Source: a virus (taxonomy: Duplodnaviria > Caudoviricetes). Taken from it: 61,029 nt of DNA. A program made the translations under genes and the position numbers. Numbering within the stretch: position 1 is the first letter of the stretch; every line of letters begins with the position of its first letter. The notes beneath the pieces were generated by a model, which worked only from the letters and a program-made list of their open reading frames with translations, searched no databases and was not told the DNA's origin. Where the stretch lies: IMG/VR virus record IMGVR_UViG_3300027985_000418, positions 1 to 61,029 of that record, one strand, 5' to 3'. Below, piece after piece: positions 1 through 61,029 of this stretch.

Positions 1-398
1 GATGTAAATTTGCTCGTGAATATGGACTGTTTTTCAAATGTAGCATTGTATTCTTTTACAACCCCACCATGACAATCTGATTTTAAAGGATTGTTTTCAA
101 GAAAGTCTGAAAGTAATTGTTTACTTAGAGATATTTTTTGAAGTTTGGCGTCATTTATATTTAATTCAATAAGGTCATATTTTTTATAAATATTAATTTC
201 ATCTTCTTCAAATCTTTCTTTAATACTATATAAAGTATTATCAAACGTTGGCATTTCGCTTTCAATAACATGTTTTCCAATTCCAAGCTTATCCAATAAT
301 TCATCGTTTACAGGTGAAGTTATAACTGTATTATCATTGATTATTTGCTCAACCGAAAGAATTTCTATGGGGTTACCATCTTTCATTAAATATTTCAT
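1..398 (-). CDS. Partial tail-fibre assembly-like protein (runs off the left edge)
   Basis: Not in the ORF track; ATG at 398 with AGGAGG RBS, open to position 1 (MKYLMKDGNPIEILSVEQ...SKQLLSDFLENNPLKSDCHGGVVKEYNATFEKQ); follows the tail fibre genes. Confidence 0.55.
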   Translation of the reverse strand, partial: MKYLMKDGNPIEILSVEQIINDNTVITSPVNDELLDKLGIGKHVIESEMPTFDNTLYSIKERFEEDEINIYKKYDLIELNINDAKLQKISLSKQLLSDFLENNPLKSDCHGGVVKEYNATFEKQSIFTSKFT

Positions 399-409
399 AC
401 AATTCCTCC

Positions 410-880
410 TTAATAATTAGACAAATATGGGTTATAAATATCAAGTATTATATAATCTTCTGTCATAATAGTAATATAAATTATGCCTGTAACATTTGAT
501 AAGTCTATTTTTACATTAGTAATATCTGTCCCTTTTGACCAACCTGCATTATAAACATCTTGATAATTTTCATTCCAACCTCTTGTTAATCTAACATATC
601 CATAATTCCCACTACCACTACCACCACCAGTTAAAACAACTAAATGGGGAATCACCAAATAATTATAATTGGTAACATCTATTGCAATATCATGTATTCC
701 CCACATAAAGCCTGTTCCACTATAGTATCGTAGTCTGTCGCTAACACTAAAATCCCTATAAGGTGCATAATAACTTAACATATTATTAAATGAATTATAT
801 CTTAAAGTATAATACAAACTAAAATCAGGCAGCACTTGATTCAACATTAATCTTCGTCTTGTTTCCGTAAACCAATCCAT
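410..880 (-). CDS. Tail fibre-associated / receptor-binding accessory protein
   Basis: N-terminal RRRLM motif common in small proteins after fibre genes; aromatic- and beta-rich; stop/start coupled to the fibre gene. Confidence 0.45.
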   Translation of the reverse strand: MDWFTETRRRLMLNQVLPDFSLYYTLRYNSFNNMLSYYAPYRDFSVSDRLRYYSGTGFMWGIHDIAIDVTNYNYLVIPHLVVLTGGGSGSGNYGYVRLTRGWNENYQDVYNAGWSKGTDITNVKIDLSNVTGIIYITIMTEDYIILDIYNPYLSNY

Positions 881-1989
881 TACACCACCCCATTAATTAT
901 AATAAATACTACACCATTATTCTTTTTAAATGACATTTCATAAAATTTGCTTGTTTTTGGTGTAAATACATTATTACTACAATCAGTACCACTTATTTTA
1001 CATCCTGTAGGCAAAGATACAGATATACTAGTTCCTGTTTTAAATGAAATATATCCATCTTTAAAACCACTTGCAAATGCCGTTATTATTAAGCTTGTAA
1101 GTGTGCCTAATTCATAAGCATAAATATTATCAAAAGTCGAAATGGTTTTGGTTGTTGATACTAAATCAGAAATATTGATTACTAGTGATGTAGGTTTATA
1201 TTGTGAGCCGTCATATATTTGCACTTGCCCAATTGTAGGCATAACATTAGATACATTTACACTTTGTATTGCAAAAGCATTAGTTTTCTGTGCTCCAGAT
1301 TCTATAGCAAAAATTCTGCTATTTAATAATTTACCTTGATTAGCCGACAACCCATTAACAATACTTGTTGAGGTTAAAACATTTTCAATAATATTGTTAG
1401 TTGCACCAGTAGCGATACTATCTAATTTTGCTTTATCAGCACTTGCCATTAAACCATTAGTCGAAGTGGTTGCAACAGGTTTATTAACATCAGATGTATT
1501 ATCCACATTACTTAGACCAACCATTGCTTTTGTTATACCATTTACTGTTCCAGTAAAAGTAGGACTATTTTTATCTGCTTTAGTATCATTTAGTATCTTG
1601 CCCTGGTTAGCAGACAATCCATTAACAGTGCTAGTTGAGGTAAGCGTATTTTCAATAATATTTGTATTGATCCATCTACCACCACCAATAGTTGGTGCAA
1701 TAATGTTAATATTATCATCTACGTCAGTATTGGCTCTAACAAAATAGAATATACCAATACCTATAACATTAATTAATTTACCATCAGTAAATATATCAAT
1801 ATCAGATGTATTTATCGCCCTTAATGTAGCTATGGATGATGTCGGTAGTATAATTGTCTTAATATTATTGATATATAAATTTTCTAATATTTCAATATTA
1901 TCTACAAACATCTTTTGTGGGTCAATTTTATCAAAACTAATATTCTGTGGTCTATTTAATCCACTATATGCTTTATTTATATGTGCCAT
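880..1989 (-). CDS. Tail fibre protein
   Basis: Fibre motifs VGLSNVDNTSD, GLMASADKAKLD and duplicated LTSTSxVNGLSANQGKxL; position after the baseplate genes. Confidence 0.75.
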   Translation of the reverse strand: MAHINKAYSGLNRPQNISFDKIDPQKMFVDNIEILENLYINNIKTIILPTSSIATLRAINTSDIDIFTDGKLINVIGIGIFYFVRANTDVDDNINIIAPTIGGGRWINTNIIENTLTSTSTVNGLSANQGKILNDTKADKNSPTFTGTVNGITKAMVGLSNVDNTSDVNKPVATTSTNGLMASADKAKLDSIATGATNNIIENVLTSTSIVNGLSANQGKLLNSRIFAIESGAQKTNAFAIQSVNVSNVMPTIGQVQIYDGSQYKPTSLVINISDLVSTTKTISTFDNIYAYELGTLTSLIITAFASGFKDGYISFKTGTSISVSLPTGCKISGTDCSNNVFTPKTSKFYEMSFKKNNGVVFIIINGVV

Positions 1990-2010
1990 ATATTATCCTC
2001 CTTTATATTA

Positions 2011-2625
2011 TTAATTACCTATATCGCCATATATTGTATTACTTAATTCATTATATGTTAATTGTGGTAATTCATAATAGTATGTTAATATTAGATTTAA
2101 AAATATAATATATGATACAATTCCAGATGCTTTAGAATCATTAATAGCATCTTGTATAATACTTCTTAGATCTTCACTAAATTCCCTATATTTAAGGTCT
2201 ATTATACATACAATAGTACCATATTCATAATCATCACTATATTCCCATCCATCATATACCTTAATTGCATTATTGATATCAGTATCTGGTAGATTTTGTA
2301 AATCCAAACTAATTGCAATAGCATATATAATAGATTGTTTTGTGCCACCAGATATTGATGTACACGATAATTTTAATCTATTTCTATATGCATCATCAGA
2401 TTCATTATATCTTTTTGGTATATTTAATAGACTTCCCCATCTATTATATAAATCACTACTATTAGTATTATTAATGCCTATTAAGTCATCAATTTGATTG
2501 ATTAATATTTGTAAATCATCTAATTCTTCTGAAATAGCCTTAATAATATTATAAATAATAGATCTTGTATCATCATAATTATAAAACTGTGGTATAGTAG
2601 ATAATATATTAGATAATCTATCCAT
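2011..2625 (-). CDS. Baseplate wedge protein (Mu gp48/XkdU-like)
   Basis: LYNRWGSLLNIPKRYNESDDAYRNRL motif; directly downstream of baseplate J. Confidence 0.7.
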   Translation of the reverse strand: MDRLSNILSTIPQFYNYDDTRSIIYNIIKAISEELDDLQILINQIDDLIGINNTNSSDLYNRWGSLLNIPKRYNESDDAYRNRLKLSCTSISGGTKQSIIYAIAISLDLQNLPDTDINNAIKVYDGWEYSDDYEYGTIVCIIDLKYREFSEDLRSIIQDAINDSKASGIVSYIIFLNLILTYYYELPQLTYNELSNTIYGDIGN

Positions 2626-3691
2626 TCCATATCACCCCATCTATAGTAATAGTACCACATGATATAATTTCTGTATTCAACACTGATATATTATCTGTAG
2701 GTGATACCGTTGATATATCCATATTATGGACATTACACTCGCTCAATATATATCGTTCCATTTGATTAATAATAAATGAATCAGATATTTTTAATGTTTC
2801 AAAATATTGTACAATAGCATTACCTATGTCATCTATATCACCAATACTGTTATATCTATTTACTGAAACATTTATAGGAACTAATGTTGGGTATATAACT
2901 GCAACATCTATACCTGCAGGTTTAATTTCTATAATTGTTTCATTTATTTTTGCAGATAATTCGTCTGATGGTGGTATTGTATCTGTTACTATAATTAGGT
3001 CTGTTGTTCCGATACCCCTAGCCATATCTATGGCAGAAACATCGATTACACCAATAATATCCATTATACCATTTTCTAATGCTATATTTGTACCTCTACC
3101 AAGTTTCTGTAGTGCATTCTTAGCACGTACCCTAACATCTTCATCAGATTCTGTATTAGTACCACCATATATAACATCTGCATTATATACTGATTCTATA
3201 CCAATAATTGGTGTATTCATAACACATAATGCATTTGCAGGAATAAAAATATTTCCTGCATCAATCGCTTCAACATTTACATTAACACTCAATTGACCTG
3301 CAGGAATATAAGCATTATCATCGGTTACTATAAATTGTATATTACCATCAACCGTACTAATAATCTGAGCATATTCAATATATATATCATTAATAGATGG
3401 TTCTGTCATACTAAATGTAACAACACCGATGCATTTTGTTGCAGGTTTACGTATAATACCTAATATCATAACTAATGCATCTAAATCGCTACCAATTGAT
3501 GTATCAATACATTTAGCATTATAAACCTGTTTTACATTGAATTGTTGTATGTCTAATTCTGACATTATTGATTCTACAATTGTTCTAATAACTGATCCAT
3601 CATTGATATTTGTAATACCAATATTAGAATTGACAATCTTAGTTAATACATTGTCTGTCATATTATCAAAATCTTTTAATTGTAATCCCAT
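2618..3691 (-). CDS. Baseplate J / gp47 family protein
   Basis: GSVIRTIVES, GSDLDAL, AGNI and GGTNTESDEDVRVR motifs; ends with KPAGI. Confidence 0.9.
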   Translation of the reverse strand: MGLQLKDFDNMTDNVLTKIVNSNIGITNINDGSVIRTIVESIMSELDIQQFNVKQVYNAKCIDTSIGSDLDALVMILGIIRKPATKCIGVVTFSMTEPSINDIYIEYAQIISTVDGNIQFIVTDDNAYIPAGQLSVNVNVEAIDAGNIFIPANALCVMNTPIIGIESVYNADVIYGGTNTESDEDVRVRAKNALQKLGRGTNIALENGIMDIIGVIDVSAIDMARGIGTTDLIIVTDTIPPSDELSAKINETIIEIKPAGIDVAVIYPTLVPINVSVNRYNSIGDIDDIGNAIVQYFETLKISDSFIINQMERYILSECNVHNMDISTVSPTDNISVLNTEIISCGTITIDGVIWNG

Positions 3692-3695
3692 TCTA

Positions 3696-4058
3696 TCACC
3701 ATCCTATATTAACATTACTAGAAATTACATTATTATTACAGTCTATAACAAATGCTATTTCACACATATTGTCTGATAATGGTGTCACAGTTAACGATAT
3801 AACCTTAGAAATTCTATTATCTTGTAATATGGTATTTTTACAATCATCTGCTATAATACTTATGTATGAATTAGACACCTTAATACGTCTACTATATACT
3901 TTATTACCCATATTTGTATGAAACGGATTCTCTCCATATACTGTCCATATATTATGTATTACACTTTGTATTATCTCATTATCATCATATATGATATTAA
4001 TATCACCATTTTTTAATGATATATCATTGCCGCACATAATATCTCCCATATTATCCAC
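3696..4058 (-). CDS. Baseplate GPW/gp25-like (sheath initiator) protein
   Basis: GENPFHTNMG and ILQDNRI motifs, size and position; start probably 4049. Confidence 0.7.
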   Translation of the reverse strand: MDNMGDIMCGNDISLKNGDINIIYDDNEIIQSVIHNIWTVYGENPFHTNMGNKVYSRRIKVSNSYISIIADDCKNTILQDNRISKVISLTVTPLSDNMCEIAFVIDCNNNVISSNVNIGW

Positions 4059-4072
4059 CTCATTTATTTAAA

Positions 4073-4101
4073 ATTATAGTATATCCTATAAATATTGTAA
4101 A
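4073..4101 (-). promoter_or_regulatory. Putative internal promoter TTTACA-N17-TATAAT
   Basis: Near-consensus hexamers with a 17-bp spacer in an intergenic gap. Confidence 0.4.
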
Positions 4102-4113
4102 GTTATTATCATT

Positions 4114-4746
4114 TTAAAATAATGTACCGTTTATATCTACAGATAATGCAGACAATACAATACCACCATTTGATATACTAACATTACTAGAACCATTACT
4201 CATATCAATTGCAGAATCAGATATATTAACGCTAACAGAATCATTACTCATATTAATTGCAGATCCAGATATATTAATATGTGATTTATCATTATCAATA
4301 GAAATTTCAGAATCAGATATATTAATATGTGATTTATCATTATTAATAGAGATATTCTTACAACTTTCATCCATAATAATACTAGTATTGGTATTATATA
4401 TTTTTATATTATTATTAATATCTAATACTATACGTGCAGTACCTTTATTATATAATATTGTTTCTCCAGGTTTCGTTGCAGGTCTATTTCTATTGAATAC
4501 ACCAATTGATGATACATGCTGATTATTATTATTAATAGTCTGTGATAACATACCCTTTAATGGTGATGATGATATACCATATGGTAGTATTGATAAAGTA
4601 CTTCTTGAATCACTACTAACATCTACTTGTACATTTGGATTTTTGCCATCAATTGGCATCGATGATATGCTACCAATACAATGATCATATGATTTAGGTT
4701 TCTGAGAACGTCTAAAATCTTGTATTGTTTTATACCTATAATTCAT
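4114..4746 (-). CDS. Baseplate spike (Mu gp45/gpV-like)
   Basis: PYGISSSP and PGETILYN motifs; C-terminal 16-aa beta-helix repeats (ISxxNDKSHINISxS). Confidence 0.75.
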   Translation of the reverse strand: MNYRYKTIQDFRRSQKPKSYDHCIGSISSMPIDGKNPNVQVDVSSDSRSTLSILPYGISSSPLKGMLSQTINNNNQHVSSIGVFNRNRPATKPGETILYNKGTARIVLDINNNIKIYNTNTSIIMDESCKNISINNDKSHINISDSEISIDNDKSHINISGSAINMSNDSVSVNISDSAIDMSNGSSNVSISNGGIVLSALSVDINGTLF

Positions 4747-4752
4747 ATTATA

Positions 4753-5850
4753 TTACCCCTTTCTAGATGCTATTACATCACTTATCGTCATTTTTGGAGT
4801 ACCAGTTATACCACCATTGGTTTCTGTACCCTGTCCATTCCATAATACATTAAATGTTGTATCACCTGGTATCATAGTTATATCTATTATGCCACCATTA
4901 GTGGTATTCTTATGATATGTAACACCCACTATGAAAAATATAGCATTTAATTTTGTGATTGTATCAACTACTAGGGCAGTTTTATTTGGTAATATAATTG
5001 TATCTTTAATAGGTACTGATACTACTAATTGTATATTGTCTTTAAATCCATCTCTAATATCTTCTAATGCATTAGCAGAATATTTTGTCACACTATCATC
5101 ATTTGATGATCGTCTAGTCGATCTACGTCTTATATTATTATTTATCATCCAATCATTTCGTGCTGTTCCGACTATTTTATTTGCACCATTATTGGTTGAT
5201 CCATATATCTTAATCTCACTCTTGGTATCAGTACCATCTTCTGTTAATGATAAACTTTTGATGTGTGTACCATAATTTACCCCTCTAGTGAAAGTATATG
5301 AATGTGCATCAGATGTTGACCATTTACCAGAATATAATGTGTCATAGATATACCATAATCTATGTCTATCATTAATTAATAAATTATTCATAATAGATAT
5401 CTCTGATTCAGATGTACCTATAATTAATTTATTAATAGTGGTAGTATTACTATTAATATTACATTTAATGCCATATTCAGAACATTTACTTATGATATAT
5501 TTAGATGGATTAATGCTATATAGTGTAGATGGTAATGCATCATTATCAATAAGTATATGTGCCATATCTCTACCATTTACTTGTATAGTATTATTATCAG
5601 AGCCATATTGATATATTACTCTATCAACCTCACCACTTATAATACCAATACCATTGATTGATATAGATACTTTATCAAATCTATTTATAATACCAGTATA
5701 TATACCACCTACATTACTAATAATAAAGCTAAATATATCAGCATCGGTTTCTAAATCAATATCAATATTATACTCTAAAAATTTATTTATGGTAAATATT
5801 TTATTTAAACGTCTACTAGTAACTGTTAATGTTGTATTTGAAGATTTCAT
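4753..5850 (-). CDS. Baseplate hub (Mu gp44/GpD-like)
   Basis: DLETDADIFSF and VNGRDMAHILID motifs; synteny. Confidence 0.75.
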   Translation of the reverse strand: MKSSNTTLTVTSRRLNKIFTINKFLEYNIDIDLETDADIFSFIISNVGGIYTGIINRFDKVSISINGIGIISGEVDRVIYQYGSDNNTIQVNGRDMAHILIDNDALPSTLYSINPSKYIISKCSEYGIKCNINSNTTTINKLIIGTSESEISIMNNLLINDRHRLWYIYDTLYSGKWSTSDAHSYTFTRGVNYGTHIKSLSLTEDGTDTKSEIKIYGSTNNGANKIVGTARNDWMINNNIRRRSTRRSSNDDSVTKYSANALEDIRDGFKDNIQLVVSVPIKDTIILPNKTALVVDTITKLNAIFFIVGVTYHKNTTNGGIIDITMIPGDTTFNVLWNGQGTETNGGITGTPKMTISDVIASRKG

Positions 5851-5873
5851 TATTTATCACCACCATTTATTAT

Positions 5874-6671
5874 TTAAGGTAATCGTAATATTTGACCAGG
5901 TTTTAAATCTAATGGATTTTTAATATTATTTGCCGACAATATTGCTGTTATACTAATACCAGTAGCTGTTTCTATACTGCGTGTATTATCAGTATTTTTT
6001 ATTACATATGTATTATTTGTACTAGATGTATTATCAGATGAATATAATTTCACATCAGATACTTGCATCCATCCCTTACTGCCAACATGTACTGGATAAT
6101 TAACACCACTTTTATAGTTTGTATATGTTACCGTAAATTTTTCATTTACAAGCAATCTTGTTTTTGGTAAAGTACCATATGATGTGTAATATGCATATCC
6201 ATTTACAATAACTATATCACCAACATTAAAATTCCTATTTATTGTTGGTGATATAGATGTATTTGCACTAGGTATCACAACCAATTGTTTTGGTTCGATG
6301 CCTAATGCTTTTATATAGATTATAAATTCTGCTTTATATTCTATATAATCCACTGATGCCCCTAATGTAGCTTGTAATTTTATCATTAGTGCATTATTAT
6401 ATTTATTATATACTGGGTGGTAGAATTCTCCAGGACCAGTTTTGTGATATTCTTCTAATAATGATTGCCATTGTTTATATGCATTAGCACCGAAAAATGC
6501 ACCGTCTGCTGTCATTATAGCAAAACTTGTATTTGTATCTTCTACATCAATACCAACACATTCTGGATAAATATGACTAATATAATTACGTTCAGTTGAA
6601 AATTCACTTATCTTCGGATTATTCTCCCATTGAAATGATTTATATCTCATTTTCCCTAACATATTATTCAC
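5874..6671 (-). CDS. LysM-containing tail tube initiator / baseplate protein
   Basis: C-terminal LysM-like repeat (ILSANNIKNPLDLKPGQILRLP); directly after the tape measure gene. Confidence 0.7.
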   Translation of the reverse strand: MNNMLGKMRYKSFQWENNPKISEFSTERNYISHIYPECVGIDVEDTNTSFAIMTADGAFFGANAYKQWQSLLEEYHKTGPGEFYHPVYNKYNNALMIKLQATLGASVDYIEYKAEFIIYIKALGIEPKQLVVIPSANTSISPTINRNFNVGDIVIVNGYAYYTSYGTLPKTRLLVNEKFTVTYTNYKSGVNYPVHVGSKGWMQVSDVKLYSSDNTSSTNNTYVIKNTDNTRSIETATGISITAILSANNIKNPLDLKPGQILRLP

Positions 6672-9447
6672 CCCACATATTTCCTATCCCAAATCTTGAT
6701 CCCTGTTGTTTGAACCAATTATTTATATCTATTGGACCTTGTTTCATATCTAATATAGATTTTGATTTTACTTGATTACCATCAACAAATACCGTAACAT
6801 TTACATTTGGACTAACATTAATAGATTGATTATTTTGTAATATTGATTTATCCCAATCATATTTACTAGAATCACCTATACCCATTGCCTTATCCATTGA
6901 ATATGGATCATTTGGTAAATTTTTAAAATCTAATTTATCTGCCATAGTATTTGATAATGCATCCATATACATATTAAATTGCTCAACAGACATATTATCA
7001 TCTTTATTTTGTAAATAATATCGTGTTGCCATACCACGAAAATATTGCTTGCCAATAGACCATTTATCCATACCATCTATATTGTTTACATAATTCTTTA
7101 ATTTATTACTGTATTCCTTTGGCATTATATTATCATTCATTTCATATTGGTCATATTTATTAGGCATATATGATTTATTTCTATCTAAATTCGTTTTAGG
7201 ATCTGCATTAAAATTATATGTTTCATTTATACCAGTTCGAAATGCAGCAGGTCTTACATCACTAGATCCAGTCATACTTAATACTAATACACCTGCAGTT
7301 AATGCACCACCCAATCTTAATGCACCACTAGCAATTGTACCTGCCTTAGATGCCACAGATGGTACTGCCCTATATACACCATCTTTACCTGCCTGCATAG
7401 TTATTGCTTTTGCACCTGTACCACCTAATGAAGCACCACTAGTACCTAATCCTTTTAATCCATATCCTAATGCACCACCACCTAATGCACCACCTAATCC
7501 AGATCCAATATTAGGTCCAGATGATGGCAATGTTGGAGTATTTGGTAATGTTGGAGTATTTGGTAATGTCGGAGTACCACCAGATTTACCAGGTGTTCCA
7601 CCACTCTGTCCATATACATTAACTATATTGGCTCTAACTGTCATAGTCTGTAATGTAGCAGATACTGCACCACTAATGTTTGCAGTAGCTGTCTTTATAT
7701 TAGCTACTGGAGTATTAACATCAGTTACAGGACTTGTTACCGTAGTTTTAGCTGATATCATTTTGCCTAATACCCCACCAGTATATCTCCATATAGTAGT
7801 GAGAGAACCTAATATCTTAGCTAAGAAATTAATACCTGCCAATGTTGATAATGCAATTACTGCTCTATGTGCATTTCTTGCTAATCCCTGTAGTTCTGGT
7901 GGTAAATCTTTTATCTTATCATTGGTATCATCAACAGCTGTACTCAATATTTCAAATGCACCACTTAAATCACCACCTAATAATGATATTGTAGCACTTG
8001 GTATACCTAATAATGTAGGTGATATTGCATTAGTAATCTGAATACCGTCTGCACCTGTATCCATTATATTTCTAACTAAACTGCCAATACGTTCTCCATA
8101 TCTTTCAGATATTAGATCACCAGATTCTGATATAGAAGTACGTAATGCACTAAAATCAATTTCATAACTACCAGGATCTGATAGAAAATTAAATAATTGA
8201 TCTGATATATTATTAACAACTGGTGATAATCTAGATCCAAAATCTGTCTTAACACCACTCCATGCTATTTTCATCTTAGCAATATTACCGTATTGAGATT
8301 CCATCATCAAATCCCACTTAGCATCAGATAGTCCATCAGATGTATTAGTAATCAAATCAATAGCTTCAGATAGTAGGTTCTCACCATTTTCTCCTTTTCT
8401 ACCTAATGCATATGCAGCTTTCATTTGGAATAATCCAAATAATTTCTTAGCAAACCATGCTTGTTCTTCATCATTTAATGCACCCATTGCTTCATCCAAT
8501 AATGGTGTAACTTCTTCCATTGACTTTAAATTACCGTCAGCATTAGTAATCTCATTTAAGAATGCATTATACATACTACCTGCTTGACCAGGTGCATTAC
8601 CAATAACCGTAGCAGAAGCATCACTAGATGCTAACATACGTGTAAATAATGCTTGTGCACCAGTACCTGCTAATGATCCCTTAAGACCTGCATTACCCAT
8701 TGTGGCAATCATGCCTAATACTTCTTCCATCGGTCTATCTAAACCAGATGCAATACCACCTACATATTTCATTGATTCAACAATGTCCTCAACATCAATG
8801 ATAGAAATATCTGCCGCACGAGATACTTTATCTAACATATCCTCCCATTCATCCATAGGAACACTAAATTGTGTACCTAATGATACAGCAAAATTTGTAG
8901 CAGTTTCAAGCTGTAGGTCATTACCACCTGCAAATTTCATTATACCCTCTACAGCATTTGAATTTAATATCTCTGGTGCTGTTCTACCTGCCTTGATCAA
9001 TGCTGTTTGAATACCTGCTATCTCTCTAGCATCATATAATGAGCCTTTGCCATTAGGTCCAGTAATACCAAAATTGATAGCCATATCTCGTAATTGTTTC
9101 TGATCCTGTATAAATTTGGCTTGTGACTCTGCTGTTTTATTATAATTGTTAGACATAGCACCCATTGTTTTAGCATGTTGCTGTTCTAAATTTGTAAAAT
9201 TACTAATTGCATCAGATGTGAAATCAACAACTGATCTACCAACACCCCTAAATACAGACATAGCAACACGATTAAAATCTCGCATTGCTGTGTTGTACCC
9301 ACGTAAACCTCTATCTAAAGACAATAGTCCATTATTTACCTTAGATAGAGCCATGGCAGAACTTTTGGTGATATTTCTAAGAGCATTAGTAGCATAATCA
9401 TTGACCAAAACATCAATAGTAATTTTTTGGGACAATGTATCCACCAC
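6664..9447 (-). CDS. Tape measure protein (TP901-type core)
   Basis: ESMKYVGGIA and MGNAGLKGSLAGT core motifs; Ala/Gly-rich; 927 aa; PTLPNT repeat near 7525-7580. Confidence 0.9.
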   Translation of the reverse strand: MVDTLSQKITIDVLVNDYATNALRNITKSSAMALSKVNNGLLSLDRGLRGYNTAMRDFNRVAMSVFRGVGRSVVDFTSDAISNFTNLEQQHAKTMGAMSNNYNKTAESQAKFIQDQKQLRDMAINFGITGPNGKGSLYDAREIAGIQTALIKAGRTAPEILNSNAVEGIMKFAGGNDLQLETATNFAVSLGTQFSVPMDEWEDMLDKVSRAADISIIDVEDIVESMKYVGGIASGLDRPMEEVLGMIATMGNAGLKGSLAGTGAQALFTRMLASSDASATVIGNAPGQAGSMYNAFLNEITNADGNLKSMEEVTPLLDEAMGALNDEEQAWFAKKLFGLFQMKAAYALGRKGENGENLLSEAIDLITNTSDGLSDAKWDLMMESQYGNIAKMKIAWSGVKTDFGSRLSPVVNNISDQLFNFLSDPGSYEIDFSALRTSISESGDLISERYGERIGSLVRNIMDTGADGIQITNAISPTLLGIPSATISLLGGDLSGAFEILSTAVDDTNDKIKDLPPELQGLARNAHRAVIALSTLAGINFLAKILGSLTTIWRYTGGVLGKMISAKTTVTSPVTDVNTPVANIKTATANISGAVSATLQTMTVRANIVNVYGQSGGTPGKSGGTPTLPNTPTLPNTPTLPSSGPNIGSGLGGALGGGALGYGLKGLGTSGASLGGTGAKAITMQAGKDGVYRAVPSVASKAGTIASGALRLGGALTAGVLVLSMTGSSDVRPAAFRTGINETYNFNADPKTNLDRNKSYMPNKYDQYEMNDNIMPKEYSNKLKNYVNNIDGMDKWSIGKQYFRGMATRYYLQNKDDNMSVEQFNMYMDALSNTMADKLDFKNLPNDPYSMDKAMGIGDSSKYDWDKSILQNNQSINVSPNVNVTVFVDGNQVKSKSILDMKQGPIDINNWFKQQGSRFGIGNMWGE

Positions 9448-9464
9448 CTATCATAGTTCTATAT

Positions 9465-9806
9465 TTAGTTATTAATTTGTTTTAATAAATCAATGTCTAT
9501 TTCTCCATTATTCGTTAGATTTAATTTATTGAAACGTTCATAGTCAAAATTCGGATTAATAAATGCACCTTTACTTGATAATACCTTACCACATTTTATA
9601 CATTTATCCTTAGAGGTAACCTCGGTTTTACACTTATCACACATTGATTCCATATGTTCATCATGATCAACAGCTTCATTTACAAATAGCCATAACCATT
9701 GGCTATCGGTCATATTTCTGAAACTATCGTCTGATGGCAATTTTTTAAATGTACGAGCAATACGGTACTTAAATCGCTCAATGGGGTTACCTCTAAGTGT
9801 TTTTTT
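9465..9806 (-). CDS. Tail assembly chaperone, -1 frameshift extension (gpGT-like)
   Basis: Frame is open from the slippery A-AAA-AAA (9806-9800): KKTLRGNPIERFKYRIARTFKKLPSDD...; immediately before the tape measure gene. Confidence 0.7.
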   Translation of the reverse strand, partial: KKTLRGNPIERFKYRIARTFKKLPSDDSFRNMTDSQWLWLFVNEAVDHDEHMESMCDKCKTEVTSKDKCIKCGKVLSSKGAFINPNFDYERFNKLNLTNNGEIDIDLLKQINN

Positions 9807-10213
9807 ATGATGTCTAATTCCTCCTGTGTCAATGTTTCCAGTTTAGGTGCTTTATTGATAATTAATTCACCATATGCACCACATATCCTGGAAATATCCT
9901 CATTATCTAAGCACTCACCCACTTCTGCAGGCGATGATGCAATCTTAGTAGATAATGTAGGATCAGATGGATCTCGCATACAGTTATATGCCAAAAGTTT
10001 ATTATACATCTGTTGTTTTACGGAATCACTCATTTTGTTTGGATTAATATGTGCATACTCTTCCACTTTTTCATTGATCATTTGCATTTCGTCAATAGAT
10101 AACATTACCACAACAACGGTAATGGAGTCTTCCCCATTACCGAGTACAATTTTCTTGTGTTGTGGTGCACCATTTCTTAAACGTCTTAAAATATTGTCAC
10201 CCATACTATACAA
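9710..10213 (-). CDS. Tail assembly chaperone (gpG-like)
   Basis: Between the tube and tape measure genes; contains the IKK slippery site. Confidence 0.75.
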   Translation of the reverse strand: MYSMGDNILRRLRNGAPQHKKIVLGNGEDSITVVVVMLSIDEMQMINEKVEEYAHINPNKMSDSVKQQMYNKLLAYNCMRDPSDPTLSTKIASSPAEVGECLDNEDISRICGAYGELIINKAPKLETLTQEELDIIKKHLEVTPLSDLSTVLLVHLKNCHQTIVSEI

Positions 10214-10224
10214 CCTCCAGATAA

Positions 10225-10620
10225 TTATTCTTCTACTCTATCAAGAGCAACTAGTGAAATTTTCTCAGCAACTTTATCTTTCAATGAGCCATCTTCAGAA
10301 ATATCTGAAATAATACAACTCTTAAATACAACCCTCTTGCCATTCTTAATAATAACAAAATTGAATCCCCAATCAGATAGGTTATAAAAGTTTATACCAT
10401 CGGCAATTGCAGTATCCTCTAGGTATACTCTGCTGATATCAATATTATATTTCTTAGATCCATTAGTAAAGCCAATAGGTGTTGATTGACCAAATGCATC
10501 AATTGTTTTAACATCATTTGTGTACTTGGTACTATAAGATTCAACTCCTGCAATACGTTTGCCATCTATTTCGAAAAAAATATCATCACTATTCGTGATT
10601 TTTACTCCAGGTGCAGCCAT
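10225..10620 (-). CDS. Tail tube protein
   Basis: 131-aa beta-rich protein immediately after the sheath gene (IDAFGQSTPIG). Confidence 0.7.
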   Translation of the reverse strand: MAAPGVKITNSDDIFFEIDGKRIAGVESYSTKYTNDVKTIDAFGQSTPIGFTNGSKKYNIDISRVYLEDTAIADGINFYNLSDWGFNFVIIKNGKRVVFKSCIISDISEDGSLKDKVAEKISLVALDRVEE

Positions 10621-10639
10621 AATTATTACCTCCTATAAA

Positions 10640-11737
10640 TTATATTGAAACATGTTGTTTGATACTAATTACATATAATGGTGTTACAACATTGATTGTA
10701 TATTCAACTATTGCACCATATATATTATTAGGATCTTGCTTAACAGATACCATTGATTTATCAAAGTCTTTGATTATCTCAAAGTCCTGTTTGGATGATA
10801 ATACATCAATTATATCTGTCTTAATTGAATTTAATACTCTTACAACGTTCTTGGTTCTTGGATAATTGGCTCTTAATCTGTTTATTACAGATTCCAAAAT
10901 ATTATCTGCGATAAATCTGGTTGTAGCATCTAACCAAGCCTTTGATAACGTACCATCAATAGTAGTACATGTTGTAGTCAACCTATATATTGTAGGCTTA
11001 CCGTCTAACATAACAATAGGTGTTATACCTGCATTCACCAATGTATCTCTTTCAACCTTATTTATAGTTCTGTCAACACCACCAAAGCCAATAAGTTTGA
11101 TATTATTCATTGGTAGTGCAGGATCTTTCATAGCTTCATTTACGGCTATAGCAGTTAATGCCGATGCACCATATACTGGATTTAATACATTATTACTAGA
11201 ATCGACCAATGATGGTCCATATATAATAATTCTGCTGTTATTAATGCCAGATGCTACAGTAGATAGATTAGCACTTGATGTATCAACACACCCAGTAATA
11301 CTATATCTTAATTTGTCCTCTGATTCTGCATAGGTTAGATGTTCAGACAATTTAGTGATTACTGTAGCATCTACTGTGTCACACATAATAAACCCAATTG
11401 TACCATCACTTAATGACTTATCGAATGATGCCTTATATGCCGATGCAATATCTGTGTATGTTTTGCCATCACCATATTCACCAACAGCAATACCTCTAAT
11501 ATCTGTTGCACCATTCACGATCATTAATCTTGTCATTTCTCCGATTACTGAATCAGTACCGAATTTTGATACTGCATCAACAACACTTGTAATCGGAAAA
11601 ATTGATTCTCTGGATGTAGTAATAATTTCACCACTACCAGGTTTTATTTCTCCAACAATTAAAATGGACTTAGGTGCTATTGATCCTGCCGATGTATTTG
11701 CTACGATATCGGACATGCCAGTTATAACATTTGCCAT
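10640..11737 (-). CDS. Tail sheath protein
   Basis: Sheath C-terminal signature (ERDTLVNAGITP...IYRLTTT...RFIADNI...VVTPLYVI). Confidence 0.85.
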   Translation of the reverse strand: MANVITGMSDIVANTSAGSIAPKSILIVGEIKPGSGEIITTSRESIFPITSVVDAVSKFGTDSVIGEMTRLMIVNGATDIRGIAVGEYGDGKTYTDIASAYKASFDKSLSDGTIGFIMCDTVDATVITKLSEHLTYAESEDKLRYSITGCVDTSSANLSTVASGINNSRIIIYGPSLVDSSNNVLNPVYGASALTAIAVNEAMKDPALPMNNIKLIGFGGVDRTINKVERDTLVNAGITPIVMLDGKPTIYRLTTTCTTIDGTLSKAWLDATTRFIADNILESVINRLRANYPRTKNVVRVLNSIKTDIIDVLSSKQDFEIIKDFDKSMVSVKQDPNNIYGAIVEYTINVVTPLYVISIKQHVSI

Positions 11738-11749
11738 ATTATATACCTC

Positions 11750-12361
11750 CTATATATTTATTGTATGTTTAATCTGAATTTTACTTAGATCAATATATTT
11801 ATCCTGTGGTACAATACATTGTATTATACTTATATCGAATCTTATAAATGATATATAATCATAATTTTGACTTGTCTGTGTGTCAACCATATCAAAATCA
11901 TTAATTAATTTACATTCACCAATTTTAACTGGGTTTTCAATATCATCAATAAAATCTAATATATCGATAATGCCATGATTGCATATTACTATTTCATTTA
12001 ATATATCATCACTTATTATCGATTTAAATATACTCCTATGTGTATTATTATCACACACTATATCGATTTGTGATGTAATATTTGTTTCATTTCCATACAC
12101 ATCCATGTATGTATTTGTATTGGTATCGTAATTTTGACCAATAAAATTACCAAATGCAATAGCACCCTGTGTGGTCGCTACCTTTTGTATAATAATAGAT
12201 GGTTTATTAAATTTAGATAGATCTCTTGGGTATGATGGCAATATATCTATACTGATGTTATTAAGATTATATAATGATGTGATATCTGGTATTTTATCAC
12301 TAAATAATTTAATAAGTGTCATTAATATATTATAATCAATACATCTTATTTTATCTATCAT
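11750..12361 (-). CDS. Tail completion / terminator protein
   Basis: Position upstream of the sheath gene; YP..KPSIII pattern. Confidence 0.5.
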   Translation of the reverse strand: MIDKIRCIDYNILMTLIKLFSDKIPDITSLYNLNNISIDILPSYPRDLSKFNKPSIIIQKVATTQGAIAFGNFIGQNYDTNTNTYMDVYGNETNITSQIDIVCDNNTHRSIFKSIISDDILNEIVICNHGIIDILDFIDDIENPVKIGECKLINDFDMVDTQTSQNYDYISFIRFDISIIQCIVPQDKYIDLSKIQIKHTINI

Positions 12362-12364
12362 CTT

Positions 12365-12850
12365 CTACCACCCTGCCTTACTTAATGCATTTTTAATTTC
12401 ATTCTCTATTATATCTCTACAATGTTCGCTTTCCTCTTCTTGTGTAACTCTAATCGGATCTCTCATTGGGACATTAGCACCAGGTGCACCATATATGTGA
12501 TGTATTAGATAATCACAATCAGTACCTACTGATGCGGCTAATCTATTGACTCCACCCTCAATAATAATAAATGAATCTTTAGCCTTACCACTAGCTATTA
12601 ATGGTCCTCTATCATGTCCATATTTCCTAATTTTTCTTACACGTGTTTCAAATTTTAATGATTTCCATGCACCATACCCTTTTGGATCTCCACCAGTTGG
12701 ATTTTTCTTACCAAATTTTTCAACAATACAACGTTTTAAATGTTCAGCTGACAATGTAGTACCTTTCCTTGCGGCATTATATGTTACATCAGATGTATTT
12801 GCTAATGAACGTAAAGTTTTATTAATACCATGGATTCTAAACTTTAACAT
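12365..12850 (-). CDS. Neck / virion morphogenesis protein (Mu gpG or HK97 gp10-like)
   Basis: W..LK..T...K, PLIASG, VGT...Y, G...PMR motifs. Confidence 0.65.
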   Translation of the reverse strand: MLKFRIHGINKTLRSLANTSDVTYNAARKGTTLSAEHLKRCIVEKFGKKNPTGGDPKGYGAWKSLKFETRVRKIRKYGHDRGPLIASGKAKDSFIIIEGGVNRLAASVGTDCDYLIHHIYGAPGANVPMRDPIRVTQEEESEHCRDIIENEIKNALSKAGW

Positions 12851-13286
12851 ATATATCATTCCTTGCACCATCTAATTTTGATATTGTTATAATATTTTCA
12901 CCGATACGGTGTTTTATATTCTTTATCCGATACCTATTATCAGTATCATCAATCTGTATAATCCAATCAGTATCAATAATAATATCTGTTAACTTATTAT
13001 CAATAGTATACCGTAATGGTATTGCATACATATATTCCTCTATAACTCTATCTCCTGCAACATCAACTTGTGGTTTAATATCATTTATACTTGCTATAAA
13101 TTTACGTTCTGCAGGTATCATCATAGTTGTGTATACAATAGGTCCATTATATTCATGTAATAATTTATTCCAATTAATTTGTTGGTCAATTGGTGCAGGT
13201 ATAAATATTGTTAATGAAGTATCCCACATATTAATAATATTATCAACACAATTCTCCATAAAATTAATATCATAGGCTGTGATCAA
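12837..13286 (-). CDS. Head closure / head-tail adaptor
   Basis: Synteny; TTG start after an AGGAGTG RBS; C-terminal YRIKNI. Confidence 0.5.
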   Translation of the reverse strand: MITAYDINFMENCVDNIINMWDTSLTIFIPAPIDQQINWNKLLHEYNGPIVYTTMMIPAERKFIASINDIKPQVDVAGDRVIEEYMYAIPLRYTIDNKLTDIIIDTDWIIQIDDTDNRYRIKNIKHRIGENIITISKLDGARNDIYVKV

Positions 13287-13698
13287 TCTTATCACTCCTA
13301 TCCCATATACCATGAGCATTAGATCCAGTAAATCTTTTATATTCATTATCATATTCATTAATAATATTTGATAACATTTTAGGAATCATTGATTTGTCAA
13401 CAGATTTACCATCAACGGCTGTACTAAATTTAAAAAATACAGCACCAGTCATACGAAATCTACGCAATGCATAGTATACGACACGATTTTCAAACATTAA
13501 TTCTGCTGTTGACATATCTTCTATACTATCAACAGATTTAATACTGGCACATCGTAATGCATCCTTAAAATCGATACCCAGATACTTATCAAGGTCATTT
13601 TCTGTCATTTCATCACTATATCTTGGTATACCAAATGATAATGGCAATGCATCCAATTTCTGATATGCATTAGATAATATATTAATCTTAGTTGACAT
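13270..13698 (-). CDS. Head-tail connector protein
   Basis: Synteny after the capsid gene; helical, 142 aa. Confidence 0.45.
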   Translation of the reverse strand: MSTKINILSNAYQKLDALPLSFGIPRYSDEMTENDLDKYLGIDFKDALRCASIKSVDSIEDMSTAELMFENRVVYYALRRFRMTGAVFFKFSTAVDGKSVDKSMIPKMLSNIINEYDNEYKRFTGSNAHGIWDRSDKIDHSL

Positions 13699-13709
13699 AA
13701 TATCACCTA

Positions 13710-14069
13710 CTATTCATCTACAACGATATGTTGCATAACACCGTATTCAACCATAAATTTGATATCATCACGTTTTTCATATTCTTCATCGCTAAATGTC
13801 TTAGTTGAAATAAATAAATTATCTGCCTTATTTTTCCAACCGATACCGTTATTGTCTGTCCATATACCATTTCCAACAAATGTAATAACATGTTGTGGCT
13901 TATGATCTTCTGCCTGTGGTGCTGTTTCTGTTTCTGCCTTTGTTTTTTGATTTGAAGATACATCAACAGGTTCAGTAGATTTAATGTCGATATTAGCATC
14001 GTCATTGTGCATATCAACACCATTCGCATTATTTAATTTATTTAATTCAATTTTATTCATATTTGACAT
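13710..14069 (-). CDS. Hypothetical virion-associated protein
   Basis: GAGGAGG RBS before the ATG at 14069; after the capsid gene. Confidence 0.55.
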   Translation of the reverse strand: MSNMNKIELNKLNNANGVDMHNDDANIDIKSTEPVDVSSNQKTKAETETAPQAEDHKPQHVITFVGNGIWTDNNGIGWKNKADNLFISTKTFSDEEYEKRDDIKFMVEYGVMQHIVVDE

Positions 14070-14096
14070 ATTATGTCCTCCTCTTATATATTGAGA

Positions 14097-14126
14097 TTGG
14101 GCAACCCTATAATAAGAGTTGCCCAA
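14097..14126 (-). terminator. Hairpin after the major capsid gene
   Basis: TTGGGCAAC-N12-GTTGCCCAA perfect 9-bp stem; weak U-tract. Confidence 0.5.
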
Positions 14127-14173
14127 CTCCTTGTATAGTATGGTTGGTGACTATGTTATATTGTTAATGATAA

Positions 14174-15043
14174 TTAACATCCAGTAATCTTGTATACATT
14201 ATCGCCATATAGAACCGCAAATGTATAAGCTTCAAGTGTGCGTACTTCCTCTGCGGCATTTGAGAAATTCTCCTGTCTATCTAAACGGAGTTCCTCTCTA
14301 ACGCAGTATAAAAGCTTATCTTTTGCACGAACTAGTAGTGCAACACCAGGAGTTACCCAAGCTGTTGTAATTACTGATAGTCCACATACACCCTTAATGT
14401 CGCCAGTATTAGGATCAAGAACAATTCCTGGAGGAACTTGATCTAATGTTGCAGGTAATAGATCATCTTGTTGATCTGGGTTCATAATAAGGTGTGTAAA
14501 GTATACTGGTCTTGGAATATTTGTTTCATCCTCAACAAATTGTGCCGCAGATTTCTTAGCATCTCTAATATCCTTAATAGCAAGTGTACCTGCAGTAATT
14601 GCAGCCTTACTATTTCCTGCAGATGCTTCAAGAGCCTTAAATGCAACTCTGTTCTTAGTACGAGTGTGTGCCTTACCAAGTTCAATAGTTGTAAATCTGA
14701 TAACGTCAACTTGATCATCACGAATCATCTGATGTGTAAATCCACAGCGAACACCGTAGTCTTCTGCAGAGATTGTTTGTTTACCAGTTCCAAGATTTAC
14801 AAATGGAATATCTTGCCCCTCAATGATCTTACCAACAGCAAGACCCTTGAATGTTGGGAATGGGACATTGTTACGTGTAAGTTCGAATTTTGAGAAAATA
14901 GTTTCAAATTGTGATGGCTCTTCATTTGCACCATCCAATAGTAATGGATTTAATCCATATACCATAATGTCGGCAAAATCAGATCTGCCTTGAAGTTCTG
15001 AGATTCTTACATCTTTAGATGTAAAATTAATTGTTTCACCCAT
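14174..15043 (-). CDS. Major capsid protein (HK97 fold)
   Basis: IEGQDIP, YG...FTHQMIRDD and LIMNPDQ motifs; codon usage of a highly expressed gene; strong RBS. Confidence 0.85.
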   Translation of the reverse strand: MGETINFTSKDVRISELQGRSDFADIMVYGLNPLLLDGANEEPSQFETIFSKFELTRNNVPFPTFKGLAVGKIIEGQDIPFVNLGTGKQTISAEDYGVRCGFTHQMIRDDQVDVIRFTTIELGKAHTRTKNRVAFKALEASAGNSKAAITAGTLAIKDIRDAKKSAAQFVEDETNIPRPVYFTHLIMNPDQQDDLLPATLDQVPPGIVLDPNTGDIKGVCGLSVITTAWVTPGVALLVRAKDKLLYCVREELRLDRQENFSNAAEEVRTLEAYTFAVLYGDNVYKITGC

Positions 15044-15062
15044 TTATTATGTCCTCCTTATA

Positions 15063-15464
15063 TTATAGACTTAGATTTACAAATACATCCGCACCAATAG
15101 TCGCAGACGATAATGCAATACCTACAATTTGTGATGGTGATCCTACATCATATGATGCAACGTCACCGTCTGCACCCGCAACAATTCTATCGCCTGCAGT
15201 AATAGCACCAGATGCTGTAAGTTTACATAAACCTCTACATTCAACAGCTACTGGTTTAGTGTCTTCTGTATCAAACATTGCAACACCAATAAGTGCATTA
15301 CTTCCCACTGTAGCATGTGCAACTTCCAAATCGCCAGTAACCATTAAAAGTTTACCCTTTGTAATAGCACCATTAGCAATAATTTTCTTGTCTTCTGCAG
15401 ACGAATCAACAGTAGACATGTACCCAATACGATTTCCATCACTTACAAAATAATTCTTGCTCAT
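15063..15464 (-). CDS. Capsid decoration protein (DUF2190-like)
   Basis: AITKG, IGVA, GAITAGD and VGIAL motifs; upstream of the capsid gene. Confidence 0.75.
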   Translation of the reverse strand: MSKNYFVSDGNRIGYMSTVDSSAEDKKIIANGAITKGKLLMVTGDLEVAHATVGSNALIGVAMFDTEDTKPVAVECRGLCKLTASGAITAGDRIVAGADGDVASYDVGSPSQIVGIALSSATIGADVFVNLSL

Positions 15465-15477
15465 ATCATTTTACCTC

Positions 15478-16644
15478 CTATTTAGTAGCAGTTGGCTTAA
15501 ACATATTTGCTACAGCATCTCTGACATCAGCATCTGCATGTGGCTTATATGCACCAACTGGTGGATTTATACCTGTTGTAGATCCCCTAATTTCTGTAAT
15601 AAATGCTATTTCCTTATTGATAGAATCAACAATTTCTGATTCTGTCCTACCAACAATTCTTGGCTTTACCATTTCACAGATATCAGCAGGAACTAATTCT
15701 GATACCTTACTCGCAATCATTTCGATCACTTTGGCATCTTCAATATCCTTATTAAGTTTACTGATTGTATCCTCATAACCTGCAAGGATTGATTGTAATT
15801 CTGTAATTTTAATTGTCTTGCTCTCTCCACCGATGTCTAGTGCCAATTCTGTGATTTTAGCACTTTCCTTGATCTCATTAACTAATGATGGATTAGAATT
15901 CTGTAATTCTGTTAGAGTAGCAGATTCAAGAATTTTCCCAAGAATTGTTGGATTATATGCCTTTAATTCTGTTACAGAAACATTCCCAATAACCTCTTTT
16001 GTTGCTATTACGTCCGCCATGATATTATCTCCTCCTATATTTTGATTTTGTTCACTTACAATACTAATTGCTTGTGATGTACCCATACCCTCTGTGCCTG
16101 GATTCGCCCAATCTATAGATTGTAATATATTAAGTCTAATAACATCAATAGTGTCATTAGTACCCCTAATTATATCACCAGATCCATTAATTGAAACTGT
16201 CATCGGATTTTTAGCTGCAATACTTTTAGGTATCCATTCACGTAATGGTGATGTCTTGAATAAATAAGCCTTAGCAATTATCCTATGGATACCATCTTCC
16301 ATGATATCTACTTTTGATCCGACGAATATACATTGTGGTTCTCTAAATTCAAATCCATATTTTGATGGATCTGGATGTCCAAGAAAACCTTGTACACCAG
16401 GTATCATATTATTTATGCTGTCGACAACACTATTCGAGTATCTCCTATTATTACCTTTGGATATACCAGATCTAATGACCTCGACATTTACAAATTTTGG
16501 ATCACTATCATCATTTGTAATTGCATCAACATTAATACGTGGATCAATTGGTACATCATAATCATTTGATATAGATCCATTAACTGCGACCATCTCTAAT
16601 ATCATATTATTTGATATAAACATATCATTGATAATGTCACTCAT
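15478..16644 (-). CDS. Prohead protease / scaffold
   Basis: SKGNNRRYS, GFLGHP, VSING and SIDW motifs followed by a coiled-coil scaffold region. Confidence 0.7.
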   Translation of the reverse strand: MSDIINDMFISNNMILEMVAVNGSISNDYDVPIDPRINVDAITNDDSDPKFVNVEVIRSGISKGNNRRYSNSVVDSINNMIPGVQGFLGHPDPSKYGFEFREPQCIFVGSKVDIMEDGIHRIIAKAYLFKTSPLREWIPKSIAAKNPMTVSINGSGDIIRGTNDTIDVIRLNILQSIDWANPGTEGMGTSQAISIVSEQNQNIGGDNIMADVIATKEVIGNVSVTELKAYNPTILGKILESATLTELQNSNPSLVNEIKESAKITELALDIGGESKTIKITELQSILAGYEDTISKLNKDIEDAKVIEMIASKVSELVPADICEMVKPRIVGRTESEIVDSINKEIAFITEIRGSTTGINPPVGAYKPHADADVRDAVANMFKPTATK

Positions 16645-16681
16645 AATCTCACCACCTTATTATATAAATAGTAGAATATAA

Positions 16682-17914
16682 TTAATGCTTTGTAATATCA
16701 TATAATTTATCTAATAATTTATTAAATTCAAATAATTGTTTATTATTCCAATCAAAATTATTCATAATATTTTTGATAGACAATATAATACCATTAATAT
16801 TATTACTATTATCTACTATTGATTCTGCAACTAGATTTGACCATAATTTCATTTGATCATTATATAATCTACTAGTATTACTATGCGATTTATCATAATA
16901 TATATCTAGTTTTGATATAATATCATTTATTGCATTTTGTCTTGCATATGAAATAGCTGTTAATACATTTTGACTTCTATCTCCACCAATATATCTGTAT
17001 GATATATCTGGATCTATATAATCACCATATTTTATACCTAATCTACTATTCATTTTATCTTGTATTTCATTTATAGTATAACGATCTTTCAAGGATTGTG
17101 TTTCAGTAACCATTGCTATTGTCTGTTCTTCCGTCCAACCATCTTTATATGGTAACCATACACATCTACATCTAACATGTGCAGGTAAAACCTCCATATT
17201 ATCGTCAATATCAAATATATTACCTATTCTAGGTCGACAATATGTACATGTAACTTCTGAATATTTGAAGCCATGCCAATACTTCTTTACCTTATCTGTT
17301 GGGTTTGCTTTATTATAATTATATAAATTACTAATTGTACCATAATTATATGCTCTACTAAGTTCAGTTTGAGTAATTTCCTCTGCCTTAGATGCATTAG
17401 TACCCAATATCTTTATAATACTATTTTTTACATTATCCTTATCAGATCTACCTGTTAAGAATAATGTTTGTAATTCAGATCTAATTTTTTCGACCTTAGA
17501 CGAACTATATCCTTTTAATAAATCAAATGCATGCTCTTGTATATATTTGACTGATTCATTATTGTATGATATTTGCATTTCTGTTATATTCTTATTAAAT
17601 TTACGTGATAATTCGTTAGCAATATCAATATAATTATTTACATTATGATAACCTAAATTATAATGATTATCAAATGCATCTAATAATATACGTTTCACAT
17701 TTGATGTATATTCTTCAAATTTTGCCTGTACCTTAATCATAAATTGTGACAGTATTAATTGACTTGTGATTGATGATACATATATCAATATTCCATTATC
17801 TAATTTATTTTTATATAATTTAATTTGTGATATAATATCCTGTTCAATTTGTAGAATATGTTTATCATTTCTGTCTGCTTGTTCAATCACATATCCCATA
17901 ATTGTATTATACAT
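16682..17914 (-). CDS. Minor head protein (SPP1 gp7 / Mu gpF family)
   Basis: ITQTELSRAYN, TCTYC and PAHVRCRC motifs. Confidence 0.85.
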   Translation of the reverse strand: MYNTIMGYVIEQADRNDKHILQIEQDIISQIKLYKNKLDNGILIYVSSITSQLILSQFMIKVQAKFEEYTSNVKRILLDAFDNHYNLGYHNVNNYIDIANELSRKFNKNITEMQISYNNESVKYIQEHAFDLLKGYSSSKVEKIRSELQTLFLTGRSDKDNVKNSIIKILGTNASKAEEITQTELSRAYNYGTISNLYNYNKANPTDKVKKYWHGFKYSEVTCTYCRPRIGNIFDIDDNMEVLPAHVRCRCVWLPYKDGWTEEQTIAMVTETQSLKDRYTINEIQDKMNSRLGIKYGDYIDPDISYRYIGGDRSQNVLTAISYARQNAINDIISKLDIYYDKSHSNTSRLYNDQMKLWSNLVAESIVDNSNNINGIILSIKNIMNNFDWNNKQLFEFNKLLDKLYDITKH

Positions 17915-17957
17915 ATGTCATCACTCCTATCATAATAAATATCGTATCGACAATGAT

Positions 17958-18043
17958 TTTATAACAAGCCTTTGACAATACGATAACATTTTTGACAAAT
18001 TTTTTCGAAAAGAAAAACATATACAGTAAGAAAAAAAATTAAT
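17958..18043 (-). repeat. ~85-bp dispersed repeat, copy A (inverted relative to 26994-27084)
   Basis: Reverse complement matches copy B apart from homopolymer lengths and 3 substitutions. Confidence 0.9.
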
Positions 18044-19553
18044 TGTTAGTTTTTCTATCTCCCATTATTTGTGTGGTGATATTCTTTGATTCTGCCCTTG
18101 CTTTTCTATCATCAGTACCATCATCTTCACTATTTTCTCCATTAACTTTAGTTGTAAATCTTCCACCAATAGCACCTGCAAAATCAGAATTATCCATCAA
18201 ATCACCCAATAACTCACGTTCCTCTGTTATTTGTATTTGTTCTATATCCCAATTGTGTCCCATATTCATACATGCTGTCTTTCTTGAGCATATATTCGCA
18301 CCAACCTTTAGTACATATGTTTCTGCTTTTGATTTCTCGGACATTGTACTAATCTCTGGGAATACTATTTGACCTTTATCAATATTAGATATTTCTAATC
18401 CTGCAATAGCAACAACAAATTTATGAATATCCATAAACATATCATGAAATGCTTGTTGCCTATTCTCGGCGATTTTATTAAGTGCGAATGTATTATCAGC
18501 TGTAGTCGCATCTTGATTGAATAATAGATATTCTGGGAATCCTGTACCTGCACATAATAAACCTCTTAACATAGCATTGTCATCTTTAGCATCTAATGCA
18601 CCATTTTGAAATTCTAATGGTTTCCATGTTTCTTGTTTGTTATGTACTGGGTTCGATCCTATTTGGAAATTAGCAAGTTCTTCAATGCGATCCATTATAA
18701 CTTTATTGTCATCGGTATCTATCGTTATATCATATGATGGACATCCATACAATTGATGAATTGATAGACGGTCACCAACAAAATTAATATAATCAGCCAC
18801 TATATCATATATTTGTTTGAAATCTGATGTTCCATGTATTTCATTAGATGCACAATTAAATTTTACATGTGCCATTACACCTTTACCGCCATCAATTTTT
18901 ATATTTATACCTAACAATTTTCTAACCTTATTGATTATTTTACTATTTACTGGATTAGAATATTCTATATTATTTATAAAATTTGATATTGGCATCATAT
19001 CAAATTGTTCATCTTTACCAGTTTCTTCATTTTTGTATGCAACAATATATCTATTTACTGCATTAGGATTTGCAGGATCAAAATCTATTGTTACTTGACT
19101 CGATTCATATGCTGTCAACATTATATCACCAGATGGCTGTGGATACAATCCTATAAATACTTCACCATACAATTGTGCATCTGTACTTATAGCATCAAGT
19201 TTTGATCTTAATTTGTTTGTTCTCCAAAATCGATTAATAACCTCTTGTGTCTGCTTATCATCGTAAACACACTTAATGCCTTTACCAAATATTAAAGCAT
19301 TTAATTGTGTTACTCTGTTTTGGATAATTGGATTTGTTTTCCATAATGAATACATATTATTATTTGTTATCAGTCTACTTGAATTCCACCTGTATGAAAC
19401 CCTAGCATTTGTTATCGTACCACTAGATTTACCACTTTGTCCTGCAATCATTTCTGTGATTGCATGATTTACTGCATTTGTATCATAATTGATTTTATTA
19501 TCTGTACCTAATGTTCCGATTATATTATTATTTAATAATACATCATATCCCAT
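18039..19553 (-). CDS. Portal protein
   Basis: NPIIQN...IFGKGI, LYGEVFI and HGTSDF motifs; between the terminase and minor head genes. Confidence 0.8.
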   Translation of the reverse strand: MGYDVLLNNNIIGTLGTDNKINYDTNAVNHAITEMIAGQSGKSSGTITNARVSYRWNSSRLITNNNMYSLWKTNPIIQNRVTQLNALIFGKGIKCVYDDKQTQEVINRFWRTNKLRSKLDAISTDAQLYGEVFIGLYPQPSGDIMLTAYESSQVTIDFDPANPNAVNRYIVAYKNEETGKDEQFDMMPISNFINNIEYSNPVNSKIINKVRKLLGINIKIDGGKGVMAHVKFNCASNEIHGTSDFKQIYDIVADYINFVGDRLSIHQLYGCPSYDITIDTDDNKVIMDRIEELANFQIGSNPVHNKQETWKPLEFQNGALDAKDDNAMLRGLLCAGTGFPEYLLFNQDATTADNTFALNKIAENRQQAFHDMFMDIHKFVVAIAGLEISNIDKGQIVFPEISTMSEKSKAETYVLKVGANICSRKTACMNMGHNWDIEQIQITEERELLGDLMDNSDFAGAIGGRFTTKVNGENSEDDGTDDRKARAESKNITTQIMGDRKTNN

Positions 19554-19555
19554 AA

Positions 19556-21346
19556 TTATCTCCTCCTATTTCTTTTTATAAATACTGGAAATGAATCTTT
19601 GTTTATATTGCGTTTTTCTCTTCTAGTATTAACTATTGGTGCAGCACTATTGCCTAATGGTTTATATATTGCACCACCAGATGCTACATCGGCATATATT
19701 TTAGCATGTAAAAAGTGATCTGGTCCTGTATTTACATACATAATATACTGGTTTCCTGATTTTGTGGTAGCTTTCTCAGCCGCAATATTAGTAAAATGTT
19801 CAATCAATAGATCTACTTTATCTAAACTAATATCTTCACCAGGTAATATCAATCTACCATCATGAATTTCGTCTATTACTTGTTCAATAGCTTCTGATCT
19901 ACCTACTGTTACTATATGTTCTTTTTCATTCCATGAAATTTCTGTTTTAGCAGGTGGTGTAGCATAATAACAAGCAAATACTTGATTTGTAACACCCAAT
20001 AATTTCAATTCATCGGCAAGATTATTATGACGTGTTATATCTGGACCTGCATCGTTTACAACCTTTTTAATCTGACTCTTATATTTTGCTAAAAATCTGG
20101 CTATTGATTTTGCATGTTGACGTGGATCTGATTCTCCTGCAATATAACAATCAATCAATCTATGTTCTTTATTCTGTACATAGCACCATGATTTAGCACC
20201 CCAGTCTATTCCTGCAAATAATGGCTCATTATTCGTATCACCCAATCTATAATTATTTTTTGTACATTCTTCCATCATTGCAATGGTGATTGGTATATCA
20301 TCGCCACCATATGATTCTCCTAGTACCTCATTATAGAATCTACGTTTAGGATATGTAGTAGACATTCGCTTTTTCATAATTTCATTTGGCGATAACCAAG
20401 CAACCATTAGCTGATTTATATGATATCCTCTATATTGAGGTCTTTTTTGTGGATTGGTAGCCATCCATTCGCCATTATTACGGTTTAATGGACTTCTACA
20501 ATGTGGACATCCGTAATAATATCCTATTTCATCATCACCAGAATCCAATATATTGTCCATAGTGATTGGTGCTTTTCTCCCACAATGCTCACATGTTACA
20601 AACCAATATAATTTATCACTAGCTTCCCATTGTTGATCAAATTGTATACCAGGTAATTTTGGAGTACCAAGTGTTAATGTCTGTTTAAATTCAGAATGTG
20701 ATGCACCCTCGCCAAGTACCGTTTCTACATCATTTGGATGGTCTTGACGTTCATCATATACTATAAAGTCTAATGTAACACCACGTGAAGCATCGCCAAC
20801 AGTATCTTTTCTAGATTCCCATGTTCCACCAAGAATATAAAAATTATGAGGTTTTAAATTACGTTCATTTTCATCTTTTTCAAATCTTCTCATAACCATT
20901 TCAGAATTTCTATCATCATACCAATGTTTCAGATACTCACTATCCTTGATTGCAGAATCTAATCTCTGTTTTGAAAATTTTAGTGCTTGATTAGCACGTG
21001 GGAATGCATGTAATCCAGATGTATATGGATGTTCATCCAATTTTCTAAGCATCCAATTCATACTGAACTCTGACATTTCTACTTGTCTGCCTTTCATAAA
21101 TATTATATCTTGATAATTGTCACGATATGGTTGTAACAGATAATCTCTATTATAAAATGAAAATGGCTGACCTTTTAATATTCTTCTAGTTTCTGTCCAT
21201 GATACTGGATCTATTTGACATAATATATCCATAAAATCCTGTTGGGACATTGATCCTAATGCCTGTTCCAGACTGGTAATTATATTGCTATCAATCGTGT
21301 TTGATACCTGTTCGTAGCCTGTCGATGATATTATATCCATCGCCAC
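19556..21346 (-). CDS. Terminase large subunit (lambda GpA-like)
   Basis: Deviant Walker A KGRQVEMSE, YDE Walker B, CEHCG/CPHC zinc sites, GEWMATNP..GYHINQL, GIDWG nuclease domain, DHFLHA. Confidence 0.85.
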   Translation of the reverse strand: MAMDIISSTGYEQVSNTIDSNIITSLEQALGSMSQQDFMDILCQIDPVSWTETRRILKGQPFSFYNRDYLLQPYRDNYQDIIFMKGRQVEMSEFSMNWMLRKLDEHPYTSGLHAFPRANQALKFSKQRLDSAIKDSEYLKHWYDDRNSEMVMRRFEKDENERNLKPHNFYILGGTWESRKDTVGDASRGVTLDFIVYDERQDHPNDVETVLGEGASHSEFKQTLTLGTPKLPGIQFDQQWEASDKLYWFVTCEHCGRKAPITMDNILDSGDDEIGYYYGCPHCRSPLNRNNGEWMATNPQKRPQYRGYHINQLMVAWLSPNEIMKKRMSTTYPKRRFYNEVLGESYGGDDIPITIAMMEECTKNNYRLGDTNNEPLFAGIDWGAKSWCYVQNKEHRLIDCYIAGESDPRQHAKSIARFLAKYKSQIKKVVNDAGPDITRHNNLADELKLLGVTNQVFACYYATPPAKTEISWNEKEHIVTVGRSEAIEQVIDEIHDGRLILPGEDISLDKVDLLIEHFTNIAAEKATTKSGNQYIMYVNTGPDHFLHAKIYADVASGGAIYKPLGNSAAPIVNTRREKRNINKDSFPVFIKRNRRR

Positions 21347-21896
21347 TATCTATCGCCCCTTTCAAGATATCTGTTAGTGCTGATTTTACATTTACATTAA
21401 TTGTTGTTGGTTTTAATAATGATGGATCATTTTCTACTGCACCGAATCTTTGTGCTTTCAATACAGTATCGCCATAGATTTTAATTGCATCCAACATATT
21501 TTGTGTAATAAATCTCATATCCTGTGCATTTTTAATTTTTACAACTTCCATATCAACATTGGCTAGCATATTTGCAGATTGATCAATTATATCAGACAAT
21601 TTAGCTAATGTATCTATTTGTTTTACCTGTCCAATACCTAAATTTATTTGATCCTTGATTTCGCCCATCTTTGCTTGATATATTGGATTCTTTTGCAATT
21701 CCTTATTAATAAATTCTTCACGATATTTTTTATATTTTATTACTGATTTATCAGATATTGATTCGCCAAATTTCATTTTTAATTCTTTTGATATCCACAT
21801 CGCTGATTTTCCCTCTGTCAACCAAGTATCAATTTGAGCCTTATTTGGACTTTGTTCGCATGCTGTTTGATAACTTCCTACTGCCATTACCTCCAT
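21291..21896 (-). CDS. Putative terminase small subunit
   Basis: N-terminal HTH-like segment plus helical oligomerisation region; directly upstream of the large subunit; start at MEVMAV after GGTGGTG. Confidence 0.55.
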   Translation of the reverse strand: MEVMAVGSYQTACEQSPNKAQIDTWLTEGKSAMWISKELKMKFGESISDKSVIKYKKYREEFINKELQKNPIYQAKMGEIKDQINLGIGQVKQIDTLAKLSDIIDQSANMLANVDMEVVKIKNAQDMRFITQNMLDAIKIYGDTVLKAQRFGAVENDPSLLKPTTINVNVKSALTDILKGAIDSGDGYNIIDRLRTGIKHD

Positions 21897-21984
21897 ATTT
21901 TCACCACCATTTCTATTATGTTTAGACCGTACAGTTAATTGATAACGGTAGGTCTTCTTCATTATATTTATTATATTTATCATA

Positions 21985-22014
21985 ATTATAGAAACATATA
22001 ATAATATTTGTAAG
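21985..22014 (-). promoter_or_regulatory. Putative promoter of the packaging/structural arm (CTTACA-N18-TATAAT)
   Basis: Hexamers upstream of the small terminase gene. Confidence 0.35.
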
Positions 22015-22204
22015 TCATTGTTTGTCCGAATATATATTATATATAATATTAATAAGACCATATAAATATTAATCAGAAATGAATAAATACTTTATTATAA
22101 TTGGTTAAGTCTTTGTTGGAAAAGATAAGAAGTGGTAATGAGCAATATCATAATATTCTGATATAAATAGATATAACTATTCCCGTTTGCCTGTTCTCAA
22201 CCCA

Positions 22205-22234
22205 TTGACAAGCACCCCTCTGTCATGTTTTAAT
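22205..22234 (+). promoter_or_regulatory. Sigma-A-type early promoter TTGACA-N18-TTTAAT with extended TG
   Basis: Consensus -35; TG-n before the -10; upstream of the first plus-strand gene. Confidence 0.65.
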
Positions 22235-22309
22235 AGAAGAGGGATAAAGAACACAGCTGATATGGACTGGTACTTTAAACCGCTAAATTAGGTGATGACT
22301 AACATCAAA

Positions 22310-22325
22310 TGTTCCACGTGGAACA
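22310..22325. promoter_or_regulatory. parS: parS-like centromere site TGTTCCACGTGGAACA
   Basis: Perfect 16-bp palindrome matching the chromosomal ParB/Spo0J site consensus TGTT(T/C)CACGTG(A/G)AACA. Confidence 0.8.
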
Positions 22326-22339
22326 GATAGGAGATAATT

Positions 22340-23113
22340 ATGAGAGCAAACAGATTAACAATCAAGGCATTTGCAGATGGAACAGTTAATGGAGATATGG
22401 GTTTTGTCGCAGACTTTTACAAGACACATAAAAAAGTGATGACTATTTATAGTCAGGATATTGATGAAGAATGGATGAAACATGATATGGCAGACAAGGC
22501 AACAACTAGAACTCAATTAAGGGAAGACTTTAGGGAATATGTTATTACTAATGCTAGCACATGGGGCATTGATTGGCAACCACAGGATATGAGGACAGAT
22601 GCAAATATACGCAAAGCCAAGTACACAACTGATGAAGAATTAATTGAAGATGCTATGGCATTAATCGATGCTGATATGAATGAATTTATTAACAACATTA
22701 GCGATGTGACTGGTTATAGTATCACATGTGATGGAATTAATCCTGTCAAGGTATCAGCCAAGGGATATGATCTATCCAAGTTAGGTGTTATTGATGGCAA
22801 ATATGAGAAGAACGGAAATTGGGCATGGGCAGAGGTTATTATCTCTTATGGTATAGAAATAGAAACTGAACATGCATTCATTGATTGCGTAGTACAGCTA
22901 GTATCTGGACAGCTTAAGAAACCATCTGGATTTAATGAGATTAAAGGATATAACAAGACTAATTTTATTAAGATAGTTAGAGATCAAGTACCAGTAAAGG
23001 AAGAAACTCCTACACCTAAGGAAGAAGTCCAACAAACCAAAATATCAGTTGAGCCTAAGGAGGAAATTCCTACACCTAAAAACCGTGGACGTAAACCTAA
23101 AACCGACAAATAG
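22340..23113 (+). CDS. Hypothetical early protein, paralog 1 of the SGQLxKP family
   Basis: Strong RBS; shares RANx(L/I)T, FYKTH and LVSGQLKKP with 27321; Pro/Glu-rich tail ending RGRKPK. Confidence 0.85.
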   Translation: MRANRLTIKAFADGTVNGDMGFVADFYKTHKKVMTIYSQDIDEEWMKHDMADKATTRTQLREDFREYVITNASTWGIDWQPQDMRTDANIRKAKYTTDEELIEDAMALIDADMNEFINNISDVTGYSITCDGINPVKVSAKGYDLSKLGVIDGKYEKNGNWAWAEVIISYGIEIETEHAFIDCVVQLVSGQLKKPSGFNEIKGYNKTNFIKIVRDQVPVKEETPTPKEEVQQTKISVEPKEEIPTPKNRGRKPKTDK

Positions 23114-23117
23114 AAAT

Positions 23118-23169
23118 TATTGGCTTTCTAGGATTTGAGCCTTAAATCAAGTCCTATCCCAATAGGGAT
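23118..23169 (+). other. Structured RNA / hairpin after the first early gene
   Basis: TAGGATTTGA-N8-TCAAGTCCTA stem, closed by TATTGG/CCAATA or alternatively followed by an ATCCC/GGGAT hairpin. Confidence 0.5.
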
Positions 23170-23219
23170 TATATTCGGTATAGGCACAATGTTGAGATAC
23201 TGACAGAAATAGGAAGAAG

Positions 23220-23344
23220 TAGCCAAAATATAGCCAAAATATAGCCAAAATATAGCCAAAATATAGCCAAAATATAGCCAAAATATAGCCAAAAATATAG
23301 CTAAAATATAGCCAAAATATAGTCAAAATATAGCCAAAATATAG
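23220..23344. repeat. Tandem array of the 11-bp unit TAGCCAAAATA (11 copies)
   Basis: Read directly; copies 7, 8 and 10 carry single changes; non-coding. Confidence 0.95.
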
Positions 23345-23540
23345 TTATAATCTCTATCAAAGAATACAACAGCAATAATAAAAATATTACCATAAAAGAG
23401 ATATAAAAGTCTAAATATGGACATTAAAGGATTACACATGTACTTAATCAAAGTAAGAATTTAATGAATAAAATATTAAAGGATAACAATTCCAAATGAT
23501 GTATTCTTGCGTACTTAAAGTACTTCACATACTGAATAGG

Positions 23541-23628
23541 AAATAGTAACTTAACAGGCTGTGATCTGATGTGTTATAATTAAAAGGATCAAGCAAATGA
23601 AGGGATATGAAGGGATATGATAAATATG
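23541..23628 (+). promoter_or_regulatory. Early promoter-RBS-start cassette, copy 1 (-35 TTAACA variant)
   Basis: TTAACAGGCTGTGATCTGATGTGTTATAAT...GGATATGATAAATATG. Confidence 0.8.
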
Positions 23629-23850
23629 AAAGAAGATATATTGGCATACATTAATCATCTGATTGATATAGGATATTCAAACGAAGATGCAGAAATATGT
23701 GCAATGCAAATGTTCCCAGAATATAATGACGAATATTGGAGGAATAAATATGAAAAGATCCTCATGGATAAAATTGTTTATCCTACCAATATTAATAATA
23801 ATTATATTATGCGTAGATTGTCAACCAACAGTAAATTTCAATCTAGATAA
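23617..23850 (+). CDS. Hypothetical early protein (MINM start)
   Basis: Starts inside the repeated cassette. Confidence 0.55.
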   Translation: MINMKEDILAYINHLIDIGYSNEDAEICAMQMFPEYNDEYWRNKYEKILMDKIVYPTNINNNYIMRRLSTNSKFQSR

Positions 23851-23861
23851 AGGAGATAATT

Positions 23862-24167
23862 ATGAAGAAAATATTAGCTATATTAGCTATAATGAGTATG
23901 CTATTAACAGCATGTGCGGATAAATCAATAAATCCCAAATTAAATGAAAATGAAACTTATGAAAAAATTGTCGAGGATGATGACGAATATATCAATACAG
24001 TTGATAGATATGAGGGTGAGTATGCTGTGGTAGAAATATATAATATAAATACTAAGCAGATATCACATATTGATGTGTTGATTGATGATTTGGATGAATA
24101 TAATATTACTGATGATCCAATACGTAAACAGCACATATTAGAACTGCAAGATAAATTATTTGAATGA
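23862..24167 (+). CDS. Lipoprotein with a DUF3006-like domain
   Basis: Signal peptide with lipobox LTAC; VDRYEGEYAVVE...LQDKLFE. Confidence 0.7.
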   Translation: MKKILAILAIMSMLLTACADKSINPKLNENETYEKIVEDDDEYINTVDRYEGEYAVVEIYNINTKQISHIDVLIDDLDEYNITDDPIRKQHILELQDKLFE

Positions 24168-24187
24168 TATTAGCCTTGAAACGTTAT

Positions 24188-24267
24188 AAATAGTAACTTG
24201 ACAGGCTGTGGTTTGATGTGTTATAATTAAAAAAGGATCAAACAAATGAAAGGATATGATAAATATG
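24188..24267 (+). promoter_or_regulatory. Early promoter-RBS-start cassette, copy 2
   Basis: TTGACA 24198-24203, TATAAT 24222-24227, followed by ATGATAAATATG. Confidence 0.9.
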
Positions 24268-24486
24268 AGAGAAAATAAAATCACCATGGATAGTGATGGA
24301 ATTATAATCGATGGACATATAGGCACATGGTATGTAATCGATGAAGAGTATGTAATTGGAGGTAAAATATTCTTATTAGAACATGAAGAATATGGTGATG
24401 AAACAGCAAATATTATCATCAATGAAGATGGAGAATTACTCATGGAAGATGTATGGAACGGTTTTGATGATTACAATAATGATTAA
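24256..24486 (+). CDS. Small acidic protein resembling large-polyvalent-protein domain LPD18
   Basis: GHIGTWYVID...FLLEHEEYGDE...EDVWNGF pattern; family assignment from memory. Confidence 0.6.
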   Translation: MINMRENKITMDSDGIIIDGHIGTWYVIDEEYVIGGKIFLLEHEEYGDETANIIINEDGELLMEDVWNGFDDYNND

Positions 24487-24510
24487 ATAAATTATAAGGA
24501 TGTTGAAATT

Positions 24511-24735
24511 ATGAAAAAGATAAACTATAAACGTATAGATACATGTATTACAATCTGTACAATATTAATACTGATTGAACTTGCCATTGAAATATTTATT
24601 GTATGCTCAGCTTATGAACAAGATATTATTAGCTATTTACAATTTCTATTATATGGATTAATAATCACAATAGTAATATTTATCGAAACTATTTTTGTAG
24701 CATGGTTACAATCTATTGATGATAGGAGGAAATAA
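24511..24735 (+). CDS. Small two-TM membrane protein
   Basis: Two hydrophobic helices. Confidence 0.55.
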   Translation: MKKINYKRIDTCITICTILILIELAIEIFIVCSAYEQDIISYLQFLLYGLIITIVIFIETIFVAWLQSIDDRRK

Positions 24736-24737
24736 TA

Positions 24738-24884
24738 ATGTGGATTATATCAGCAATTATAATGGTTCTAAAGATAATAATTATATTTACAATAATAAAT
24801 GCTGTTGTGCTAATATTTTGTAAAAGGGGTAAGAAGAACAATAAAGAAAATTGTCAAAATAATGACATAAATGAAGGGAATTAG
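24738..24884 (+). CDS. Small single-TM peptide
   Basis: AGGAGG RBS; MWIISAIIMVLKIIIIFTIINAVVLIFCKRGKK...; below the ORF-track length cutoff. Confidence 0.5.
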   Translation: MWIISAIIMVLKIIIIFTIINAVVLIFCKRGKKNNKENCQNNDINEGN

Positions 24885-24889
24885 AATTT

Positions 24890-25141
24890 ATGAATAAAAC
24901 AATTAAATGCCATAAATATTGTGCAGAAGATATTGATACAGGTATAATCAAACAGTATTCAGATTTGCCATCATTATTGGCTGATTTAAGGAAAAAGATA
25001 TTATATATATCACATGGTAATTTTGTGCGTACAAAGATACTTGAAGATGGTGAATTTATAATAGATACACCAGGCAAATTTAATCACAGAATAAGGTATA
25101 GATATAGAATATATATCTACAGATGGACAACATCAGAATAG
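24890..25141 (+). CDS. Hypothetical protein
   Basis: ORF within the early operon. Confidence 0.55.
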   Translation: MNKTIKCHKYCAEDIDTGIIKQYSDLPSLLADLRKKILYISHGNFVRTKILEDGEFIIDTPGKFNHRIRYRYRIYIYRWTTSE

Positions 25142-25220
25142 AAATATTAACTTGACAGGCTGTGATCTGATGTGTTATAATTAAAAAGGATCAAACAAAT
25201 GAAAGGATATGATAAATATG
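25142..25220 (+). promoter_or_regulatory. Early promoter-RBS-start cassette, copy 3
   Basis: TTGACA 25152-25157, TATAAT 25176-25181, followed by ATGATAAATATG. Confidence 0.9.
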
Positions 25221-25487
25221 GATAAATTCATAATAGCATCTATAATACCAACAAAATATGTAAGAGGTTTATATTTAGCGAGCAAAAATACATGTATGAG
25301 TGGTATGACACATGACATTAACCAAGCAAAATTATTCAATAAAGGTGAAATATATCAAACCGCTGAATATGGTGTAGGGATAATTAATCTAAATACAAAT
25401 CAATACACATTTAATACTTATGATTGTAGTAAATGGTATGATTTGCCAGTAGATTTGGGATGGGTAGGTGAACAATATCATGGATAA
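25209..25487 (+). CDS. Hypothetical early protein (MINM start)
   Basis: Starts inside the repeated cassette. Confidence 0.65.
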   Translation: MINMDKFIIASIIPTKYVRGLYLASKNTCMSGMTHDINQAKLFNKGEIYQTAEYGVGIINLNTNQYTFNTYDCSKWYDLPVDLGWVGEQYHG

Positions 25488-25644
25488 TCATGCACGATAT
25501 GTAATTACTGGTGTAACACGTAATGGTAAAAGATTTAAACCAATATATACCAATTGTCCACAACATTATAATATATGGAGAGGTAGGATATGGAGGTTAA
25601 ATAATGATGGATCAAGGACTCTAGTGAGAACAATAAATAATTAG
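25480..25644 (+). CDS. Small basic hypothetical protein
   Basis: MDNHARYVITGVTRNGKRFKPIYTN...IWRGRIW; AGGTG RBS; fills the gap between neighbours. Confidence 0.55.
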   Translation: MDNHARYVITGVTRNGKRFKPIYTNCPQHYNIWRGRIWRLNNDGSRTLVRTINN

Positions 25645-25655
25645 GAGGAAGTCAA

Positions 25656-26159
25656 ATGGTAAAATTATCAGAAATCTATAAGGAATTATTTGATATGGTA
25701 CAATCTGCAATAAATGTTACTAATACTCAGCATGATGCATTTATATTATTGTGTGGCAAATTGAATGGATACAATGTATTAAATGACATGTTCGATTTCA
25801 ATTACAAGCAAATTACATCTACAATATATTTATTAGACGATGCTGTCAGTATATCTAAACATTGTGATATATATATCACTAATGAATCGTGTGCAACACA
25901 TACAAATTGGAAGTGGACAGATGAATTAGTATTAACAGATGAATTAGTATTAACAGATGAATATTTTATCATGAATAAAATATCAGTTAATCAATGCTCA
26001 TGCTGTTATGATAATAATAAAATATTATCACTTGATGGATATGAGATAATAGGTGTTAATAGTAATAAAAAATTAATAATTTGCGATAATTGTATGGATA
26101 ATATTATTAAAGGTTATAAAATTATCAATGAAAATAATCTGATAGGTGTTATAATCTAG
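25656..26159 (+). CDS. Hypothetical protein with a C-terminal CxxC pair
   Basis: AGGAGG RBS; internal 18-bp tandem duplication (TDELVL x2, 25917-25962). Confidence 0.65.
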   Translation: MVKLSEIYKELFDMVQSAINVTNTQHDAFILLCGKLNGYNVLNDMFDFNYKQITSTIYLLDDAVSISKHCDIYITNESCATHTNWKWTDELVLTDELVLTDEYFIMNKISVNQCSCCYDNNKILSLDGYEIIGVNSNKKLIICDNCMDNIIKGYKIINENNLIGVII

Positions 26160-26214
26160 CAACATTGCCCATCTGAAATATTAGGTGGGTAAGATGGTGG
26201 ATTAAACACTAAAT
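26145..26214 (+). repeat. Repeated long irregular hairpin, copy 1 (5' leader of 26250)
   Basis: TAATCTAGCAACATTGCCCATCTGAAAT...TGGGTAAGATGGTGGATTAA shared with 27238-27300. Confidence 0.85.
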
Positions 26215-26249
26215 ATGGTGGCAACCAAAAATGCAAGGAGGATAATATT

Positions 26250-26579
26250 ATGGGAAAAATTTATGAGGGCGACACAAAATTAACAGTTGTACAAGTATGT
26301 AGTAAATTGGCAAATGATGTCAATACGGAACAGGCAATAATACTTAGTAATCATATTCAAGCAGAGGAAATCAAAAATAGTAGAAAATGTTTTGCACATG
26401 CTGTATTGGATGCATACAGATTATTACCAAATAAAAACGATGCAGATATGGAAATTAAAAAATTATGTAAGCATTTGATGGATAAATATATGAAATCTAC
26501 TGCATCCAACGAACAAGATATTGGTGCATATCATAATTTGATTAATATAATTATGGATAAGGCAAAAGGAACAATATAA
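26250..26579 (+). CDS. Hypothetical protein
   Basis: AAGGAGG RBS. Confidence 0.7.
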   Translation: MGKIYEGDTKLTVVQVCSKLANDVNTEQAIILSNHIQAEEIKNSRKCFAHAVLDAYRLLPNKNDADMEIKKLCKHLMDKYMKSTASNEQDIGAYHNLINIIMDKAKGTI

Positions 26580-26998
26580 TGACATATACAAAGAAGTCTA
26601 TAGAATTGTTCAATTCAATTCCAAATATGCAGAGAAAACAAATTGTAATGTTACAAAGACGTTATGAATTATTGGATAAATACGTAACATTAATCAAGAA
26701 AAATCTGACGTGCAAATTACAGGATATATACAATAATGATATTGGGATTTATATTAGTATTGGTAGGATAAACATTAATTTAAATTCTAGTCCATATATT
26801 ATTACTGTCACAGATGTTAATAATCAAAATATCAAATATCAAATAAAATTATCTGCGGTAGATATGTTAAATAATGGTACTAATATTAATAATCCATTAT
26901 CTGATTGTCTGAAAAAATATGATATATTGGACACAGCATCAATACTACTATTAAATCAATTATTATTGTCAGAAAAACAGCAAGAAGAGTTATATTAA
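26579..26998 (+). CDS. Hypothetical protein
   Basis: TAATG coupling to the upstream gene. Confidence 0.6.
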   Translation: MTYTKKSIELFNSIPNMQRKQIVMLQRRYELLDKYVTLIKKNLTCKLQDIYNNDIGIYISIGRININLNSSPYIITVTDVNNQNIKYQIKLSAVDMLNNGTNINNPLSDCLKKYDILDTASILLLNQLLLSEKQQEELY

Positions 26999-27084
26999 TT
27001 TTTTTTTTTTTCTTACTGTATATGTTTTTTCTTTTCGAAAAATTTGTCAAAAATGTTATCGTATCGTCAAGGGTTTGTTATAAA
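26994..27084 (+). repeat. ~85-bp dispersed repeat, copy B
   Basis: ATTAA-polyT-CTTACTGTATATG...TTCGAAAAATTTGTCAAAAATGTTATCGTA...TTGTTATAAA; inverted copy at 17958-18043. Confidence 0.9.
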
Positions 27085-27237
27085 CTATCAATCTGTATAA
27101 TATTTAATAACGTTAATCTTATAAGACAAAAATATATAATTTACAAAAATTTTTTCTATGGTTATGTTGATACAATACGGTTAATGCAAGACATGAAACA
27201 CTTGCTACTTGCTACTTCCATAATTTTTACATTCTAC

Positions 27238-27300
27238 GTTAATCTAGCAACATTGCCCATCTGAAATTTGGATGGGTAAGATGGTGGATTAACACCAAAT
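27238..27300 (+). repeat. Repeated long irregular hairpin, copy 2 (5' leader of 27321)
   Basis: Near-identical to 26145-26214; stem changes preserve pairing. Confidence 0.85.
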
Positions 27301-27320
27301 TAATAATTATATAGGAGGAT

Positions 27321-28049
27321 ATGACTATGTCAAACACAACAGAATTAACAAGAGCAAACAAAATTACATCATATTGGGAGGGAGATGGAATTGCAGTAGC
27401 AATTTTTTACAAGACACATGATAAACTTGTAACAATTAAATCTACTGATGATGCAGTAATCGCTGCAGGATTTACATTTCCAGTTGGTACTGATGAAGCA
27501 CCAATTTCAGCCACAAAGAAACTTGAAGCATTTAAAACATTTGTTGCTACAAATTCAACATTATTCGGTATCACATATGATCCAGTTGACAGACGTGCTG
27601 ATGCTTTCAAATTCCCTGGCAAATATGATGCAGAAACTTTTGGTAAATTTGCTAAGGATATTCTTGTTATGGCACTTGAACCAGTATTGGAAAATGTTCA
27701 AACATCTGCTATCGACAAAATGGTATCAAATGATCTACTTCCTGTAGGTTCTGCAATTTCATATGGAGTATCTGATGCGGAAATTGCAATCACAGAATCC
27801 TATTCAAATGGAAATATCAAATACGGAACGGCTACATGTAATGTTGCTATTGCTGTAAATGGTAAAACAACCGAAGTCGTTGCTACAATTGATTTAGTAT
27901 CTGGTCAGCTTAAGAAACCAAGACAATTGGGTGAAACAGCTATGACTATGACAAGTATCAAGAATATGCTAATTGAGAAAGAACTATTACCAAAACCTGT
28001 TGTTAAAGAAACTACTGAAACTGTCGATACCAATGCTGAAAACAAATAA
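27321..28049 (+). CDS. Hypothetical early protein, paralog 2 of the SGQLxKP family
   Basis: RANKIT, FYKTHDKL, YSNGN and LVSGQLKKP; codon usage of a highly expressed gene. Confidence 0.85.
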   Translation: MTMSNTTELTRANKITSYWEGDGIAVAIFYKTHDKLVTIKSTDDAVIAAGFTFPVGTDEAPISATKKLEAFKTFVATNSTLFGITYDPVDRRADAFKFPGKYDAETFGKFAKDILVMALEPVLENVQTSAIDKMVSNDLLPVGSAISYGVSDAEIAITESYSNGNIKYGTATCNVAIAVNGKTTEVVATIDLVSGQLKKPRQLGETAMTMTSIKNMLIEKELLPKPVVKETTETVDTNAENK

Positions 28050-28063
28050 GGAGTAATTCAATA

Positions 28064-28177
28064 TTGGAAACCATTAAAGATATATTTTGGGTGATTATTA
28101 TAATTGCACTCATAATATCAACTCAACTTGCTAAATACGAAGATCGTAAAAAAGGCAGACGATGGTGGGAAGACTAG
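28064..28177 (+). CDS. Small single-TM peptide
   Basis: AAGGAG RBS, TTG start; (M)ETIKDIFWVIIIIALIISTQLAKYEDRKKGRRWWED. Confidence 0.45.
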   Translation: METIKDIFWVIIIIALIISTQLAKYEDRKKGRRWWED

Positions 28178-28205
28178 ACTATACCATAAATTAATGAATA
28201 GGAAT

Positions 28206-28247
28206 AAAGTGGTGATAGTCAATATAGATTATCACCACTTTTTATTT
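28206..28247 (+). terminator. Intrinsic terminator
   Basis: AAAGTGGTGATAGTC/GATTATCACCACTTT stem followed by a T-tract. Confidence 0.8.
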
Positions 28248-28263
28248 GTATAGGAGGATTATA

Positions 28264-28509
28264 ATGAAATATTCATTACCAAACTATGGTGAAATAATAG
28301 AAATTGATGTTTTACCTACAAATCATATAAGTGAAATTATAGGAGTTATATACGTGAGATGGGATGGAATATTACGCTCGCACATAGTATCTAGTCCATC
28401 ACATTATGATTTTATTGTTTTATGTGTAGCATATGATAATGATACTGTATCATATATCTGTTTTAAATCAGATTGTAAGGGTTTATTTTTACTTACAGAT
28501 TTATTATAG
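28264..28509 (+). CDS. Hypothetical protein
   Basis: AGGAGG RBS before the ATG at 28264. Confidence 0.55.
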   Translation: MKYSLPNYGEIIEIDVLPTNHISEIIGVIYVRWDGILRSHIVSSPSHYDFIVLCVAYDNDTVSYICFKSDCKGLFLLTDLL

Positions 28510-28517
28510 GAGGAAAT

Positions 28518-29126
28518 ATGGAAAATATAAGTCAAGATAATGAATTACAAAGGGTAGATAAGGTCACAGTATTAATTGGTGATGATGATGATTGTGCTAA
28601 GATATCATTATATAGGAATAATGAGAAATTAGGAGAAACAGATACAGACGTATTACACATACCAACATATGATCAAAGTGGTCTGCCAAATAAAGTAATA
28701 TATCAAAATTATTGTAAAGATTATATGATTAATCTTTTAAATAATGGTGGTGTAGATGGCTTCTATTATGAACCGAAACAGGACACACAAACTATACAAT
28801 ATGACAAATCTGTATTTATATCAACAAGTATTAGTAATATTAAACAGTCAATTAGTGATATGTTAAATAAATATAATATTGAAATATATTGTAATGTGGA
28901 TGAAAATAATATTACTACAGACAGATATAAAAACTCATTTATTAAAAATGCAGAATGTCTTGTCGGTACTAAGATTACCAATATCACAACAAATAAAAAT
29001 CTGATTGTAATAATCAAAAGTAATATTAGATCTGGTCAATTGTGTAAACCTAAAATAATGTTATATAATGGTGAGGAAATGCAATTCAATTATACTAACA
29101 TTAATAAATTATTTAAGGGGATATAA
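28518..29126 (+). CDS. Hypothetical early protein, diverged paralog 3 of the SGQLxKP family
   Basis: ELQRVDKVT N-terminus, YKNSFIK and IRSGQLCKP. Confidence 0.75.
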   Translation: MENISQDNELQRVDKVTVLIGDDDDCAKISLYRNNEKLGETDTDVLHIPTYDQSGLPNKVIYQNYCKDYMINLLNNGGVDGFYYEPKQDTQTIQYDKSVFISTSISNIKQSISDMLNKYNIEIYCNVDENNITTDRYKNSFIKNAECLVGTKITNITTNKNLIVIIKSNIRSGQLCKPKIMLYNGEEMQFNYTNINKLFKGI

Positions 29127-29141
29127 TGGTATCTTATAAAT

Positions 29142-29195
29142 AAATATTAACTTGACAGGCTGTGATCTGATGTGTTATAATTAAAAAGGATCAAA
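29142..29195 (+). promoter_or_regulatory. Early promoter cassette, copy 4 (drives the sigma-like gene)
   Basis: TTGACA 29152-29157, TATAAT 29176-29181; core identical to copy 3. Confidence 0.9.
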
Positions 29196-29276
29196 TGAAC
29201 GAAAGGAAGAGGATAATATAGGATATAATTAGAAGATATGGAAGTAAAATTAAAGACGTAGAATGGGGAATGTAAA

Positions 29277-30032
29277 ATGGAATATATATCGCAAGATGGT
29301 ATTAATCTTCTTAAACTTGCTCAATCTGGTAATACAGTAGCAGAAGATACTTTAATTAGATTAATCAAGGACAAATTTATGAATAAACGTATCGGTAGGT
29401 ATCTTTACAGGAACAGGCAAGCAGAAACAGATGATCTTAAACAGGAATTTCTAATAGGAGTCGCACTCAATATACATAAGGCAAGAATTGATATTGGAGA
29501 TCCTATTGAATATTTAATTAATCAAGGGGTATATCGAGTTAGGTCTTATTTACGCAAAAATATTATACAGAATACAATTCAAATTTGTAGGGATTGTGGT
29601 AATAAATCAAGATTAAATAAAAATGCTAATGGTAATGGTTACATATGTAAAAAGTGTGGTAGTATACATATTGATACACATGAACTTGACGATCACAATG
29701 ATATATTGCTAGAAAACATCATTGAAGAATTAGATATTGAGGATCAGGTATTATCAACATTATTTATGAAAGAATTTGAAAATACATTAACCCAGGGAAC
29801 AAATGTTTGTAGGTTATATGAATTATTAAAATCTGGAATAAATCGCCAAAATCCCGAAATAAAGAATTATATAAAAGAAATTGCAAAGTTGTGGGGTAAT
29901 TGTTCAGAGCAAAACGTAGTTAGAAATATAGAGAAACTACGTAACCGAATTGAAGCTTTTGCAAGACAGAATAATGCAATTATTAAAAATGGTGTCTTTA
30001 TTATAATAGATGGTGGTGATAATATTGGCTGA
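29277..30032 (+). CDS. Sigma-70-family-like factor with a zinc-ribbon insertion
   Basis: LAQSGNTVAEDTLI and DDLKQEFLIG (regions 1.2/2), CRDCG..CKKCG insert, C-terminal HTH-like EIAKLWG. Confidence 0.65.
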   Translation: MEYISQDGINLLKLAQSGNTVAEDTLIRLIKDKFMNKRIGRYLYRNRQAETDDLKQEFLIGVALNIHKARIDIGDPIEYLINQGVYRVRSYLRKNIIQNTIQICRDCGNKSRLNKNANGNGYICKKCGSIHIDTHELDDHNDILLENIIEELDIEDQVLSTLFMKEFENTLTQGTNVCRLYELLKSGINRQNPEIKNYIKEIAKLWGNCSEQNVVRNIEKLRNRIEAFARQNNAIIKNGVFIIIDGGDNIG

Positions 30033-30984
30033 TAATCAAAAAGAGTTTAAATGTACGGCATGTGGTAAAATAATAATGGCTACAAAGTTTGCATCGGCTA
30101 AAACTATTAAATGCGATGAATGTAAACAGAAGAAAGTATCATCAAATCCACAGATTGTGAGTGAAATATTAGAAGAATGTAAAAAGAAAGATACTACTCC
30201 TAATACACAACCAAATACTAGCAATACAAAAATGTTACCATGTATACAATGTGGCAAAATAGTTGAGGTAACTAAATTTGCATCAGCAAGTAAGGTATTA
30301 TGTAATGAATGTAAAGGTACGGATACTATCAAAAAATCCAATACACCAAAAAATCTAAAGATTGACATTAGTAAATTGCATGGTATGCCACCAATTACTG
30401 AATATTATGTAATACCATCAATAATCAATAACCCTAGATTAAGGGATGTTCAATGTCCTGCATGTGGGCAACCACATATGAAGATATTAAATATCTTGGA
30501 TTATAGTATCTATGGATTAATAATTCATTATCAATGTGAAAATTGTTATGCATTATGGAGTATATCAGAGCAATGCAACCATATAGTCAAAACATATAAA
30601 CAAGGCGAATTATATGATTATAGTGGAGATGCAATAAATCAGTTATTGTCTGCAACTGATCATACAAGATTGCATACAACAATTAGATATTTATTGGATA
30701 TATTGATACAACACAATATATCAATACCACCCATGGATATACCATTGTATAGATTCTCAAAAGAAAAACCAATACCTGTTGGATTCACTATAGATAAAAA
30801 TACTGAATTAATTGGCATGGCGAAACATTTAGCAGATATGTTCAAAACAGCAACACGACAAGGTGAAAGTGATGATACTATTGAGGGAAGTAGATATATT
30901 ACGATTAGTGATACATTAGCAAATAAACTATCTACTAAATTATTACAATTATTAGAAAATCTTGATTATAATACAAATGATTGA
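30010..30984 (+). CDS. Multi-zinc-finger protein
   Basis: Two repeats of CxxCGK...TKFASA...CxEC plus CPACG/CENC. Confidence 0.7.
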   Translation: MVVIILADNQKEFKCTACGKIIMATKFASAKTIKCDECKQKKVSSNPQIVSEILEECKKKDTTPNTQPNTSNTKMLPCIQCGKIVEVTKFASASKVLCNECKGTDTIKKSNTPKNLKIDISKLHGMPPITEYYVIPSIINNPRLRDVQCPACGQPHMKILNILDYSIYGLIIHYQCENCYALWSISEQCNHIVKTYKQGELYDYSGDAINQLLSATDHTRLHTTIRYLLDILIQHNISIPPMDIPLYRFSKEKPIPVGFTIDKNTELIGMAKHLADMFKTATRQGESDDTIEGSRYITISDTLANKLSTKLLQLLENLDYNTND

Positions 30985-30994
30985 AATTAAATAA

Positions 30995-31024
30995 TTTATT
31001 ATGGATGATGCCTAATACTATATA
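30995..31024 (+). promoter_or_regulatory. Putative middle promoter (TTTATT-N18-TATATA)
   Basis: Variant of the motif found upstream of purZ, ssb, adk and dnaE. Confidence 0.3.
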
Positions 31025-31076
31025 CTTATTACAAGGTGATGTTAGGCATCATAAATCATATTTAGGAGGAATAATA

Positions 31077-32366
31077 ATGGGATTAGAAAGAAACAATATT
31101 CTATTACAGATTTATAGAAATAGGTCTGAAATGGAATGTGATTTAGTGTTAAAGGATACTGGTGAGATAATCGATAGGATACCTGTTCAATTTAAGTCAA
31201 GGGAAAATAAATTGGATTATCTATCGGTATCTAAGATCCATGCTTATGAGCAATGTCCTGCATGTTTCTATAAACAATATATATCAGATGATGGTATCAC
31301 AAATGATGGTAGTAATTTCTTTACTGTGTTTGGTAGTATATTACATGAAGTTGTTGAATTGGCATCAAGATATTATACAGACAATGGTGTAATAGTTGAT
31401 CCAATTACAATATATGATGATGTATGGAAAAATCACAACTTATCAGATTTTAATGCATACAAAGAGGGCAAGACCTTGATAAGAGATTATTTCACTAATA
31501 ACCCAATAGACCAACGTAAAGATAATACATACGGTGTCGAAGTGGAGTGGCGAGGAGAGTTAGGTGGTGTAACATTTGGACTAATGTTTGACTATATTGG
31601 AATTATGAAAGAAGATCCTACAGTTGGTGTATTAAAAGATTACAAAACAAACAGAATGCCATTTACTCCAGGCGAACTTGAAGATAGTTTGCAATTATGT
31701 ATTTATGAGATAATATTACGAAGACATATCTTACCAGATATAAAAACATGGGTTACTGGATATGAAATGTTCAGATTTGGTTGGCAACAATGTCCACAAC
31801 GTTCTGAAGAAGATTTATTAAATGCTGAAAAATATGTTGAAAATATTGCATATCAGATTAAGCATGATAATAAGTGGGAAGAAAAATTGAATAACTATTG
31901 TGGATATCGTGATTGCAGATTTACTTGTAAGAAATATAAAGATTTTATAGAAAACCCACAAAATTATATTGATGTTATACTCACAGATACTACGGATCTC
32001 GAAAAATTAGAAAAGGAACGTGAACTGCTAACTACGTATGAAAAAATAGCAAAATCACGTAAGGAAGATGCCGCAAATATTATTAAGACTAAACTTGAAC
32101 AATGTATGATAAATGGCGAAAAACTTATCATTGATGGCAAAGAATTATCATTATATTCAAGTGGTAAGTCAACTTATGACTACTATGATACAAAAAATGT
32201 ATTATTAGTAAATAATAAGTTAGATATCTTGGACAAATGTTTGTCGATACAGAAGACTAAACTTGATAAGGAAATCGCAAACATACCAGAATTAGCATTG
32301 CAATTAGCAGGTTGTCAGCATACAAGTTATGCTTCACCATATATTGTTAAGAAAAAGGCGAAATAG
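31077..32366 (+). CDS. PD-(D/E)XK exonuclease, RecB/Cas4-like with Fe-S cysteines
   Basis: LSVSKI..YEQCP, GSILH, E...FD...DYKT, QLCIY and CGYRDCRFTC motifs. Confidence 0.85.
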   Translation: MGLERNNILLQIYRNRSEMECDLVLKDTGEIIDRIPVQFKSRENKLDYLSVSKIHAYEQCPACFYKQYISDDGITNDGSNFFTVFGSILHEVVELASRYYTDNGVIVDPITIYDDVWKNHNLSDFNAYKEGKTLIRDYFTNNPIDQRKDNTYGVEVEWRGELGGVTFGLMFDYIGIMKEDPTVGVLKDYKTNRMPFTPGELEDSLQLCIYEIILRRHILPDIKTWVTGYEMFRFGWQQCPQRSEEDLLNAEKYVENIAYQIKHDNKWEEKLNNYCGYRDCRFTCKKYKDFIENPQNYIDVILTDTTDLEKLEKERELLTTYEKIAKSRKEDAANIIKTKLEQCMINGEKLIIDGKELSLYSSGKSTYDYYDTKNVLLVNNKLDILDKCLSIQKTKLDKEIANIPELALQLAGCQHTSYASPYIVKKKAK

Positions 32367-32372
32367 ACATTA

Positions 32373-32402
32373 TAAATGGTGGCGAAAGTCACCATTATTT
32401 TT
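32373..32402 (+). terminator. Intrinsic terminator
   Basis: AATGGTGGC-GAAA-GTCACCATT followed by a T-rich tail. Confidence 0.65.
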
Positions 32403-32415
32403 AGGAGGACATAAT

Positions 32416-33075
32416 ATGAAATATAAATTTAAAGAATATATTTTATCAATTATATTAATATTAATATTATTAGTAGGTATATCGATTGGAATACATATTG
32501 AATTATATAAACAAGAGGATATTACTAATAGCAGTAATATCGATTGTATTGATGAATATGTTGTATCATCAATACCTATTATAACACAGTTAGCGATTTC
32601 AGAAGAAATCGAGGAAATACATAATCATTATGTTGATGTAGATTTTGATATAATATATCAAGATTATTTATATTCATTATGTGATGGTAATGATCAAAAA
32701 TATTATATCATAATGGCAATGATATATCACGAGAGTCATTATAATATAAATATAACATCACCTATCAGAAGTGATGGTTCGTGTGATATGGGATTAGTTC
32801 AAATGAATAGCAAATATTTAGAATATGAACAGGATAGATTAAACTATAAATTTGATCCATATAATCCATATGATGCTATAAAATATATTAGTATTAGATA
32901 TGATGAAGAATATGAATATTGGTCAAATAGTGAAAGTGGTATCAACTTAATAAAATGTATCTTAGGATCATATAATAAAGGCAGACAAGGTTATAATAAA
33001 TATAAGAATAATAATGGATATGATTATTATTATACAAATAACGTATTAGATACATATAATACAATGATTTTATAA
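32416..33075 (+). CDS. Membrane-anchored lytic transglycosylase (SLT domain)
   Basis: N-terminal TM; AMIYHES, GLVQMN and SYNKG motifs; AGGAGG RBS. Confidence 0.8.
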   Translation: MKYKFKEYILSIILILILLVGISIGIHIELYKQEDITNSSNIDCIDEYVVSSIPIITQLAISEEIEEIHNHYVDVDFDIIYQDYLYSLCDGNDQKYYIIMAMIYHESHYNINITSPIRSDGSCDMGLVQMNSKYLEYEQDRLNYKFDPYNPYDAIKYISIRYDEEYEYWSNSESGINLIKCILGSYNKGRQGYNKYKNNNGYDYYYTNNVLDTYNTMIL

Positions 33076-33114
33076 TCAATCCACAATATAATATATAATC
33101 ATTGAAACACAGAA
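33069..33114 (+). promoter_or_regulatory. Putative middle promoter upstream of purZ
   Basis: TTTATA-N17-TATATA plus ATTGAAACACAGAA, shared with 34807-34852. Confidence 0.6.
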
Positions 33115-33144
33115 TAAATGTTAATAAAATAAAGGAGTGAGATT

Positions 33145-34323
33145 ATGAGAGATAATCAAAGCAGAGGTAAGGTAACAGTAGTTTTAGATTCTCAAGCAGG
33201 TTCGTGTGGCAAGGGTAAATTTATAGGATATTTAGCCACACATGACAATATTGATATTGCTATGAACAATTTTATGTCAAATGCAGGTCATACAATGGTG
33301 ACTAATGATGGTAATAAAATCATGACACAGCATCTGCCAACATCACTAGCAGATCCAAACATTTTCTTATTAATAGGTCCAGGTTCAGCTATTACACCAA
33401 ATATCCTATTTGATGAAATACTTAAATTCTGTGATTTGCTTGATGATAGAAGAATTGTAATTCATCCAAGAGCAAATGTAATCCTCCCTAAACATTCAGA
33501 AATTGAAAGACAAACTATAAGATCTGGATCAACATTTAAGGGTTGTGGTGCGGCATGTGCAGATAAGGTTATGAGGACTGCAATATTATTTGGCGAATGG
33601 TTTAAAAATACTGATTGGTCAAATATGCTGAACACTAAAGGTGAGAAATACTCACAAGAAGATATTTCGTACATTTATGATACAATTGATATTGAAGACA
33701 CAATGCCAATAATCAATCAATATATTGATTGTAATTATAATGTTCTAATTGAGGGATCACAAGGATGTGATCTTGATATCAATTATGGATTGGGGTATCC
33801 ACACACAACAAGTCGGCAATGTCATGCAGGACAGCTGATAGCTGATTGTGGTATATCGCCAAAGCTTGTTGATGAAATCATTATGATAATGCGACCATAT
33901 CCAATCCGTATCAGTAATGAGACAAATATTGGTATTAATATATCAAGTGGTGATTATGATGGTGCTGATGAAATATCATGGGATATCGTTAAAGAAAGAT
34001 GTGGTGCACCTGCTGAAATGGACTTCGGTGAAATGACTACTGTTACAAAGAAACAACGTAGGGTATTTGAAATGAATTGGAGTAGACTCGAGTATGTAAC
34101 TATGCTAAACAGACCAACGCAGATTGCATTAAATTTCGTACAATACATTGATTTCAATGCATATGGTTGTACGTCTTATGATCAATTATCACAAAAGGTA
34201 ATTGATTTTATTAATAAGGTTGAGGATGTTACTGGAGTACCAGTTACATTGATTGGTACTGGTGAGAGAAATGATCAGATTATTGATCTGAGAGATATTA
34301 AAATTGGAGGTAAAAACAAATGA
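33145..34323 (+). CDS. purZ: PurZ: N6-succino-2-amino-dAMP synthase (PurA paralog of the 2-aminoadenine pathway)
   Basis: DSQAGSCGKG (Ser where PurA has the catalytic Asp of GDEGKG), NAGHT, GSTFKG, EGSQG, YPHTTSR, RPYPIRI, TTVTKKQRRVF, and LNFVQY in place of the PurA GTP-binding TKLD. Confidence 0.88.
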   Translation: MRDNQSRGKVTVVLDSQAGSCGKGKFIGYLATHDNIDIAMNNFMSNAGHTMVTNDGNKIMTQHLPTSLADPNIFLLIGPGSAITPNILFDEILKFCDLLDDRRIVIHPRANVILPKHSEIERQTIRSGSTFKGCGAACADKVMRTAILFGEWFKNTDWSNMLNTKGEKYSQEDISYIYDTIDIEDTMPIINQYIDCNYNVLIEGSQGCDLDINYGLGYPHTTSRQCHAGQLIADCGISPKLVDEIIMIMRPYPIRISNETNIGINISSGDYDGADEISWDIVKERCGAPAEMDFGEMTTVTKKQRRVFEMNWSRLEYVTMLNRPTQIALNFVQYIDFNAYGCTSYDQLSQKVIDFINKVEDVTGVPVTLIGTGERNDQIIDLRDIKIGGKNK

Positions 34324-34796
34324 AAATTGTAGACTTACCAAAATACGGTATTGATGATGTTATTGATTTATCTAGTAAGATTGATGGCTTGGCTGATAGG
34401 ATTAAGATTATCAAAGCTATAGTAGACAGATCTGGCAAATGGTCATATGAAGTGAAATCAGAAAAGAATGGTGGGAAAATTGAACTGACGGAACAATTCA
34501 TATCTAAGAATAAAATTAATAAGAATTATCATGGAGTATATAATAATACTACAATTATTGATCTTATGGCACAGGGATATAGATTCTGTGGTAATGATGA
34601 GGTATTTGCTGCTAGAGCAAAAGCTGAAAAGATAAAAGATCTAAAATTGCCGAGTATTATTGCTATTAGAATATATAATGCATATGACCATCGTGGTAAT
34701 ATACTTGGTAATAATATGAGAGGAGTATGGGTTAAATATTCAATGAGTATATTTGATCCATGTGATAATAAGGGTGAATATGAAAGAATTCTATAA
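34320..34796 (+). CDS. Hypothetical protein translationally coupled to purZ
   Basis: ATGA overlap with the purZ stop; GGAGGT RBS. Confidence 0.7.
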   Translation: MKIVDLPKYGIDDVIDLSSKIDGLADRIKIIKAIVDRSGKWSYEVKSEKNGGKIELTEQFISKNKINKNYHGVYNNTTIIDLMAQGYRFCGNDEVFAARAKAEKIKDLKLPSIIAIRIYNAYDHRGNILGNNMRGVWVKYSMSIFDPCDNKGEYERIL

Positions 34797-34806
34797 ACAC
34801 AGATAT

Positions 34807-34852
34807 TTTATAATTAGTCAACGATGTGATATATAATAATTGAAACACAGAA
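34807..34852 (+). promoter_or_regulatory. Putative middle promoter upstream of ssb
   Basis: TTTATA-N17-TATATA plus ATTGAAACACAGAA. Confidence 0.6.
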
Positions 34853-34885
34853 GTGTTTACTTTAAGAACAGAGGAGTGATCATTA

Positions 34886-35947
34886 ATGGGATGGGATAAC
34901 GTAACAGGTGATGCGAAAATCGTTCCAAGTGCAGGTGGTAATAGTAATGAGATCAAATTGGAAAATGGTAAGGCTCGTAGGGTAAGAATATTGGATAATG
35001 AACCATATTCATATCTTGAACACACATTGGAAATTGATGGTTTAGAAAATGGGCAACCTACAAAAACATTCAGAACAATCAGATGTCCAAAAACATCAGA
35101 TAATCCAAATGCACATTGTCCATTATGTGATGGACAGGTATTGAAGAGAAGAATAAGACATGCGATAAATGTATGGGATTATGAAACAAATTCCGTTCAG
35201 AAATTGAATGCAGGTGAAAATGTCTTCAAACCAATTGCAACAACACGCAAACTGGGTGTCGATATTCTGAGTGTTGATTGGGCGATCCTAAAAACTGGTG
35301 AGGGAAGAAATGATACTACATATAGTGCCACAAATCTTGGACCATCACCATTTACACTATCAGAGGGTACAAGCCTTTATGATTTAAAATCTGACTATGC
35401 ACCACATAGTGTGGATGATATGAAACAGATTATTGAATCTTGTGGTGGAAATTGGGATACTTGTATTACACAACCAACACTAATGTATCCATCATTACAA
35501 GATGCACTTGCTCATGTAATGCCAAATGGCAAATATAAGGACAAAACTTTTCAACAGATTTGGGATTTAGACAAATCTCCAAAGGGTATGATCAATTATT
35601 TGGCGACAAAATCTGATCGTATTACAATGGAAAAGGCATGTGCTCAAGTAATACTTGTTAATTTGGGCGGTGCTAATATTCCAGGTGTCCCACTTGATGG
35701 ACAAACATCTACTGCTGCATCAACTGCAACTGTATCAACTGCACCAACTGCAACTGCACCAACTGCAGACAGAACAAATAAGATTAATAACATTAATCAA
35801 CTTTTGGCAACAAAACCAAAGTATGTTAATGGTGGATTTAATCTTATTATGGAAGTTATGAAATCAGTTGGTAATGGGAAAACCAATATCAGCGATTTCA
35901 CCGATGCCGAACTTGATGCAATGCTAACAGAGTGTAACAAAGACTAA
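34886..35947 (+). CDS. Single-stranded DNA-binding protein (T4 gp32-like)
   Basis: RRVRIL, H, C...CPLC zinc site, INVWD, KTGEG..TTY; low-complexity linker and acidic end. Confidence 0.7.
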   Translation: MGWDNVTGDAKIVPSAGGNSNEIKLENGKARRVRILDNEPYSYLEHTLEIDGLENGQPTKTFRTIRCPKTSDNPNAHCPLCDGQVLKRRIRHAINVWDYETNSVQKLNAGENVFKPIATTRKLGVDILSVDWAILKTGEGRNDTTYSATNLGPSPFTLSEGTSLYDLKSDYAPHSVDDMKQIIESCGGNWDTCITQPTLMYPSLQDALAHVMPNGKYKDKTFQQIWDLDKSPKGMINYLATKSDRITMEKACAQVILVNLGGANIPGVPLDGQTSTAASTATVSTAPTATAPTADRTNKINNINQLLATKPKYVNGGFNLIMEVMKSVGNGKTNISDFTDAELDAMLTECNKD

Positions 35948-35988
35948 GTAATTGTATTACGGACAAAATTAAATCAAATTTTACAACA

Positions 35989-36033
35989 AACTTAGGCTAC
36001 CACTCTATTAATTTGGGTTTGGTAGCCTAAGTT
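35989..36033 (+). terminator. Hairpin / terminator after ssb
   Basis: AACTTAGGCTACCA/TGGTAGCCTAAGTT perfect 14-bp stem. Confidence 0.7.
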
Positions 36034-36046
36034 ATATTAAAGGAGT

Positions 36047-36367
36047 ATGATAGGTATGGTAATTTATAATAAATGTAAAAGTTGTGGACAAGATTTTCCA
36101 ATTTATGACAAAGAGCAAGAATACATCAAGGAGAAACAATTTGATATGCCTACAAGATGCCGAAAATGTAGGGAGAAATTAAAGGGGATACATCCAACTA
36201 TCTTTACTTGTAAGGATTGTGGTAAGGAATTTCGCCTTACAAATAAGGAATATAATTTTTATACATCACGCAATCTAGAGATTCCAAAACGATGCAAATC
36301 ATGTGCGATTATTAAGAAAAAATTTAATGAGAACGAAAAGAAAAAGGAATTATCTAACAATGGATAG
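36047..36367 (+). CDS. Tandem zinc-ribbon protein (zf-trcl-like)
   Basis: Two copies of CKxCGxxF...E..(F/Y)...PxRCxxC. Confidence 0.8.
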   Translation: MIGMVIYNKCKSCGQDFPIYDKEQEYIKEKQFDMPTRCRKCREKLKGIHPTIFTCKDCGKEFRLTNKEYNFYTSRNLEIPKRCKSCAIIKKKFNENEKKKELSNNG

Positions 36368-36908
36368 GGATAAGCAGAAAAAGATAAACAGAAATAACCG
36401 TAAACGTGGTAGTGCATTTGAAAAACGTGTAGCAAGTATCCTGGATATGGACTTAGTGCCATATTCGGGATCAAATGCTAGATTTGGATATGGTGATATT
36501 CGTGATAGCCTATGGTTAGGTGAATGTAAAAATATCACAGCCGATGTTAATAATCGTGTAACAATATTACATTCATGGCTTGATAAGAATATAAAACGTG
36601 CTGAAGATATTGGACATATACCATTTCTGGCATTTGTTGCTAATGGTAGACCATCAAAATATATTATATTAGATGAATCAACATTTTATATGATGAATGC
36701 ATTGATACATGATAGAATAACATTACCAAAGGCATCAAAGAAATCAGTCAATCTAATTATATCATTGGATGTAATATCAAAGATTAATAATAAGATTATA
36801 CAATTAGATTTTGATGGCGAATACTGGTATATTATGAGTATTGAGAGATTTAAAGATTTAATTAATAAATCTCAACTTAAAGGGTGTCGCTATCATATAA
36901 TGAATTAA
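36360..36908 (+). CDS. Holliday junction resolvase-like PD-(D/E)XK nuclease
   Basis: NRKRGSAFEKRVA, SG, GD and ECK motifs. Confidence 0.75.
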   Translation: MDRDKQKKINRNNRKRGSAFEKRVASILDMDLVPYSGSNARFGYGDIRDSLWLGECKNITADVNNRVTILHSWLDKNIKRAEDIGHIPFLAFVANGRPSKYIILDESTFYMMNALIHDRITLPKASKKSVNLIISLDVISKINNKIIQLDFDGEYWYIMSIERFKDLINKSQLKGCRYHIMN

Positions 36909-36919
36909 TGGAGGTATAT

Positions 36920-37210
36920 ATGATATTATTAGAATCATATAGCTGTAAACAATACTACAATGATGGTTGTGTAGAATTTACAGATTTCATACAATTGGAC
37001 AATGGTAATAGAATATGTATTAATGATATTAATCCATACAATAATATTGATTGTATAGTAGTGGATTGTTATGTGCATCCTGAATCTGATGCATATTGGA
37101 TTATATGTAAACACAAAGATGGGCAATATTTTGAAATAGATGTACCAAATGGTATTGGTTATGGTGAATTTAAAGATACTTCAAAATTGAGTGGTGGTTC
37201 ACAATGGTAG
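36920..37210 (+). CDS. Hypothetical protein
   Basis: GGAGGT RBS. Confidence 0.6.
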   Translation: MILLESYSCKQYYNDGCVEFTDFIQLDNGNRICINDINPYNNIDCIVVDCYVHPESDAYWIICKHKDGQYFEIDVPNGIGYGEFKDTSKLSGGSQW

Positions 37211-38670
37211 TTAAAATTGAGGTAAGCAATACACAATGTAAGATAATAAATAAACTTAATACAACACAACTATCGGTACTACAGGAAATATGTTCATTTA
37301 CTGTTGAGGGATCAGAATTTAAGAAAGCACAATATAAATCTAAATCTATTGATTGGGATGGAAGAAGAAAATTATTTAATATACAATATCAGACATTTCC
37401 AATAGGTTTATTATCATTAATATGTAAAACATTTAATAATGCGGGTATAAATACCGAGATCATCAGCAATAGGAAAAATGCAAGTAATAATATATCATAT
37501 CATATGAATAATACATTTGAAATGAGAGATTATCAGACACAAGCCGTAATAGCATCAATATTACATGGTAATGGGATTATTAAAGCGGCTACTGGTGCAG
37601 GCAAAACTACTATAGCAGCCAGGACTATTGGTGGGTTACGTGGTAGGGCTATATTTATTGTACCTACACGTGATTTATTGTATCAAACTAAGAATTCATT
37701 CAGCAAGATATTTTGTGAAGAAACTATTGGTCAGATAGGTGATGGCAAGATTGATTATCAAAATATTACTGTTGCCACCATACAATCTTTAGCAATATTA
37801 GGTGATATCACATATTCGTCATATAAATATGATGAAGAAAAGCAGGATAAGGAAATATTGAATATTAATAAATATGATAAAACTGTATTTAAGAAATATA
37901 TTAATACTGTTGACATATTAATGTTTGATGAAGTACAGAGGATATGTAGTAGGACAGCATATGCTATTCGATTTATGTTTGATAAATCAAATTATGCATT
38001 TGGGTATTCTGCATCACCATGGAGAGATGATGGATCTGATTTAATGATTACGGCATCATTTGGCGATAGAATATGTGATATATCTGCAAGTGAATTGATT
38101 GATAAAGGATATCTAGTTCAACCAACTATTATTATCAAAAATAATACAAACTGTCTATGGGATGGTACTGAATATGGTACAGTATATCGTACAGCTATTG
38201 TTGAAAATATGTTTAGAAATATGATGATTGTACAAGACGCTATAGATTATTATAATCAACATAAAAATACACTAATATTAGTAACACAATTAAAACATGG
38301 TGAAATTATACAAAATATGTTGAATAATATGGATATACCTGCTATATTTATATCTGGTAAATCTGGTATGAAAAAACGTACTAAAATAATTACTGATATG
38401 AGAAATGGTAATTGTCCGATAGTAATAGCATCAACCATTGCAGATGTAGGTTTAGATGTTCCCAGATTAGAGGTATTAATTGAAGCAGGTGCAGGTAAAT
38501 CATCGGTAACAGCATTACAAAGATTAGGTAGAATTATGCGACCATTTCCAGGTAAATCACAATGTACATTTATAACATATGATGATAATGTACCATATAT
38601 TGCACACCATATTAAAAAGAAAATCAATATATGGTCAACAGAGCCGAATTTTATAATACGATATGAATAA
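37204..38670 (+). CDS. SF2 DEAD/DEAH helicase (UvsW-like)
   Basis: RDYQ, ATGAGKT, DEVQ, SAS, GLDVP and QRLGRIMR motifs. Confidence 0.9.
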   Translation: MVVKIEVSNTQCKIINKLNTTQLSVLQEICSFTVEGSEFKKAQYKSKSIDWDGRRKLFNIQYQTFPIGLLSLICKTFNNAGINTEIISNRKNASNNISYHMNNTFEMRDYQTQAVIASILHGNGIIKAATGAGKTTIAARTIGGLRGRAIFIVPTRDLLYQTKNSFSKIFCEETIGQIGDGKIDYQNITVATIQSLAILGDITYSSYKYDEEKQDKEILNINKYDKTVFKKYINTVDILMFDEVQRICSRTAYAIRFMFDKSNYAFGYSASPWRDDGSDLMITASFGDRICDISASELIDKGYLVQPTIIIKNNTNCLWDGTEYGTVYRTAIVENMFRNMMIVQDAIDYYNQHKNTLILVTQLKHGEIIQNMLNNMDIPAIFISGKSGMKKRTKIITDMRNGNCPIVIASTIADVGLDVPRLEVLIEAGAGKSSVTALQRLGRIMRPFPGKSQCTFITYDDNVPYIAHHIKKKINIWSTEPNFIIRYE

Positions 38671-38720
38671 ACCATATAAAGAATGAAACCGATAATGGCT
38701 AAATTTAAGGAGGAATTGTA

Positions 38721-39650
38721 ATGAAAATTATAGAACAGGGTTATGAGATTCTTAAACCTAAAGGGGTATTACAACACATTGAACAAATTGGGAGAGTGTG
38801 TTATAAAAGTGAAGATAAAATTACAGAAGGTTCTGCATCTAAATTTGTAAATATGCTATTCAATAATGGACATTATGCAATGTTGGAACACTACAGATTT
38901 ATTATCCAAATCCCACGTGAATTATATAAAAACATAATATGGTATAATCCACATTATATTACTATGACATTCGATAATTCAAGGTCTAGATTCATTATCT
39001 CATTCTCAGCAAGAGGTATATATGAATTATATTTAACTATCAATCGTTTCGGTGATGACTATGAAACACTTTACCAAATTTCAGACATTATTTATCAAAT
39101 TTGTGAAAAACATAATTGTCATGAGATGTTTGGTAATAAATGGATTAATGTATATAATGCAGATAATGAAAAATATAATGAGATTGAAGTTACTGATATG
39201 TCAGATTATGAGAAATTGCATCATAATTGGATGTCTGTCAAATTTATTACTGATCGTGGTATATCACATGAGTTAGTAAGACATCGTGATGCATCATTTG
39301 CACAAGAATCTACAAGATATTGTGATTATTCAGCAGATGGGTGTACATATATTAAACCGTCATATTGGAAAGATGGATCTCAATTAATGTTAAATCTTGA
39401 AGTACAATGCCAAATGGACGAAGAAATGTATAATAAAATGAAAGTATTAGGTGCTGTACCACAAGAACGTAGGGCAGTATTAAATAATGCAATTAAAACA
39501 GAAATTGTTGTTACTGCTACGGAAAATGAATGGAATCATATATTTGATCTACGAGCAATTGGTACAACTGGATCTCCACACCCACAAATGAAAGCTTTGA
39601 TGTTACCATTATATGAAGAGTGTATGTTGCATAATGGCTGTATTAGATAA
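38721..39650 (+). CDS. thyX: FAD-dependent thymidylate synthase
   Basis: RGISHELVRHR..SFAQESTRY signature; HPQM. Confidence 0.92.
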   Translation: MKIIEQGYEILKPKGVLQHIEQIGRVCYKSEDKITEGSASKFVNMLFNNGHYAMLEHYRFIIQIPRELYKNIIWYNPHYITMTFDNSRSRFIISFSARGIYELYLTINRFGDDYETLYQISDIIYQICEKHNCHEMFGNKWINVYNADNEKYNEIEVTDMSDYEKLHHNWMSVKFITDRGISHELVRHRDASFAQESTRYCDYSADGCTYIKPSYWKDGSQLMLNLEVQCQMDEEMYNKMKVLGAVPQERRAVLNNAIKTEIVVTATENEWNHIFDLRAIGTTGSPHPQMKALMLPLYEECMLHNGCIR

Positions 39651-39801
39651 TGATATAAGGGTATGTCCACATTGTGGTAAAAGGTTTATATATAGACCTG
39701 CTACAATATATAAACACAAGCGAAATGGGATGACATACATATATTGTAGTTACACATGTTGGAGAGAAAATAGACCTAGAAAATACAGGAGGAAGCTATG
39801 A
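39634..39801 (+). CDS. Small zinc-finger protein
   Basis: CPHCGKRF...YCSYTC. Confidence 0.6.
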   Translation: MAVLDNDIRVCPHCGKRFIYRPATIYKHKRNGMTYIYCSYTCWRENRPRKYRRKL

Positions 39802-40400
39802 ATCATTTAATTATCATGAATGGAAAACCATTGTCTGGCAAAGACACATTCGTCAAACATTGTATGTTACATACCTTTGATATTGATTATTTATCATATG
39901 CATTTTCATCGATAGATCCAATCAAGGAGATATGTATAAAACTTGGTTGGGATAGTAGGACTAAAAATGATTATTGGCGAGATATTATGTATAAATTAAA
40001 ACAAATATGGATTGCATCATGTAATGGTCCTATGGTATATATATCTGACACAGTAATAGAAAGAATAAGGGTTAGTGGTCACAACAATAATATAATATTT
40101 GTTGATATTCGTGAGATATCTGAAATCGAAGCTGTTGTAGCAGAATTTAGTAGGCTATCATTTATCAAATGTCATACAGTATTAATTCATCGTGATGAAG
40201 TATCACACATTAATCATGGGAATGTCGCAGATGATGATGTCAATAATTATAAATACGATTATGTATTTAATAATATCGATATTAATGATATTGGTGCAAT
40301 TACAATAGCTTTCATTAATAATATTACACAGAATTCTGTGACAAAGAATATTAGTAATGGCAATTATATTAAAGAAACATTTATTGGAGGTATTAATTAA
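39798..40400 (+). CDS. P-loop (d)NMP kinase-like protein
   Basis: NGKPLSGKDT, DPIKE, DIRE and NVADDDV..YKYD motifs. Confidence 0.7.
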   Translation: MNHLIIMNGKPLSGKDTFVKHCMLHTFDIDYLSYAFSSIDPIKEICIKLGWDSRTKNDYWRDIMYKLKQIWIASCNGPMVYISDTVIERIRVSGHNNNIIFVDIREISEIEAVVAEFSRLSFIKCHTVLIHRDEVSHINHGNVADDDVNNYKYDYVFNNIDINDIGAITIAFINNITQNSVTKNISNGNYIKETFIGGIN

Positions 40401-40837
40401 TGGAAAATACAATAGAATCATTTCGTGCATTACTCGATGGGATGGATGACGAAGAATTGGTACAAACATTAGAATCAATGATGAAGAATCATAATGAACG
40501 TGAAGTATTTATATTGATTAAGGATCATATCCCTAATATGAGGATACAATTATTAAGAAAAAATATCCCACTATATCAAAGATTTCAAATTGTTAAGCAG
40601 GAATCACAAGCTTCATGGGATTATGATAATAAGTCTGCAAAAATGTATGATGTAAATGTTGCGTGTACTAAGGTTTATGGGATTCTGCTCAGAATGATTA
40701 AAGCGACTAACGATGATGCAAAACAACAATTTAATCAAATGAAATCAGCACTCAATAAAATAGAAGAACATCTTGGTATCGAAATTACAAAATGGGAGAG
40801 TGACGAACCAAATGCAAATGAGCAGGGAAACACGTAA
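40400..40837 (+). CDS. Hypothetical protein
   Basis: GGAGGT RBS; coupled to neighbours. Confidence 0.65.
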   Translation: MENTIESFRALLDGMDDEELVQTLESMMKNHNEREVFILIKDHIPNMRIQLLRKNIPLYQRFQIVKQESQASWDYDNKSAKMYDVNVACTKVYGILLRMIKATNDDAKQQFNQMKSALNKIEEHLGIEITKWESDEPNANEQGNT

Positions 40838-41480
40838 GGTATTCGATTTATTGAATGAAATATCTAATAAAGATGGTGTGCAGGGTATAATTGTACCTGC
40901 ACATCTTTTTATATGTGATCAATTAGTCTATAAATATTATACACCAATTATTTGTAATATATTAAAAAAACAGATATTATCAATTAAGAAAAAGGAATAT
41001 AAGCATTATACAATAGATTATTGGTATCCAATATTAAATAATATGTTGAGCAATAATATACAGGCACATAGAAAAGATATAAAGGAATTACCACATATAA
41101 TATATCAGGAATCATTTGGGATTATAATTAAATATTTGATTGTGGATTATTCTATAGATGACATATATAGTATATTTGATATATGTGCAACATACAATAC
41201 GATCGATATATCAGATGCTTGTAATACAGCAATAAAATGTGAGGTTAGATCTGTTCCATATATTAAAGCAATATTAGAAAAAGTTGATGCATACAAGCAA
41301 GTCAAAATGGCAGAAATACAAAAAATTAATGACAAAGCCAATAAATCCAATACAATTCTTGAACAAGAAAAACATGTACATACAATAATGGATTTAGCTA
41401 CCATGCAATATAATTATAATGTAATGAGAGAGAATTCTTTAATTGAACGTAAATTCAATGAAAAATTTGGAGGTAAGTAA
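40812..41480 (+). CDS. Hypothetical protein with a DnaD-like motif (possible helicase loader)
   Basis: A.....RSVPYIKAILE resembles the DnaD/DnaB_2 YIxxIL motif; upstream of the primase-helicase. Confidence 0.45.
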   Translation: MQMSRETRKVFDLLNEISNKDGVQGIIVPAHLFICDQLVYKYYTPIICNILKKQILSIKKKEYKHYTIDYWYPILNNMLSNNIQAHRKDIKELPHIIYQESFGIIIKYLIVDYSIDDIYSIFDICATYNTIDISDACNTAIKCEVRSVPYIKAILEKVDAYKQVKMAEIQKINDKANKSNTILEQEKHVHTIMDLATMQYNYNVMRENSLIERKFNEKFGGK

Positions 41481-41674
41481 TGGATATAAAGACTGTTAAT
41501 ATAGATAAAATATTATCTAATACTAAAAATATAATACCAATAAAATTAAACGGCAAAATGATTGGTAATGGACTTGTAGTAAATAATGAGATACATTGTC
41601 AATTATGGGATGAAGATACCCATAAATCTTTGCTTAAAAATAATAAAATATCAATATCTATGGAGGTAAGATAA
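41480..41674 (+). CDS. Hypothetical protein
   Basis: GGAGGT RBS; TAATG coupling. Confidence 0.55.
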   Translation: MDIKTVNIDKILSNTKNIIPIKLNGKMIGNGLVVNNEIHCQLWDEDTHKSLLKNNKISISMEVR

Positions 41675-41675
41675 T

Positions 41676-44291
41676 ATGCCAATATTTAACGACATAGAAT
41701 TGGTAAGACAAGAATTAAAAAGGAATATGCCATTAAATGAATTAATAGCATTGGTTGATCATAAATTCACCATCGATACTGGCACAAAATGTGATGGTAT
41801 CGAAAGAGTTAATGATGAGTTGTATAAGAAAAGATGTGATCTATTGTCACATAAGATAGATAGTGATGGTACACGTGATAGTACACCATCATTTACTATA
41901 TGTCCGCCAAAAGAATTATGGTATTGTTTTGGGTGTGGTGCTAGTGGCGATAGATTTGAATACATATCACAAAGATTTAATGTTGACCATTATGAATCTA
42001 TTGTCATGTGTGCAGAAATACAAGGATTTGACTTGAATCCATATTATAAGGATATGTCAATAGAAGAACAGGCAAGACTTAATTTATATCTAGAGAATGA
42101 TGGTGCAAGAGATTTAGCACACAACACACTACTGATGGATGATAATGCTAGGAATTATCTATTACAACGTGGTATTACTGATGAATCAATAGATAGATAT
42201 CAGATAGGATATGCACCACCATTAAATGATGGCAAAACGATATTTGATAATATTGCTAATTGTAAAACATTACAATTACATCGCAAAAACCAATTTAATG
42301 ATGCCATCGTCTTTCCAATTAATAATATAGATGGGCATATGAGATACTTCCAATCTAGACCATTCAATCCATTACCAGGACAAAAATATATATGTGCTGA
42401 TGATACACATCCATTATTTGAAGATTATAAAATATTTGGATTAGACATCGCTCGTAGAATGGTATCAAAACACAATGGTAAAATGATATGTGTAGAGGGT
42501 GCACCAGATACTATTGCCTGTACACAACAGGGCATATGTGCATGTGGTCTATTAGGTACTGTATTTAATGAAAATACATATGAACTATTTAGTAAGTATC
42601 ATATAAATGAAATCATATTGTTGCTTGATGGAGATTTACCAGGAAGAACTAAATCATTCAAGATAGCAGAAAAATATCTAGAAATGAATACCAATATTGT
42701 ATTGAAAATAGCTACAATTGACGAAGAATTAGATCCAGAAGAATATATTAATAAGAATGGTAAAGACAAACTTATTAATATTATTGATAATGCGAAATAT
42801 GCTATACAATATCTTATTGATTTAAAATGGAATGAAGCTAAAACACCTACAGATAAAATGAACTTCATGCAATCAATCAAGATATATATGGATGCTGTAC
42901 ATGATAAAATATCAAAGAGTATAATGATTACGGATATTGCTGAAAAATTATGTATAGATCCAATACAAGTGCAAGATTTCTATAATGCATCTATAGCAGA
43001 TAAATCTGGTATTCTTGTTACTATTAATGGTGAAGCAACTGTATTAGGACAGGCTATTAGGGATAAAGATTTTGTTACTGAATTATGTACAAGATTTAAG
43101 GAAGATGATTGGTATCTAATAAAACATAAATATTTGTTTAATATCTTAAAGAAAGCCGAATTCACAGATATAGAGTCATTATATACAATAGCAAAGAATC
43201 TAAATATTGATAATATTATAACACGCACTTGGCTACAATCATTGTATGATGATAGTGGTAATGTTACATTCTGCTTAAAGGATATGGAAGACAAATTGAT
43301 AAGAAGACGCTCTATCGAATTACTAAATAAAACAAAATCAAATATATCGGATATGTCATTAGATGTATCGGTGATGTTAGAAAAACATACTGTAGATATA
43401 TTCAATATTACACATAAATCAACCAATAATAAAGTATTTGATGCACACACACAAGTAAGCGATGCAATGAATATAATACAAGAACGCATGAAAAACCCTG
43501 GTGAAATAATTGGATATAGTTTAGGTAGCAACTTTAGAAAAACTACTCTAGCAATGTTGGGTGTACAAACCAAAACACTTACAATAGTTGCCGCTAATCA
43601 ATCAGTAGGTAAAACTCTAATGTGTGAAAACTGGGCATTACATCAAGCTGTTGATTTGGGTATTGGTGTATTATGGTTTACATTAGAAATGGATAAAGAT
43701 AGAATGACATTCAGAAATTTATCCATATTAAGTAATGTACCATGTACTGGTTTAATGACTGGTAACATCACACAGGAACAAAAGCATGAAATTGATATGT
43801 CTGCAATTAAATTAGATGGATCAACATTATTCTTATCAGAACGTGGTCACGATTTGAATGAAGCATTAGCAATAGCTAGAAAATATGTTATTAAGGATAA
43901 AGTTAAGATAATATATGTCGATTACATACAATTACAATATATTAGTGATAAACGTACTGATGCTAGACATAGAGAATTAGGTATGATATCAAAAGCATGG
44001 AAACAATTTTCACAGGATATGGATGTAGCTGTTATAGCTTTATCACAATTAAATAAGGAAGCATTATCTACCAAAACAGCCGAAGCATCACAAGGTGCAG
44101 GGAGTTATGAAATTGCACAAGATGCCGATGTATATGTTACATTGAAAGATAAATCAGAGGAAGAGATATCACAACGTGGAATTGACCATGGTAATATCAC
44201 TTTAAACTTGTCTAAGAATCGTATGGGTGAGAGGGAGATATTAATCGATATATATGCAGATAAGCCAGTGTATAGAATGTCAGAAGTATAA
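41676..44291 (+). CDS. DnaG-type primase fused to a DnaB-type helicase
   Basis: CHC2-like C..H..TPSF..WYCFGC, TOPRIM EGAPD/DGDLPG, Walker A ANQSVGKT, LEM, VDYIQL, LSQLN, IAQDAD, KNRMG. Confidence 0.92.
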   Translation: MPIFNDIELVRQELKRNMPLNELIALVDHKFTIDTGTKCDGIERVNDELYKKRCDLLSHKIDSDGTRDSTPSFTICPPKELWYCFGCGASGDRFEYISQRFNVDHYESIVMCAEIQGFDLNPYYKDMSIEEQARLNLYLENDGARDLAHNTLLMDDNARNYLLQRGITDESIDRYQIGYAPPLNDGKTIFDNIANCKTLQLHRKNQFNDAIVFPINNIDGHMRYFQSRPFNPLPGQKYICADDTHPLFEDYKIFGLDIARRMVSKHNGKMICVEGAPDTIACTQQGICACGLLGTVFNENTYELFSKYHINEIILLLDGDLPGRTKSFKIAEKYLEMNTNIVLKIATIDEELDPEEYINKNGKDKLINIIDNAKYAIQYLIDLKWNEAKTPTDKMNFMQSIKIYMDAVHDKISKSIMITDIAEKLCIDPIQVQDFYNASIADKSGILVTINGEATVLGQAIRDKDFVTELCTRFKEDDWYLIKHKYLFNILKKAEFTDIESLYTIAKNLNIDNIITRTWLQSLYDDSGNVTFCLKDMEDKLIRRRSIELLNKTKSNISDMSLDVSVMLEKHTVDIFNITHKSTNNKVFDAHTQVSDAMNIIQERMKNPGEIIGYSLGSNFRKTTLAMLGVQTKTLTIVAANQSVGKTLMCENWALHQAVDLGIGVLWFTLEMDKDRMTFRNLSILSNVPCTGLMTGNITQEQKHEIDMSAIKLDGSTLFLSERGHDLNEALAIARKYVIKDKVKIIYVDYIQLQYISDKRTDARHRELGMISKAWKQFSQDMDVAVIALSQLNKEALSTKTAEASQGAGSYEIAQDADVYVTLKDKSEEEISQRGIDHGNITLNLSKNRMGEREILIDIYADKPVYRMSEV

Positions 44292-44310
44292 AATATTGGT
44301 TTGTGTCAAT

Positions 44311-44341
44311 TTTATACGGTTATATCATGGTGCTATATAAT
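44311..44341 (+). promoter_or_regulatory. Putative middle promoter upstream of the adk-nrdG-nrdD-dut operon
   Basis: TTTATA-N17-TATATA in an intergenic gap. Confidence 0.5.
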
Positions 44342-44373
44342 AAATAGACTTTATAAAGATAGGAGGGATAATT

Positions 44374-44913
44374 ATGAAAACATGTATCGTAATGACTGGT
44401 TATCCATGTAGTGGTAAATCGGCAATAGGCAAAAGTGTAGCATTGTTACTCAAAATACCATATATATCATCTGGTGATATTGCAAGACAAATGGCTGAGG
44501 AAGAAATAAATGCAGATGTAAATACAGCATTAAAGAATGGTATGATGGCAACGGAAGACAAAATGAGATCGAGAATGTATGAAATATTAAAAGAAACCAT
44601 TAAACACAATAAAATATTTATATTAGATGGTTTCCCACGATTTGATGATCAAAGATTGTGGATAGAAAAGCAATTTGATATTAATTATGTATATATTGAC
44701 ATACAGGCACGTCTAGACAATATTCTAGCTAGAGCAAAATCTAGATGCAGACAAGACGATGATAAATCTATATTAATAAGACGTATAGAATGGTATGAAG
44801 AAAATACTATGCCAATGCTTAAACAAATAAATCCAATTGTAATATCTGGCGATGCGTCAATTGAAGATGCATCAAATGAATTGATTCGCATAATATCGGA
44901 GGTCATATTATAA
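44374..44913 (+). CDS. Adenylate kinase-family NMP kinase
   Basis: GYPCSGKS, ISSGDIAR, LDGFPR, R.DD...RR..Y...T.P motifs. Confidence 0.88.
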   Translation: MKTCIVMTGYPCSGKSAIGKSVALLLKIPYISSGDIARQMAEEEINADVNTALKNGMMATEDKMRSRMYEILKETIKHNKIFILDGFPRFDDQRLWIEKQFDINYVYIDIQARLDNILARAKSRCRQDDDKSILIRRIEWYEENTMPMLKQINPIVISGDASIEDASNELIRIISEVIL

Positions 44914-45398
44914 TGTTGGATTATACAATGTGGGTAGAATCAGTAGATCGATATGATTTTATTAATAATCCAACTGATGAAACACCATCTATTACAATAT
45001 GGTTTAGTGGTTGCACATTTAATTGTCCTGGATGTCACAATTATAGACTACAGAATAGAAATGAGGACCAACAAATTTCAGTAAATAGATTATTAAGTCA
45101 AGTAATAGAATATGCACAAAATGTTAAATCTATTGTATTACTTGGTGGTGAACCATTACAACAACCAAATATTATATTATTCCTAACAAAATTAAGGGAG
45201 ATATTAGGACATGGATATAAAATATGGTTATATACTGGTTATGAATTTGCTGATATACCAATCCCAATATTAAATTTAGTAGATATTGTTAAATGTGGTA
45301 AATTTGACAATACAAAATTAACTGGTGGTTTCCCATCATCATCCAATCAACAATTATGGAAATATACTACTGGATGGGATAAATTTACAATAAATTGA
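44913..45398 (+). CDS. nrdG: Anaerobic ribonucleotide reductase activase
   Basis: GCTFNCPGCHN radical-SAM motif, LGGEP, WLYTG, SSNQ. Confidence 0.92.
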   Translation: MLDYTMWVESVDRYDFINNPTDETPSITIWFSGCTFNCPGCHNYRLQNRNEDQQISVNRLLSQVIEYAQNVKSIVLLGGEPLQQPNIILFLTKLREILGHGYKIWLYTGYEFADIPIPILNLVDIVKCGKFDNTKLTGGFPSSSNQQLWKYTTGWDKFTIN

Positions 45399-45407
45399 TT
45401 ATGGGAG

Positions 45408-47372
45408 TTGACATCTATGAAAATAGGTATGAATTTAATTAAGGAATTTGAAGACCTGTATGATAGTTTTATCCAATCTGATAAAGGGTTGGAATTATTA
45501 AAAATCGAGGGCATTGCACCATCAGATTTAGATATTGGTATTCTAAGTCACAATTTCTTCGATAATAAGTTATCAGATATTGCAACAGATTCTAATTCAA
45601 ATGCAAATGAAGATATATCTCCAACAAGCTATCGTACATATACAACAAATGGTCAAATGAAATTACTTGGATATCATTTATTATGGTATTATGCTAATAG
45701 GAGATTTGGTCTAGAGTGGGCAAACCAAGCAATAACTGCTATATGGAGTGGTGATTTATATTTCCATGATGCACATGGTGTGAAGATCCAGATGCCATAC
45801 TGTTATGCGTTTAGTTTAGATAAACTGGTATTTGAGGGTAGACCTTATGGATCATCGCCAAATACACCACCTAAAAACAGAAAATCATTCTTATCACAAG
45901 TTGATAAGTTAATATCAGATTTGAGCAAACAATTTGCAGGTGCTACTGCACCGAGTGATTTCTTCCTATGGTATGCATATTATTGTAAACTGGAACATAT
46001 TGATATTGACACAGAAATCGGTAAACATACTGTGGTACAGGATATGCAGGGAATTGTTTGTTTATTTAATGAATCGAATCGTTCTGAGGGAGAACCACCA
46101 TTTACAAATTTGTCAATGTATGACTCTACAGGATTACATTCATTGTTTGGTCATATTGTATATCCAGACCATACAACACCAGATTTAGATTATATAATGA
46201 AATTACAAAATATATTCTGCGAATGGTTTAGTCATGGTGATCCTATTAGTGGATTCCCATATAAATTCCCAGTTGTAACCCAAAATTTAACTATTGATGA
46301 AAATCGAAATTTTGTAAATGAAAATGATGCCATGAATGTTGCAAGATTTAATTTGGAGAAGGGTAATTTTAATCTACATTTTGGTAAAAAGAATAAGATT
46401 GCTATGTGCTGTAGATATGAAAATGATCTTGATGACATGGAAATGACACCAGATTCATTTGGTAATGGTGGTGTTAATATCGGTTCTCATAGAGTCGCAA
46501 CACCAAATTATGGTAGAGCGGCATTATTAGCAAATAAGGATATTACGAAATTTATTGAAATTCTTGATGATTATTTTGATATTTGTGCAAAATTATTATA
46601 TATCCATCGTGTTGATATCCTACAAGGCAGGATTAACAAAAATCCACAATACCTCAAATTCTTTGGAAGTCTTGGATGGTTTGATTTGAATACAATGTTT
46701 AGTACATTTGGTGTTGTCGGTATATATGAAGCAATATCATTTTTAGGCTATGATATACTTGAAGACGATGGTACTGATCTTGGTATGGATATCATGCAAT
46801 ATATCAAGTCTAAAGTTAAACAATATAGAAACGAATATGGCTTTGTGTTTAATGCAGAGGAAATTCCAGGTGAGCAAGCTTGTGTATCATTATTGAATAA
46901 GGACAAGATCATAATAGATAAATCAACATTATCTAGTGATGTTGTTAGATTATTTGATGAATGCTATTTGTACTCAAATCAATATATACCATTAATAAAT
47001 AAAGCAGATATATTAACAAGAATTGATATATCTGGTAGATTCATGAATATGATATCTGGTGGTGGTATAGTACATGCAAATGTTGAAGCACCTATAGATA
47101 CTGTCGGCAAAATGTATGAATTAATGAAATTTACTGCTAAAAGTGGTGTACCACATATGGCTGTGTGTTATCGATTTGGTAGATGTAAATATCATAAGGC
47201 TACGATTATTGGACAAGATACGAAAGTATGTCCAATATGTGGAGAACCAATTGTACATACTAGGGCGAGAGTTATTGGATACTTTAGCGATGAGCATAAC
47301 TGGCATCCAGTAAGACAAGTTTACGATGCACCAAACCGTCACTATACAAAAAATGAACAAATAAACATCTAG
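45408..47372 (+). CDS. nrdD: Anaerobic (class III) ribonucleoside-triphosphate reductase
   Basis: YFHD, PYC, PFTN, FPV.T, MCCR, CPICG and glycyl-radical RVIGY motifs. Confidence 0.93.
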   Translation: MTSMKIGMNLIKEFEDLYDSFIQSDKGLELLKIEGIAPSDLDIGILSHNFFDNKLSDIATDSNSNANEDISPTSYRTYTTNGQMKLLGYHLLWYYANRRFGLEWANQAITAIWSGDLYFHDAHGVKIQMPYCYAFSLDKLVFEGRPYGSSPNTPPKNRKSFLSQVDKLISDLSKQFAGATAPSDFFLWYAYYCKLEHIDIDTEIGKHTVVQDMQGIVCLFNESNRSEGEPPFTNLSMYDSTGLHSLFGHIVYPDHTTPDLDYIMKLQNIFCEWFSHGDPISGFPYKFPVVTQNLTIDENRNFVNENDAMNVARFNLEKGNFNLHFGKKNKIAMCCRYENDLDDMEMTPDSFGNGGVNIGSHRVATPNYGRAALLANKDITKFIEILDDYFDICAKLLYIHRVDILQGRINKNPQYLKFFGSLGWFDLNTMFSTFGVVGIYEAISFLGYDILEDDGTDLGMDIMQYIKSKVKQYRNEYGFVFNAEEIPGEQACVSLLNKDKIIIDKSTLSSDVVRLFDECYLYSNQYIPLINKADILTRIDISGRFMNMISGGGIVHANVEAPIDTVGKMYELMKFTAKSGVPHMAVCYRFGRCKYHKATIIGQDTKVCPICGEPIVHTRARVIGYFSDEHNWHPVRQVYDAPNRHYTKNEQINI

Positions 47373-47386
47373 GAGGAATAAACAAA

Positions 47387-47935
47387 ATGAAGCAGTTACA
47401 GGTATTACGTAGTGAGATGGCTAAGGAATTCCCATTAATAGCAATCGCAAAAGATGGTGATGTTGGTATGGATTTATTTGCGTGTTTGCCATTAAAAGAA
47501 AATCATGAGCAATTACTTAAGGATTATTATGATGAATGTGGTCGCAAGGATGAAAAACCCTGTAGTATGGATTCACAATTTATCAAGGAATTAATTCATG
47601 AAACAATTACAATTATGCCAGGCGAAAGGGGTGTAATTCCAACAGGGATTAGATTAGGGTTACCATCAGATCGTTGGGCATCAATTGAAGCAAGAAGTAG
47701 TACATCAAAGAAAATGTTGGTAGTACCTAAAGGAGTTATTGACCAAGGATATCGTGGAGAATTATTTGCTGTCATATTGAACCTTGGGACAAATCCAGTA
47801 ACAATTTATCATGGCGACAGATATGTACAATTAATTCTGCATAAACGTGAGATTGCAGACATCGAAGTTATAGAGGTTGATAAATTATCAGAAACAGAAC
47901 GTGGAGATAGTGGTTTCGGATCAACTGGAAGATAG
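47387..47935 (+). CDS. dut: Trimeric dUTPase family protein with a ~35-aa insertion
   Basis: Motifs GMDL, IPTG, RSS, GVIDQGYRGE, GDRYVQL and RGDSGFGSTG. Confidence 0.85.
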   Translation: MKQLQVLRSEMAKEFPLIAIAKDGDVGMDLFACLPLKENHEQLLKDYYDECGRKDEKPCSMDSQFIKELIHETITIMPGERGVIPTGIRLGLPSDRWASIEARSSTSKKMLVVPKGVIDQGYRGELFAVILNLGTNPVTIYHGDRYVQLILHKREIADIEVIEVDKLSETERGDSGFGSTGR

Positions 47936-47945
47936 GTGATATAAT

Positions 47946-48695
47946 ATGGGTAGACTACAAGCAGGTGAAAATCCAAAAATAGACATGATCAATGCTTTAG
48001 TTGCCGATATAAAGTCATATAGTAGTACAAGCAAGGAGAGTATGACTGCTCTCCTTGATTTGTTTCATCCAATGTTATTAAATATATGTAGTAGATGGAG
48101 CAGGCATTTTGCTGATGATACACATACATTAATAAGATTTGACGAATTACTATCTGATGCACAATATTGGTTTATGAAATATACTATGGAGACATATACA
48201 ATAAATGGTTCGGCAGCATATAATAAATTTATTAAAGATCATATGACACAACGTATTAGATATATCTATGAATGCAAAATAAAATATTACAAGAATAACA
48301 TATTTCCAGATCCTAATAAACAAACAGATAATGATAATGATGATGATATGTTAGAAAATGTTACATATAAATATAAATCAGATCATGGTATTACTATTGA
48401 AGACGAGTATGAAGATAATTATACACAATATAGTAGAAATGAATTGGCAAATCAAATATTAACAATAGTGTCTGATACCAATAATTTTAATGATCGTGAT
48501 AGTCTTATATTTATCAGCATAGTATATAAAGGCAAAACACATGATGAAATTGCTAAACAATTAGATATATCACGTACTAGGGTTACACAGATTTTAAAAA
48601 GAGTTAAAGGCAGATTATATAAACTTTTAGAAAACAATCAAGATATCTGGACATTAATTAATTGTACAGATATTACATTTAATGAACAGGAGTGA
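47946..48695 (+). CDS. Sigma-70-family-like transcription factor (second copy)
   Basis: Region 4 HTH GKTHDEIAKQLDISRTRVTQILKR; region-2-like FDELLSDA. Confidence 0.75.
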   Translation: MGRLQAGENPKIDMINALVADIKSYSSTSKESMTALLDLFHPMLLNICSRWSRHFADDTHTLIRFDELLSDAQYWFMKYTMETYTINGSAAYNKFIKDHMTQRIRYIYECKIKYYKNNIFPDPNKQTDNDNDDDMLENVTYKYKSDHGITIEDEYEDNYTQYSRNELANQILTIVSDTNNFNDRDSLIFISIVYKGKTHDEIAKQLDISRTRVTQILKRVKGRLYKLLENNQDIWTLINCTDITFNEQE

Positions 48696-48706
48696 TGTCA
48701 TAATGA

Positions 48707-49018
48707 ATGATGTGTATGTGTCCACTTTATAGCTATGAATTTTGTTGTCCAATAGACAAAGATTGGGAGAATTGTAAGGTGAATAAATCACTAAATAACA
48801 ATAATAATGAGAATGTGAGGATACAGATAATGAATAATATGGAAATCAAAGAAGTATGGGATGGTCTGAGGGATTTGTGCGAGAATGGTACTACACATGA
48901 AATAAGAGAAATCGCTAGAAAAAGTCTAAATTTAATAACAGATATGTCTGCACAATCTGAGAGATTATGCAATCAAATTGTTAGACTAACTGGCATAGAT
49001 GTAAATAAGGGGTGTTGA
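48707..49018 (+). CDS. Hypothetical protein
   Basis: GGAGTG RBS. Confidence 0.55.
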   Translation: MMCMCPLYSYEFCCPIDKDWENCKVNKSLNNNNNENVRIQIMNNMEIKEVWDGLRDLCENGTTHEIREIARKSLNLITDMSAQSERLCNQIVRLTGIDVNKGC

Positions 49019-49022
49019 AATA

Positions 49023-49949
49023 ATGCCAAAGATTACATATACTGATCTTCATATTCACTCAGAATTTAGCCTTCAAGACGGTATGATTAAAATTGCTGAT
49101 GATGATGATCCAAAGCATATTAAAACCGAATTAATTGAAATAGTTGAAAAACGTGGTACAGGTGCAGTAACTATTACAGACCATGGTAATATGTATGGAC
49201 ATGCAAGTTTGGCTTCAGTATGTCGCACATTTGGATTAAAACATATTCCAGGATGTGAATTCTATATAGCAACAGATTCTAGACATGATAAATCATATAC
49301 AAAACGTAGCGATAGTTATATGCATATCAATGCATGGGCAAAAAATAAGATTGGTTATGCTAATATGTGTAGATTGCAAAAAATATCATTCAATGAGGGT
49401 TTCTATTATGTGCCACGTATAGATAAAGAATTAATAGAAAAATATCATGATGAAATAATGTGGTCTGATGCTTGTATTGGTGGTACAATTTGTTCACATA
49501 TAATGACAGGTAATATCGATAAGGCATATGAAGAATTTATGTGGTATTTAAATCTATTAAGAGATGATTTCTATATAGAGTATCATAATCATCATATTGA
49601 TGATGAGGATGTGTGCAACAAATACAAAGTAGAATGGGCAAATAAACATGGTGTACCAATTATTGCATGTACCGATTCGCACTTTGTAAGAAAAGATGAT
49701 ATTGATGCACACAAAGCATTATTATGTATACAATATGGTAAGGTATATGATGATCCGACATTCAATGGGTTTCCTGGCGATGGATATTGGTTGATGAATG
49801 AGAATGAATTAATTGAAAGATTCCCAATTGAATATCTCAATAATACACAATTAATTGTTAATAAAGTTGATAATGGAATTATTGAATTTGGTGATATTAG
49901 ACCACCACAATTCAAAATTCCACAATGGTTTAAGGAGGAATTAAAATGA
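49023..49949 (+). CDS. dnaE: Stand-alone PHP domain of DNA polymerase III alpha (N-terminal part of a split DnaE)
   Basis: DLHIHSEFSLQDG, ITDHGNMYG, GCEFY, FYYVPRID, SDACIGG, TDSH; ends at the PHP/core linker PQFKIP. Confidence 0.9.
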   Translation: MPKITYTDLHIHSEFSLQDGMIKIADDDDPKHIKTELIEIVEKRGTGAVTITDHGNMYGHASLASVCRTFGLKHIPGCEFYIATDSRHDKSYTKRSDSYMHINAWAKNKIGYANMCRLQKISFNEGFYYVPRIDKELIEKYHDEIMWSDACIGGTICSHIMTGNIDKAYEEFMWYLNLLRDDFYIEYHNHHIDDEDVCNKYKVEWANKHGVPIIACTDSHFVRKDDIDAHKALLCIQYGKVYDDPTFNGFPGDGYWLMNENELIERFPIEYLNNTQLIVNKVDNGIIEFGDIRPPQFKIPQWFKEELK

Positions 49950-50095
49950 TAACAGAAAATCAAAAGCAATATATTCTAGGTCTATATAAGGATTTAGATA
50001 TGGAATGTGAAACATATTTAGATGGGTTAACAAAATCACAGGCAAGCGATTTAATACAAGAATTAATCGCATTAAAGGAGGAACAAGATGGATAA
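49946..50095 (+). CDS. Small hypothetical protein (LTKxQASxLI motif)
   Basis: AAGGAGG RBS, ATGA overlap; MITENQKQYILGL...LTKSQASDLIQEL. Confidence 0.65.
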   Translation: MITENQKQYILGLYKDLDMECETYLDGLTKSQASDLIQELIALKEEQDG

Positions 50096-50301
50096 ATTAA
50101 AATTAAGATCTTGTACATTCAAAGTCTTTGATGATACATCACTTGAATGGGTAGAAAGGATGGCTATTTTCACCAATGGGTTCTTCATACGAAGAATTTA
50201 ATGTTATCGATAGTGTAATGCAAATAACGGTTGCAATTATCGAAGATACGACAGGTCAAATATATAAAGTAATACCATTATATATTAAATTTATAAATTA
50301 G
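50088..50301 (+). pseudogene. Doubly frameshifted small phage gene (or consensus errors)
   Basis: Adding one A and one G in homopolymers near 50156-50180 restores ...EKDGYFHQWGSSYEEF...TVAIIEDTTGQIYKV...IKF. Confidence 0.55.
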
Positions 50302-50310
50302 GAGGTTACT

Positions 50311-50676
50311 ATGAGTATTATTAAGGATTTATTAAATAAGAAAAAAGAAGTCGGTGGTTATAATATAACTGTTAATGATGCATCTGATAATCTAATAAAT
50401 GAAACATTCACAACAAATAAATGGAGTCATAGTTGGTTAGCACAAGTGTCTAAGCAACATAATTTTGTCATTAATGACGATATGAAAAAAGTTAATGGTG
50501 TATTAGATGCACTTAATCGTAAATCTGGACAATGTCCATGTGGGGGTACTGGTGAACAATTTAAATGTCCATGTACAATTATGAGAGAACATGGGATATG
50601 TAAGTGTGGTCTTTTTAAAAGTATACCAAATAGACCTATTACAGGCAGATCCGATACTCCACAAATAATAAAATAA
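50311..50676 (+). CDS. Ferredoxin-thioredoxin reductase catalytic subunit-like protein
   Basis: CPC...CPC...CKCGLF motif set. Confidence 0.8.
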   Translation: MSIIKDLLNKKKEVGGYNITVNDASDNLINETFTTNKWSHSWLAQVSKQHNFVINDDMKKVNGVLDALNRKSGQCPCGGTGEQFKCPCTIMREHGICKCGLFKSIPNRPITGRSDTPQIIK

Positions 50677-50691
50677 ATCAATAATAATTAT

Positions 50692-50720
50692 TTTATAGAT
50701 CACTTAATGTGGTCTATATT
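50692..50720 (+). promoter_or_regulatory. Putative middle promoter upstream of the DnaE core
   Basis: TTTATA-N17-TATATT. Confidence 0.5.
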
Positions 50721-50759
50721 TATGTTAGGAAATTCAATAAATCTATTAGGAGGTATACA

Positions 50760-53699
50760 ATGGAAAAGAGTATGTCGGAACAATATCTATGGAGATTAAT
50801 ACATGATGGCTTATATAAATTGTATGGTGATAATATACCACAAGAAGTTATTGATCGCATTAATATTGAAATGGATGTAATCGTTCCAAACAAATTTGAT
50901 GATTATATCCTAGTTATATGGGATATACATGATTTCTGCAAAACACCATCAAGGGTATTTGAATTCTGTGAGAGAAAAGGAATTACACCACCACCAGATG
51001 GTATTATACCATTAGGTCCAGGCAGAGGATCTGTGGGCGGATCATATGTATGTTATTGTATTGGTATCCATGAATGTGATCCGTTATTATTTGGTCTTTA
51101 TTTTGAAAGATTCTTAAATCCTGAACGTATTGCATATCCCGATATAGATTTTGATATCAGTCAAAAATATAGACATATAGGATTAGCTTATATTGCAGAC
51201 ACATATGGCGAAGAATACGTATCACAAATCATTACATATGGTACATTATCATTAAAAACGGTAATACATGATGTAATGGTTACTGCATGTATACCAAATT
51301 CTGTTATTAATACTGTGAAAGCAACAATTCCAGATGATCCATCAATTACATTATCTAAAATGTTAGACGATAAAAAATTTATAGATGCATTAAATGCTAT
51401 TGAATTTCCTAATCAAATATTTACCGTCGATGCTTCAAATATACAACGTATTATTAATAATAATAAATTTGAATGCGATGATGATAAAATTAATAAACAT
51501 AATAGGGAAACTATATTAGGTATAATGTCAAAAACAATACAATCTGGCACATTAATTATCAAATCATCATGGAATGTTGACAGATTGATATACGTCATGA
51601 GTAGATTAGAGGGATTATGTAAAAATGAGTCTACGCATGCTGCAGGAGTAGTAGTTGCACCAGTAACTTTGGAAGATAATATACCACTATTTAGAAAAAG
51701 TGGTACTGGTGTATTAGCAAGTCAATATGATATGATATCGCTTGAAGAAATCGGATATCTTAAGATGGATGCACTTGGATTACGTACAGTTGATGTTAAT
51801 CATGAAGCTGAGAGATTGGTGAAGCAATGGTATGATCCACAGTTCTCAATCAGAGATATACGATATGATGATAAGGATACAATTGATCTTATTAATAGTG
51901 GCGATACAATTGGTATATTCCAGATAGAATCAACTGGATTTACTAAAATGATGCAAGACCTTGATATTGGTGGATATGAAACAGAAAGATATGCTGATCG
52001 TAATAATAATCTATTATCACAGGTAGAGAAGATACGTGGATTAGAGGTTAAAGATTTTATGTGGATATCTGCAGGATTAGCATTATATCGCCCTGGACCA
52101 TTAGATGCGATTATTGATGGCAAAACAATGGTACAGCATCTAATAGATCGTAAGTCTGGCAAAGAGCCTATAATCTATCTATTTGACGAAGAAAAAGGAT
52201 ACCTAGAAGAAACATATGGTGTACTAGTATATCAAGAGCAGGTTATGGCGAGAGTTAGACAAATGACAGGATGCTCACTTGGTAGAGCCGATATTTTACG
52301 TAAGGCAATGGGTAAGAAGAATCCTGTGTTAATGAAAGAACAGATGGATTGGTTCGTAGAATCTGCTATGAAACATCAATTTTCTGAAAAAATAATAGTA
52401 AATAAATCCCAAATAGTTGATAGAGCAAAAGAAGAAATAGAAAAATTCGCTAGATATGGATTTAATAAGGCTCATACAGTAGAATACGGACATATATGTT
52501 ATCGTAATGCATACTTCAAAAAACATTATCCTACAGCATTCTATACAGCGATATTAAATTCAGAAAATGGTAATCCAAAAAGACAAACAATATTAATCAG
52601 AGATATGTTGGCACATGATATACAGCTATCTCCACCAGATATTAACAAGTCAGATTTAGAATTTACTATGACAGACATTAATACAATAAGCTTTGGGTTA
52701 TCATCAATTAAGAATATTGGTGGCAGGGCAGTTGGTACAATTATTGATGATAGATCAAAAAATGGTGATTATAAATCATTACATGATTTTCGTATCAGAA
52801 TACCATCAACCGATTGTAATATTACTGGTATTACAAATCTAGCAAAATGTGGTGCATTTGATAATATTTGTATCAATGTTGATGGTGAGTATAGTTTTAA
52901 TAATAGAGCATCATTGGTAGAAACAATACCTGGTATATGTGATATTATTAAGAAATTATCTGCTAAAAAGGGAAAGGACAAACCTAAGCCAACTGTGGCA
53001 GAGGTTAAACAAAAATGGATTAATGGTGGATATAAATATTCAATAATACATGGAGAAGATGATCCTATTCAATATGCATTGTGGGAAAAAGAGATATTAA
53101 CATATTATATTTCTGCACATCCAATAGATAAATATACTGACGAAATACGCAGGTATGGTTCAATAGAAGATACTGAATTGGAAGATCTTCCTAATGAATT
53201 TTATATCGTTGGATTTGTTGAAAGTTGTCATGAAACAGTAATAAAAAAAGAGGGTAGGAACAAAGGCAAGGCAATGGGATTCTTGTCTATTGGTACTGCA
53301 TATAAAATGTATGAAGCTACTATGTTCCCAGGTATTTATGAATCATGTTTACCATATATAAAAACAGGTAATCCAATAGTATTAAAAGGTAAACGTGACA
53401 CTTATCGTGATGTTGTAACAATACAATGTATATATGTTAGAGGTATTACAAATACTGGAGTGAGAGATTGTCCAGAATGTCATTTGAGGATAGATAAATC
53501 TATTACACCTGCCCAAATTATTCAATTAAAATCAATATGTAATGAGCATCCAGGAATGACAAAAATGTTTATACACATATTAGATGGATACAATGATATT
53601 ACAATTGAATGCACACAAACGATAGCATTGAATGATCATATTATTGAATTTGCAGAATCTATTGGACAATTATCATATAAACCGATTCCATTAAAATAA
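50760..53699 (+). CDS. dnaE: DNA polymerase III alpha core (family C) lacking the PHP domain
   Basis: GPGRGSVGGS, FERFLNPER, PDIDFD, HAAGVV, KMDALGL, LYRPGP, YQEQ, FNKAH, HhH and OB fold; AGGAGGT RBS. Confidence 0.95.
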   Translation: MEKSMSEQYLWRLIHDGLYKLYGDNIPQEVIDRINIEMDVIVPNKFDDYILVIWDIHDFCKTPSRVFEFCERKGITPPPDGIIPLGPGRGSVGGSYVCYCIGIHECDPLLFGLYFERFLNPERIAYPDIDFDISQKYRHIGLAYIADTYGEEYVSQIITYGTLSLKTVIHDVMVTACIPNSVINTVKATIPDDPSITLSKMLDDKKFIDALNAIEFPNQIFTVDASNIQRIINNNKFECDDDKINKHNRETILGIMSKTIQSGTLIIKSSWNVDRLIYVMSRLEGLCKNESTHAAGVVVAPVTLEDNIPLFRKSGTGVLASQYDMISLEEIGYLKMDALGLRTVDVNHEAERLVKQWYDPQFSIRDIRYDDKDTIDLINSGDTIGIFQIESTGFTKMMQDLDIGGYETERYADRNNNLLSQVEKIRGLEVKDFMWISAGLALYRPGPLDAIIDGKTMVQHLIDRKSGKEPIIYLFDEEKGYLEETYGVLVYQEQVMARVRQMTGCSLGRADILRKAMGKKNPVLMKEQMDWFVESAMKHQFSEKIIVNKSQIVDRAKEEIEKFARYGFNKAHTVEYGHICYRNAYFKKHYPTAFYTAILNSENGNPKRQTILIRDMLAHDIQLSPPDINKSDLEFTMTDINTISFGLSSIKNIGGRAVGTIIDDRSKNGDYKSLHDFRIRIPSTDCNITGITNLAKCGAFDNICINVDGEYSFNNRASLVETIPGICDIIKKLSAKKGKDKPKPTVAEVKQKWINGGYKYSIIHGEDDPIQYALWEKEILTYYISAHPIDKYTDEIRRYGSIEDTELEDLPNEFYIVGFVESCHETVIKKEGRNKGKAMGFLSIGTAYKMYEATMFPGIYESCLPYIKTGNPIVLKGKRDTYRDVVTIQCIYVRGITNTGVRDCPECHLRIDKSITPAQIIQLKSICNEHPGMTKMFIHILDGYNDITIECTQTIALNDHIIEFAESIGQLSYKPIPLK

Positions 53700-53705
53700 A
53701 TTACT

Positions 53706-53762
53706 AACCGTTATTATATAGGTTATATTATAGATGTAATTTTATAGAATAACGGTTTCTTC
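53706..53762 (+). terminator. Long hairpin / terminator after dnaE
   Basis: AACCGTTATT...AATAACGGTT with an extended inner stem. Confidence 0.6.
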
Positions 53763-53791
53763 ATATATTAAAATTGAAAGGGTGATTAATA

Positions 53792-54004
53792 ATGGGAAAT
53801 AAATATCAAATATCGGCACGTCTGAATGGATATTGTATGTTTGATACCGATGGAAAATCAACAGAATCATTTATAGTTGCAATATTCTATCTAATCAAAT
53901 TTAGGATTAAATATCCAATAGTAGATCTAAAAATAAGAAATGGATATATCAAATGTAGAGATTGTGATGATGATGATTGTCCATGCAGAGGGGGTAATAA
54001 ATAA
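53792..54004 (+). CDS. Hypothetical protein
   Basis: RBS; Cys-rich C-terminus. Confidence 0.55.
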   Translation: MGNKYQISARLNGYCMFDTDGKSTESFIVAIFYLIKFRIKYPIVDLKIRNGYIKCRDCDDDDCPCRGGNK

Positions 54005-54372
54005 TGTGCGAAAGACTATGTTCGCAATGTGATTGTTATGATGAAGATTTTGGGTGTACAATGCCTAGTATAGATAAATCATATGCATGTCCATTACAAT
54101 CAAATGAAGAAGAATTCTTATCAGAGGAAGACGAGAGAAATCTTGAATTAATTATACAATTTATACATGATAATGATGATTTATGTGACTATTGTAGGTA
54201 CAAATCAGATTGTCCACATGGTATAGGGTGTGCAGGTGGAGAACCAATTTATCCACCATGTGCAGGCACTGATCCTAGTCGATATTTAAATTATGATGCA
54301 ATATTAAGGGCAATAAAGGAAGATCAAGATAATGAAAGTGAGGGAATTCAAGATGAAAAATCTCCTAAATAA
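54004..54372 (+). CDS. Cys-rich hypothetical protein
   Basis: Two Cys clusters. Confidence 0.6.
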   Translation: MCERLCSQCDCYDEDFGCTMPSIDKSYACPLQSNEEEFLSEEDERNLELIIQFIHDNDDLCDYCRYKSDCPHGIGCAGGEPIYPPCAGTDPSRYLNYDAILRAIKEDQDNESEGIQDEKSPK

Positions 54373-54658
54373 AATATTTACCAAGAAATCTAATAAAATA
54401 AATGTACCAGAAGATGATAAAACTTTATTAGATAAGGCTTATACATTAATTGGTCAATGGTGTGTGGTTGCATTTAGTGGTGAATTCAATAATGTAAAAA
54501 TAACAGGTGTTAGTGATATTATACATTATAGTGATGGCACAACAGATGTTAGATTTAAGACCGATGATTCATTTTATAATACAATATTATATGATGCAGA
54601 TACAGTAATGAACTGGGTGTATAATTGTGATGGTAAAGAATTCAAGGATTATAAATAA
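54353..54658 (+). CDS. Hypothetical protein
   Basis: ORF within the operon. Confidence 0.6.
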   Translation: MKNLLNKIFTKKSNKINVPEDDKTLLDKAYTLIGQWCVVAFSGEFNNVKITGVSDIIHYSDGTTDVRFKTDDSFYNTILYDADTVMNWVYNCDGKEFKDYK

Positions 54659-54670
54659 AGGAGAATCAAA

Positions 54671-55801
54671 ATGAAAAAGTGCGAACTAACAATATCTAGT
54701 AGTTATGTCCCAAATTGGACAATATTCAATGCTATTAGAGAATTAGTGCAGAATGCATTAGACCAGGAATTTGTTGATGCAAATAATACTATGAATATGC
54801 AATATGATGAAGATAAATGTGAGTTGACGATATCAAATAAGAATTCATCATTAACAACCAATACACTACTGTTTGGATCAACATCCAAAGCGAATGATGA
54901 AAATCAGATTGGTCAATTTGGTGAGGGATATAAAATAGCAACAATGGTGCTATTACGTGAGGGTAAGAATATTACATTCTACAATTATGGTGCTAAAGAA
55001 ATTTGGAAACCACGTATGGTAAAGTCACGCAAATACAATAATGAAAATATATTAACATTCTTCATTGACAATCAATACATATGGAATCATATACCAAATA
55101 ATAATTTATCCATTGTTATATCTGATATCTCTGCAAAAGATTATGATTATATCATAAATTCTGTTATGATTAACAGAGATACGGTCGGTAATAATTTTGT
55201 AAGTACCGAATATGGTGATATTATAACATATGATGGATATGTTGGAGATATCTTTGTTAATGGTCTATTCATAAAACACCTGGATGGGTTAGTATATGGA
55301 TATGACATAAAGCCTAAATATATTAAGATTAATCGTGACAGAACTATGGTTGATTCATTCGATATATTATACAGAACATCATCAATGGTATTATGTACAG
55401 GCAATCATGGTATTATTGACAAGGCATTGGATACTGATGATGGTAAATATATATCATATATGAATTCATTGTCATCAGAAGGTATAACTGAACAGATATG
55501 GGATAATTTTGTTGAACAGTATGGAGATCATGCAATTCCAGTTTCATCACAATATGATGCAGATAAGATTAAGTCATCAAAAATCAAACCAATTATTGTA
55601 TCACAATCAAGAATGTCTATATTAAAATCAAGTACATGCTATGGCAGTATATATCATACATCTTGTGAGGAACAACCATCTATTAAAAATATGTTAAGTG
55701 AATGGTTTAACAAAATTAATCATAGCTATTTAACATTTGATGAAGAAGATGAATTTAATAAAATCCTTAATAAGATATCTGATGAATATACAGGGATATA
55801 A
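54671..55801 (+). CDS. GHKL (HATPase_c) ATPase
   Basis: AIRELVQNALD, GSTSK and IGQFGEGYK Bergerat-fold motifs. Confidence 0.85.
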   Translation: MKKCELTISSSYVPNWTIFNAIRELVQNALDQEFVDANNTMNMQYDEDKCELTISNKNSSLTTNTLLFGSTSKANDENQIGQFGEGYKIATMVLLREGKNITFYNYGAKEIWKPRMVKSRKYNNENILTFFIDNQYIWNHIPNNNLSIVISDISAKDYDYIINSVMINRDTVGNNFVSTEYGDIITYDGYVGDIFVNGLFIKHLDGLVYGYDIKPKYIKINRDRTMVDSFDILYRTSSMVLCTGNHGIIDKALDTDDGKYISYMNSLSSEGITEQIWDNFVEQYGDHAIPVSSQYDADKIKSSKIKPIIVSQSRMSILKSSTCYGSIYHTSCEEQPSIKNMLSEWFNKINHSYLTFDEEDEFNKILNKISDEYTGI

Positions 55802-55814
55802 TATAATATAGTAT

Positions 55815-55843
55815 TTTATTACACCATTGACTGATGTTATACA
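55815..55843 (+). promoter_or_regulatory. Putative middle promoter (TTTATT-N17-TATACA)
   Basis: Same spacing as the other copies; intergenic. Confidence 0.35.
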
Positions 55844-55893
55844 AATAATGAACATCAATCAATGGTGTAAATTTATAGTAAGGAGGTGTTAAT

Positions 55894-56121
55894 ATGATAC
55901 ATAAAGATTCATCTTCTATATTAGATGATGCTAGGGCAGATCGATTGCAGGATGAATTTGATAGAAATATGCCATGTGCATCATGCTCTATCAAAGATGT
56001 GTGTAAATATCGTAATACAATACGTAAAGTGGATTATAATCCAGAAGTATTTAGTATACGAGTACAATGTAAGATCAAATGCAACTATAATAGCAAAATG
56101 CAAGACAATTACAACCCATAA
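55894..56121 (+). CDS. Small Cys-containing hypothetical protein
   Basis: AAGGAGGT RBS; CASC...VCKY. Confidence 0.6.
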   Translation: MIHKDSSSILDDARADRLQDEFDRNMPCASCSIKDVCKYRNTIRKVDYNPEVFSIRVQCKIKCNYNSKMQDNYNP

Positions 56122-56145
56122 ACAAATAAGATTGGAGAGATTAAA

Positions 56146-56463
56146 ATGAAAATTGCAAATGTTGTTATCAAATTAGTTGGTGTAACATTCAACAATGAGA
56201 ATGGTATGAGCAGACAAGGGATATTAGCCAACCTATCTAAAGGTAATGAAGTTACATTAAAACGTGAACCACAAAATCCACATGATAAGAACGCTATCGC
56301 TGTTTTATCATCATTAGGACAAATTGGGTATATCGGTAGGGATTATGCACAAATATTATCCAATATGATAGATAATGAAGACAGATTATTTACAGCTAAA
56401 ATACATGAGGTTGACACATATAAAGGAACACGATATGCATCAATTCTTATTAATGAGGTATAA
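56146..56463 (+). CDS. HIRAN domain protein
   Basis: VGVTF, LKREPQNPHDKNAIAV and IGYI motifs. Confidence 0.88.
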   Translation: MKIANVVIKLVGVTFNNENGMSRQGILANLSKGNEVTLKREPQNPHDKNAIAVLSSLGQIGYIGRDYAQILSNMIDNEDRLFTAKIHEVDTYKGTRYASILINEV

Positions 56464-56466
56464 ATT

Positions 56467-56628
56467 ATGAGATGTAGACCGATTGAATACGTAAAGAAAA
56501 ATGAAGAATTGATTCCATCATGTACAAACTGCAGAAATAAAAAATGTAAGTATGGTTACAACGGTAGACGTAAGCTAGCATCTATAACCAATAATACAGT
56601 TATCGCATGTAATGATTGGAGGAAATAA
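56467..56628 (+). CDS. Small Cys-rich basic protein
   Basis: GAGGT RBS; CTNC...C...C; below the ORF-track cutoff. Confidence 0.5.
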   Translation: MRCRPIEYVKKNEELIPSCTNCRNKKCKYGYNGRRKLASITNNTVIACNDWRK

Positions 56629-56629
56629 T

Positions 56630-56737
56630 ATGGATCAACAATTGCCATGGGAAACACCACTAATTGCTTTTATATTATCAACTATGGTTGGTAGGGTAAT
56701 TGCAGTAGATATAATAAGAACGGAGATATCAAAATGA
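56630..56737 (+). CDS. Small hydrophobic peptide
   Basis: GGAGG RBS; ATGA overlap with the next gene. Confidence 0.4.
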   Translation: MDQQLPWETPLIAFILSTMVGRVIAVDIIRTEISK

Positions 56738-57231
56738 GTAAATTTTATAATGATAATAGTATTGCACCAATTATTGCAATAGATTTTGATGGTACATTCA
56801 ATATTGAAAATGTCTATCCAGACACTGGTATAATTAGACCATATGCTAAAGAGATATGTGATTTTCTTCATGATATCGGTGTTAAAATTATTGTATGGAC
56901 ATCTAGGGATCATAATCATTCAACAAATAATATGGTCACATTCTTAAATGAAAATGATATTCCATATAACTCAATCAACAGTTCAATTGACTTTGCACCA
57001 TATTATTATGAAAGCAGAAAAATTTATGCACATATGTATGTTGATGATCGTGCATATGGATGGACGGATACACCAACAGTTATGTGTGATGTATTGAGAG
57101 AATTCTTAATATCTGTATTACATATTGAGGATCACTATGCATATACGATTGCAAGTCAAATAAAACATAACAGAAAGGTAGATAATATATATTATGATAT
57201 GTGCAAAGACGTTATCAGACAATGGAATTGA
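56734..57231 (+). CDS. HAD-superfamily phosphatase-like protein (BT0820-like)
   Basis: IDFDGT, WTSR and RKIYAHMYVDDR motifs. Confidence 0.8.
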   Translation: MSKFYNDNSIAPIIAIDFDGTFNIENVYPDTGIIRPYAKEICDFLHDIGVKIIVWTSRDHNHSTNNMVTFLNENDIPYNSINSSIDFAPYYYESRKIYAHMYVDDRAYGWTDTPTVMCDVLREFLISVLHIEDHYAYTIASQIKHNRKVDNIYYDMCKDVIRQWN

Positions 57232-57775
57232 TGTATTTTATACAGATGGTGGCTGTTATAATAATGGTGATAGTAAAGGTATAGGTGCATGGGCATTTAC
57301 TCAATATGATCCACATTATACCAATAAATCACTAGTATATGGACAATTTATTAATGGATCTGATAACACCAATAATCGTACTGAAATGTTGGCAGTTATT
57401 AATGCCATTAAATTATACAATCAAAAATCAGTTAATATAATTAGCGATAGTGGATATGTTGTTAATGGATATAATCATCCATCATATTTAGACAAATGGA
57501 AAATAAATGGATGGAAAACATCTAAGGGAGATCCAGTATTAAATCGTAGCTTATGGGAAGAATTGATATTATTATCATACTCAAATCCATTCAGATTACA
57601 ATTAATACGTGGTCATAAAAAGGATAAAGATCCAACTCACGCATATTGGAATAATATTGTAGATCATGCATGTACACTATTGATGAAAGATAGAACATTC
57701 CCAAATAATATCAATATTATGGAATATGATCATTACACACAAAGATTAACTATTATTGGAATATTGGAGGTATAA
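57194..57775 (+). CDS. rnhA: Ribonuclease HI
   Basis: YTDGGC, TNNRTEMLAV, SDSGYV, W..NGWKT, RGH and NNIVD motifs. Confidence 0.9.
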   Translation: MICAKTLSDNGIDVFYTDGGCYNNGDSKGIGAWAFTQYDPHYTNKSLVYGQFINGSDNTNNRTEMLAVINAIKLYNQKSVNIISDSGYVVNGYNHPSYLDKWKINGWKTSKGDPVLNRSLWEELILLSYSNPFRLQLIRGHKKDKDPTHAYWNNIVDHACTLLMKDRTFPNNINIMEYDHYTQRLTIIGILEV

Positions 57776-57776
57776 A

Positions 57777-58841
57777 ATGAATTTAATATTGGCACAAGGT
57801 GCAGAGCATACTAATCCAGTAAATCTCAAGAAGATTATTGATATTATCAATAATCAACATACTTTCATAGACCAAGGTAAATTTTATGATGCCCAACGTA
57901 AAATCTATGATATTTATGGTATAGAATGTCATACAATTAATACATATGATTATTCTGTAGAAGAAAAATATGATGGATATAGTTATATCAACTATGAGGG
58001 TAGATTCTTCTCCAAGCGACTATCACAAGCAATAGGTAATGAGGGACAGCCTATTGAAAAGACTGGTCACCTACCATATATGCGTGATATTCTACTAAGG
58101 GCATATGAAATGACTGGTTGTGATCTTCATGGCGAATTATATATCCCAGGTGGGATTTCAGATGATGTTACAAGAATATTAGGTTGCAATGAGGATGAAG
58201 CAATTAATAGATTATCAAATATGGCTGAATCTAAATTTCCACATTTTATGTTAATTGATATCAGACAAGCATATGGGCATAATCTTACTAATGTACCACA
58301 TTATATTAGAAGAGCCATATTACAATATGTCTATGATAATCATATTAAACCGTTTGATAAACATGGATTTATCAAATTGACGGAAGAATTATATGGAGAT
58401 CCTCGACAAGAATTTACAAGGATTGTACGTAATGGTGGTGAGGGTATTATTATTAAACGTAGCAATGCCTTATATATTCCAGGAAAGAAACCTGCAAATA
58501 ATTGGATTAAGGGTAAAAAGAAAATTACGTATGATGTAGTTATTATGGGATTTAATAATGGTACTGGCAAAAACAAATCATTATTTGGATCAATTGAATT
58601 TGGTCATTATATTGATGGAAAACTCACAAAATGTGGTAATGCTAGTAGTGGATTAAGTGATGAAATTAGACAAACAATTGCTAACAACCCAGATTCTTAC
58701 ATCGGTACTGTTATGGAGATTGAAGCAATTCAAGAAAGTATTAAATCATTCAGAAATGCAGTATTTTTAAGATTACGTGATGACAAAGATGCAACAGAAT
58801 GTACACCAATCAACATAAGAGTTAAAGATCAACTTTTATAA
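57777..58841 (+). CDS. ATP-dependent DNA ligase
   Basis: EEKYDG, HGELY, EGIIIK, WIKGK and F.RLRDDK motifs. Confidence 0.92.
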   Translation: MNLILAQGAEHTNPVNLKKIIDIINNQHTFIDQGKFYDAQRKIYDIYGIECHTINTYDYSVEEKYDGYSYINYEGRFFSKRLSQAIGNEGQPIEKTGHLPYMRDILLRAYEMTGCDLHGELYIPGGISDDVTRILGCNEDEAINRLSNMAESKFPHFMLIDIRQAYGHNLTNVPHYIRRAILQYVYDNHIKPFDKHGFIKLTEELYGDPRQEFTRIVRNGGEGIIIKRSNALYIPGKKPANNWIKGKKKITYDVVIMGFNNGTGKNKSLFGSIEFGHYIDGKLTKCGNASSGLSDEIRQTIANNPDSYIGTVMEIEAIQESIKSFRNAVFLRLRDDKDATECTPINIRVKDQLL

Positions 58842-58863
58842 ACAATAATGTAACAATATAAAT

Positions 58864-58906
58864 AAGAGCCACCGATATTATTAAGCTTCGGTGGCTCTTT
58901 CTTTAT
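58864..58906. terminator. Bidirectional intrinsic terminator where the two arms converge
   Basis: AAGAGCCACCGA/TCGGTGGCTCTT 12-bp stem flanked by A- and T-rich tracts. Confidence 0.85.
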
Positions 58907-58996
58907 GTTTTGTTTAATCTGTCTTTAGTTTCTCTTAATTGTTAAATGAATTGTAAACATTGCATCGTACATAAAGACAATTGAATGTTTGACATT

Positions 58997-59410
58997 TTAC
59001 AATCTGTGTTTGAATCTCAACATATTTAACTCCTCTTCACTAGTAACTATTGGATATTCATTTATAGTAGCTAAATATTTCTTCTTAGTTGGTCCATTCC
59101 CTTTTTGTTTCTCATAGAGGGTATATGCTTCTTCCAATTCTCTGAATTGATAATCCCACATATATCCTTGCATTACTATTTCTTCACACATATCCTTTAC
59201 TACTGGACGCAATAGTATCTTATTTGTTGCGGCATTAATTTCATTGATTTCTTGCTGTTTAAGAATTAATCTTGTTTGTTCTTCACATTTTAATTCCTTT
59301 TCTCTTGCCGATTTTCTAATTTTGGTAGTTACAAAGGCAGTAATCAATGAACCAAGTCCAAGACTTCCAAAAACAAATTTAATTATATCTAATACAATTT
59401 CAGCTTTCAT
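58997..59410 (-). CDS. Lysis-module membrane protein (holin-associated)
   Basis: N-terminal TM, coiled coil, Y..Y....GNG motif. Confidence 0.6.
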   Translation of the reverse strand: MKAEIVLDIIKFVFGSLGLGSLITAFVTTKIRKSAREKELKCEEQTRLILKQQEINEINAATNKILLRPVVKDMCEEIVMQGYMWDYQFRELEEAYTLYEKQKGNGPTKKKYLATINEYPIVTSEEELNMLRFKHRL

Positions 59411-59446
59411 AATATGTCTCCTATATTGTCTATTTATTTATGTAAT

Positions 59447-59794
59447 TTATTCAGATATCTCGGCATTGATTATTTCAGTTTCTTGCTGTATTAATGCTTT
59501 TGGAGGAGATATTCCAAAGATTTTATATAAATTCATTGCTATCTTTGTAGCATACAATAATATACCACCAGTTAGAATAGCAAGGGCATCAACTACTCCA
59601 AGATTTATATAAGTTGAAGCTATTGCAAGAGAAACTACTGCAAAAGCAATAATGAAAGCTTTAATAATTCCATTAATCAAGGTCTTTTTGCTAAATGGAA
59701 TTTTCTCTTTTCCTACCTTGTTATATAAACCTGTTAGAATGTTTGCTACCATTAGTAAAAACAATATGCCCAGTAGTTTTAAAATAATTGTCAT
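59447..59794 (-). CDS. Holin
   Basis: Three TM segments; FSKKTLINGIIK motif; next to the endolysin. Confidence 0.75.
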   Translation of the reverse strand: MTIILKLLGILFLLMVANILTGLYNKVGKEKIPFSKKTLINGIIKAFIIAFAVVSLAIASTYINLGVVDALAILTGGILLYATKIAMNLYKIFGISPPKALIQQETEIINAEISE

Positions 59795-59809
59795 TAGTAT
59801 TCCTCCCTT

Positions 59810-60685
59810 CTATTCCAAAGCTGTTTTAACTTTATTTATCTTTGCTCTAAGTTCATTACATTGAGCACAATAGTTATCTCTATCTTTTGTAATAGCAGAC
59901 AACTGAAATTTTAAAGCATCAATCTCTTTATCTTTACTTGCAATTATTTTATCCTTTTCAGCAATAATTGCAGAGTAGTCAGTAGTAGTATCTTTTACAG
60001 GAATCTTAATAACATCACCAGGGTGAATAACGTGATTTTCAGAAAATCCATTAATCTGTAATATTTCCTTATATCTATTACCATCGCCTAATACTGATTG
60101 AGCAATTTTCCAAAAACTATCATTAGCTTTAACTATATAATCTGCAGAATTTGTAGGAGAAACAATCAATTGTTTATTAACCTGTTCAGCAATGTAAGGG
60201 AATTTTCCACCTAAGTAAGGACCAGGACAAGTAGTCGCTATGAAATACTTGTGCATTGTAAGATTTCCATTTGCATTTCCTGTAAAATTAATCTTCTGAA
60301 TTCCATTCCTCTTACATATATCAACACATAATGTAATTAGAGTATTAAGAGCCTTGTCCGAAACATGCCAATCTGGTGCACCACCATCATTAGCAACCTC
60401 AATAGTAATTGCGTGATAATCATTAGCAGGATTAGAACTAGTCCATGCTCTGTCTTTCTCATCAACATATAATGCAATTCTGCCATCAGTACCTATTCCA
60501 TAATTTGAAGAACCTTGTCTTGTAGGGTTAGCAAAAGCATTACCAATAGTTTCAATAGCACCATTACAAGCCATGTGGTGAATTGTAATCTTATCAATTA
60601 TACCCTTAGGGTTGTAAGTGTTATGCACTCTCCCAACATTTTTGTTAGGAGATATTTTTGTGTAGCAAATTAAAGAACTATTCAT
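59810..60685 (-). CDS. Endolysin: N-acetylmuramoyl-L-alanine amidase (Amidase_2) + LysM + coiled coil
   Basis: ITIHH, SSNYGIG, RAWTSS, ITIEVAN, HKYF..TTCPG; LysM YIVKANDSFWKIA. Confidence 0.92.
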   Translation of the reverse strand: MNSSLICYTKISPNKNVGRVHNTYNPKGIIDKITIHHMACNGAIETIGNAFANPTRQGSSNYGIGTDGRIALYVDEKDRAWTSSNPANDYHAITIEVANDGGAPDWHVSDKALNTLITLCVDICKRNGIQKINFTGNANGNLTMHKYFIATTCPGPYLGGKFPYIAEQVNKQLIVSPTNSADYIVKANDSFWKIAQSVLGDGNRYKEILQINGFSENHVIHPGDVIKIPVKDTTTDYSAIIAEKDKIIASKDKEIDALKFQLSAITKDRDNYCAQCNELRAKINKVKTALE

Positions 60686-60773
60686 CTTTATCATCACCCT
60701 TTCCATTTGATAATTCAGCTAAAGCATTTTCATCAGATTCAATATCTAATAATTCCTCTAGTAAATTGTCCAT
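60678..60773 (-). CDS. 31-aa acidic peptide upstream of the endolysin
   Basis: GGAGGA RBS; MDNLLEELLDIESDENALAELSNGKGDDKDE; overlaps the amidase start. Confidence 0.5.
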   Translation of the reverse strand: MDNLLEELLDIESDENALAELSNGKGDDKDE

Positions 60774-60785
60774 CCTTTTATCCTC

Positions 60786-61029
60786 CTAAATAATTTTATA
60801 TTTTGGTTTATCTTCATTAAACCATTTATATCGTATTATATCATCAAGAACAATTCCTACACCCGAAAGCCAAAACCAAATGAAGCTAAATTGAGGACAT
60901 ATTTGCCCTTTAAAATTAAAAGGCAATTCAGCATAATCCCAAACGTTCCACCCAAGCTTTATATTTACTATGTATCCGACTATAAACTCCAGTATGGTGG
61001 TTATAACTGCACCGATAAGCATTTGTAAC
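60786..61029 (-). CDS. Partial membrane protein, CmpB/DUF1113 'putative ABC permease' family
   Basis: ITTILEFIVG...WNVWDY..LPFNFKGQICP motif; begins beyond the right edge. Confidence 0.75.
   Translation of the reverse strand, partial: LQMLIGAVITTILEFIVGYIVNIKLGWNVWDYAELPFNFKGQICPQFSFIWFWLSGVGIVLDDIIRYKWFNEDKPKYKII

What the first reader, a model, noticed from the sequence alone, without database searches (positions are those of the whole stretch)
1..61029. Genome-wide absence of GC-only 4-bp palindromes while A-containing palindromes are abundant
Seen (manual scan, needs computing): about 200 GCC and about 100 CGG trinucleotides, but no GGCC, CCGG, GCGC or CGCG in 61 kb. GATC, TGCA, GTAC, AGCT, CATG, TCGA, CCWGG and GGWCC occur freely; GCSGC is still present. 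Established: Z blocks most restriction enzymes whose sites contain A but cannot protect G/C-only sites. Inference: selection purged only the sites Z cannot shield, which is independent evidence that the purZ pathway is active and long-standing here.
Basis: partly seen in the sequence, partly recalled or inferred. Interest (0 to 1): 0.8.

Follow-up and report, generated by a model that had tools for sequence, protein, structure and literature searches.

The report
Restriction-site purge in a purZ phage
This phage genome has lost every copy of four short G/C-only palindromes, plus a dozen other G/C-rich words that bacterial restriction enzymes cut; this is a familiar phage escape trick, and its bias towards G/C-rich sites may reflect the phage's adenine-replacing DNA base.

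Summary
GGCC, CCGG, GCGC and CGCG all occur 0 times in 61,029 bp. About 65 are expected from maximal-order Markov models and about 69 from synonymous-codon shuffles, and 0 of 200 shuffles reached zero.

The claimed selectivity is wrong as stated. At least 13 further words with one or two A/T positions are purged just as hard:
- GGNNCC: 0 observed
- CCAGC: 0 vs 37 expected
- AGCTC: 0 vs 33
- GAGGC: 0 vs 16
- CCYGA: 11 vs 65
- CASTG, CCTTC and GTCTC

Five purZ-carrying relatives differ in which sites they lack; one keeps 280 GGCC. purZ-less Bacillus phages also lack GGCC, CCGG and CGCG. So this is ordinary host-driven restriction-site avoidance, not a Z signature in itself.

A weaker form of the idea survives. 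AT-rich 6-bp palindromes are purged in 2 of 210 testable cases in seven genomes of this purZ clade, against 44 of 359 in 14 purZ-less Bacillota phages. GATC is untouched here. This fits published data that sites with many dZ resist cleavage.

The purZ gene has the diagnostic Asp-to-Ser change. DatZ, DUF550 and DpoZ were not found; MazG was not searched as a family. Z in the DNA is unproven and the host is unknown.

The parts
1..61029 (.). Genome-wide, strand-symmetric absence of GGCC, CCGG, GCGC and CGCG, and of 13 further G/C-rich words with 1-2 A/T positions. These include AGCTC, CCAGC, GAGGC, GCTCC, CCTGA, CACTG, CCTTC, GAGAC, GACCC, AGCCC, ACGCC, ACGAC and CACCTC, together with all of GGNNCC.
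   Evidence: Markov models and the REBASE site list; 200 codon shuffles; both orientations and both gene-strand halves equally empty; 1,846 testable words, 32 avoided, 16 minimal; the few residual sites are scattered.
33145..34323 (+). purZ-type adenylosuccinate synthetase homologue, 392 aa.
   Evidence: PF00709 at 1.7e-45. PDB matches: archaeal PurA 2d7u at 2e-45, PhiVC8 PurZ 6fm1 at 4e-36, S-2L PurZ 7odx at 1e-27. The P-loop reads QAGSCGKGK, with Ser where PurA has Asp13. SH-Ab 15497 and PMBT28 PurZ have Ser at the same place.
47387..47935 (+). Dut-like protein of the trimeric dUTPase family, 182 aa with a ~70-aa N-terminal extension. It is a candidate DutZ-type dATP/dGTP hydrolase.
   Evidence: PF00692 at 1.5e-19; PDB dUTPases at 1e-19. 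It is conserved next to NrdD in all relatives and in vB_BpsS-140. It is 42-43% identical to the Dut-like genes of the purZ+ Arthrobacter phages Joann and Pumancara, against 29% to Staphylococcus phage 80alpha Dut and no hit in 15 other panel genomes. Its substrate is inferred, not shown.
44374..44913 (+). Adenylate-kinase-like nucleotide kinase. It could phosphorylate dZMP or dZDP (inferred).
   Evidence: PF00406 at 1.3e-13. It lies in the same position in vB_BpsS-140, where it is annotated adk, and is conserved in the relatives.
39798..40400 (+). Deoxynucleoside monophosphate kinase.
   Evidence: phrog_139 at 2.9e-10.
38721..39650 (+). ThyX thymidylate synthase.
   Evidence: PF02511 at 5.8e-28.
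44913..47372 (+). Anaerobic ribonucleotide reductase: activase NrdG (44913-45398) and NrdD (45408-47372).
   Evidence: PF13353/PF04055 and PF13597 at 8.4e-72.
49023..53699 (+). Replicative polymerase of the Pol III alpha type, split into a PHP-domain protein (49023-49949) and a polymerase core (50709-53699). It is not a PolA-type DpoZ.
   Evidence: PF02811, PF07733, PF17657 and PF14579. The closest isolate is vB_BpsS-140 at 31% identity.
41676..44291 (+). DnaG primase fused to a DnaB-like helicase.
   Evidence: PF03796, PF08275, PF01807 and PF13155.
59810..60706 (-). Endolysin (Amidase_2 + LysM). It points to a Gram-positive-type host.
   Evidence: PF01510 at 1.7e-19 and PF01476. The atlas neighbours are phage or Bacillota amidases (leads only).

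Best explanation
The window is a nearly complete (CheckV 93%) 61-kb genome of a tailed phage of an unidentified low-GC host, probably Gram-positive.

The total lack of GGCC, CCGG, GCGC and CGCG is restriction-site avoidance. Host Type II restriction enzymes cut incoming phage DNA at these palindromes, and lineages that lost the sites through synonymous and neutral changes survived. The four palindromes are only the most visible part of a wider purge. That purge also covers GGNNCC and at least 13 other G/C-rich words with one or two A/T positions. Several match known specificities (NlaIV, TspRI, HpyAV, BsmAI, CjeNV types).

The phage carries no DNA methyltransferase of the three main families, so it relies on site loss. 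It probably also relies on replacing adenine by 2-aminoadenine (Z), made through PurZ. Z most likely explains what is not purged, namely GATC and the AT-rich palindromes that purZ-less Bacillota phages commonly lose. Enzymes whose sites hold many A:T pairs tend to be blocked by Z, whereas sites with zero to two A:T pairs stay cleavable.

Shown: the counts, the null models, strand symmetry, the variation among relatives, the PurZ signature and the contrast with purZ-less phages.

Inferred: that restriction enzymes are the selective agent, that Z is actually in the DNA, and that Z is why AT-rich sites are spared.

My odds: restriction avoidance about 0.9, Z made by this clade about 0.7, Z shaping the spectrum about 0.5.
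For: - Zero counts against 11-32 expected under two independent nulls.
- Only the palindromic GC-only 4-mers are missing.
- The purge is equal on both strands and in both gene-orientation halves.
- Among the 618 distinct REBASE sites in Biopython, those with at least 8 expected were ranked, and the most depleted are CCYGA, CASTG, GGNNCC, GGCC, CCTTC and GTCTC.
- No match to PF01555, PF00145 or PF02086 methyltransferases in the window.
- The purge differs by lineage among purZ+ relatives, as expected for host-specific enzyme sets. For GGCC, CCGG, GCGC and CGCG: G004 has 0/33, 0/42, 2/28, 1/17; G006 has 0/38, 1/43, 32/44, 0/24; G001 has 280/244, 173/182, 88/136, 6/109.
- PurZ has Ser at the Asp13 position in the window, 5 of 5 fetched relatives and vB_BpsS-140. 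That change is reported in 100% of 147 phage PurZ (PMC12884076, section read).
- AT-rich (4 or more A/T) 6-bp palindromes with E>=8 and O/E<=0.2: purZ clade 2 of 210 (per genome 1,1,0,0,0,0,0). The 14 purZ-less Bacillota phages give 44 of 359, with 13 of 14 genomes showing at least one. One-sided Mann-Whitney p = 0.0004, and 0.0006-0.011 under four other settings.
- G/C-rich 5-mers are purged at similar rates: 73 of 614 in the clade vs 152 of 1,092 in the controls. Restriction pressure is therefore comparable.
- Same-host pair on Bacillus pseudalcaliphilus: vB_BpsS-140 (purZ+) has 0 of 31 AT-rich palindromes avoided and GATC at 333 vs 233. vB_BpsS-36 (purZ-) has 9 of 26 avoided and GATC at 0 vs 102.
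- Yang et al. [quoted passage not shown] BsaI, ApeKI, BstYI, SalI and ApoI cut dZ DNA, and HpaII is unaffected.
- Akhwale et al. 2019 (PMC6483233, passages read): DraI digested all the phage DNAs except vB_BpsS-140, which has 18 TTTAAA in its first 50 kb.
Against: - The host is unknown, so no cognate restriction enzyme is shown (searches failed).
- Z in virion DNA is untested for this whole clade.
- No HD-domain DatZ, no DUF550 (which had no positive control) and no PolA-type polymerase were found.
- Z does not prevent purging of A-containing sites elsewhere. purZ+ Salmonella phage PMBT28 has GATC at 2 vs 222 and CCAGG at 0 vs 170. Relatives G003 and G001 have GATC O/E of 0.31 and 0.48.
- Some purZ-less phages also show no AT-rich purge: 80alpha 0 of 30 and Gordon 0 of 24.
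- The seven purZ-clade genomes are one lineage.
- Six of the 14 controls are one family, and two of those (DZ1, MVC_VPHSA2) are 91% identical.
- Hosts differ between the groups, and there is only one same-host pair.
- CCAGC, GAGGC and AGCTC match no 5-bp site in the list used.
- Words such as CTGAAG recur as 'avoided' in many unrelated genomes. This may be real Type IIG pressure or a weakness of the codon-shuffle null.
- The 2019 gel statements are partly at odds with the sequences. EcoRI is said to cut all the genomes, yet BpsS-36 has 0 GAATTC in 50,000 of its 50,485 bp.
Confidence: 0.55

Rival explanations
1. Host repertoire only. The purge is restriction-site avoidance, but its bias towards G/C-rich words simply mirrors which enzymes the unknown hosts happen to carry. 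Z, present or not, plays no part in shaping it.
For: - The purge set changes from one purZ+ relative to the next.
- purZ-less phages show the same GC-only purge.
- In purZ-less phages too, most avoided 5-mers are G/C-rich. With at most 1 A/T, 152 of 1,092 are avoided; with 3 or more A/T, 24 of 3,584.
- 80alpha (0 of 30) and Gordon (0 of 24) lack AT-rich avoidance without purZ.
- PMBT28 purges GATC despite purZ.
Against: - The 12-fold lower rate at AT-rich palindromes (2 of 210 vs 44 of 359) sits alongside a similar rate at G/C-rich words.
- The same-host pair BpsS-140 vs BpsS-36 differs in the same direction.
- Seven genomes with different purge sets, and hence presumably different hosts, all spare AT-rich palindromes.
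- The direction agrees with enzyme assays on dZ DNA (PMC12944874).
Confidence: 0.38
2. Z shields every A-containing site, so selection removed only the G/C-only palindromes. On this view the pattern is independent proof of an active, ancient Z pathway.
For: Among 4-bp palindromes alone the split is perfect: 4 of 4 GC-only are absent and 12 of 12 A/T-containing are present. purZ is conserved across the clade.
Against: - At least 13 A/T-containing words and all the A/T-containing forms of GGNNCC are purged to 0-20% of expectation.
- 47% of 147 tested enzymes cut dZ DNA (PMC12944874).
- purZ+ relatives G001 and G003 keep GGCC, CCGG and GCGC.
- purZ- phages lose these sites as well.
Confidence: 0.03
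3. Not selection on sites at all, but a by-product of low G+C content, CpG shortage, codon usage or a mutational bias.
For: CpG is depleted overall: 731 CG against 1,480 GC dinucleotides. The genome is 30% G+C, so G/C-only words are rare in any case.
Against: - GGCC holds no CpG and is the most depleted 4-mer (z = -6.6).
- CpG-containing non-palindromic GC-only 4-mers are at or above expectation.
- Markov models and codon-preserving shuffles both expect 11-32 copies of each palindrome.
- Depletion is strand-symmetric.
Confidence: 0.02

Closest known systems
Restriction-site avoidance in phage genomes (surveyed by Rusinov et al. 2018, BMC Genomics, PMC6286503; title and start of abstract seen in the listing)
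   Same: Short palindromic Type II recognition sites are missing far below compositional expectation, genome-wide and on both strands, in a phage without its own methyltransferases. The same GC-only palindromes are missing in purZ-less Bacillus and Clostridium phages analysed here.
   Different: Nothing in kind. The breadth is notable (16 minimal words at O/E<=0.2). The near-complete sparing of AT-rich palindromes and GATC is unusual relative to the 14 purZ-less Bacillota phages compared.
Z-genome (2-aminoadenine) phages with PurZ: S-2L, PhiVC8, Acinetobacter SH-Ab 15497, Salmonella PMBT28
   Same: A PurA-family enzyme with Ser at the Asp13 position, embedded in a nucleotide-metabolism and replication module.
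   Different: Only 30-34% identical to those PurZ. No DatZ (HD) or DUF550 was found, MazG was not searched as a family, and the polymerase is Pol III alpha rather than PolA DpoZ or PrimPol. Z content is untested.
Bacillus phage vB_BpsS-140 (MH884512), the closest isolated phage
   Same: PurZ is 42% identical and Pol III alpha 31%. The gene order is the same: nuclease, purZ, helicase, DnaG-DnaB, adk, dut, sigma factor, Pol III. The purge is similar: GGCC 0/48, CGCG 0/58, CCGG 4/41, AGCTC 6/57, CCTGA 9/55, GAGGC 1/38, with no AT-rich word.
   Different: The structural module is different (TerL not among the top hits). G+C is 40% against 30%. GCGC is not purged there (28 vs 62).
Wayne/Ghobes-type PurZ0 phages with DutZ (Poubanne et al. 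2026, PMC12884076; abstract and four Results sections read)
   Same: They lack DatZ and MazZ and carry a Dut-like gene. The window's Dut-like protein is 42-43% identical to those of the purZ+ Arthrobacter phages Joann and Pumancara.
   Different: PurZ is only 27-29% identical to the Arthrobacter PurZ. No NDT/DmtZ gene was seen among the ORFs scanned. The polymerase type differs. Whether this PurZ falls in the PurZ0 or the PurZ branch was not tested by a tree.

Membership tests
Restriction-site avoidance | Sites significantly rarer than composition- and codon-aware nulls predict | tested here: met
   0 observed vs 31.6, 15.5, 12.2 and 6.0 expected. 0 vs 20.2, 17.0, 20.2 and 11.4, with 0 of 200 shuffles reaching zero.
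Restriction-site avoidance | Acts on double-stranded DNA: strand-symmetric, genome-wide and independent of gene orientation | tested here: met
   Word and reverse complement are equally absent in the minus-gene half and the plus-gene half. Residual sites are scattered.
Restriction-site avoidance | Missing words correspond to known restriction specificities | tested here: inconclusive
   Matched: GGCC, CCGG, GCGC, CGCG, GGNNCC, CASTG, CCYGA, CCTTC, GTCTC, GGGTC and GCTCC. No 5-bp match in that list for CCAGC, GAGGC or AGCTC.
Restriction-site avoidance | The host encodes the cognate enzymes | not testable with these tools
   Host not identified. The NrdD scans of genome contigs found nothing, there are no tRNAs, and the lysin gives only a broad lead.
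PurZ (2-aminoadenylosuccinate synthetase) | Adenylosuccinate synthetase family | tested here: met
   PF00709 at 155.9 bits against a cut-off of 27; PDB PurA and PurZ matches.
PurZ (2-aminoadenylosuccinate synthetase) | Catalytic Asp13 of PurA replaced by Ser (100% of 147 phage PurZ, PMC12884076) | tested here: met
   The query reads GSCGKGK where P. horikoshii PurA has GDEGKG. It aligns with GSTGKG of SH-Ab 15497 and PMBT28.
Z-genome phage (complete pathway) | dATP-clearing enzyme: DatZ (HD domain) or DutZ | tested here: inconclusive
   No HD domain. A Dut-like gene is present and conserved, and is closest to those of purZ+ Arthrobacter phages. Its substrate is unknown.
Z-genome phage (complete pathway) | dGTP/dATP pyrophosphohydrolase: MazZ or DUF550/DUF5664 | tested here: not met
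   PF04447 has no match, but the search had no positive control. No MazG-type hit among the 30 distinct ORFs scanned against Pfam. MazG itself was not searched as a family.
Z-genome phage (complete pathway) | Z-selective polymerase: DpoZ (PolA) or PrimPol | tested here: not met
   The only polymerase found is of the Pol III alpha type. Its base selectivity is unknown.
Z-genome phage (complete pathway) | 2-aminoadenine replaces adenine in virion DNA | not testable with these tools
   The only lead is indirect. DraI failed to digest vB_BpsS-140 DNA (PMC6483233) although there are 18 sites in 50 kb.

The most novel reading that the evidence does not exclude
Replacing A by Z reshapes a phage's restriction-avoidance spectrum in a way that can be read from sequence alone. 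Z-genome phages stop purging sites rich in A:T pairs (GATC-type and AT-rich 6-bp palindromes). They keep purging sites with zero to two A:T pairs as hard as ordinary phages do. The avoidance spectrum would then be a sequence-only indicator of a working Z pathway, and a map of which restriction enzymes Z does and does not defeat in nature. It would apply here to an unstudied purZ clade that uses Pol III alpha and a Dut-like enzyme instead of DpoZ, DatZ and MazZ. My searches of the paper library found no such analysis.
Probability: 0.4. Interest if true: 0.6.

Novelty: new member of a known kind. Interest (0 to 1): 0.42.

Why it matters
As posed, the finding is a clear but ordinary example of restriction-site avoidance, and it cannot serve as proof of Z-DNA.

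Its value lies in three things:
- It corrects the idea that Z makes A-containing sites irrelevant. Words with one or two A/T positions are purged as completely as G/C-only palindromes. This agrees with enzyme data showing that about half of tested enzymes still cut dZ DNA.
- It gives a first, small comparative signal that purZ phages spare AT-rich sites. If that holds on a large, host-matched data set, it would offer a sequence-only readout of DNA base replacement in uncultured phages.
- It points to a purZ clade spanning 30-48% G+C, with Pol III alpha and a Dut-like gene, whose Z pathway is not one of the characterised architectures.

Tried and rejected
**Close relatives among isolated phages.** Megablast of 5.7 kb found none.

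**Host identification.**
- NrdD as a single protein found nothing in genome contigs, nor did a 3-sequence alignment.
- No tRNA genes.
- The endolysin's atlas neighbours are only phage or Bacillota amidases.
- Earlier notes of this scan: none for this genome.

**purZ-less close relatives.** None is available. 4 of 4 relatives that are at least 90% complete carry purZ, as do 2 of the 6 incomplete ones. The 4 records without a match are 32-66% complete fragments and say nothing.

**Neighbour of purZ as DatZ.** The 158-aa ORF at 34320-34796 has no Pfam, PHROG or PDB match.

**Markov-based hint that GATC and CATG are avoided** (z = -5.6 and -6.3). Rejected, because codon shuffles expect 181 and 175 against 195 and 189 observed.

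**Share of avoided words with at least 50% A/T as the test statistic.** This gave only p = 0.06, two-sided, with 11 purZ+ vs 9 purZ- genomes. The palindrome-based statistic is sharper, but I chose it after seeing the data, so it needs an independent test set.

**Accession KU160640.** Not in the collection.

**Not seen.** Table S1 of Yang et al. 2026 lists per-enzyme results on dZ DNA and could directly confirm or refute sensitivity of NlaIV, TspRI, HpyAV and BsmAI. S3 Table of Akhwale et al. 2019 was also not seen. Supplements are closed.

Full report
**What the window is.** The 61,029-bp window is a whole IMG/VR virus record with a CheckV completeness of 93% and 30.4% G+C.
- Structural genes lie mostly on the minus strand up to about 22 kb; TerL is at 19556-21346.
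- A replication and nucleotide-metabolism module follows on the plus strand. It holds a PD-(D/E)XK nuclease, a PurA-family gene (33145-34323), a helicase, ThyX, a dNMP kinase, a DnaG-DnaB fusion, an adenylate-kinase-like protein, NrdG and NrdD, a Dut-like protein, a sigma factor, a PHP protein, Pol III alpha, RNase H and a ligase.
- An Amidase_2-LysM endolysin suggests a Gram-positive-type host.
- No isolated phage is close at the DNA level. The nearest is Bacillus phage vB_BpsS-140, with PurZ 42% and Pol III alpha 31% identical and the same module order.

**Check of the observation.**
- GGCC, CCGG, GCGC and CGCG each occur 0 times. Maximal-order Markov expectations are 31.6, 15.5, 12.2 and 6.0.
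- I called 75 ORFs (91% of the sequence) and shuffled synonymous codons genome-wide 200 times, which keeps every protein and the codon usage. Expectations are 20.2, 17.0, 20.2 and 11.4. The lowest values over the 200 shuffles are 8, 7, 8 and 3.
- Non-palindromic GC-only 4-mers are at or above expectation, apart from CCCG/CGGG at 7 vs 25.5. GGCC holds no CpG. Low G+C, CpG shortage and codon usage therefore do not explain the gap.
- All twelve A/T-containing 4-bp palindromes are present. GATC and CATG look low against Markov but not against codon shuffles (195 vs 181, 189 vs 175).

The purge is much wider and includes words with A/T.
- Against maximal-order Markov: GGTACC 0 vs 11.9, GGATCC 0 vs 11.8, GGCACC/GGTGCC 0 vs 10.6, GGAACC/GGTTCC 0 vs 7.5. 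All of GGNNCC is absent.
- Against codon shuffles: CCAGC 0 vs 36.6, AGCTC 0 vs 32.5, GAGGC 0 vs 15.8, GCTCC 2 vs 30.8, CCYGA 11 vs 64.5, CASTG 7 vs 35.4, CCTTC 8 vs 50.7, GTCTC 3 vs 31.8, GGGTC 2 vs 15.3.
- I scanned all 4- to 6-mers, merging reverse complements, with E>=12 and O/E<=0.2. Of 1,846 testable words 32 are avoided, and these reduce to 16 minimal words. None has more than two A/T positions.
- Among AT-rich 6-bp palindromes only AGTACT is low (2 vs about 10).
- The depletion is the same for each word and its complement, and the same in the minus-gene and plus-gene halves. It therefore acts on duplex DNA.
- Among the 618 distinct REBASE sites shipped with Biopython, I ranked those with at least 8 expected under an order-2 model. 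The most depleted are CCYGA (CjeNV), CASTG (TspRI), GGNNCC (NlaIV), GGCC, CCTTC (HpyAV) and GTCTC (BsmAI). CCAGC, GAGGC and AGCTC have no 5-bp entry there.
- The window has no match to the three main DNA methyltransferase families.

**Relatives.** TerL and Pol III alpha searches of IMG/VR found a family of contigs with 62-72% protein identity.
- All 4 records that are at least 90% complete carry a PurA-family gene, as do 2 of the 6 incomplete ones. PurZ identity to the window is 63-67%.
- G+C in the five I fetched whole ranges from 36% to 48%.
- Their purges differ:

| Genome | GGCC | CCGG | GCGC | CGCG | Other purged words |
|---|---|---|---|---|---|
| G004 | 0/33 | 0/42 | 2/28 | 1/17 | AGCTC 1/62, CCAGC 5/62, GAGGC 0/42 |
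| G006 | 0/38 | 1/43 | 32/44 (kept) | 0/24 | CTAG 5/54 |
| G002 | not purged | 8/111 | not purged | 4/97 | none of these |
| G001 | 280 observed (kept) | 173 (kept) | 88 (kept) | 6/109 | none of these |
| G003 | 59 (kept) | 106 (kept) | 72 (kept) | 9/29 | GATC 64 vs 206 |

- purZ is old in this clade, but the purge of GC-only palindromes is not. It tracks lineage and presumably host.

**Is the gene a purZ, and is the pathway complete?**
- The protein matches PF00709. In the PDB it matches archaeal PurA, PhiVC8 PurZ and S-2L PurZ.
- Where PurA has GDEGKG it reads GSCGKG. It aligns with GSTGKG of the SH-Ab 15497 and PMBT28 PurZ, and all relatives share the Ser.
- Poubanne et al. 2026 (PMC12884076, section read) report this Asp-to-Ser change in 100% of 147 phage PurZ sequences.
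- I found no HD-domain DatZ, no DUF550 (which had no positive control) and no PolA polymerase.
- A Dut-like gene sits next to NrdD in every relative and in vB_BpsS-140. It is 42-43% identical to the Dut-like genes of the purZ+ Arthrobacter phages Joann and Pumancara, 29% to a staphylococcal phage dUTPase, and absent from the other 15 panel genomes.
- The same paper shows that Dut-like enzymes of PurZ0 phages hydrolyse dATP and dGTP. A similar role here is an inference.
- Z in the DNA of this clade has not been measured. One indirect lead exists. Akhwale et al. 2019 (PMC6483233, passages read) state that DraI digested all their phage DNAs except vB_BpsS-140, whose first 50 kb hold 18 TTTAAA. 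Other statements in that passage fit the sequences poorly, so I give it little weight.

**Testing the interpretation against other phages.** I applied the same codon-shuffle scan (60-100 shuffles per genome) to 28 genomes in all:
- the window and 5 relatives;
- vB_BpsS-140;
- 4 other purZ+ phages (Joann, Pumancara, SH-Ab 15497, PMBT28);
- 14 purZ-less Bacillota phages (BpsS-36, DZ1, MVC_VPHSA2, 056SW001B, Curly, GBK1, SPP1, A118, P35, sk1, phiCD119, phi3626, 80alpha, phiCTP1);
- 3 purZ-less Arthrobacter phages.

purZ status was checked with PF00709 for 18 of these records. For 10 of the 18 it was also checked by tblastn, which covered 15 genomes beside the window. BpsS-36, DZ1 and MVC_VPHSA2 were judged purZ-less from their record annotation only.

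For BpsS-36, BpsS-140 and MVC_VPHSA2 only the first 50,000 bases were used. For Laroye 60,000 of 60,005 bases were used.

Three results follow.
1. The GC-only purge is not special to purZ phages. BpsS-36 lacks all four palindromes. Five Andromeda-like Bacillus and Geobacillus phages lack or nearly lack GGCC, CCGG and CGCG. phiCTP1 lacks GGCC and GCGC.
2. purZ does not stop the purging of A-containing sites. PMBT28 has GATC at 2 vs 222 and CCAGG at 0 vs 170. Joann and Pumancara lack CTCGAG, GAGCTC, GTCGAC and GGATCC.
3. AT-rich sites behave differently. For 6-bp palindromes with 4 or more A/T, E>=8 and O/E<=0.2:
   - the purZ clade has 2 avoided of 210 testable (per genome 1,1,0,0,0,0,0);
   - the 14 purZ-less Bacillota phages have 44 of 359 (9,2,2,3,5,8,4,2,2,1,2,1,0,3);
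   - one-sided Mann-Whitney p = 0.0004, or 0.0006 without GATC-containing words, and 0.0008 to 0.011 under other thresholds.

   GATC O/E is 0.2 or lower in 8 of the 14 purZ-less phages and in 0 of 7 clade genomes. G/C-rich 5-mers are purged at similar rates (73 of 614 vs 152 of 1,092), so overall restriction pressure is comparable. The one same-host pair agrees: vB_BpsS-140 has 0 of 31 and GATC at 333 vs 233, while vB_BpsS-36 has 9 of 26 and GATC at 0 vs 102.

**How this fits enzyme data.** Yang et al. 2026 (PMC12944874; abstract, sections 3.1 and 4, legends and Table 1 read) tested 147 enzymes on 98.6% dZ DNA.
- 33% were blocked fully or mostly, 20% partly, and 47% cut normally.
- BsaI (GGTCTC), ApeKI (GCWGC), BstYI, SalI and ApoI cut dZ DNA. 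AvaII (GGWCC) was blocked. HpaII was unaffected.
- This matches the window. GTCTC and GCWGC are depleted (3 vs 32, 13 vs 26), GGWCC only mildly, and AT-rich sites not at all.
- Their per-enzyme Table S1 was not available to me.

**Limits.**
- The host is unknown.
- The purZ clade is a single lineage.
- Six controls are one family, and two of them are 91% identical.
- Hosts differ between the groups.
- Two purZ-less phages (80alpha 0 of 30, Gordon 0 of 24) also spare AT-rich palindromes.
- I chose the palindrome statistic after seeing the first results. A broader statistic gave only p = 0.06.
- Some words (CTGAAG, CATCTC, GACATC) recur as avoided in many unrelated genomes. This may reflect widespread Type IIG or IIS enzymes, or a codon-pair effect that the null ignores.

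**Verdict.** It is restriction-site avoidance, a known phenomenon (Rusinov et al. 2018, PMC6286503, listing and abstract start seen). The claim that only Z-unshieldable sites were purged, and that the pattern independently proves an active, ancient Z pathway, is not supported. A graded version is plausible: Z spares sites rich in A:T pairs while sites with zero to two A:T pairs remain under selection. I put that at about even odds. I found no published analysis of it in three library searches.

Noticed in passing
window 1-61029; also G004, G006, vB_BpsS-140 (L056) and vB_BpsS-36 (L055): Three fully purged 5-mers have no 5-bp entry in the REBASE list used: CCAGC/GCTGG (0 vs 37), AGCTC/GAGCT (0 vs 33) and GAGGC/GCCTC (0 vs 16). 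They are also purged in relatives and in both Bacillus pseudalcaliphilus phages. Examples: GAGGC is 0/42 in G004, 0/28 in G006, 1/38 in BpsS-140 and 0/82 in BpsS-36; AGCTC is 1/62, 8/52 and 6/57. They are candidate undescribed restriction specificities, or parts of degenerate sites.
   Followed up: partly
relatives G001-G004 and G006 (loci L036-L054): One phage family (TerL 68-72% identical, PurZ 63-67%) spans 30% to 48% G+C. Its members have very different purge sets, which implies hosts of quite different composition.
   Followed up: partly
Salmonella phage PMBT28, MG641885 (L098-L100): This purZ/datZ/mazZ phage, whose genes were used to make dZ plasmids in PMC12944874, has almost no GATC (2 vs 222) or CCAGG (0 vs 170). 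These are the Dam and Dcm target sequences of its host, so selection on them persists in a Z-pathway phage.
   Followed up: no
Bacillus phage vB_BpsS-36, MH884513 (L055): Avoidance is extraordinarily broad. There are 81 minimal words at O/E<=0.2, including 9 of 10 GC-only 4-mers, GATC (0 vs 102), TCGA (9 vs 97) and 9 of 26 AT-rich 6-bp palindromes. This is far more than in any other genome of the panel.
   Followed up: no
OR670592 (L058) versus OR338916 (L057): The record named Staphylococcus phage MVC_VPHSA2 is 91% identical over 45 kb to Bacillus cereus phage DZ1 and shares its purge list. The host label of one of the two looks doubtful.
   Followed up: partly
many panel genomes: CTGAAG/CTTCAG (the AcuI/Eco57I-type site) is at O/E<=0.2 in 16 of the 28 genomes analysed, across Bacillota, Actinomycetota and Proteobacteria phages, with or without purZ. 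CATCTC, GACATC and GAAGAC also recur. This is either very widespread Type IIG/IIS pressure or a codon-pair effect that the shuffle null does not model.
   Followed up: no
window 49023-49949 and 50709-53699: The Pol III alpha-type replicase is split. A free-standing PHP-domain protein is separated by about 0.75 kb, holding a small ORF, from a core that begins directly with the polymerase domain. Whether this polymerase discriminates Z from A is unknown.
   Followed up: no
window 34320-34796 and 34886-35947: The two ORFs just downstream of purZ have no or only marginal family matches. The 158-aa ORF has none; the 353-aa ORF matches an SSB-like PHROG weakly at 3e-4. In vB_BpsS-140 the corresponding stretch holds an HNH gene, a hypothetical gene and recA. 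The 158-aa ORF occupies the place where datZ sits in some Z phages.
   Followed up: partly

Follow-up and report, generated by a model that had tools for sequence, protein, structure and literature searches.

Z (2-aminoadenine) replaces adenine in the DNA of some phages, and its synthesis is started by the enzyme PurZ. So far, Z-genome biology has been that of phages with siphovirus or podovirus morphology, whose hosts are Proteobacteria, Cyanobacteria and Actinobacteria. The described pairings are of PurZ with DatZ or MazZ and of PurZ0 with DutZ, with the DNA being copied by PolA or PrimPol. In the accessible part of one survey, dutZ is reported in PurZ0 genomes, and PurZ genomes mostly carry DatZ together with MazZ-2 or DUF550 (PMC12884076).

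The 61,029-nucleotide stretch of viral DNA analysed here (the window) breaks both pairings, as its PurZ-side synthetase is accompanied by an enzyme resembling DutZ and by a polymerase of family C. Judging from its genes, the window probably represents a Z-DNA phage lineage. We consider it fairly likely that the synthetase is an ATP-type PurZ that acts within the self-contained nucleotide-pool module of an approximately 63 kb contractile-tailed phage lineage of anaerobic Firmicutes. The features that enter the comparison are collected in Table 1.

Table 1. Coordinates, strand and supporting matches of features in the window
Feature	Position	Strand	Evidence and remarks
Baseplate wedge	2618-3691		phrog_6 4e-50
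Tail sheath	10640..11737	-	phrog_165 4.3e-23
Promoter-like hexamers TTGAAA-17-TAAAAT upstream of purZ	33102..33130	+	Scan
PurZ-type succino-aminodeoxyadenylate synthase homologue	33145..34323	+	392 aa, ATG start; PF00709 1.7e-45; PHROG 1211 '2-aminooxy adenylosuccinate synthetase' 4.6e-66
158-aa ORF, start overlapping purZ stop	34320..34796	+	Conserved, no assigned function
ThyX thymidylate synthase	38721..39650	+	PF02511 5.8e-28
dNMP-kinase-like P-loop protein	39798..40400	+	phrog_139 2.9e-10; in 6 related loci
DnaG primase - DnaB helicase fusion	41676..44291	+	PF03796 5.5e-36, PF08275, PF01807, Toprim
Adenylate-kinase-family NMP kinase (ADK-like), candidate dZMP kinase	44374..44913	+	179 aa; PF00406 1.3e-13
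NrdG activase and NrdD anaerobic ribonucleotide reductase	44913..47372	+	PF13353 8.8e-21; PF13597 8.4e-72
DutZ-like trimeric dUTPase-family protein, candidate dATP/dGTP pyrophosphatase	47387..47935	+	182 aa; PF00692 1.5e-19
PHP domain protein, N-terminal part of split DnaE-type polymerase	49023..49949	+	PF02811 6.2e-32
DNA polymerase III alpha core, family C, DnaE type	50709..53699	+	PF07733 1.9e-62, PF17657 1.4e-38, PF14579 5.1e-21
HAD-type phosphatase-like protein, DxDGT motif	56734..57231	+	phrog_1238 3.8e-20; PDB 2obb 5.6e-6

The synthetase among PurA, PurZ and PurZ0

By its sequence, the purZ ORF is a real gene of the PurZ type, rather than of the PurA or PurZ0 type. The four motifs that an earlier note on this DNA had quoted were all located in the translation, namely D-S-Q-A-G-S-C-G-K-G (residues 15-24), R-P-Y-P-I-R (residues 250-255), T-T-V-T-K-K-Q-R-R-V (residues 298-307) and L-N-F-V-Q-Y (residues 329-334), and its description of a PurA-fold protein with PurZ substitutions is borne out by residues (Ser20, Gln333) and tree alike. 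Ser20, Thr298, Phe331, Gln333 and Tyr334 align to S14, T262, F295, N297 and Y298 of the phiVC8-type PurZ. Ser20 lies opposite S14 of the VP2/phiVC8-type PurZ and opposite an Asp of Salmonella PurA, and Ser occupies this PurA Asp13 position in 151 of the 154 aligned rows, the window among them. S14 and T262 are kept as Ser20 and Thr298, and at the position of F12 the window, like its entire subclade, has an Ala (Ala18).

The Asp of the T-K-L-D motif of PurA reads guanine, and in the window this residue has become Gln333. Within the clade that holds the window and the classical PurZ proteins (110 rows), the site is N in 53, Q in 28, D in 24 and E in 5, and among the 44 rows beyond it, 36 have D; in the alignment, the classical PurZ proteins have Asn here, and PurZ0 and PurA have Asp. 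Phe331 and Tyr334 fit the pattern of Phe295 and Tyr298, whose roles toward the adenine ring are described in the available part of a preprint (bioRxiv 10.1101/2025.10.22.683976).

The earlier note had proposed a phylogeny of PurA, PurZ and PurZ0, and this tree places the window with the characterised PurZ proteins. In an IQ-TREE analysis of 65 of the 154 rows (hand-picked, rooted on PurA, archaeal PurA not being among the rows), a 46-row clade with support of 100/98 joined the window with the PurZ proteins of VP2, SH-Ab 15497 and PMBT28, three representatives of the classical PurZ phages (Vibrio phage phiVC8/VP2, Acinetobacter phage SH-Ab 15497, Salmonella phage PMBT28, cyanophage S-2L). A FastTree of all 154 rows agreed with this placement. 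The PurZ0 proteins of Ghobes, Johann and Joann formed a 100/100 clade outside the 46 rows, and retain the guanine-reading Asp where the window has Gln. The window and the classical PurZ proteins share the Ser and non-Asp signatures and the Phe and Tyr at the NTP site, at an overall identity of only about 30-34%.

Closer relatives are plentiful. The window PurZ is 55-71% identical to 26 relatives, in which the catalytic motifs are invariant, and public metagenomes contain 2792 homologues at E<=1e-10, the best 120 of which are 62-71% identical and many of which lie on contigs of 55-69 kb. Megablast of window positions 25000-45000 against phages returned no match. The stretch itself is present as contigs in three sequencing runs.

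Immediately upstream of purZ, AAGGAG sits 7 nt ahead of the ATG. The promoter motif ascribed to the gene does exist, but such sites are no more numerous in the region than expected by chance (20 seen, against 21.3 +/- 4.8 in shuffles). Downstream, the 158-aa ORF is kept 3′ of purZ in seven of nine related loci, at 33-39% identity. In its AF2 model (pLDDT 86.7), residues 4-67 form a Tudor/SH3-like barrel, a common fold (VIA-align, Z 6.0-6.7). Foldseek found nothing in the PDB at E<=0.001, a word-index search found no homologues and an Atlas search gave no usable match. The ORF had been considered as a hidden DatZ or MazZ, and we refrain from naming it a nucleotide hydrolase; these results bear mainly on its N-terminal half.

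Classical partners and the nucleotide-pool module

Like the classical phages, the window carries purZ in the replication module, adjoining an SSB-like gene. Unlike them, it is without DatZ (HD), a DUF550/DUF5664 pyrophosphatase, and DpoZ (PolA) or PrimPol. A six-frame search of the entire 61,029 b record at E<=1 gave no match to HD, MazG, PolA, DUF550, NDT or DUF5664, and a general Pfam scan of 40 ORFs gave none to Prim-Pol at E<=0.01, so that, within the scope of these searches, the claim of no HD-domain, MazG-like, PolA or PrimPol ORF holds for the window. HD (PF01966) was likewise absent from all nine related records, including the five near-complete ones (three with terminal repeats), and DUF550 (PF04447) and PolA (PF00476) were each absent from those five. 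As positive controls, the HD and DUF550 searches each detected two of three classical Z phages. PF03819 (MazG) matched nothing in the window, its relatives or Bacillus phage vB_BpsS-140, and as it also detected none of the three classical Z phages, it was uninformative as a test for MazZ; its absence is compatible with a phiVC8-type MazZ-2. The earlier note had allowed for a canonical datZ or dpoZ in the missing part of the genome. These genes are not hidden in that approximately 7%, because the relatives do not have them and the complete vB_BpsS-140 genome contains no HD match.

What the window has in place of the classical partners is a Dut-like enzyme, together with NMP kinases and a DnaE polymerase that is split. 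The dUTPase-family ORF was overlooked in the earlier note. Its best phage matches are the dut of vB_BpsS-140 (41.7%, 1e-32) and then the Duts of PurZ0 Microbacterium phages. In a tree of 22 rows, which included the best non-Z matches of Ghobes DutZ, an 11-row clade (96/88) united seven window-family rows, among them vB_BpsS-140, with four PurZ0-phage Duts (Ghobes, Johann, Joann and Spocter). Outside this clade lay the Duts of phages of Staphylococcus, Mammaliicoccus, Enterococcus, Desulfovibrio, Vibrio, Marinitoga, Salmonella, Caulobacter and Bacteroides, as well as E. coli Dut. Both the window protein and the actinophage DutZ carry a Trp ahead of R-S-S, as well as a G-E-L-F motif. A two-residue deletion of the uracil-hairpin 'GN' was dropped as a DutZ signature, because Duts of Staphylococcus, Enterococcus, Vibrio and Desulfovibrio phages have it too. 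The Dut-like gene and purZ occur together in all five near-complete relatives and in vB_BpsS-140. DutZ hydrolyses dATP and dGTP, an activity established, in the available portion of PMC12884076, for the enzymes of Ghobes and Wayne alone. All five dUTPase motifs are retained in the window protein, which could therefore be an ordinary dUTPase.

This arrangement recalls the PurZ0/DutZ/DmtZ actinophages (Gordonia phage Ghobes, Arthrobacter phage Wayne), in which a Dut-family enzyme is likewise the conserved pool regulator. The window differs from that system in its PurZ-side synthetase, and is without NDT/DmtZ and without a PolA-type DpoZ-1. Other pool genes are also conserved. The ADK-like protein matches PDB adenylate kinases (5e-10), shares 35% identity with the vB_BpsS-140 'adk' and is encoded in five of five near-complete relatives, as is the HAD-like protein, which one might speculatively regard as a nucleotide phosphatase. 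Metagenomes also contain independent fusions of a kinase with PurZ (P0191, P0226, P0236 and P0258). The view that purZ stands with none of its usual partners thus gives way to one of a conserved Dut-like gene sister to DutZ, two NMP-kinase-like genes and a HAD phosphatase; nor does adenine exclusion lack a candidate, given that the DutZ with which the Dut-like protein groups has been characterised biochemically in PurZ0 phages.

The only polymerase found in the window is the split DnaE-type pair of PHP protein and Pol III alpha, in agreement with the family-C assignment made earlier, and the Pol III alpha core is present in all five near-complete relatives. The sheath and baseplate wedge matches support a contractile tail, unlike those of classical Z phages. 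An anaerobic Firmicute host is supported by relatives found in Clostridia MAGs, one of them on a 398 kb contig adjoining a normal purA; since these relatives lie inside bacterial contigs, their DNA there must be ordinary A-DNA. Known Z hosts, in the accessible part of PMC12884076, are Pseudomonadota, Cyanobacteriota and Actinomycetota, whereas those of the window lineage are Firmicutes. The host group is only partly new, as the GenBank record of a Bacillus phage that is in culture and carries this module dates from 2018.

Bacillus phage vB_BpsS-140

That phage, vB_BpsS-140 (MH884512), which was sequenced on PacBio RSII, is the isolate closest to the window, with a PurZ and a Dut that are each 42% identical. 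The two share the gene order PDDEXK, PurZ, SSB-like, helicase, primase, ADK, Dut, sigma, split DnaE, with the same split into PHP and Pol III alpha. Neither HD nor MazG (PF03819) was found in its complete genome of 55,091 b. It differs from the contractile-tailed window lineage in being a siphovirus of an aerobic alkaliphilic Bacillus and in being without the 158-aa ORF after purZ, and NrdD, ThyX and the dNMP-kinase had no match in the part that was compared.

In the available text of PMC6483233, DraI (TTTAAA) failed to cut vB_BpsS-140 DNA, alone among the phage genomes tested, and EcoRI cut it. There are 14 DraI sites in 31 kb of this phage. A thymine modification or a methylase would account for this resistance just as well. 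As the phage is deposited as DSM 29700 (PMC6483233), the Z question is directly testable.

Proposed pathway and competing explanations

We propose a pathway in which NrdD/NrdG and ThyX would supply dNTPs, and the DutZ-like enzyme would convert dGTP to dGMP as substrate for PurZ and, by hydrolysing dATP to dAMP, would keep adenine out. PurZ would join dGMP and aspartate into N6-succino-2-amino-dAMP, the committed step toward dZTP, and host adenylosuccinate lyase would then release dZMP. Phage ADK-like and/or dNMP-kinase-like enzymes, with host NDK, may then raise dZMP to dZTP, and the split DnaE-type polymerase would place Z opposite T. Incorporation in this scheme would follow from dATP depletion and not from selectivity of the polymerase.

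In its fullest form, which we put forward tentatively, the lineage would be a large one of anaerobic-Firmicute phages (gut, vent) with fully Z-substituted DNA, made by an ATP-type PurZ, a DutZ-like pyrophosphatase, an adenylate-kinase-type dZMP kinase of its own and a DnaE replicase. Such a pathway would be unlike all those described and would provide the first Pol III-type replication of Z-DNA, and some members would be temperate, being A-DNA as prophages in Clostridia chromosomes and Z-DNA in virions. If Z is confirmed, Clostridia and Bacillus phages would join those that use the base, a DnaE-type replicase would prove able to build Z-DNA, and depletion of dATP, rather than polymerase choice, would gain support as the general exclusion mechanism.

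Rather less probable is that PurZ is active while substitution is only partial, or that dZTP is made for a different purpose, for example to escape restriction at a subset of sites or to disturb host replication, with the Dut-like protein a plain dUTPase and dATP not removed. In favour of this, neither an HD dATPase nor a Z-selective PolA was found, and the cutting of vB_BpsS-140 DNA by EcoRI but not DraI points the same way, as do purZ clusters expressed in E. coli, which gave only partial replacement in the accessible part of PMC12944874. However, the Dut-like protein groups specifically with DutZ and accompanies PurZ throughout the near-complete relatives and vB_BpsS-140, and the available text on S-2L indicates that a non-selective polymerase suffices once dATP has been removed (PMC8065100).

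More distant from full substitution is the idea of an auxiliary purine enzyme, an archaeal-type PurA-like synthase that would turn IMP into adenylosuccinate and so raise AMP/dATP supply in a phage with ordinary DNA. The archaeal-type PurA model NF003295 does give the top NCBIfam score for the window (220.7 bits), yet this is under its cut-off of 368, TIGR00184 (PurA) reaches 170 against 395.55, and all NCBIfam PurA models fall far short. The PurZ model NF038379 scores 196.2 bits, under its 300-bit cut-off; this model carries the type 'exception', and its source was presumably the classical PurZ group. In a PDB sequence search, the best match was adenylosuccinate synthetase 5k7x/2d7u (1.9e-45), and PurZ entries ranked behind it. 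This short archaeal PurA, which we take to be from Pyrococcus horikoshii, is of a similar length class, but it has G-D-E-G-K-G and M-L-D where the window has G-S-C-G-K-G and V-Q-Y. None of the marks of PurA membership was found in the window, neither the catalytic Asp13 (Ser20), nor the (N/T)KxD GTP motif (Gln333), nor a score at a curated cut-off, and the tree joins it to characterised PurZ at 100/98. In the portion of PMC12884076 available, true PurA proteins conserve Asp13 at 99%, and the phage PurZ-group sequences have Ser in 100% of cases, all of which makes a PurA-like role very unlikely. That purZ is a decaying or non-functional remnant in the replication module is barely credible, given an intact reading frame, the abundance of homologues and more than 100 invariant columns in the 27-sequence alignment, P-loop and substrate motifs included.

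Assignment of the purZ product

The purZ product of the window matches Pfam Adenylsucc_synt (1.7e-45) and PHROG 1211, '2-aminooxy adenylosuccinate synthetase' (4.6e-66), and the four PurZ motifs claimed in the earlier note are all found in its translation. Curated NCBIfam models leave the choice between PurA, PurZ and PurZ0 undecided, the protein scoring 220.7 bits against archaeal-type PurA (cut-off 368), 196.2 bits against PurZ (cut-off 300) and 170 bits against bacterial PurA (cut-off 395.55). Its top PDB sequence match is the short adenylosuccinate synthetase 5k7x/2d7u (1.9e-45), followed by the PurZ entries 6fm1 (4e-36) and 7odx (1e-27), with E. coli PurA at 5e-24.

Residues and phylogeny are clearer. 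Aligned with the PurZ of VP2 (phiVC8-type), SH-Ab 15497 and PMBT28, three PurZ0 and Salmonella PurA, the window protein has Ser20 at the catalytic-Asp position. Sites that section 8 of a preprint, as excerpted, marks out for PurZ are occupied by Thr298, Trp279, Pro253, Phe331 and Tyr334. The T-K-L-D Asp kept by PurA and PurZ0 is replaced by Gln333, where classical PurZ has Asn; Phe12 of PurZ is not kept (Ala18). By exhaustive HMMER search, 4728 relatives were recovered (E<=0.001). An alignment of 154 rows combined 140 of 150 representatives among the matches listed (the other 10 fell short of 320 aa) with six window-family sequences and eight references. The catalytic site is Ser in 151 rows and Asp in two (the representative P0175 and Salmonella PurA). 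FastTree on these rows and a careful IQ-TREE on 65 hand-picked rows, both without archaeal PurA, agree on a PurZ clade (100/98) uniting the 12-row subclade of the window (100/99), the subclade of Bacillus phage vB_BpsS-140 and the characterised PurZ enzymes; PurZ0 (100/100) and kinase-fused forms fall outside. Within the window/PurZ clade, 81 of 110 rows have Asn or Gln at the guanine-reading site; outside it, 36 of 44 have Asp.

The earlier observation of a PurZ gene is upheld. Residues and phylogeny together lead us to classify the protein, as judged from sequence, as a new and deeply branching PurZ subclade; it probably uses ATP. Among the other PurZ homologues, inteins that bear LAGLIDADG or HINT domains interrupt P0144, P0177, P0231 and P0214.

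The replication arm and the classical Z partners

The window covers an IMG/VR virus record of 61,029 b from end to end. The record is linear, with a CheckV-estimated completeness of 93%, and GC skew and ORF layout divide it into two arms.

Features of the window; replication-arm products from Pfam scans and further profile matches (PHROG)
Feature	Position	Strand	Remark
Structural arm	1 to about 22,000	-	
Replication arm	about 22,300 to 58,800	+	
PD-(D/E)XK nuclease	30981-32366	+	
PurZ	33145-34323	+	392 aa
158-aa ORF	34320-34796	+	overlaps purZ stop
SSB-like protein	34886-35947	+	
Helicase	37204-38670	+	
ThyX	38721-39650	+	
dNMP-kinase-like protein	39798-40400	+	
DnaG-DnaB fusion	41676-44291	+	
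Adenylate-kinase-family (ADK-like) kinase	44374-44913	+	
NrdG and NrdD	44913-47372	+	
dUTPase-family (Dut-like) protein	47387-47935	+	
Sigma factor	47946-48695	+	
Split DnaE-type polymerase: PHP + Pol III alpha core	49023-49949 and 50709-53699	+	
Cys-rich 121-aa ORF	50311-50676		between PHP and Pol III alpha genes; weak matches only (phrog_38239 2.2e-4)
HIRAN domain protein	56146-56463	+	PF08797 4.1e-16; stand-alone domain, late replication arm
HAD-type phosphatase-like protein	56734-57231	+	
RNase H	57194-57775	+	
Ligase	57756-58841	+	

Six-frame family searches of the window (E<=1) gave no match to HD, MazG, PolA, DUF550, NDT or DUF5664, and Pfam scans of 40 window ORFs none to Prim-Pol. Nine related IMG/VR records (PurZ 36-67% identical) were compared; completeness is 97% or more for five of them, and three of the five have direct terminal repeats. 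HD was matched in none of the nine, and MazG, PolA and DUF550 in none of five. In three classical Z phages used as positive controls, the HD and DUF550 searches each detected two and MazG PF03819 none; because PF03819 was silent in all three, a phiVC8-type MazZ-2 may escape the MazG search and may be present in the window lineage. A canonical datZ or dpoZ in the missing part of the genome, which the earlier note had entertained, is contradicted by the HD and PolA results in the relatives, and the possibly missing 7% does not rescue a canonical Z cluster.

The claim that none of the usual partners is present holds for HD, PolA and DUF550, but not in its wider sense: the Dut-like, ADK-like and HAD-like genes, like that for Pol III alpha, are each kept in all five near-complete relatives. 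Gene order around purZ is also kept among relatives. By a crude mononucleotide model, the window has 40 TTTAAA sites (108 expected), 16 CTGCAG (3.9 expected) and no GGTACC or GGATCC (3.9 expected each).

A Dut-like protein and kinases as candidate partners

In PurZ0 actinophages, the Dut-family DutZ hydrolyses dATP and dGTP and is carried by all 98 PurZ0 genomes, PurZ genomes mostly having DatZ with MazZ-2 or DUF550 (PMC12884076, 2026, in the sections available). By tblastn, the window Dut-like protein matched 1810 phage records, led by vB_BpsS-140 dut (41.7%, 127 bits) and then by Duts of PurZ0-carrying Microbacterium phages (86-89 bits). It was sister to DutZ (92/91) in a first tree of 16 rows. 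For a 22-row tree we added Duts of Staphylococcus, Mammaliicoccus, Enterococcus, Desulfovibrio and Vibrio phages, which a reciprocal search with Ghobes DutZ gave as its best non-Z relatives, excluded Ghobes gp53 (NDT-like, no Dut), the related locus L021 (the same as L019) and a faecal fragment (L028), and cut the Joann and Spocter rows down to the Dut domain. The window family and vB_BpsS-140 then formed a group of seven rows (99/99) with four PurZ0-phage Duts as sister (92/96). Their joint clade (96/88 in this small sampling) is the sole group in the 22-row sample with both a Trp before the R-S-S motif and a G-E-L-F motif. We infer a DutZ-like activity for the window protein; as all five dUTPase motifs are kept, dUTPase activity would be expected too, as in DutZ. 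About 33 residues are inserted behind motif 1 in the window protein and in those of the related loci L020 and L023, but not in L018, L019 and L022. Ghobes gene 53 (12693-13178), annotated as deoxyuridine triphosphatase, lacks dUTPase motifs, resembles the NDT-like N-terminal half of Joann gp53 and is probably the DmtZ of PMC12884076.

Four metagenomic Ser-type PurZ homologues (P0191, P0226, P0236 and P0258) have a P-loop kinase domain (AAA_18/AAA_33) fused to the N-terminus and form their own clade, which groups with PurZ0 (95/80). The window ADK-like protein is 35% identical to vB_BpsS-140 'adk', and its top PDB matches are adenylate kinases. This recurrent linkage of kinase and PurZ suggests the nucleotide made by PurZ as the substrate of a phage kinase. 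The 158-aa ORF is kept in seven of nine related loci (33-39% identity) and has a confident predicted fold (pLDDT 86.7), in which structure comparison recognises only a Tudor/SH3-like barrel, a common fold. In the distantly related L017 (PurZ 36% identical), purZ is followed by a gene (11134-12147) for a 337-aa protein. Its N-terminus has an ADK-like P-loop, and its C-terminal part is helical and, by eye, NTP-pyrophosphatase-like.

The earlier interpretation keeps its non-classical architecture and loses its lack of partners, since the Dut-like protein and kinases are conserved. The lineage appears to represent a third design of the Z pathway, in which PurZ would be combined with a DutZ-like enzyme, the phage's own kinases and a DnaE replicase, and we consider substantial Z substitution in its DNA more likely than not. 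The only Z-phage hosts named in the available text of the 2026 NAR paper are Pseudomonadota, Cyanobacteriota and Actinomycetota, and 'Bacillota', 'Firmicutes', 'Clostridi', 'polymerase III' and 'myovir' are absent from that text (PMC12884076). Among the matches listed, by titles and abstract openings, no PurZ-phage paper dealt with Firmicute phages or a family-C polymerase. As another paper, in the part available, mentions over 2000 viruses with dZ-DNA predicted by PurZ homology, published lists or supplements may already include relatives of the window protein.

A cultured relative, virion and host

Phage vB_BpsS-140 (55,091 b) shares with the window PurZ (42%), the SSB-like protein, helicase, primase, ADK, Dut, sigma factor and split PHP and Pol III alpha, and likewise gave no HD or MazG match. 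It is a siphovirus, whereas the window encodes sheath and baseplate wedge and hub, which bear out the contractile tail claimed earlier, besides tape measure, capsid, portal and terminase. In the published digests (PMC6483233, as excerpted), DraI did not cut vB_BpsS-140, alone among the phage genomes tested, and EcoRI did; 31 kb of its sequence hold 14 TTTAAA and 15 GAATTC sites. The DraI site has six A/T positions. The resistance to DraI fits modification of A or T; the EcoRI cutting may reflect protection that is incomplete. The genome authors named dnaE_1 and dnaE_2. A stretch of about 3.6 kb (MH884512.1, 26973-30262) has no feature in the GenBank table and codes for homologues of the window's PHP (38% identity) and Pol III alpha (31%) proteins.

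Anaerobic NrdD/NrdG and a LysM amidase give hints of the host. Among species-representative genomes, 12 of 16 loci with PurZ 41-56% identical are labelled Clostridia or Clostridium MAGs. One 398-kb Clostridia MAG contig (G011:C1) has a PurZ-like gene (314679-315749) and, 145 kb apart, a PurA-like gene (424 aa; 169255-170064), so that this relative would be chromosomally located and is probably an integrated prophage. The window sequence itself is present in runs labelled hydrothermal-vent metagenome and metagenome, which may be its source.
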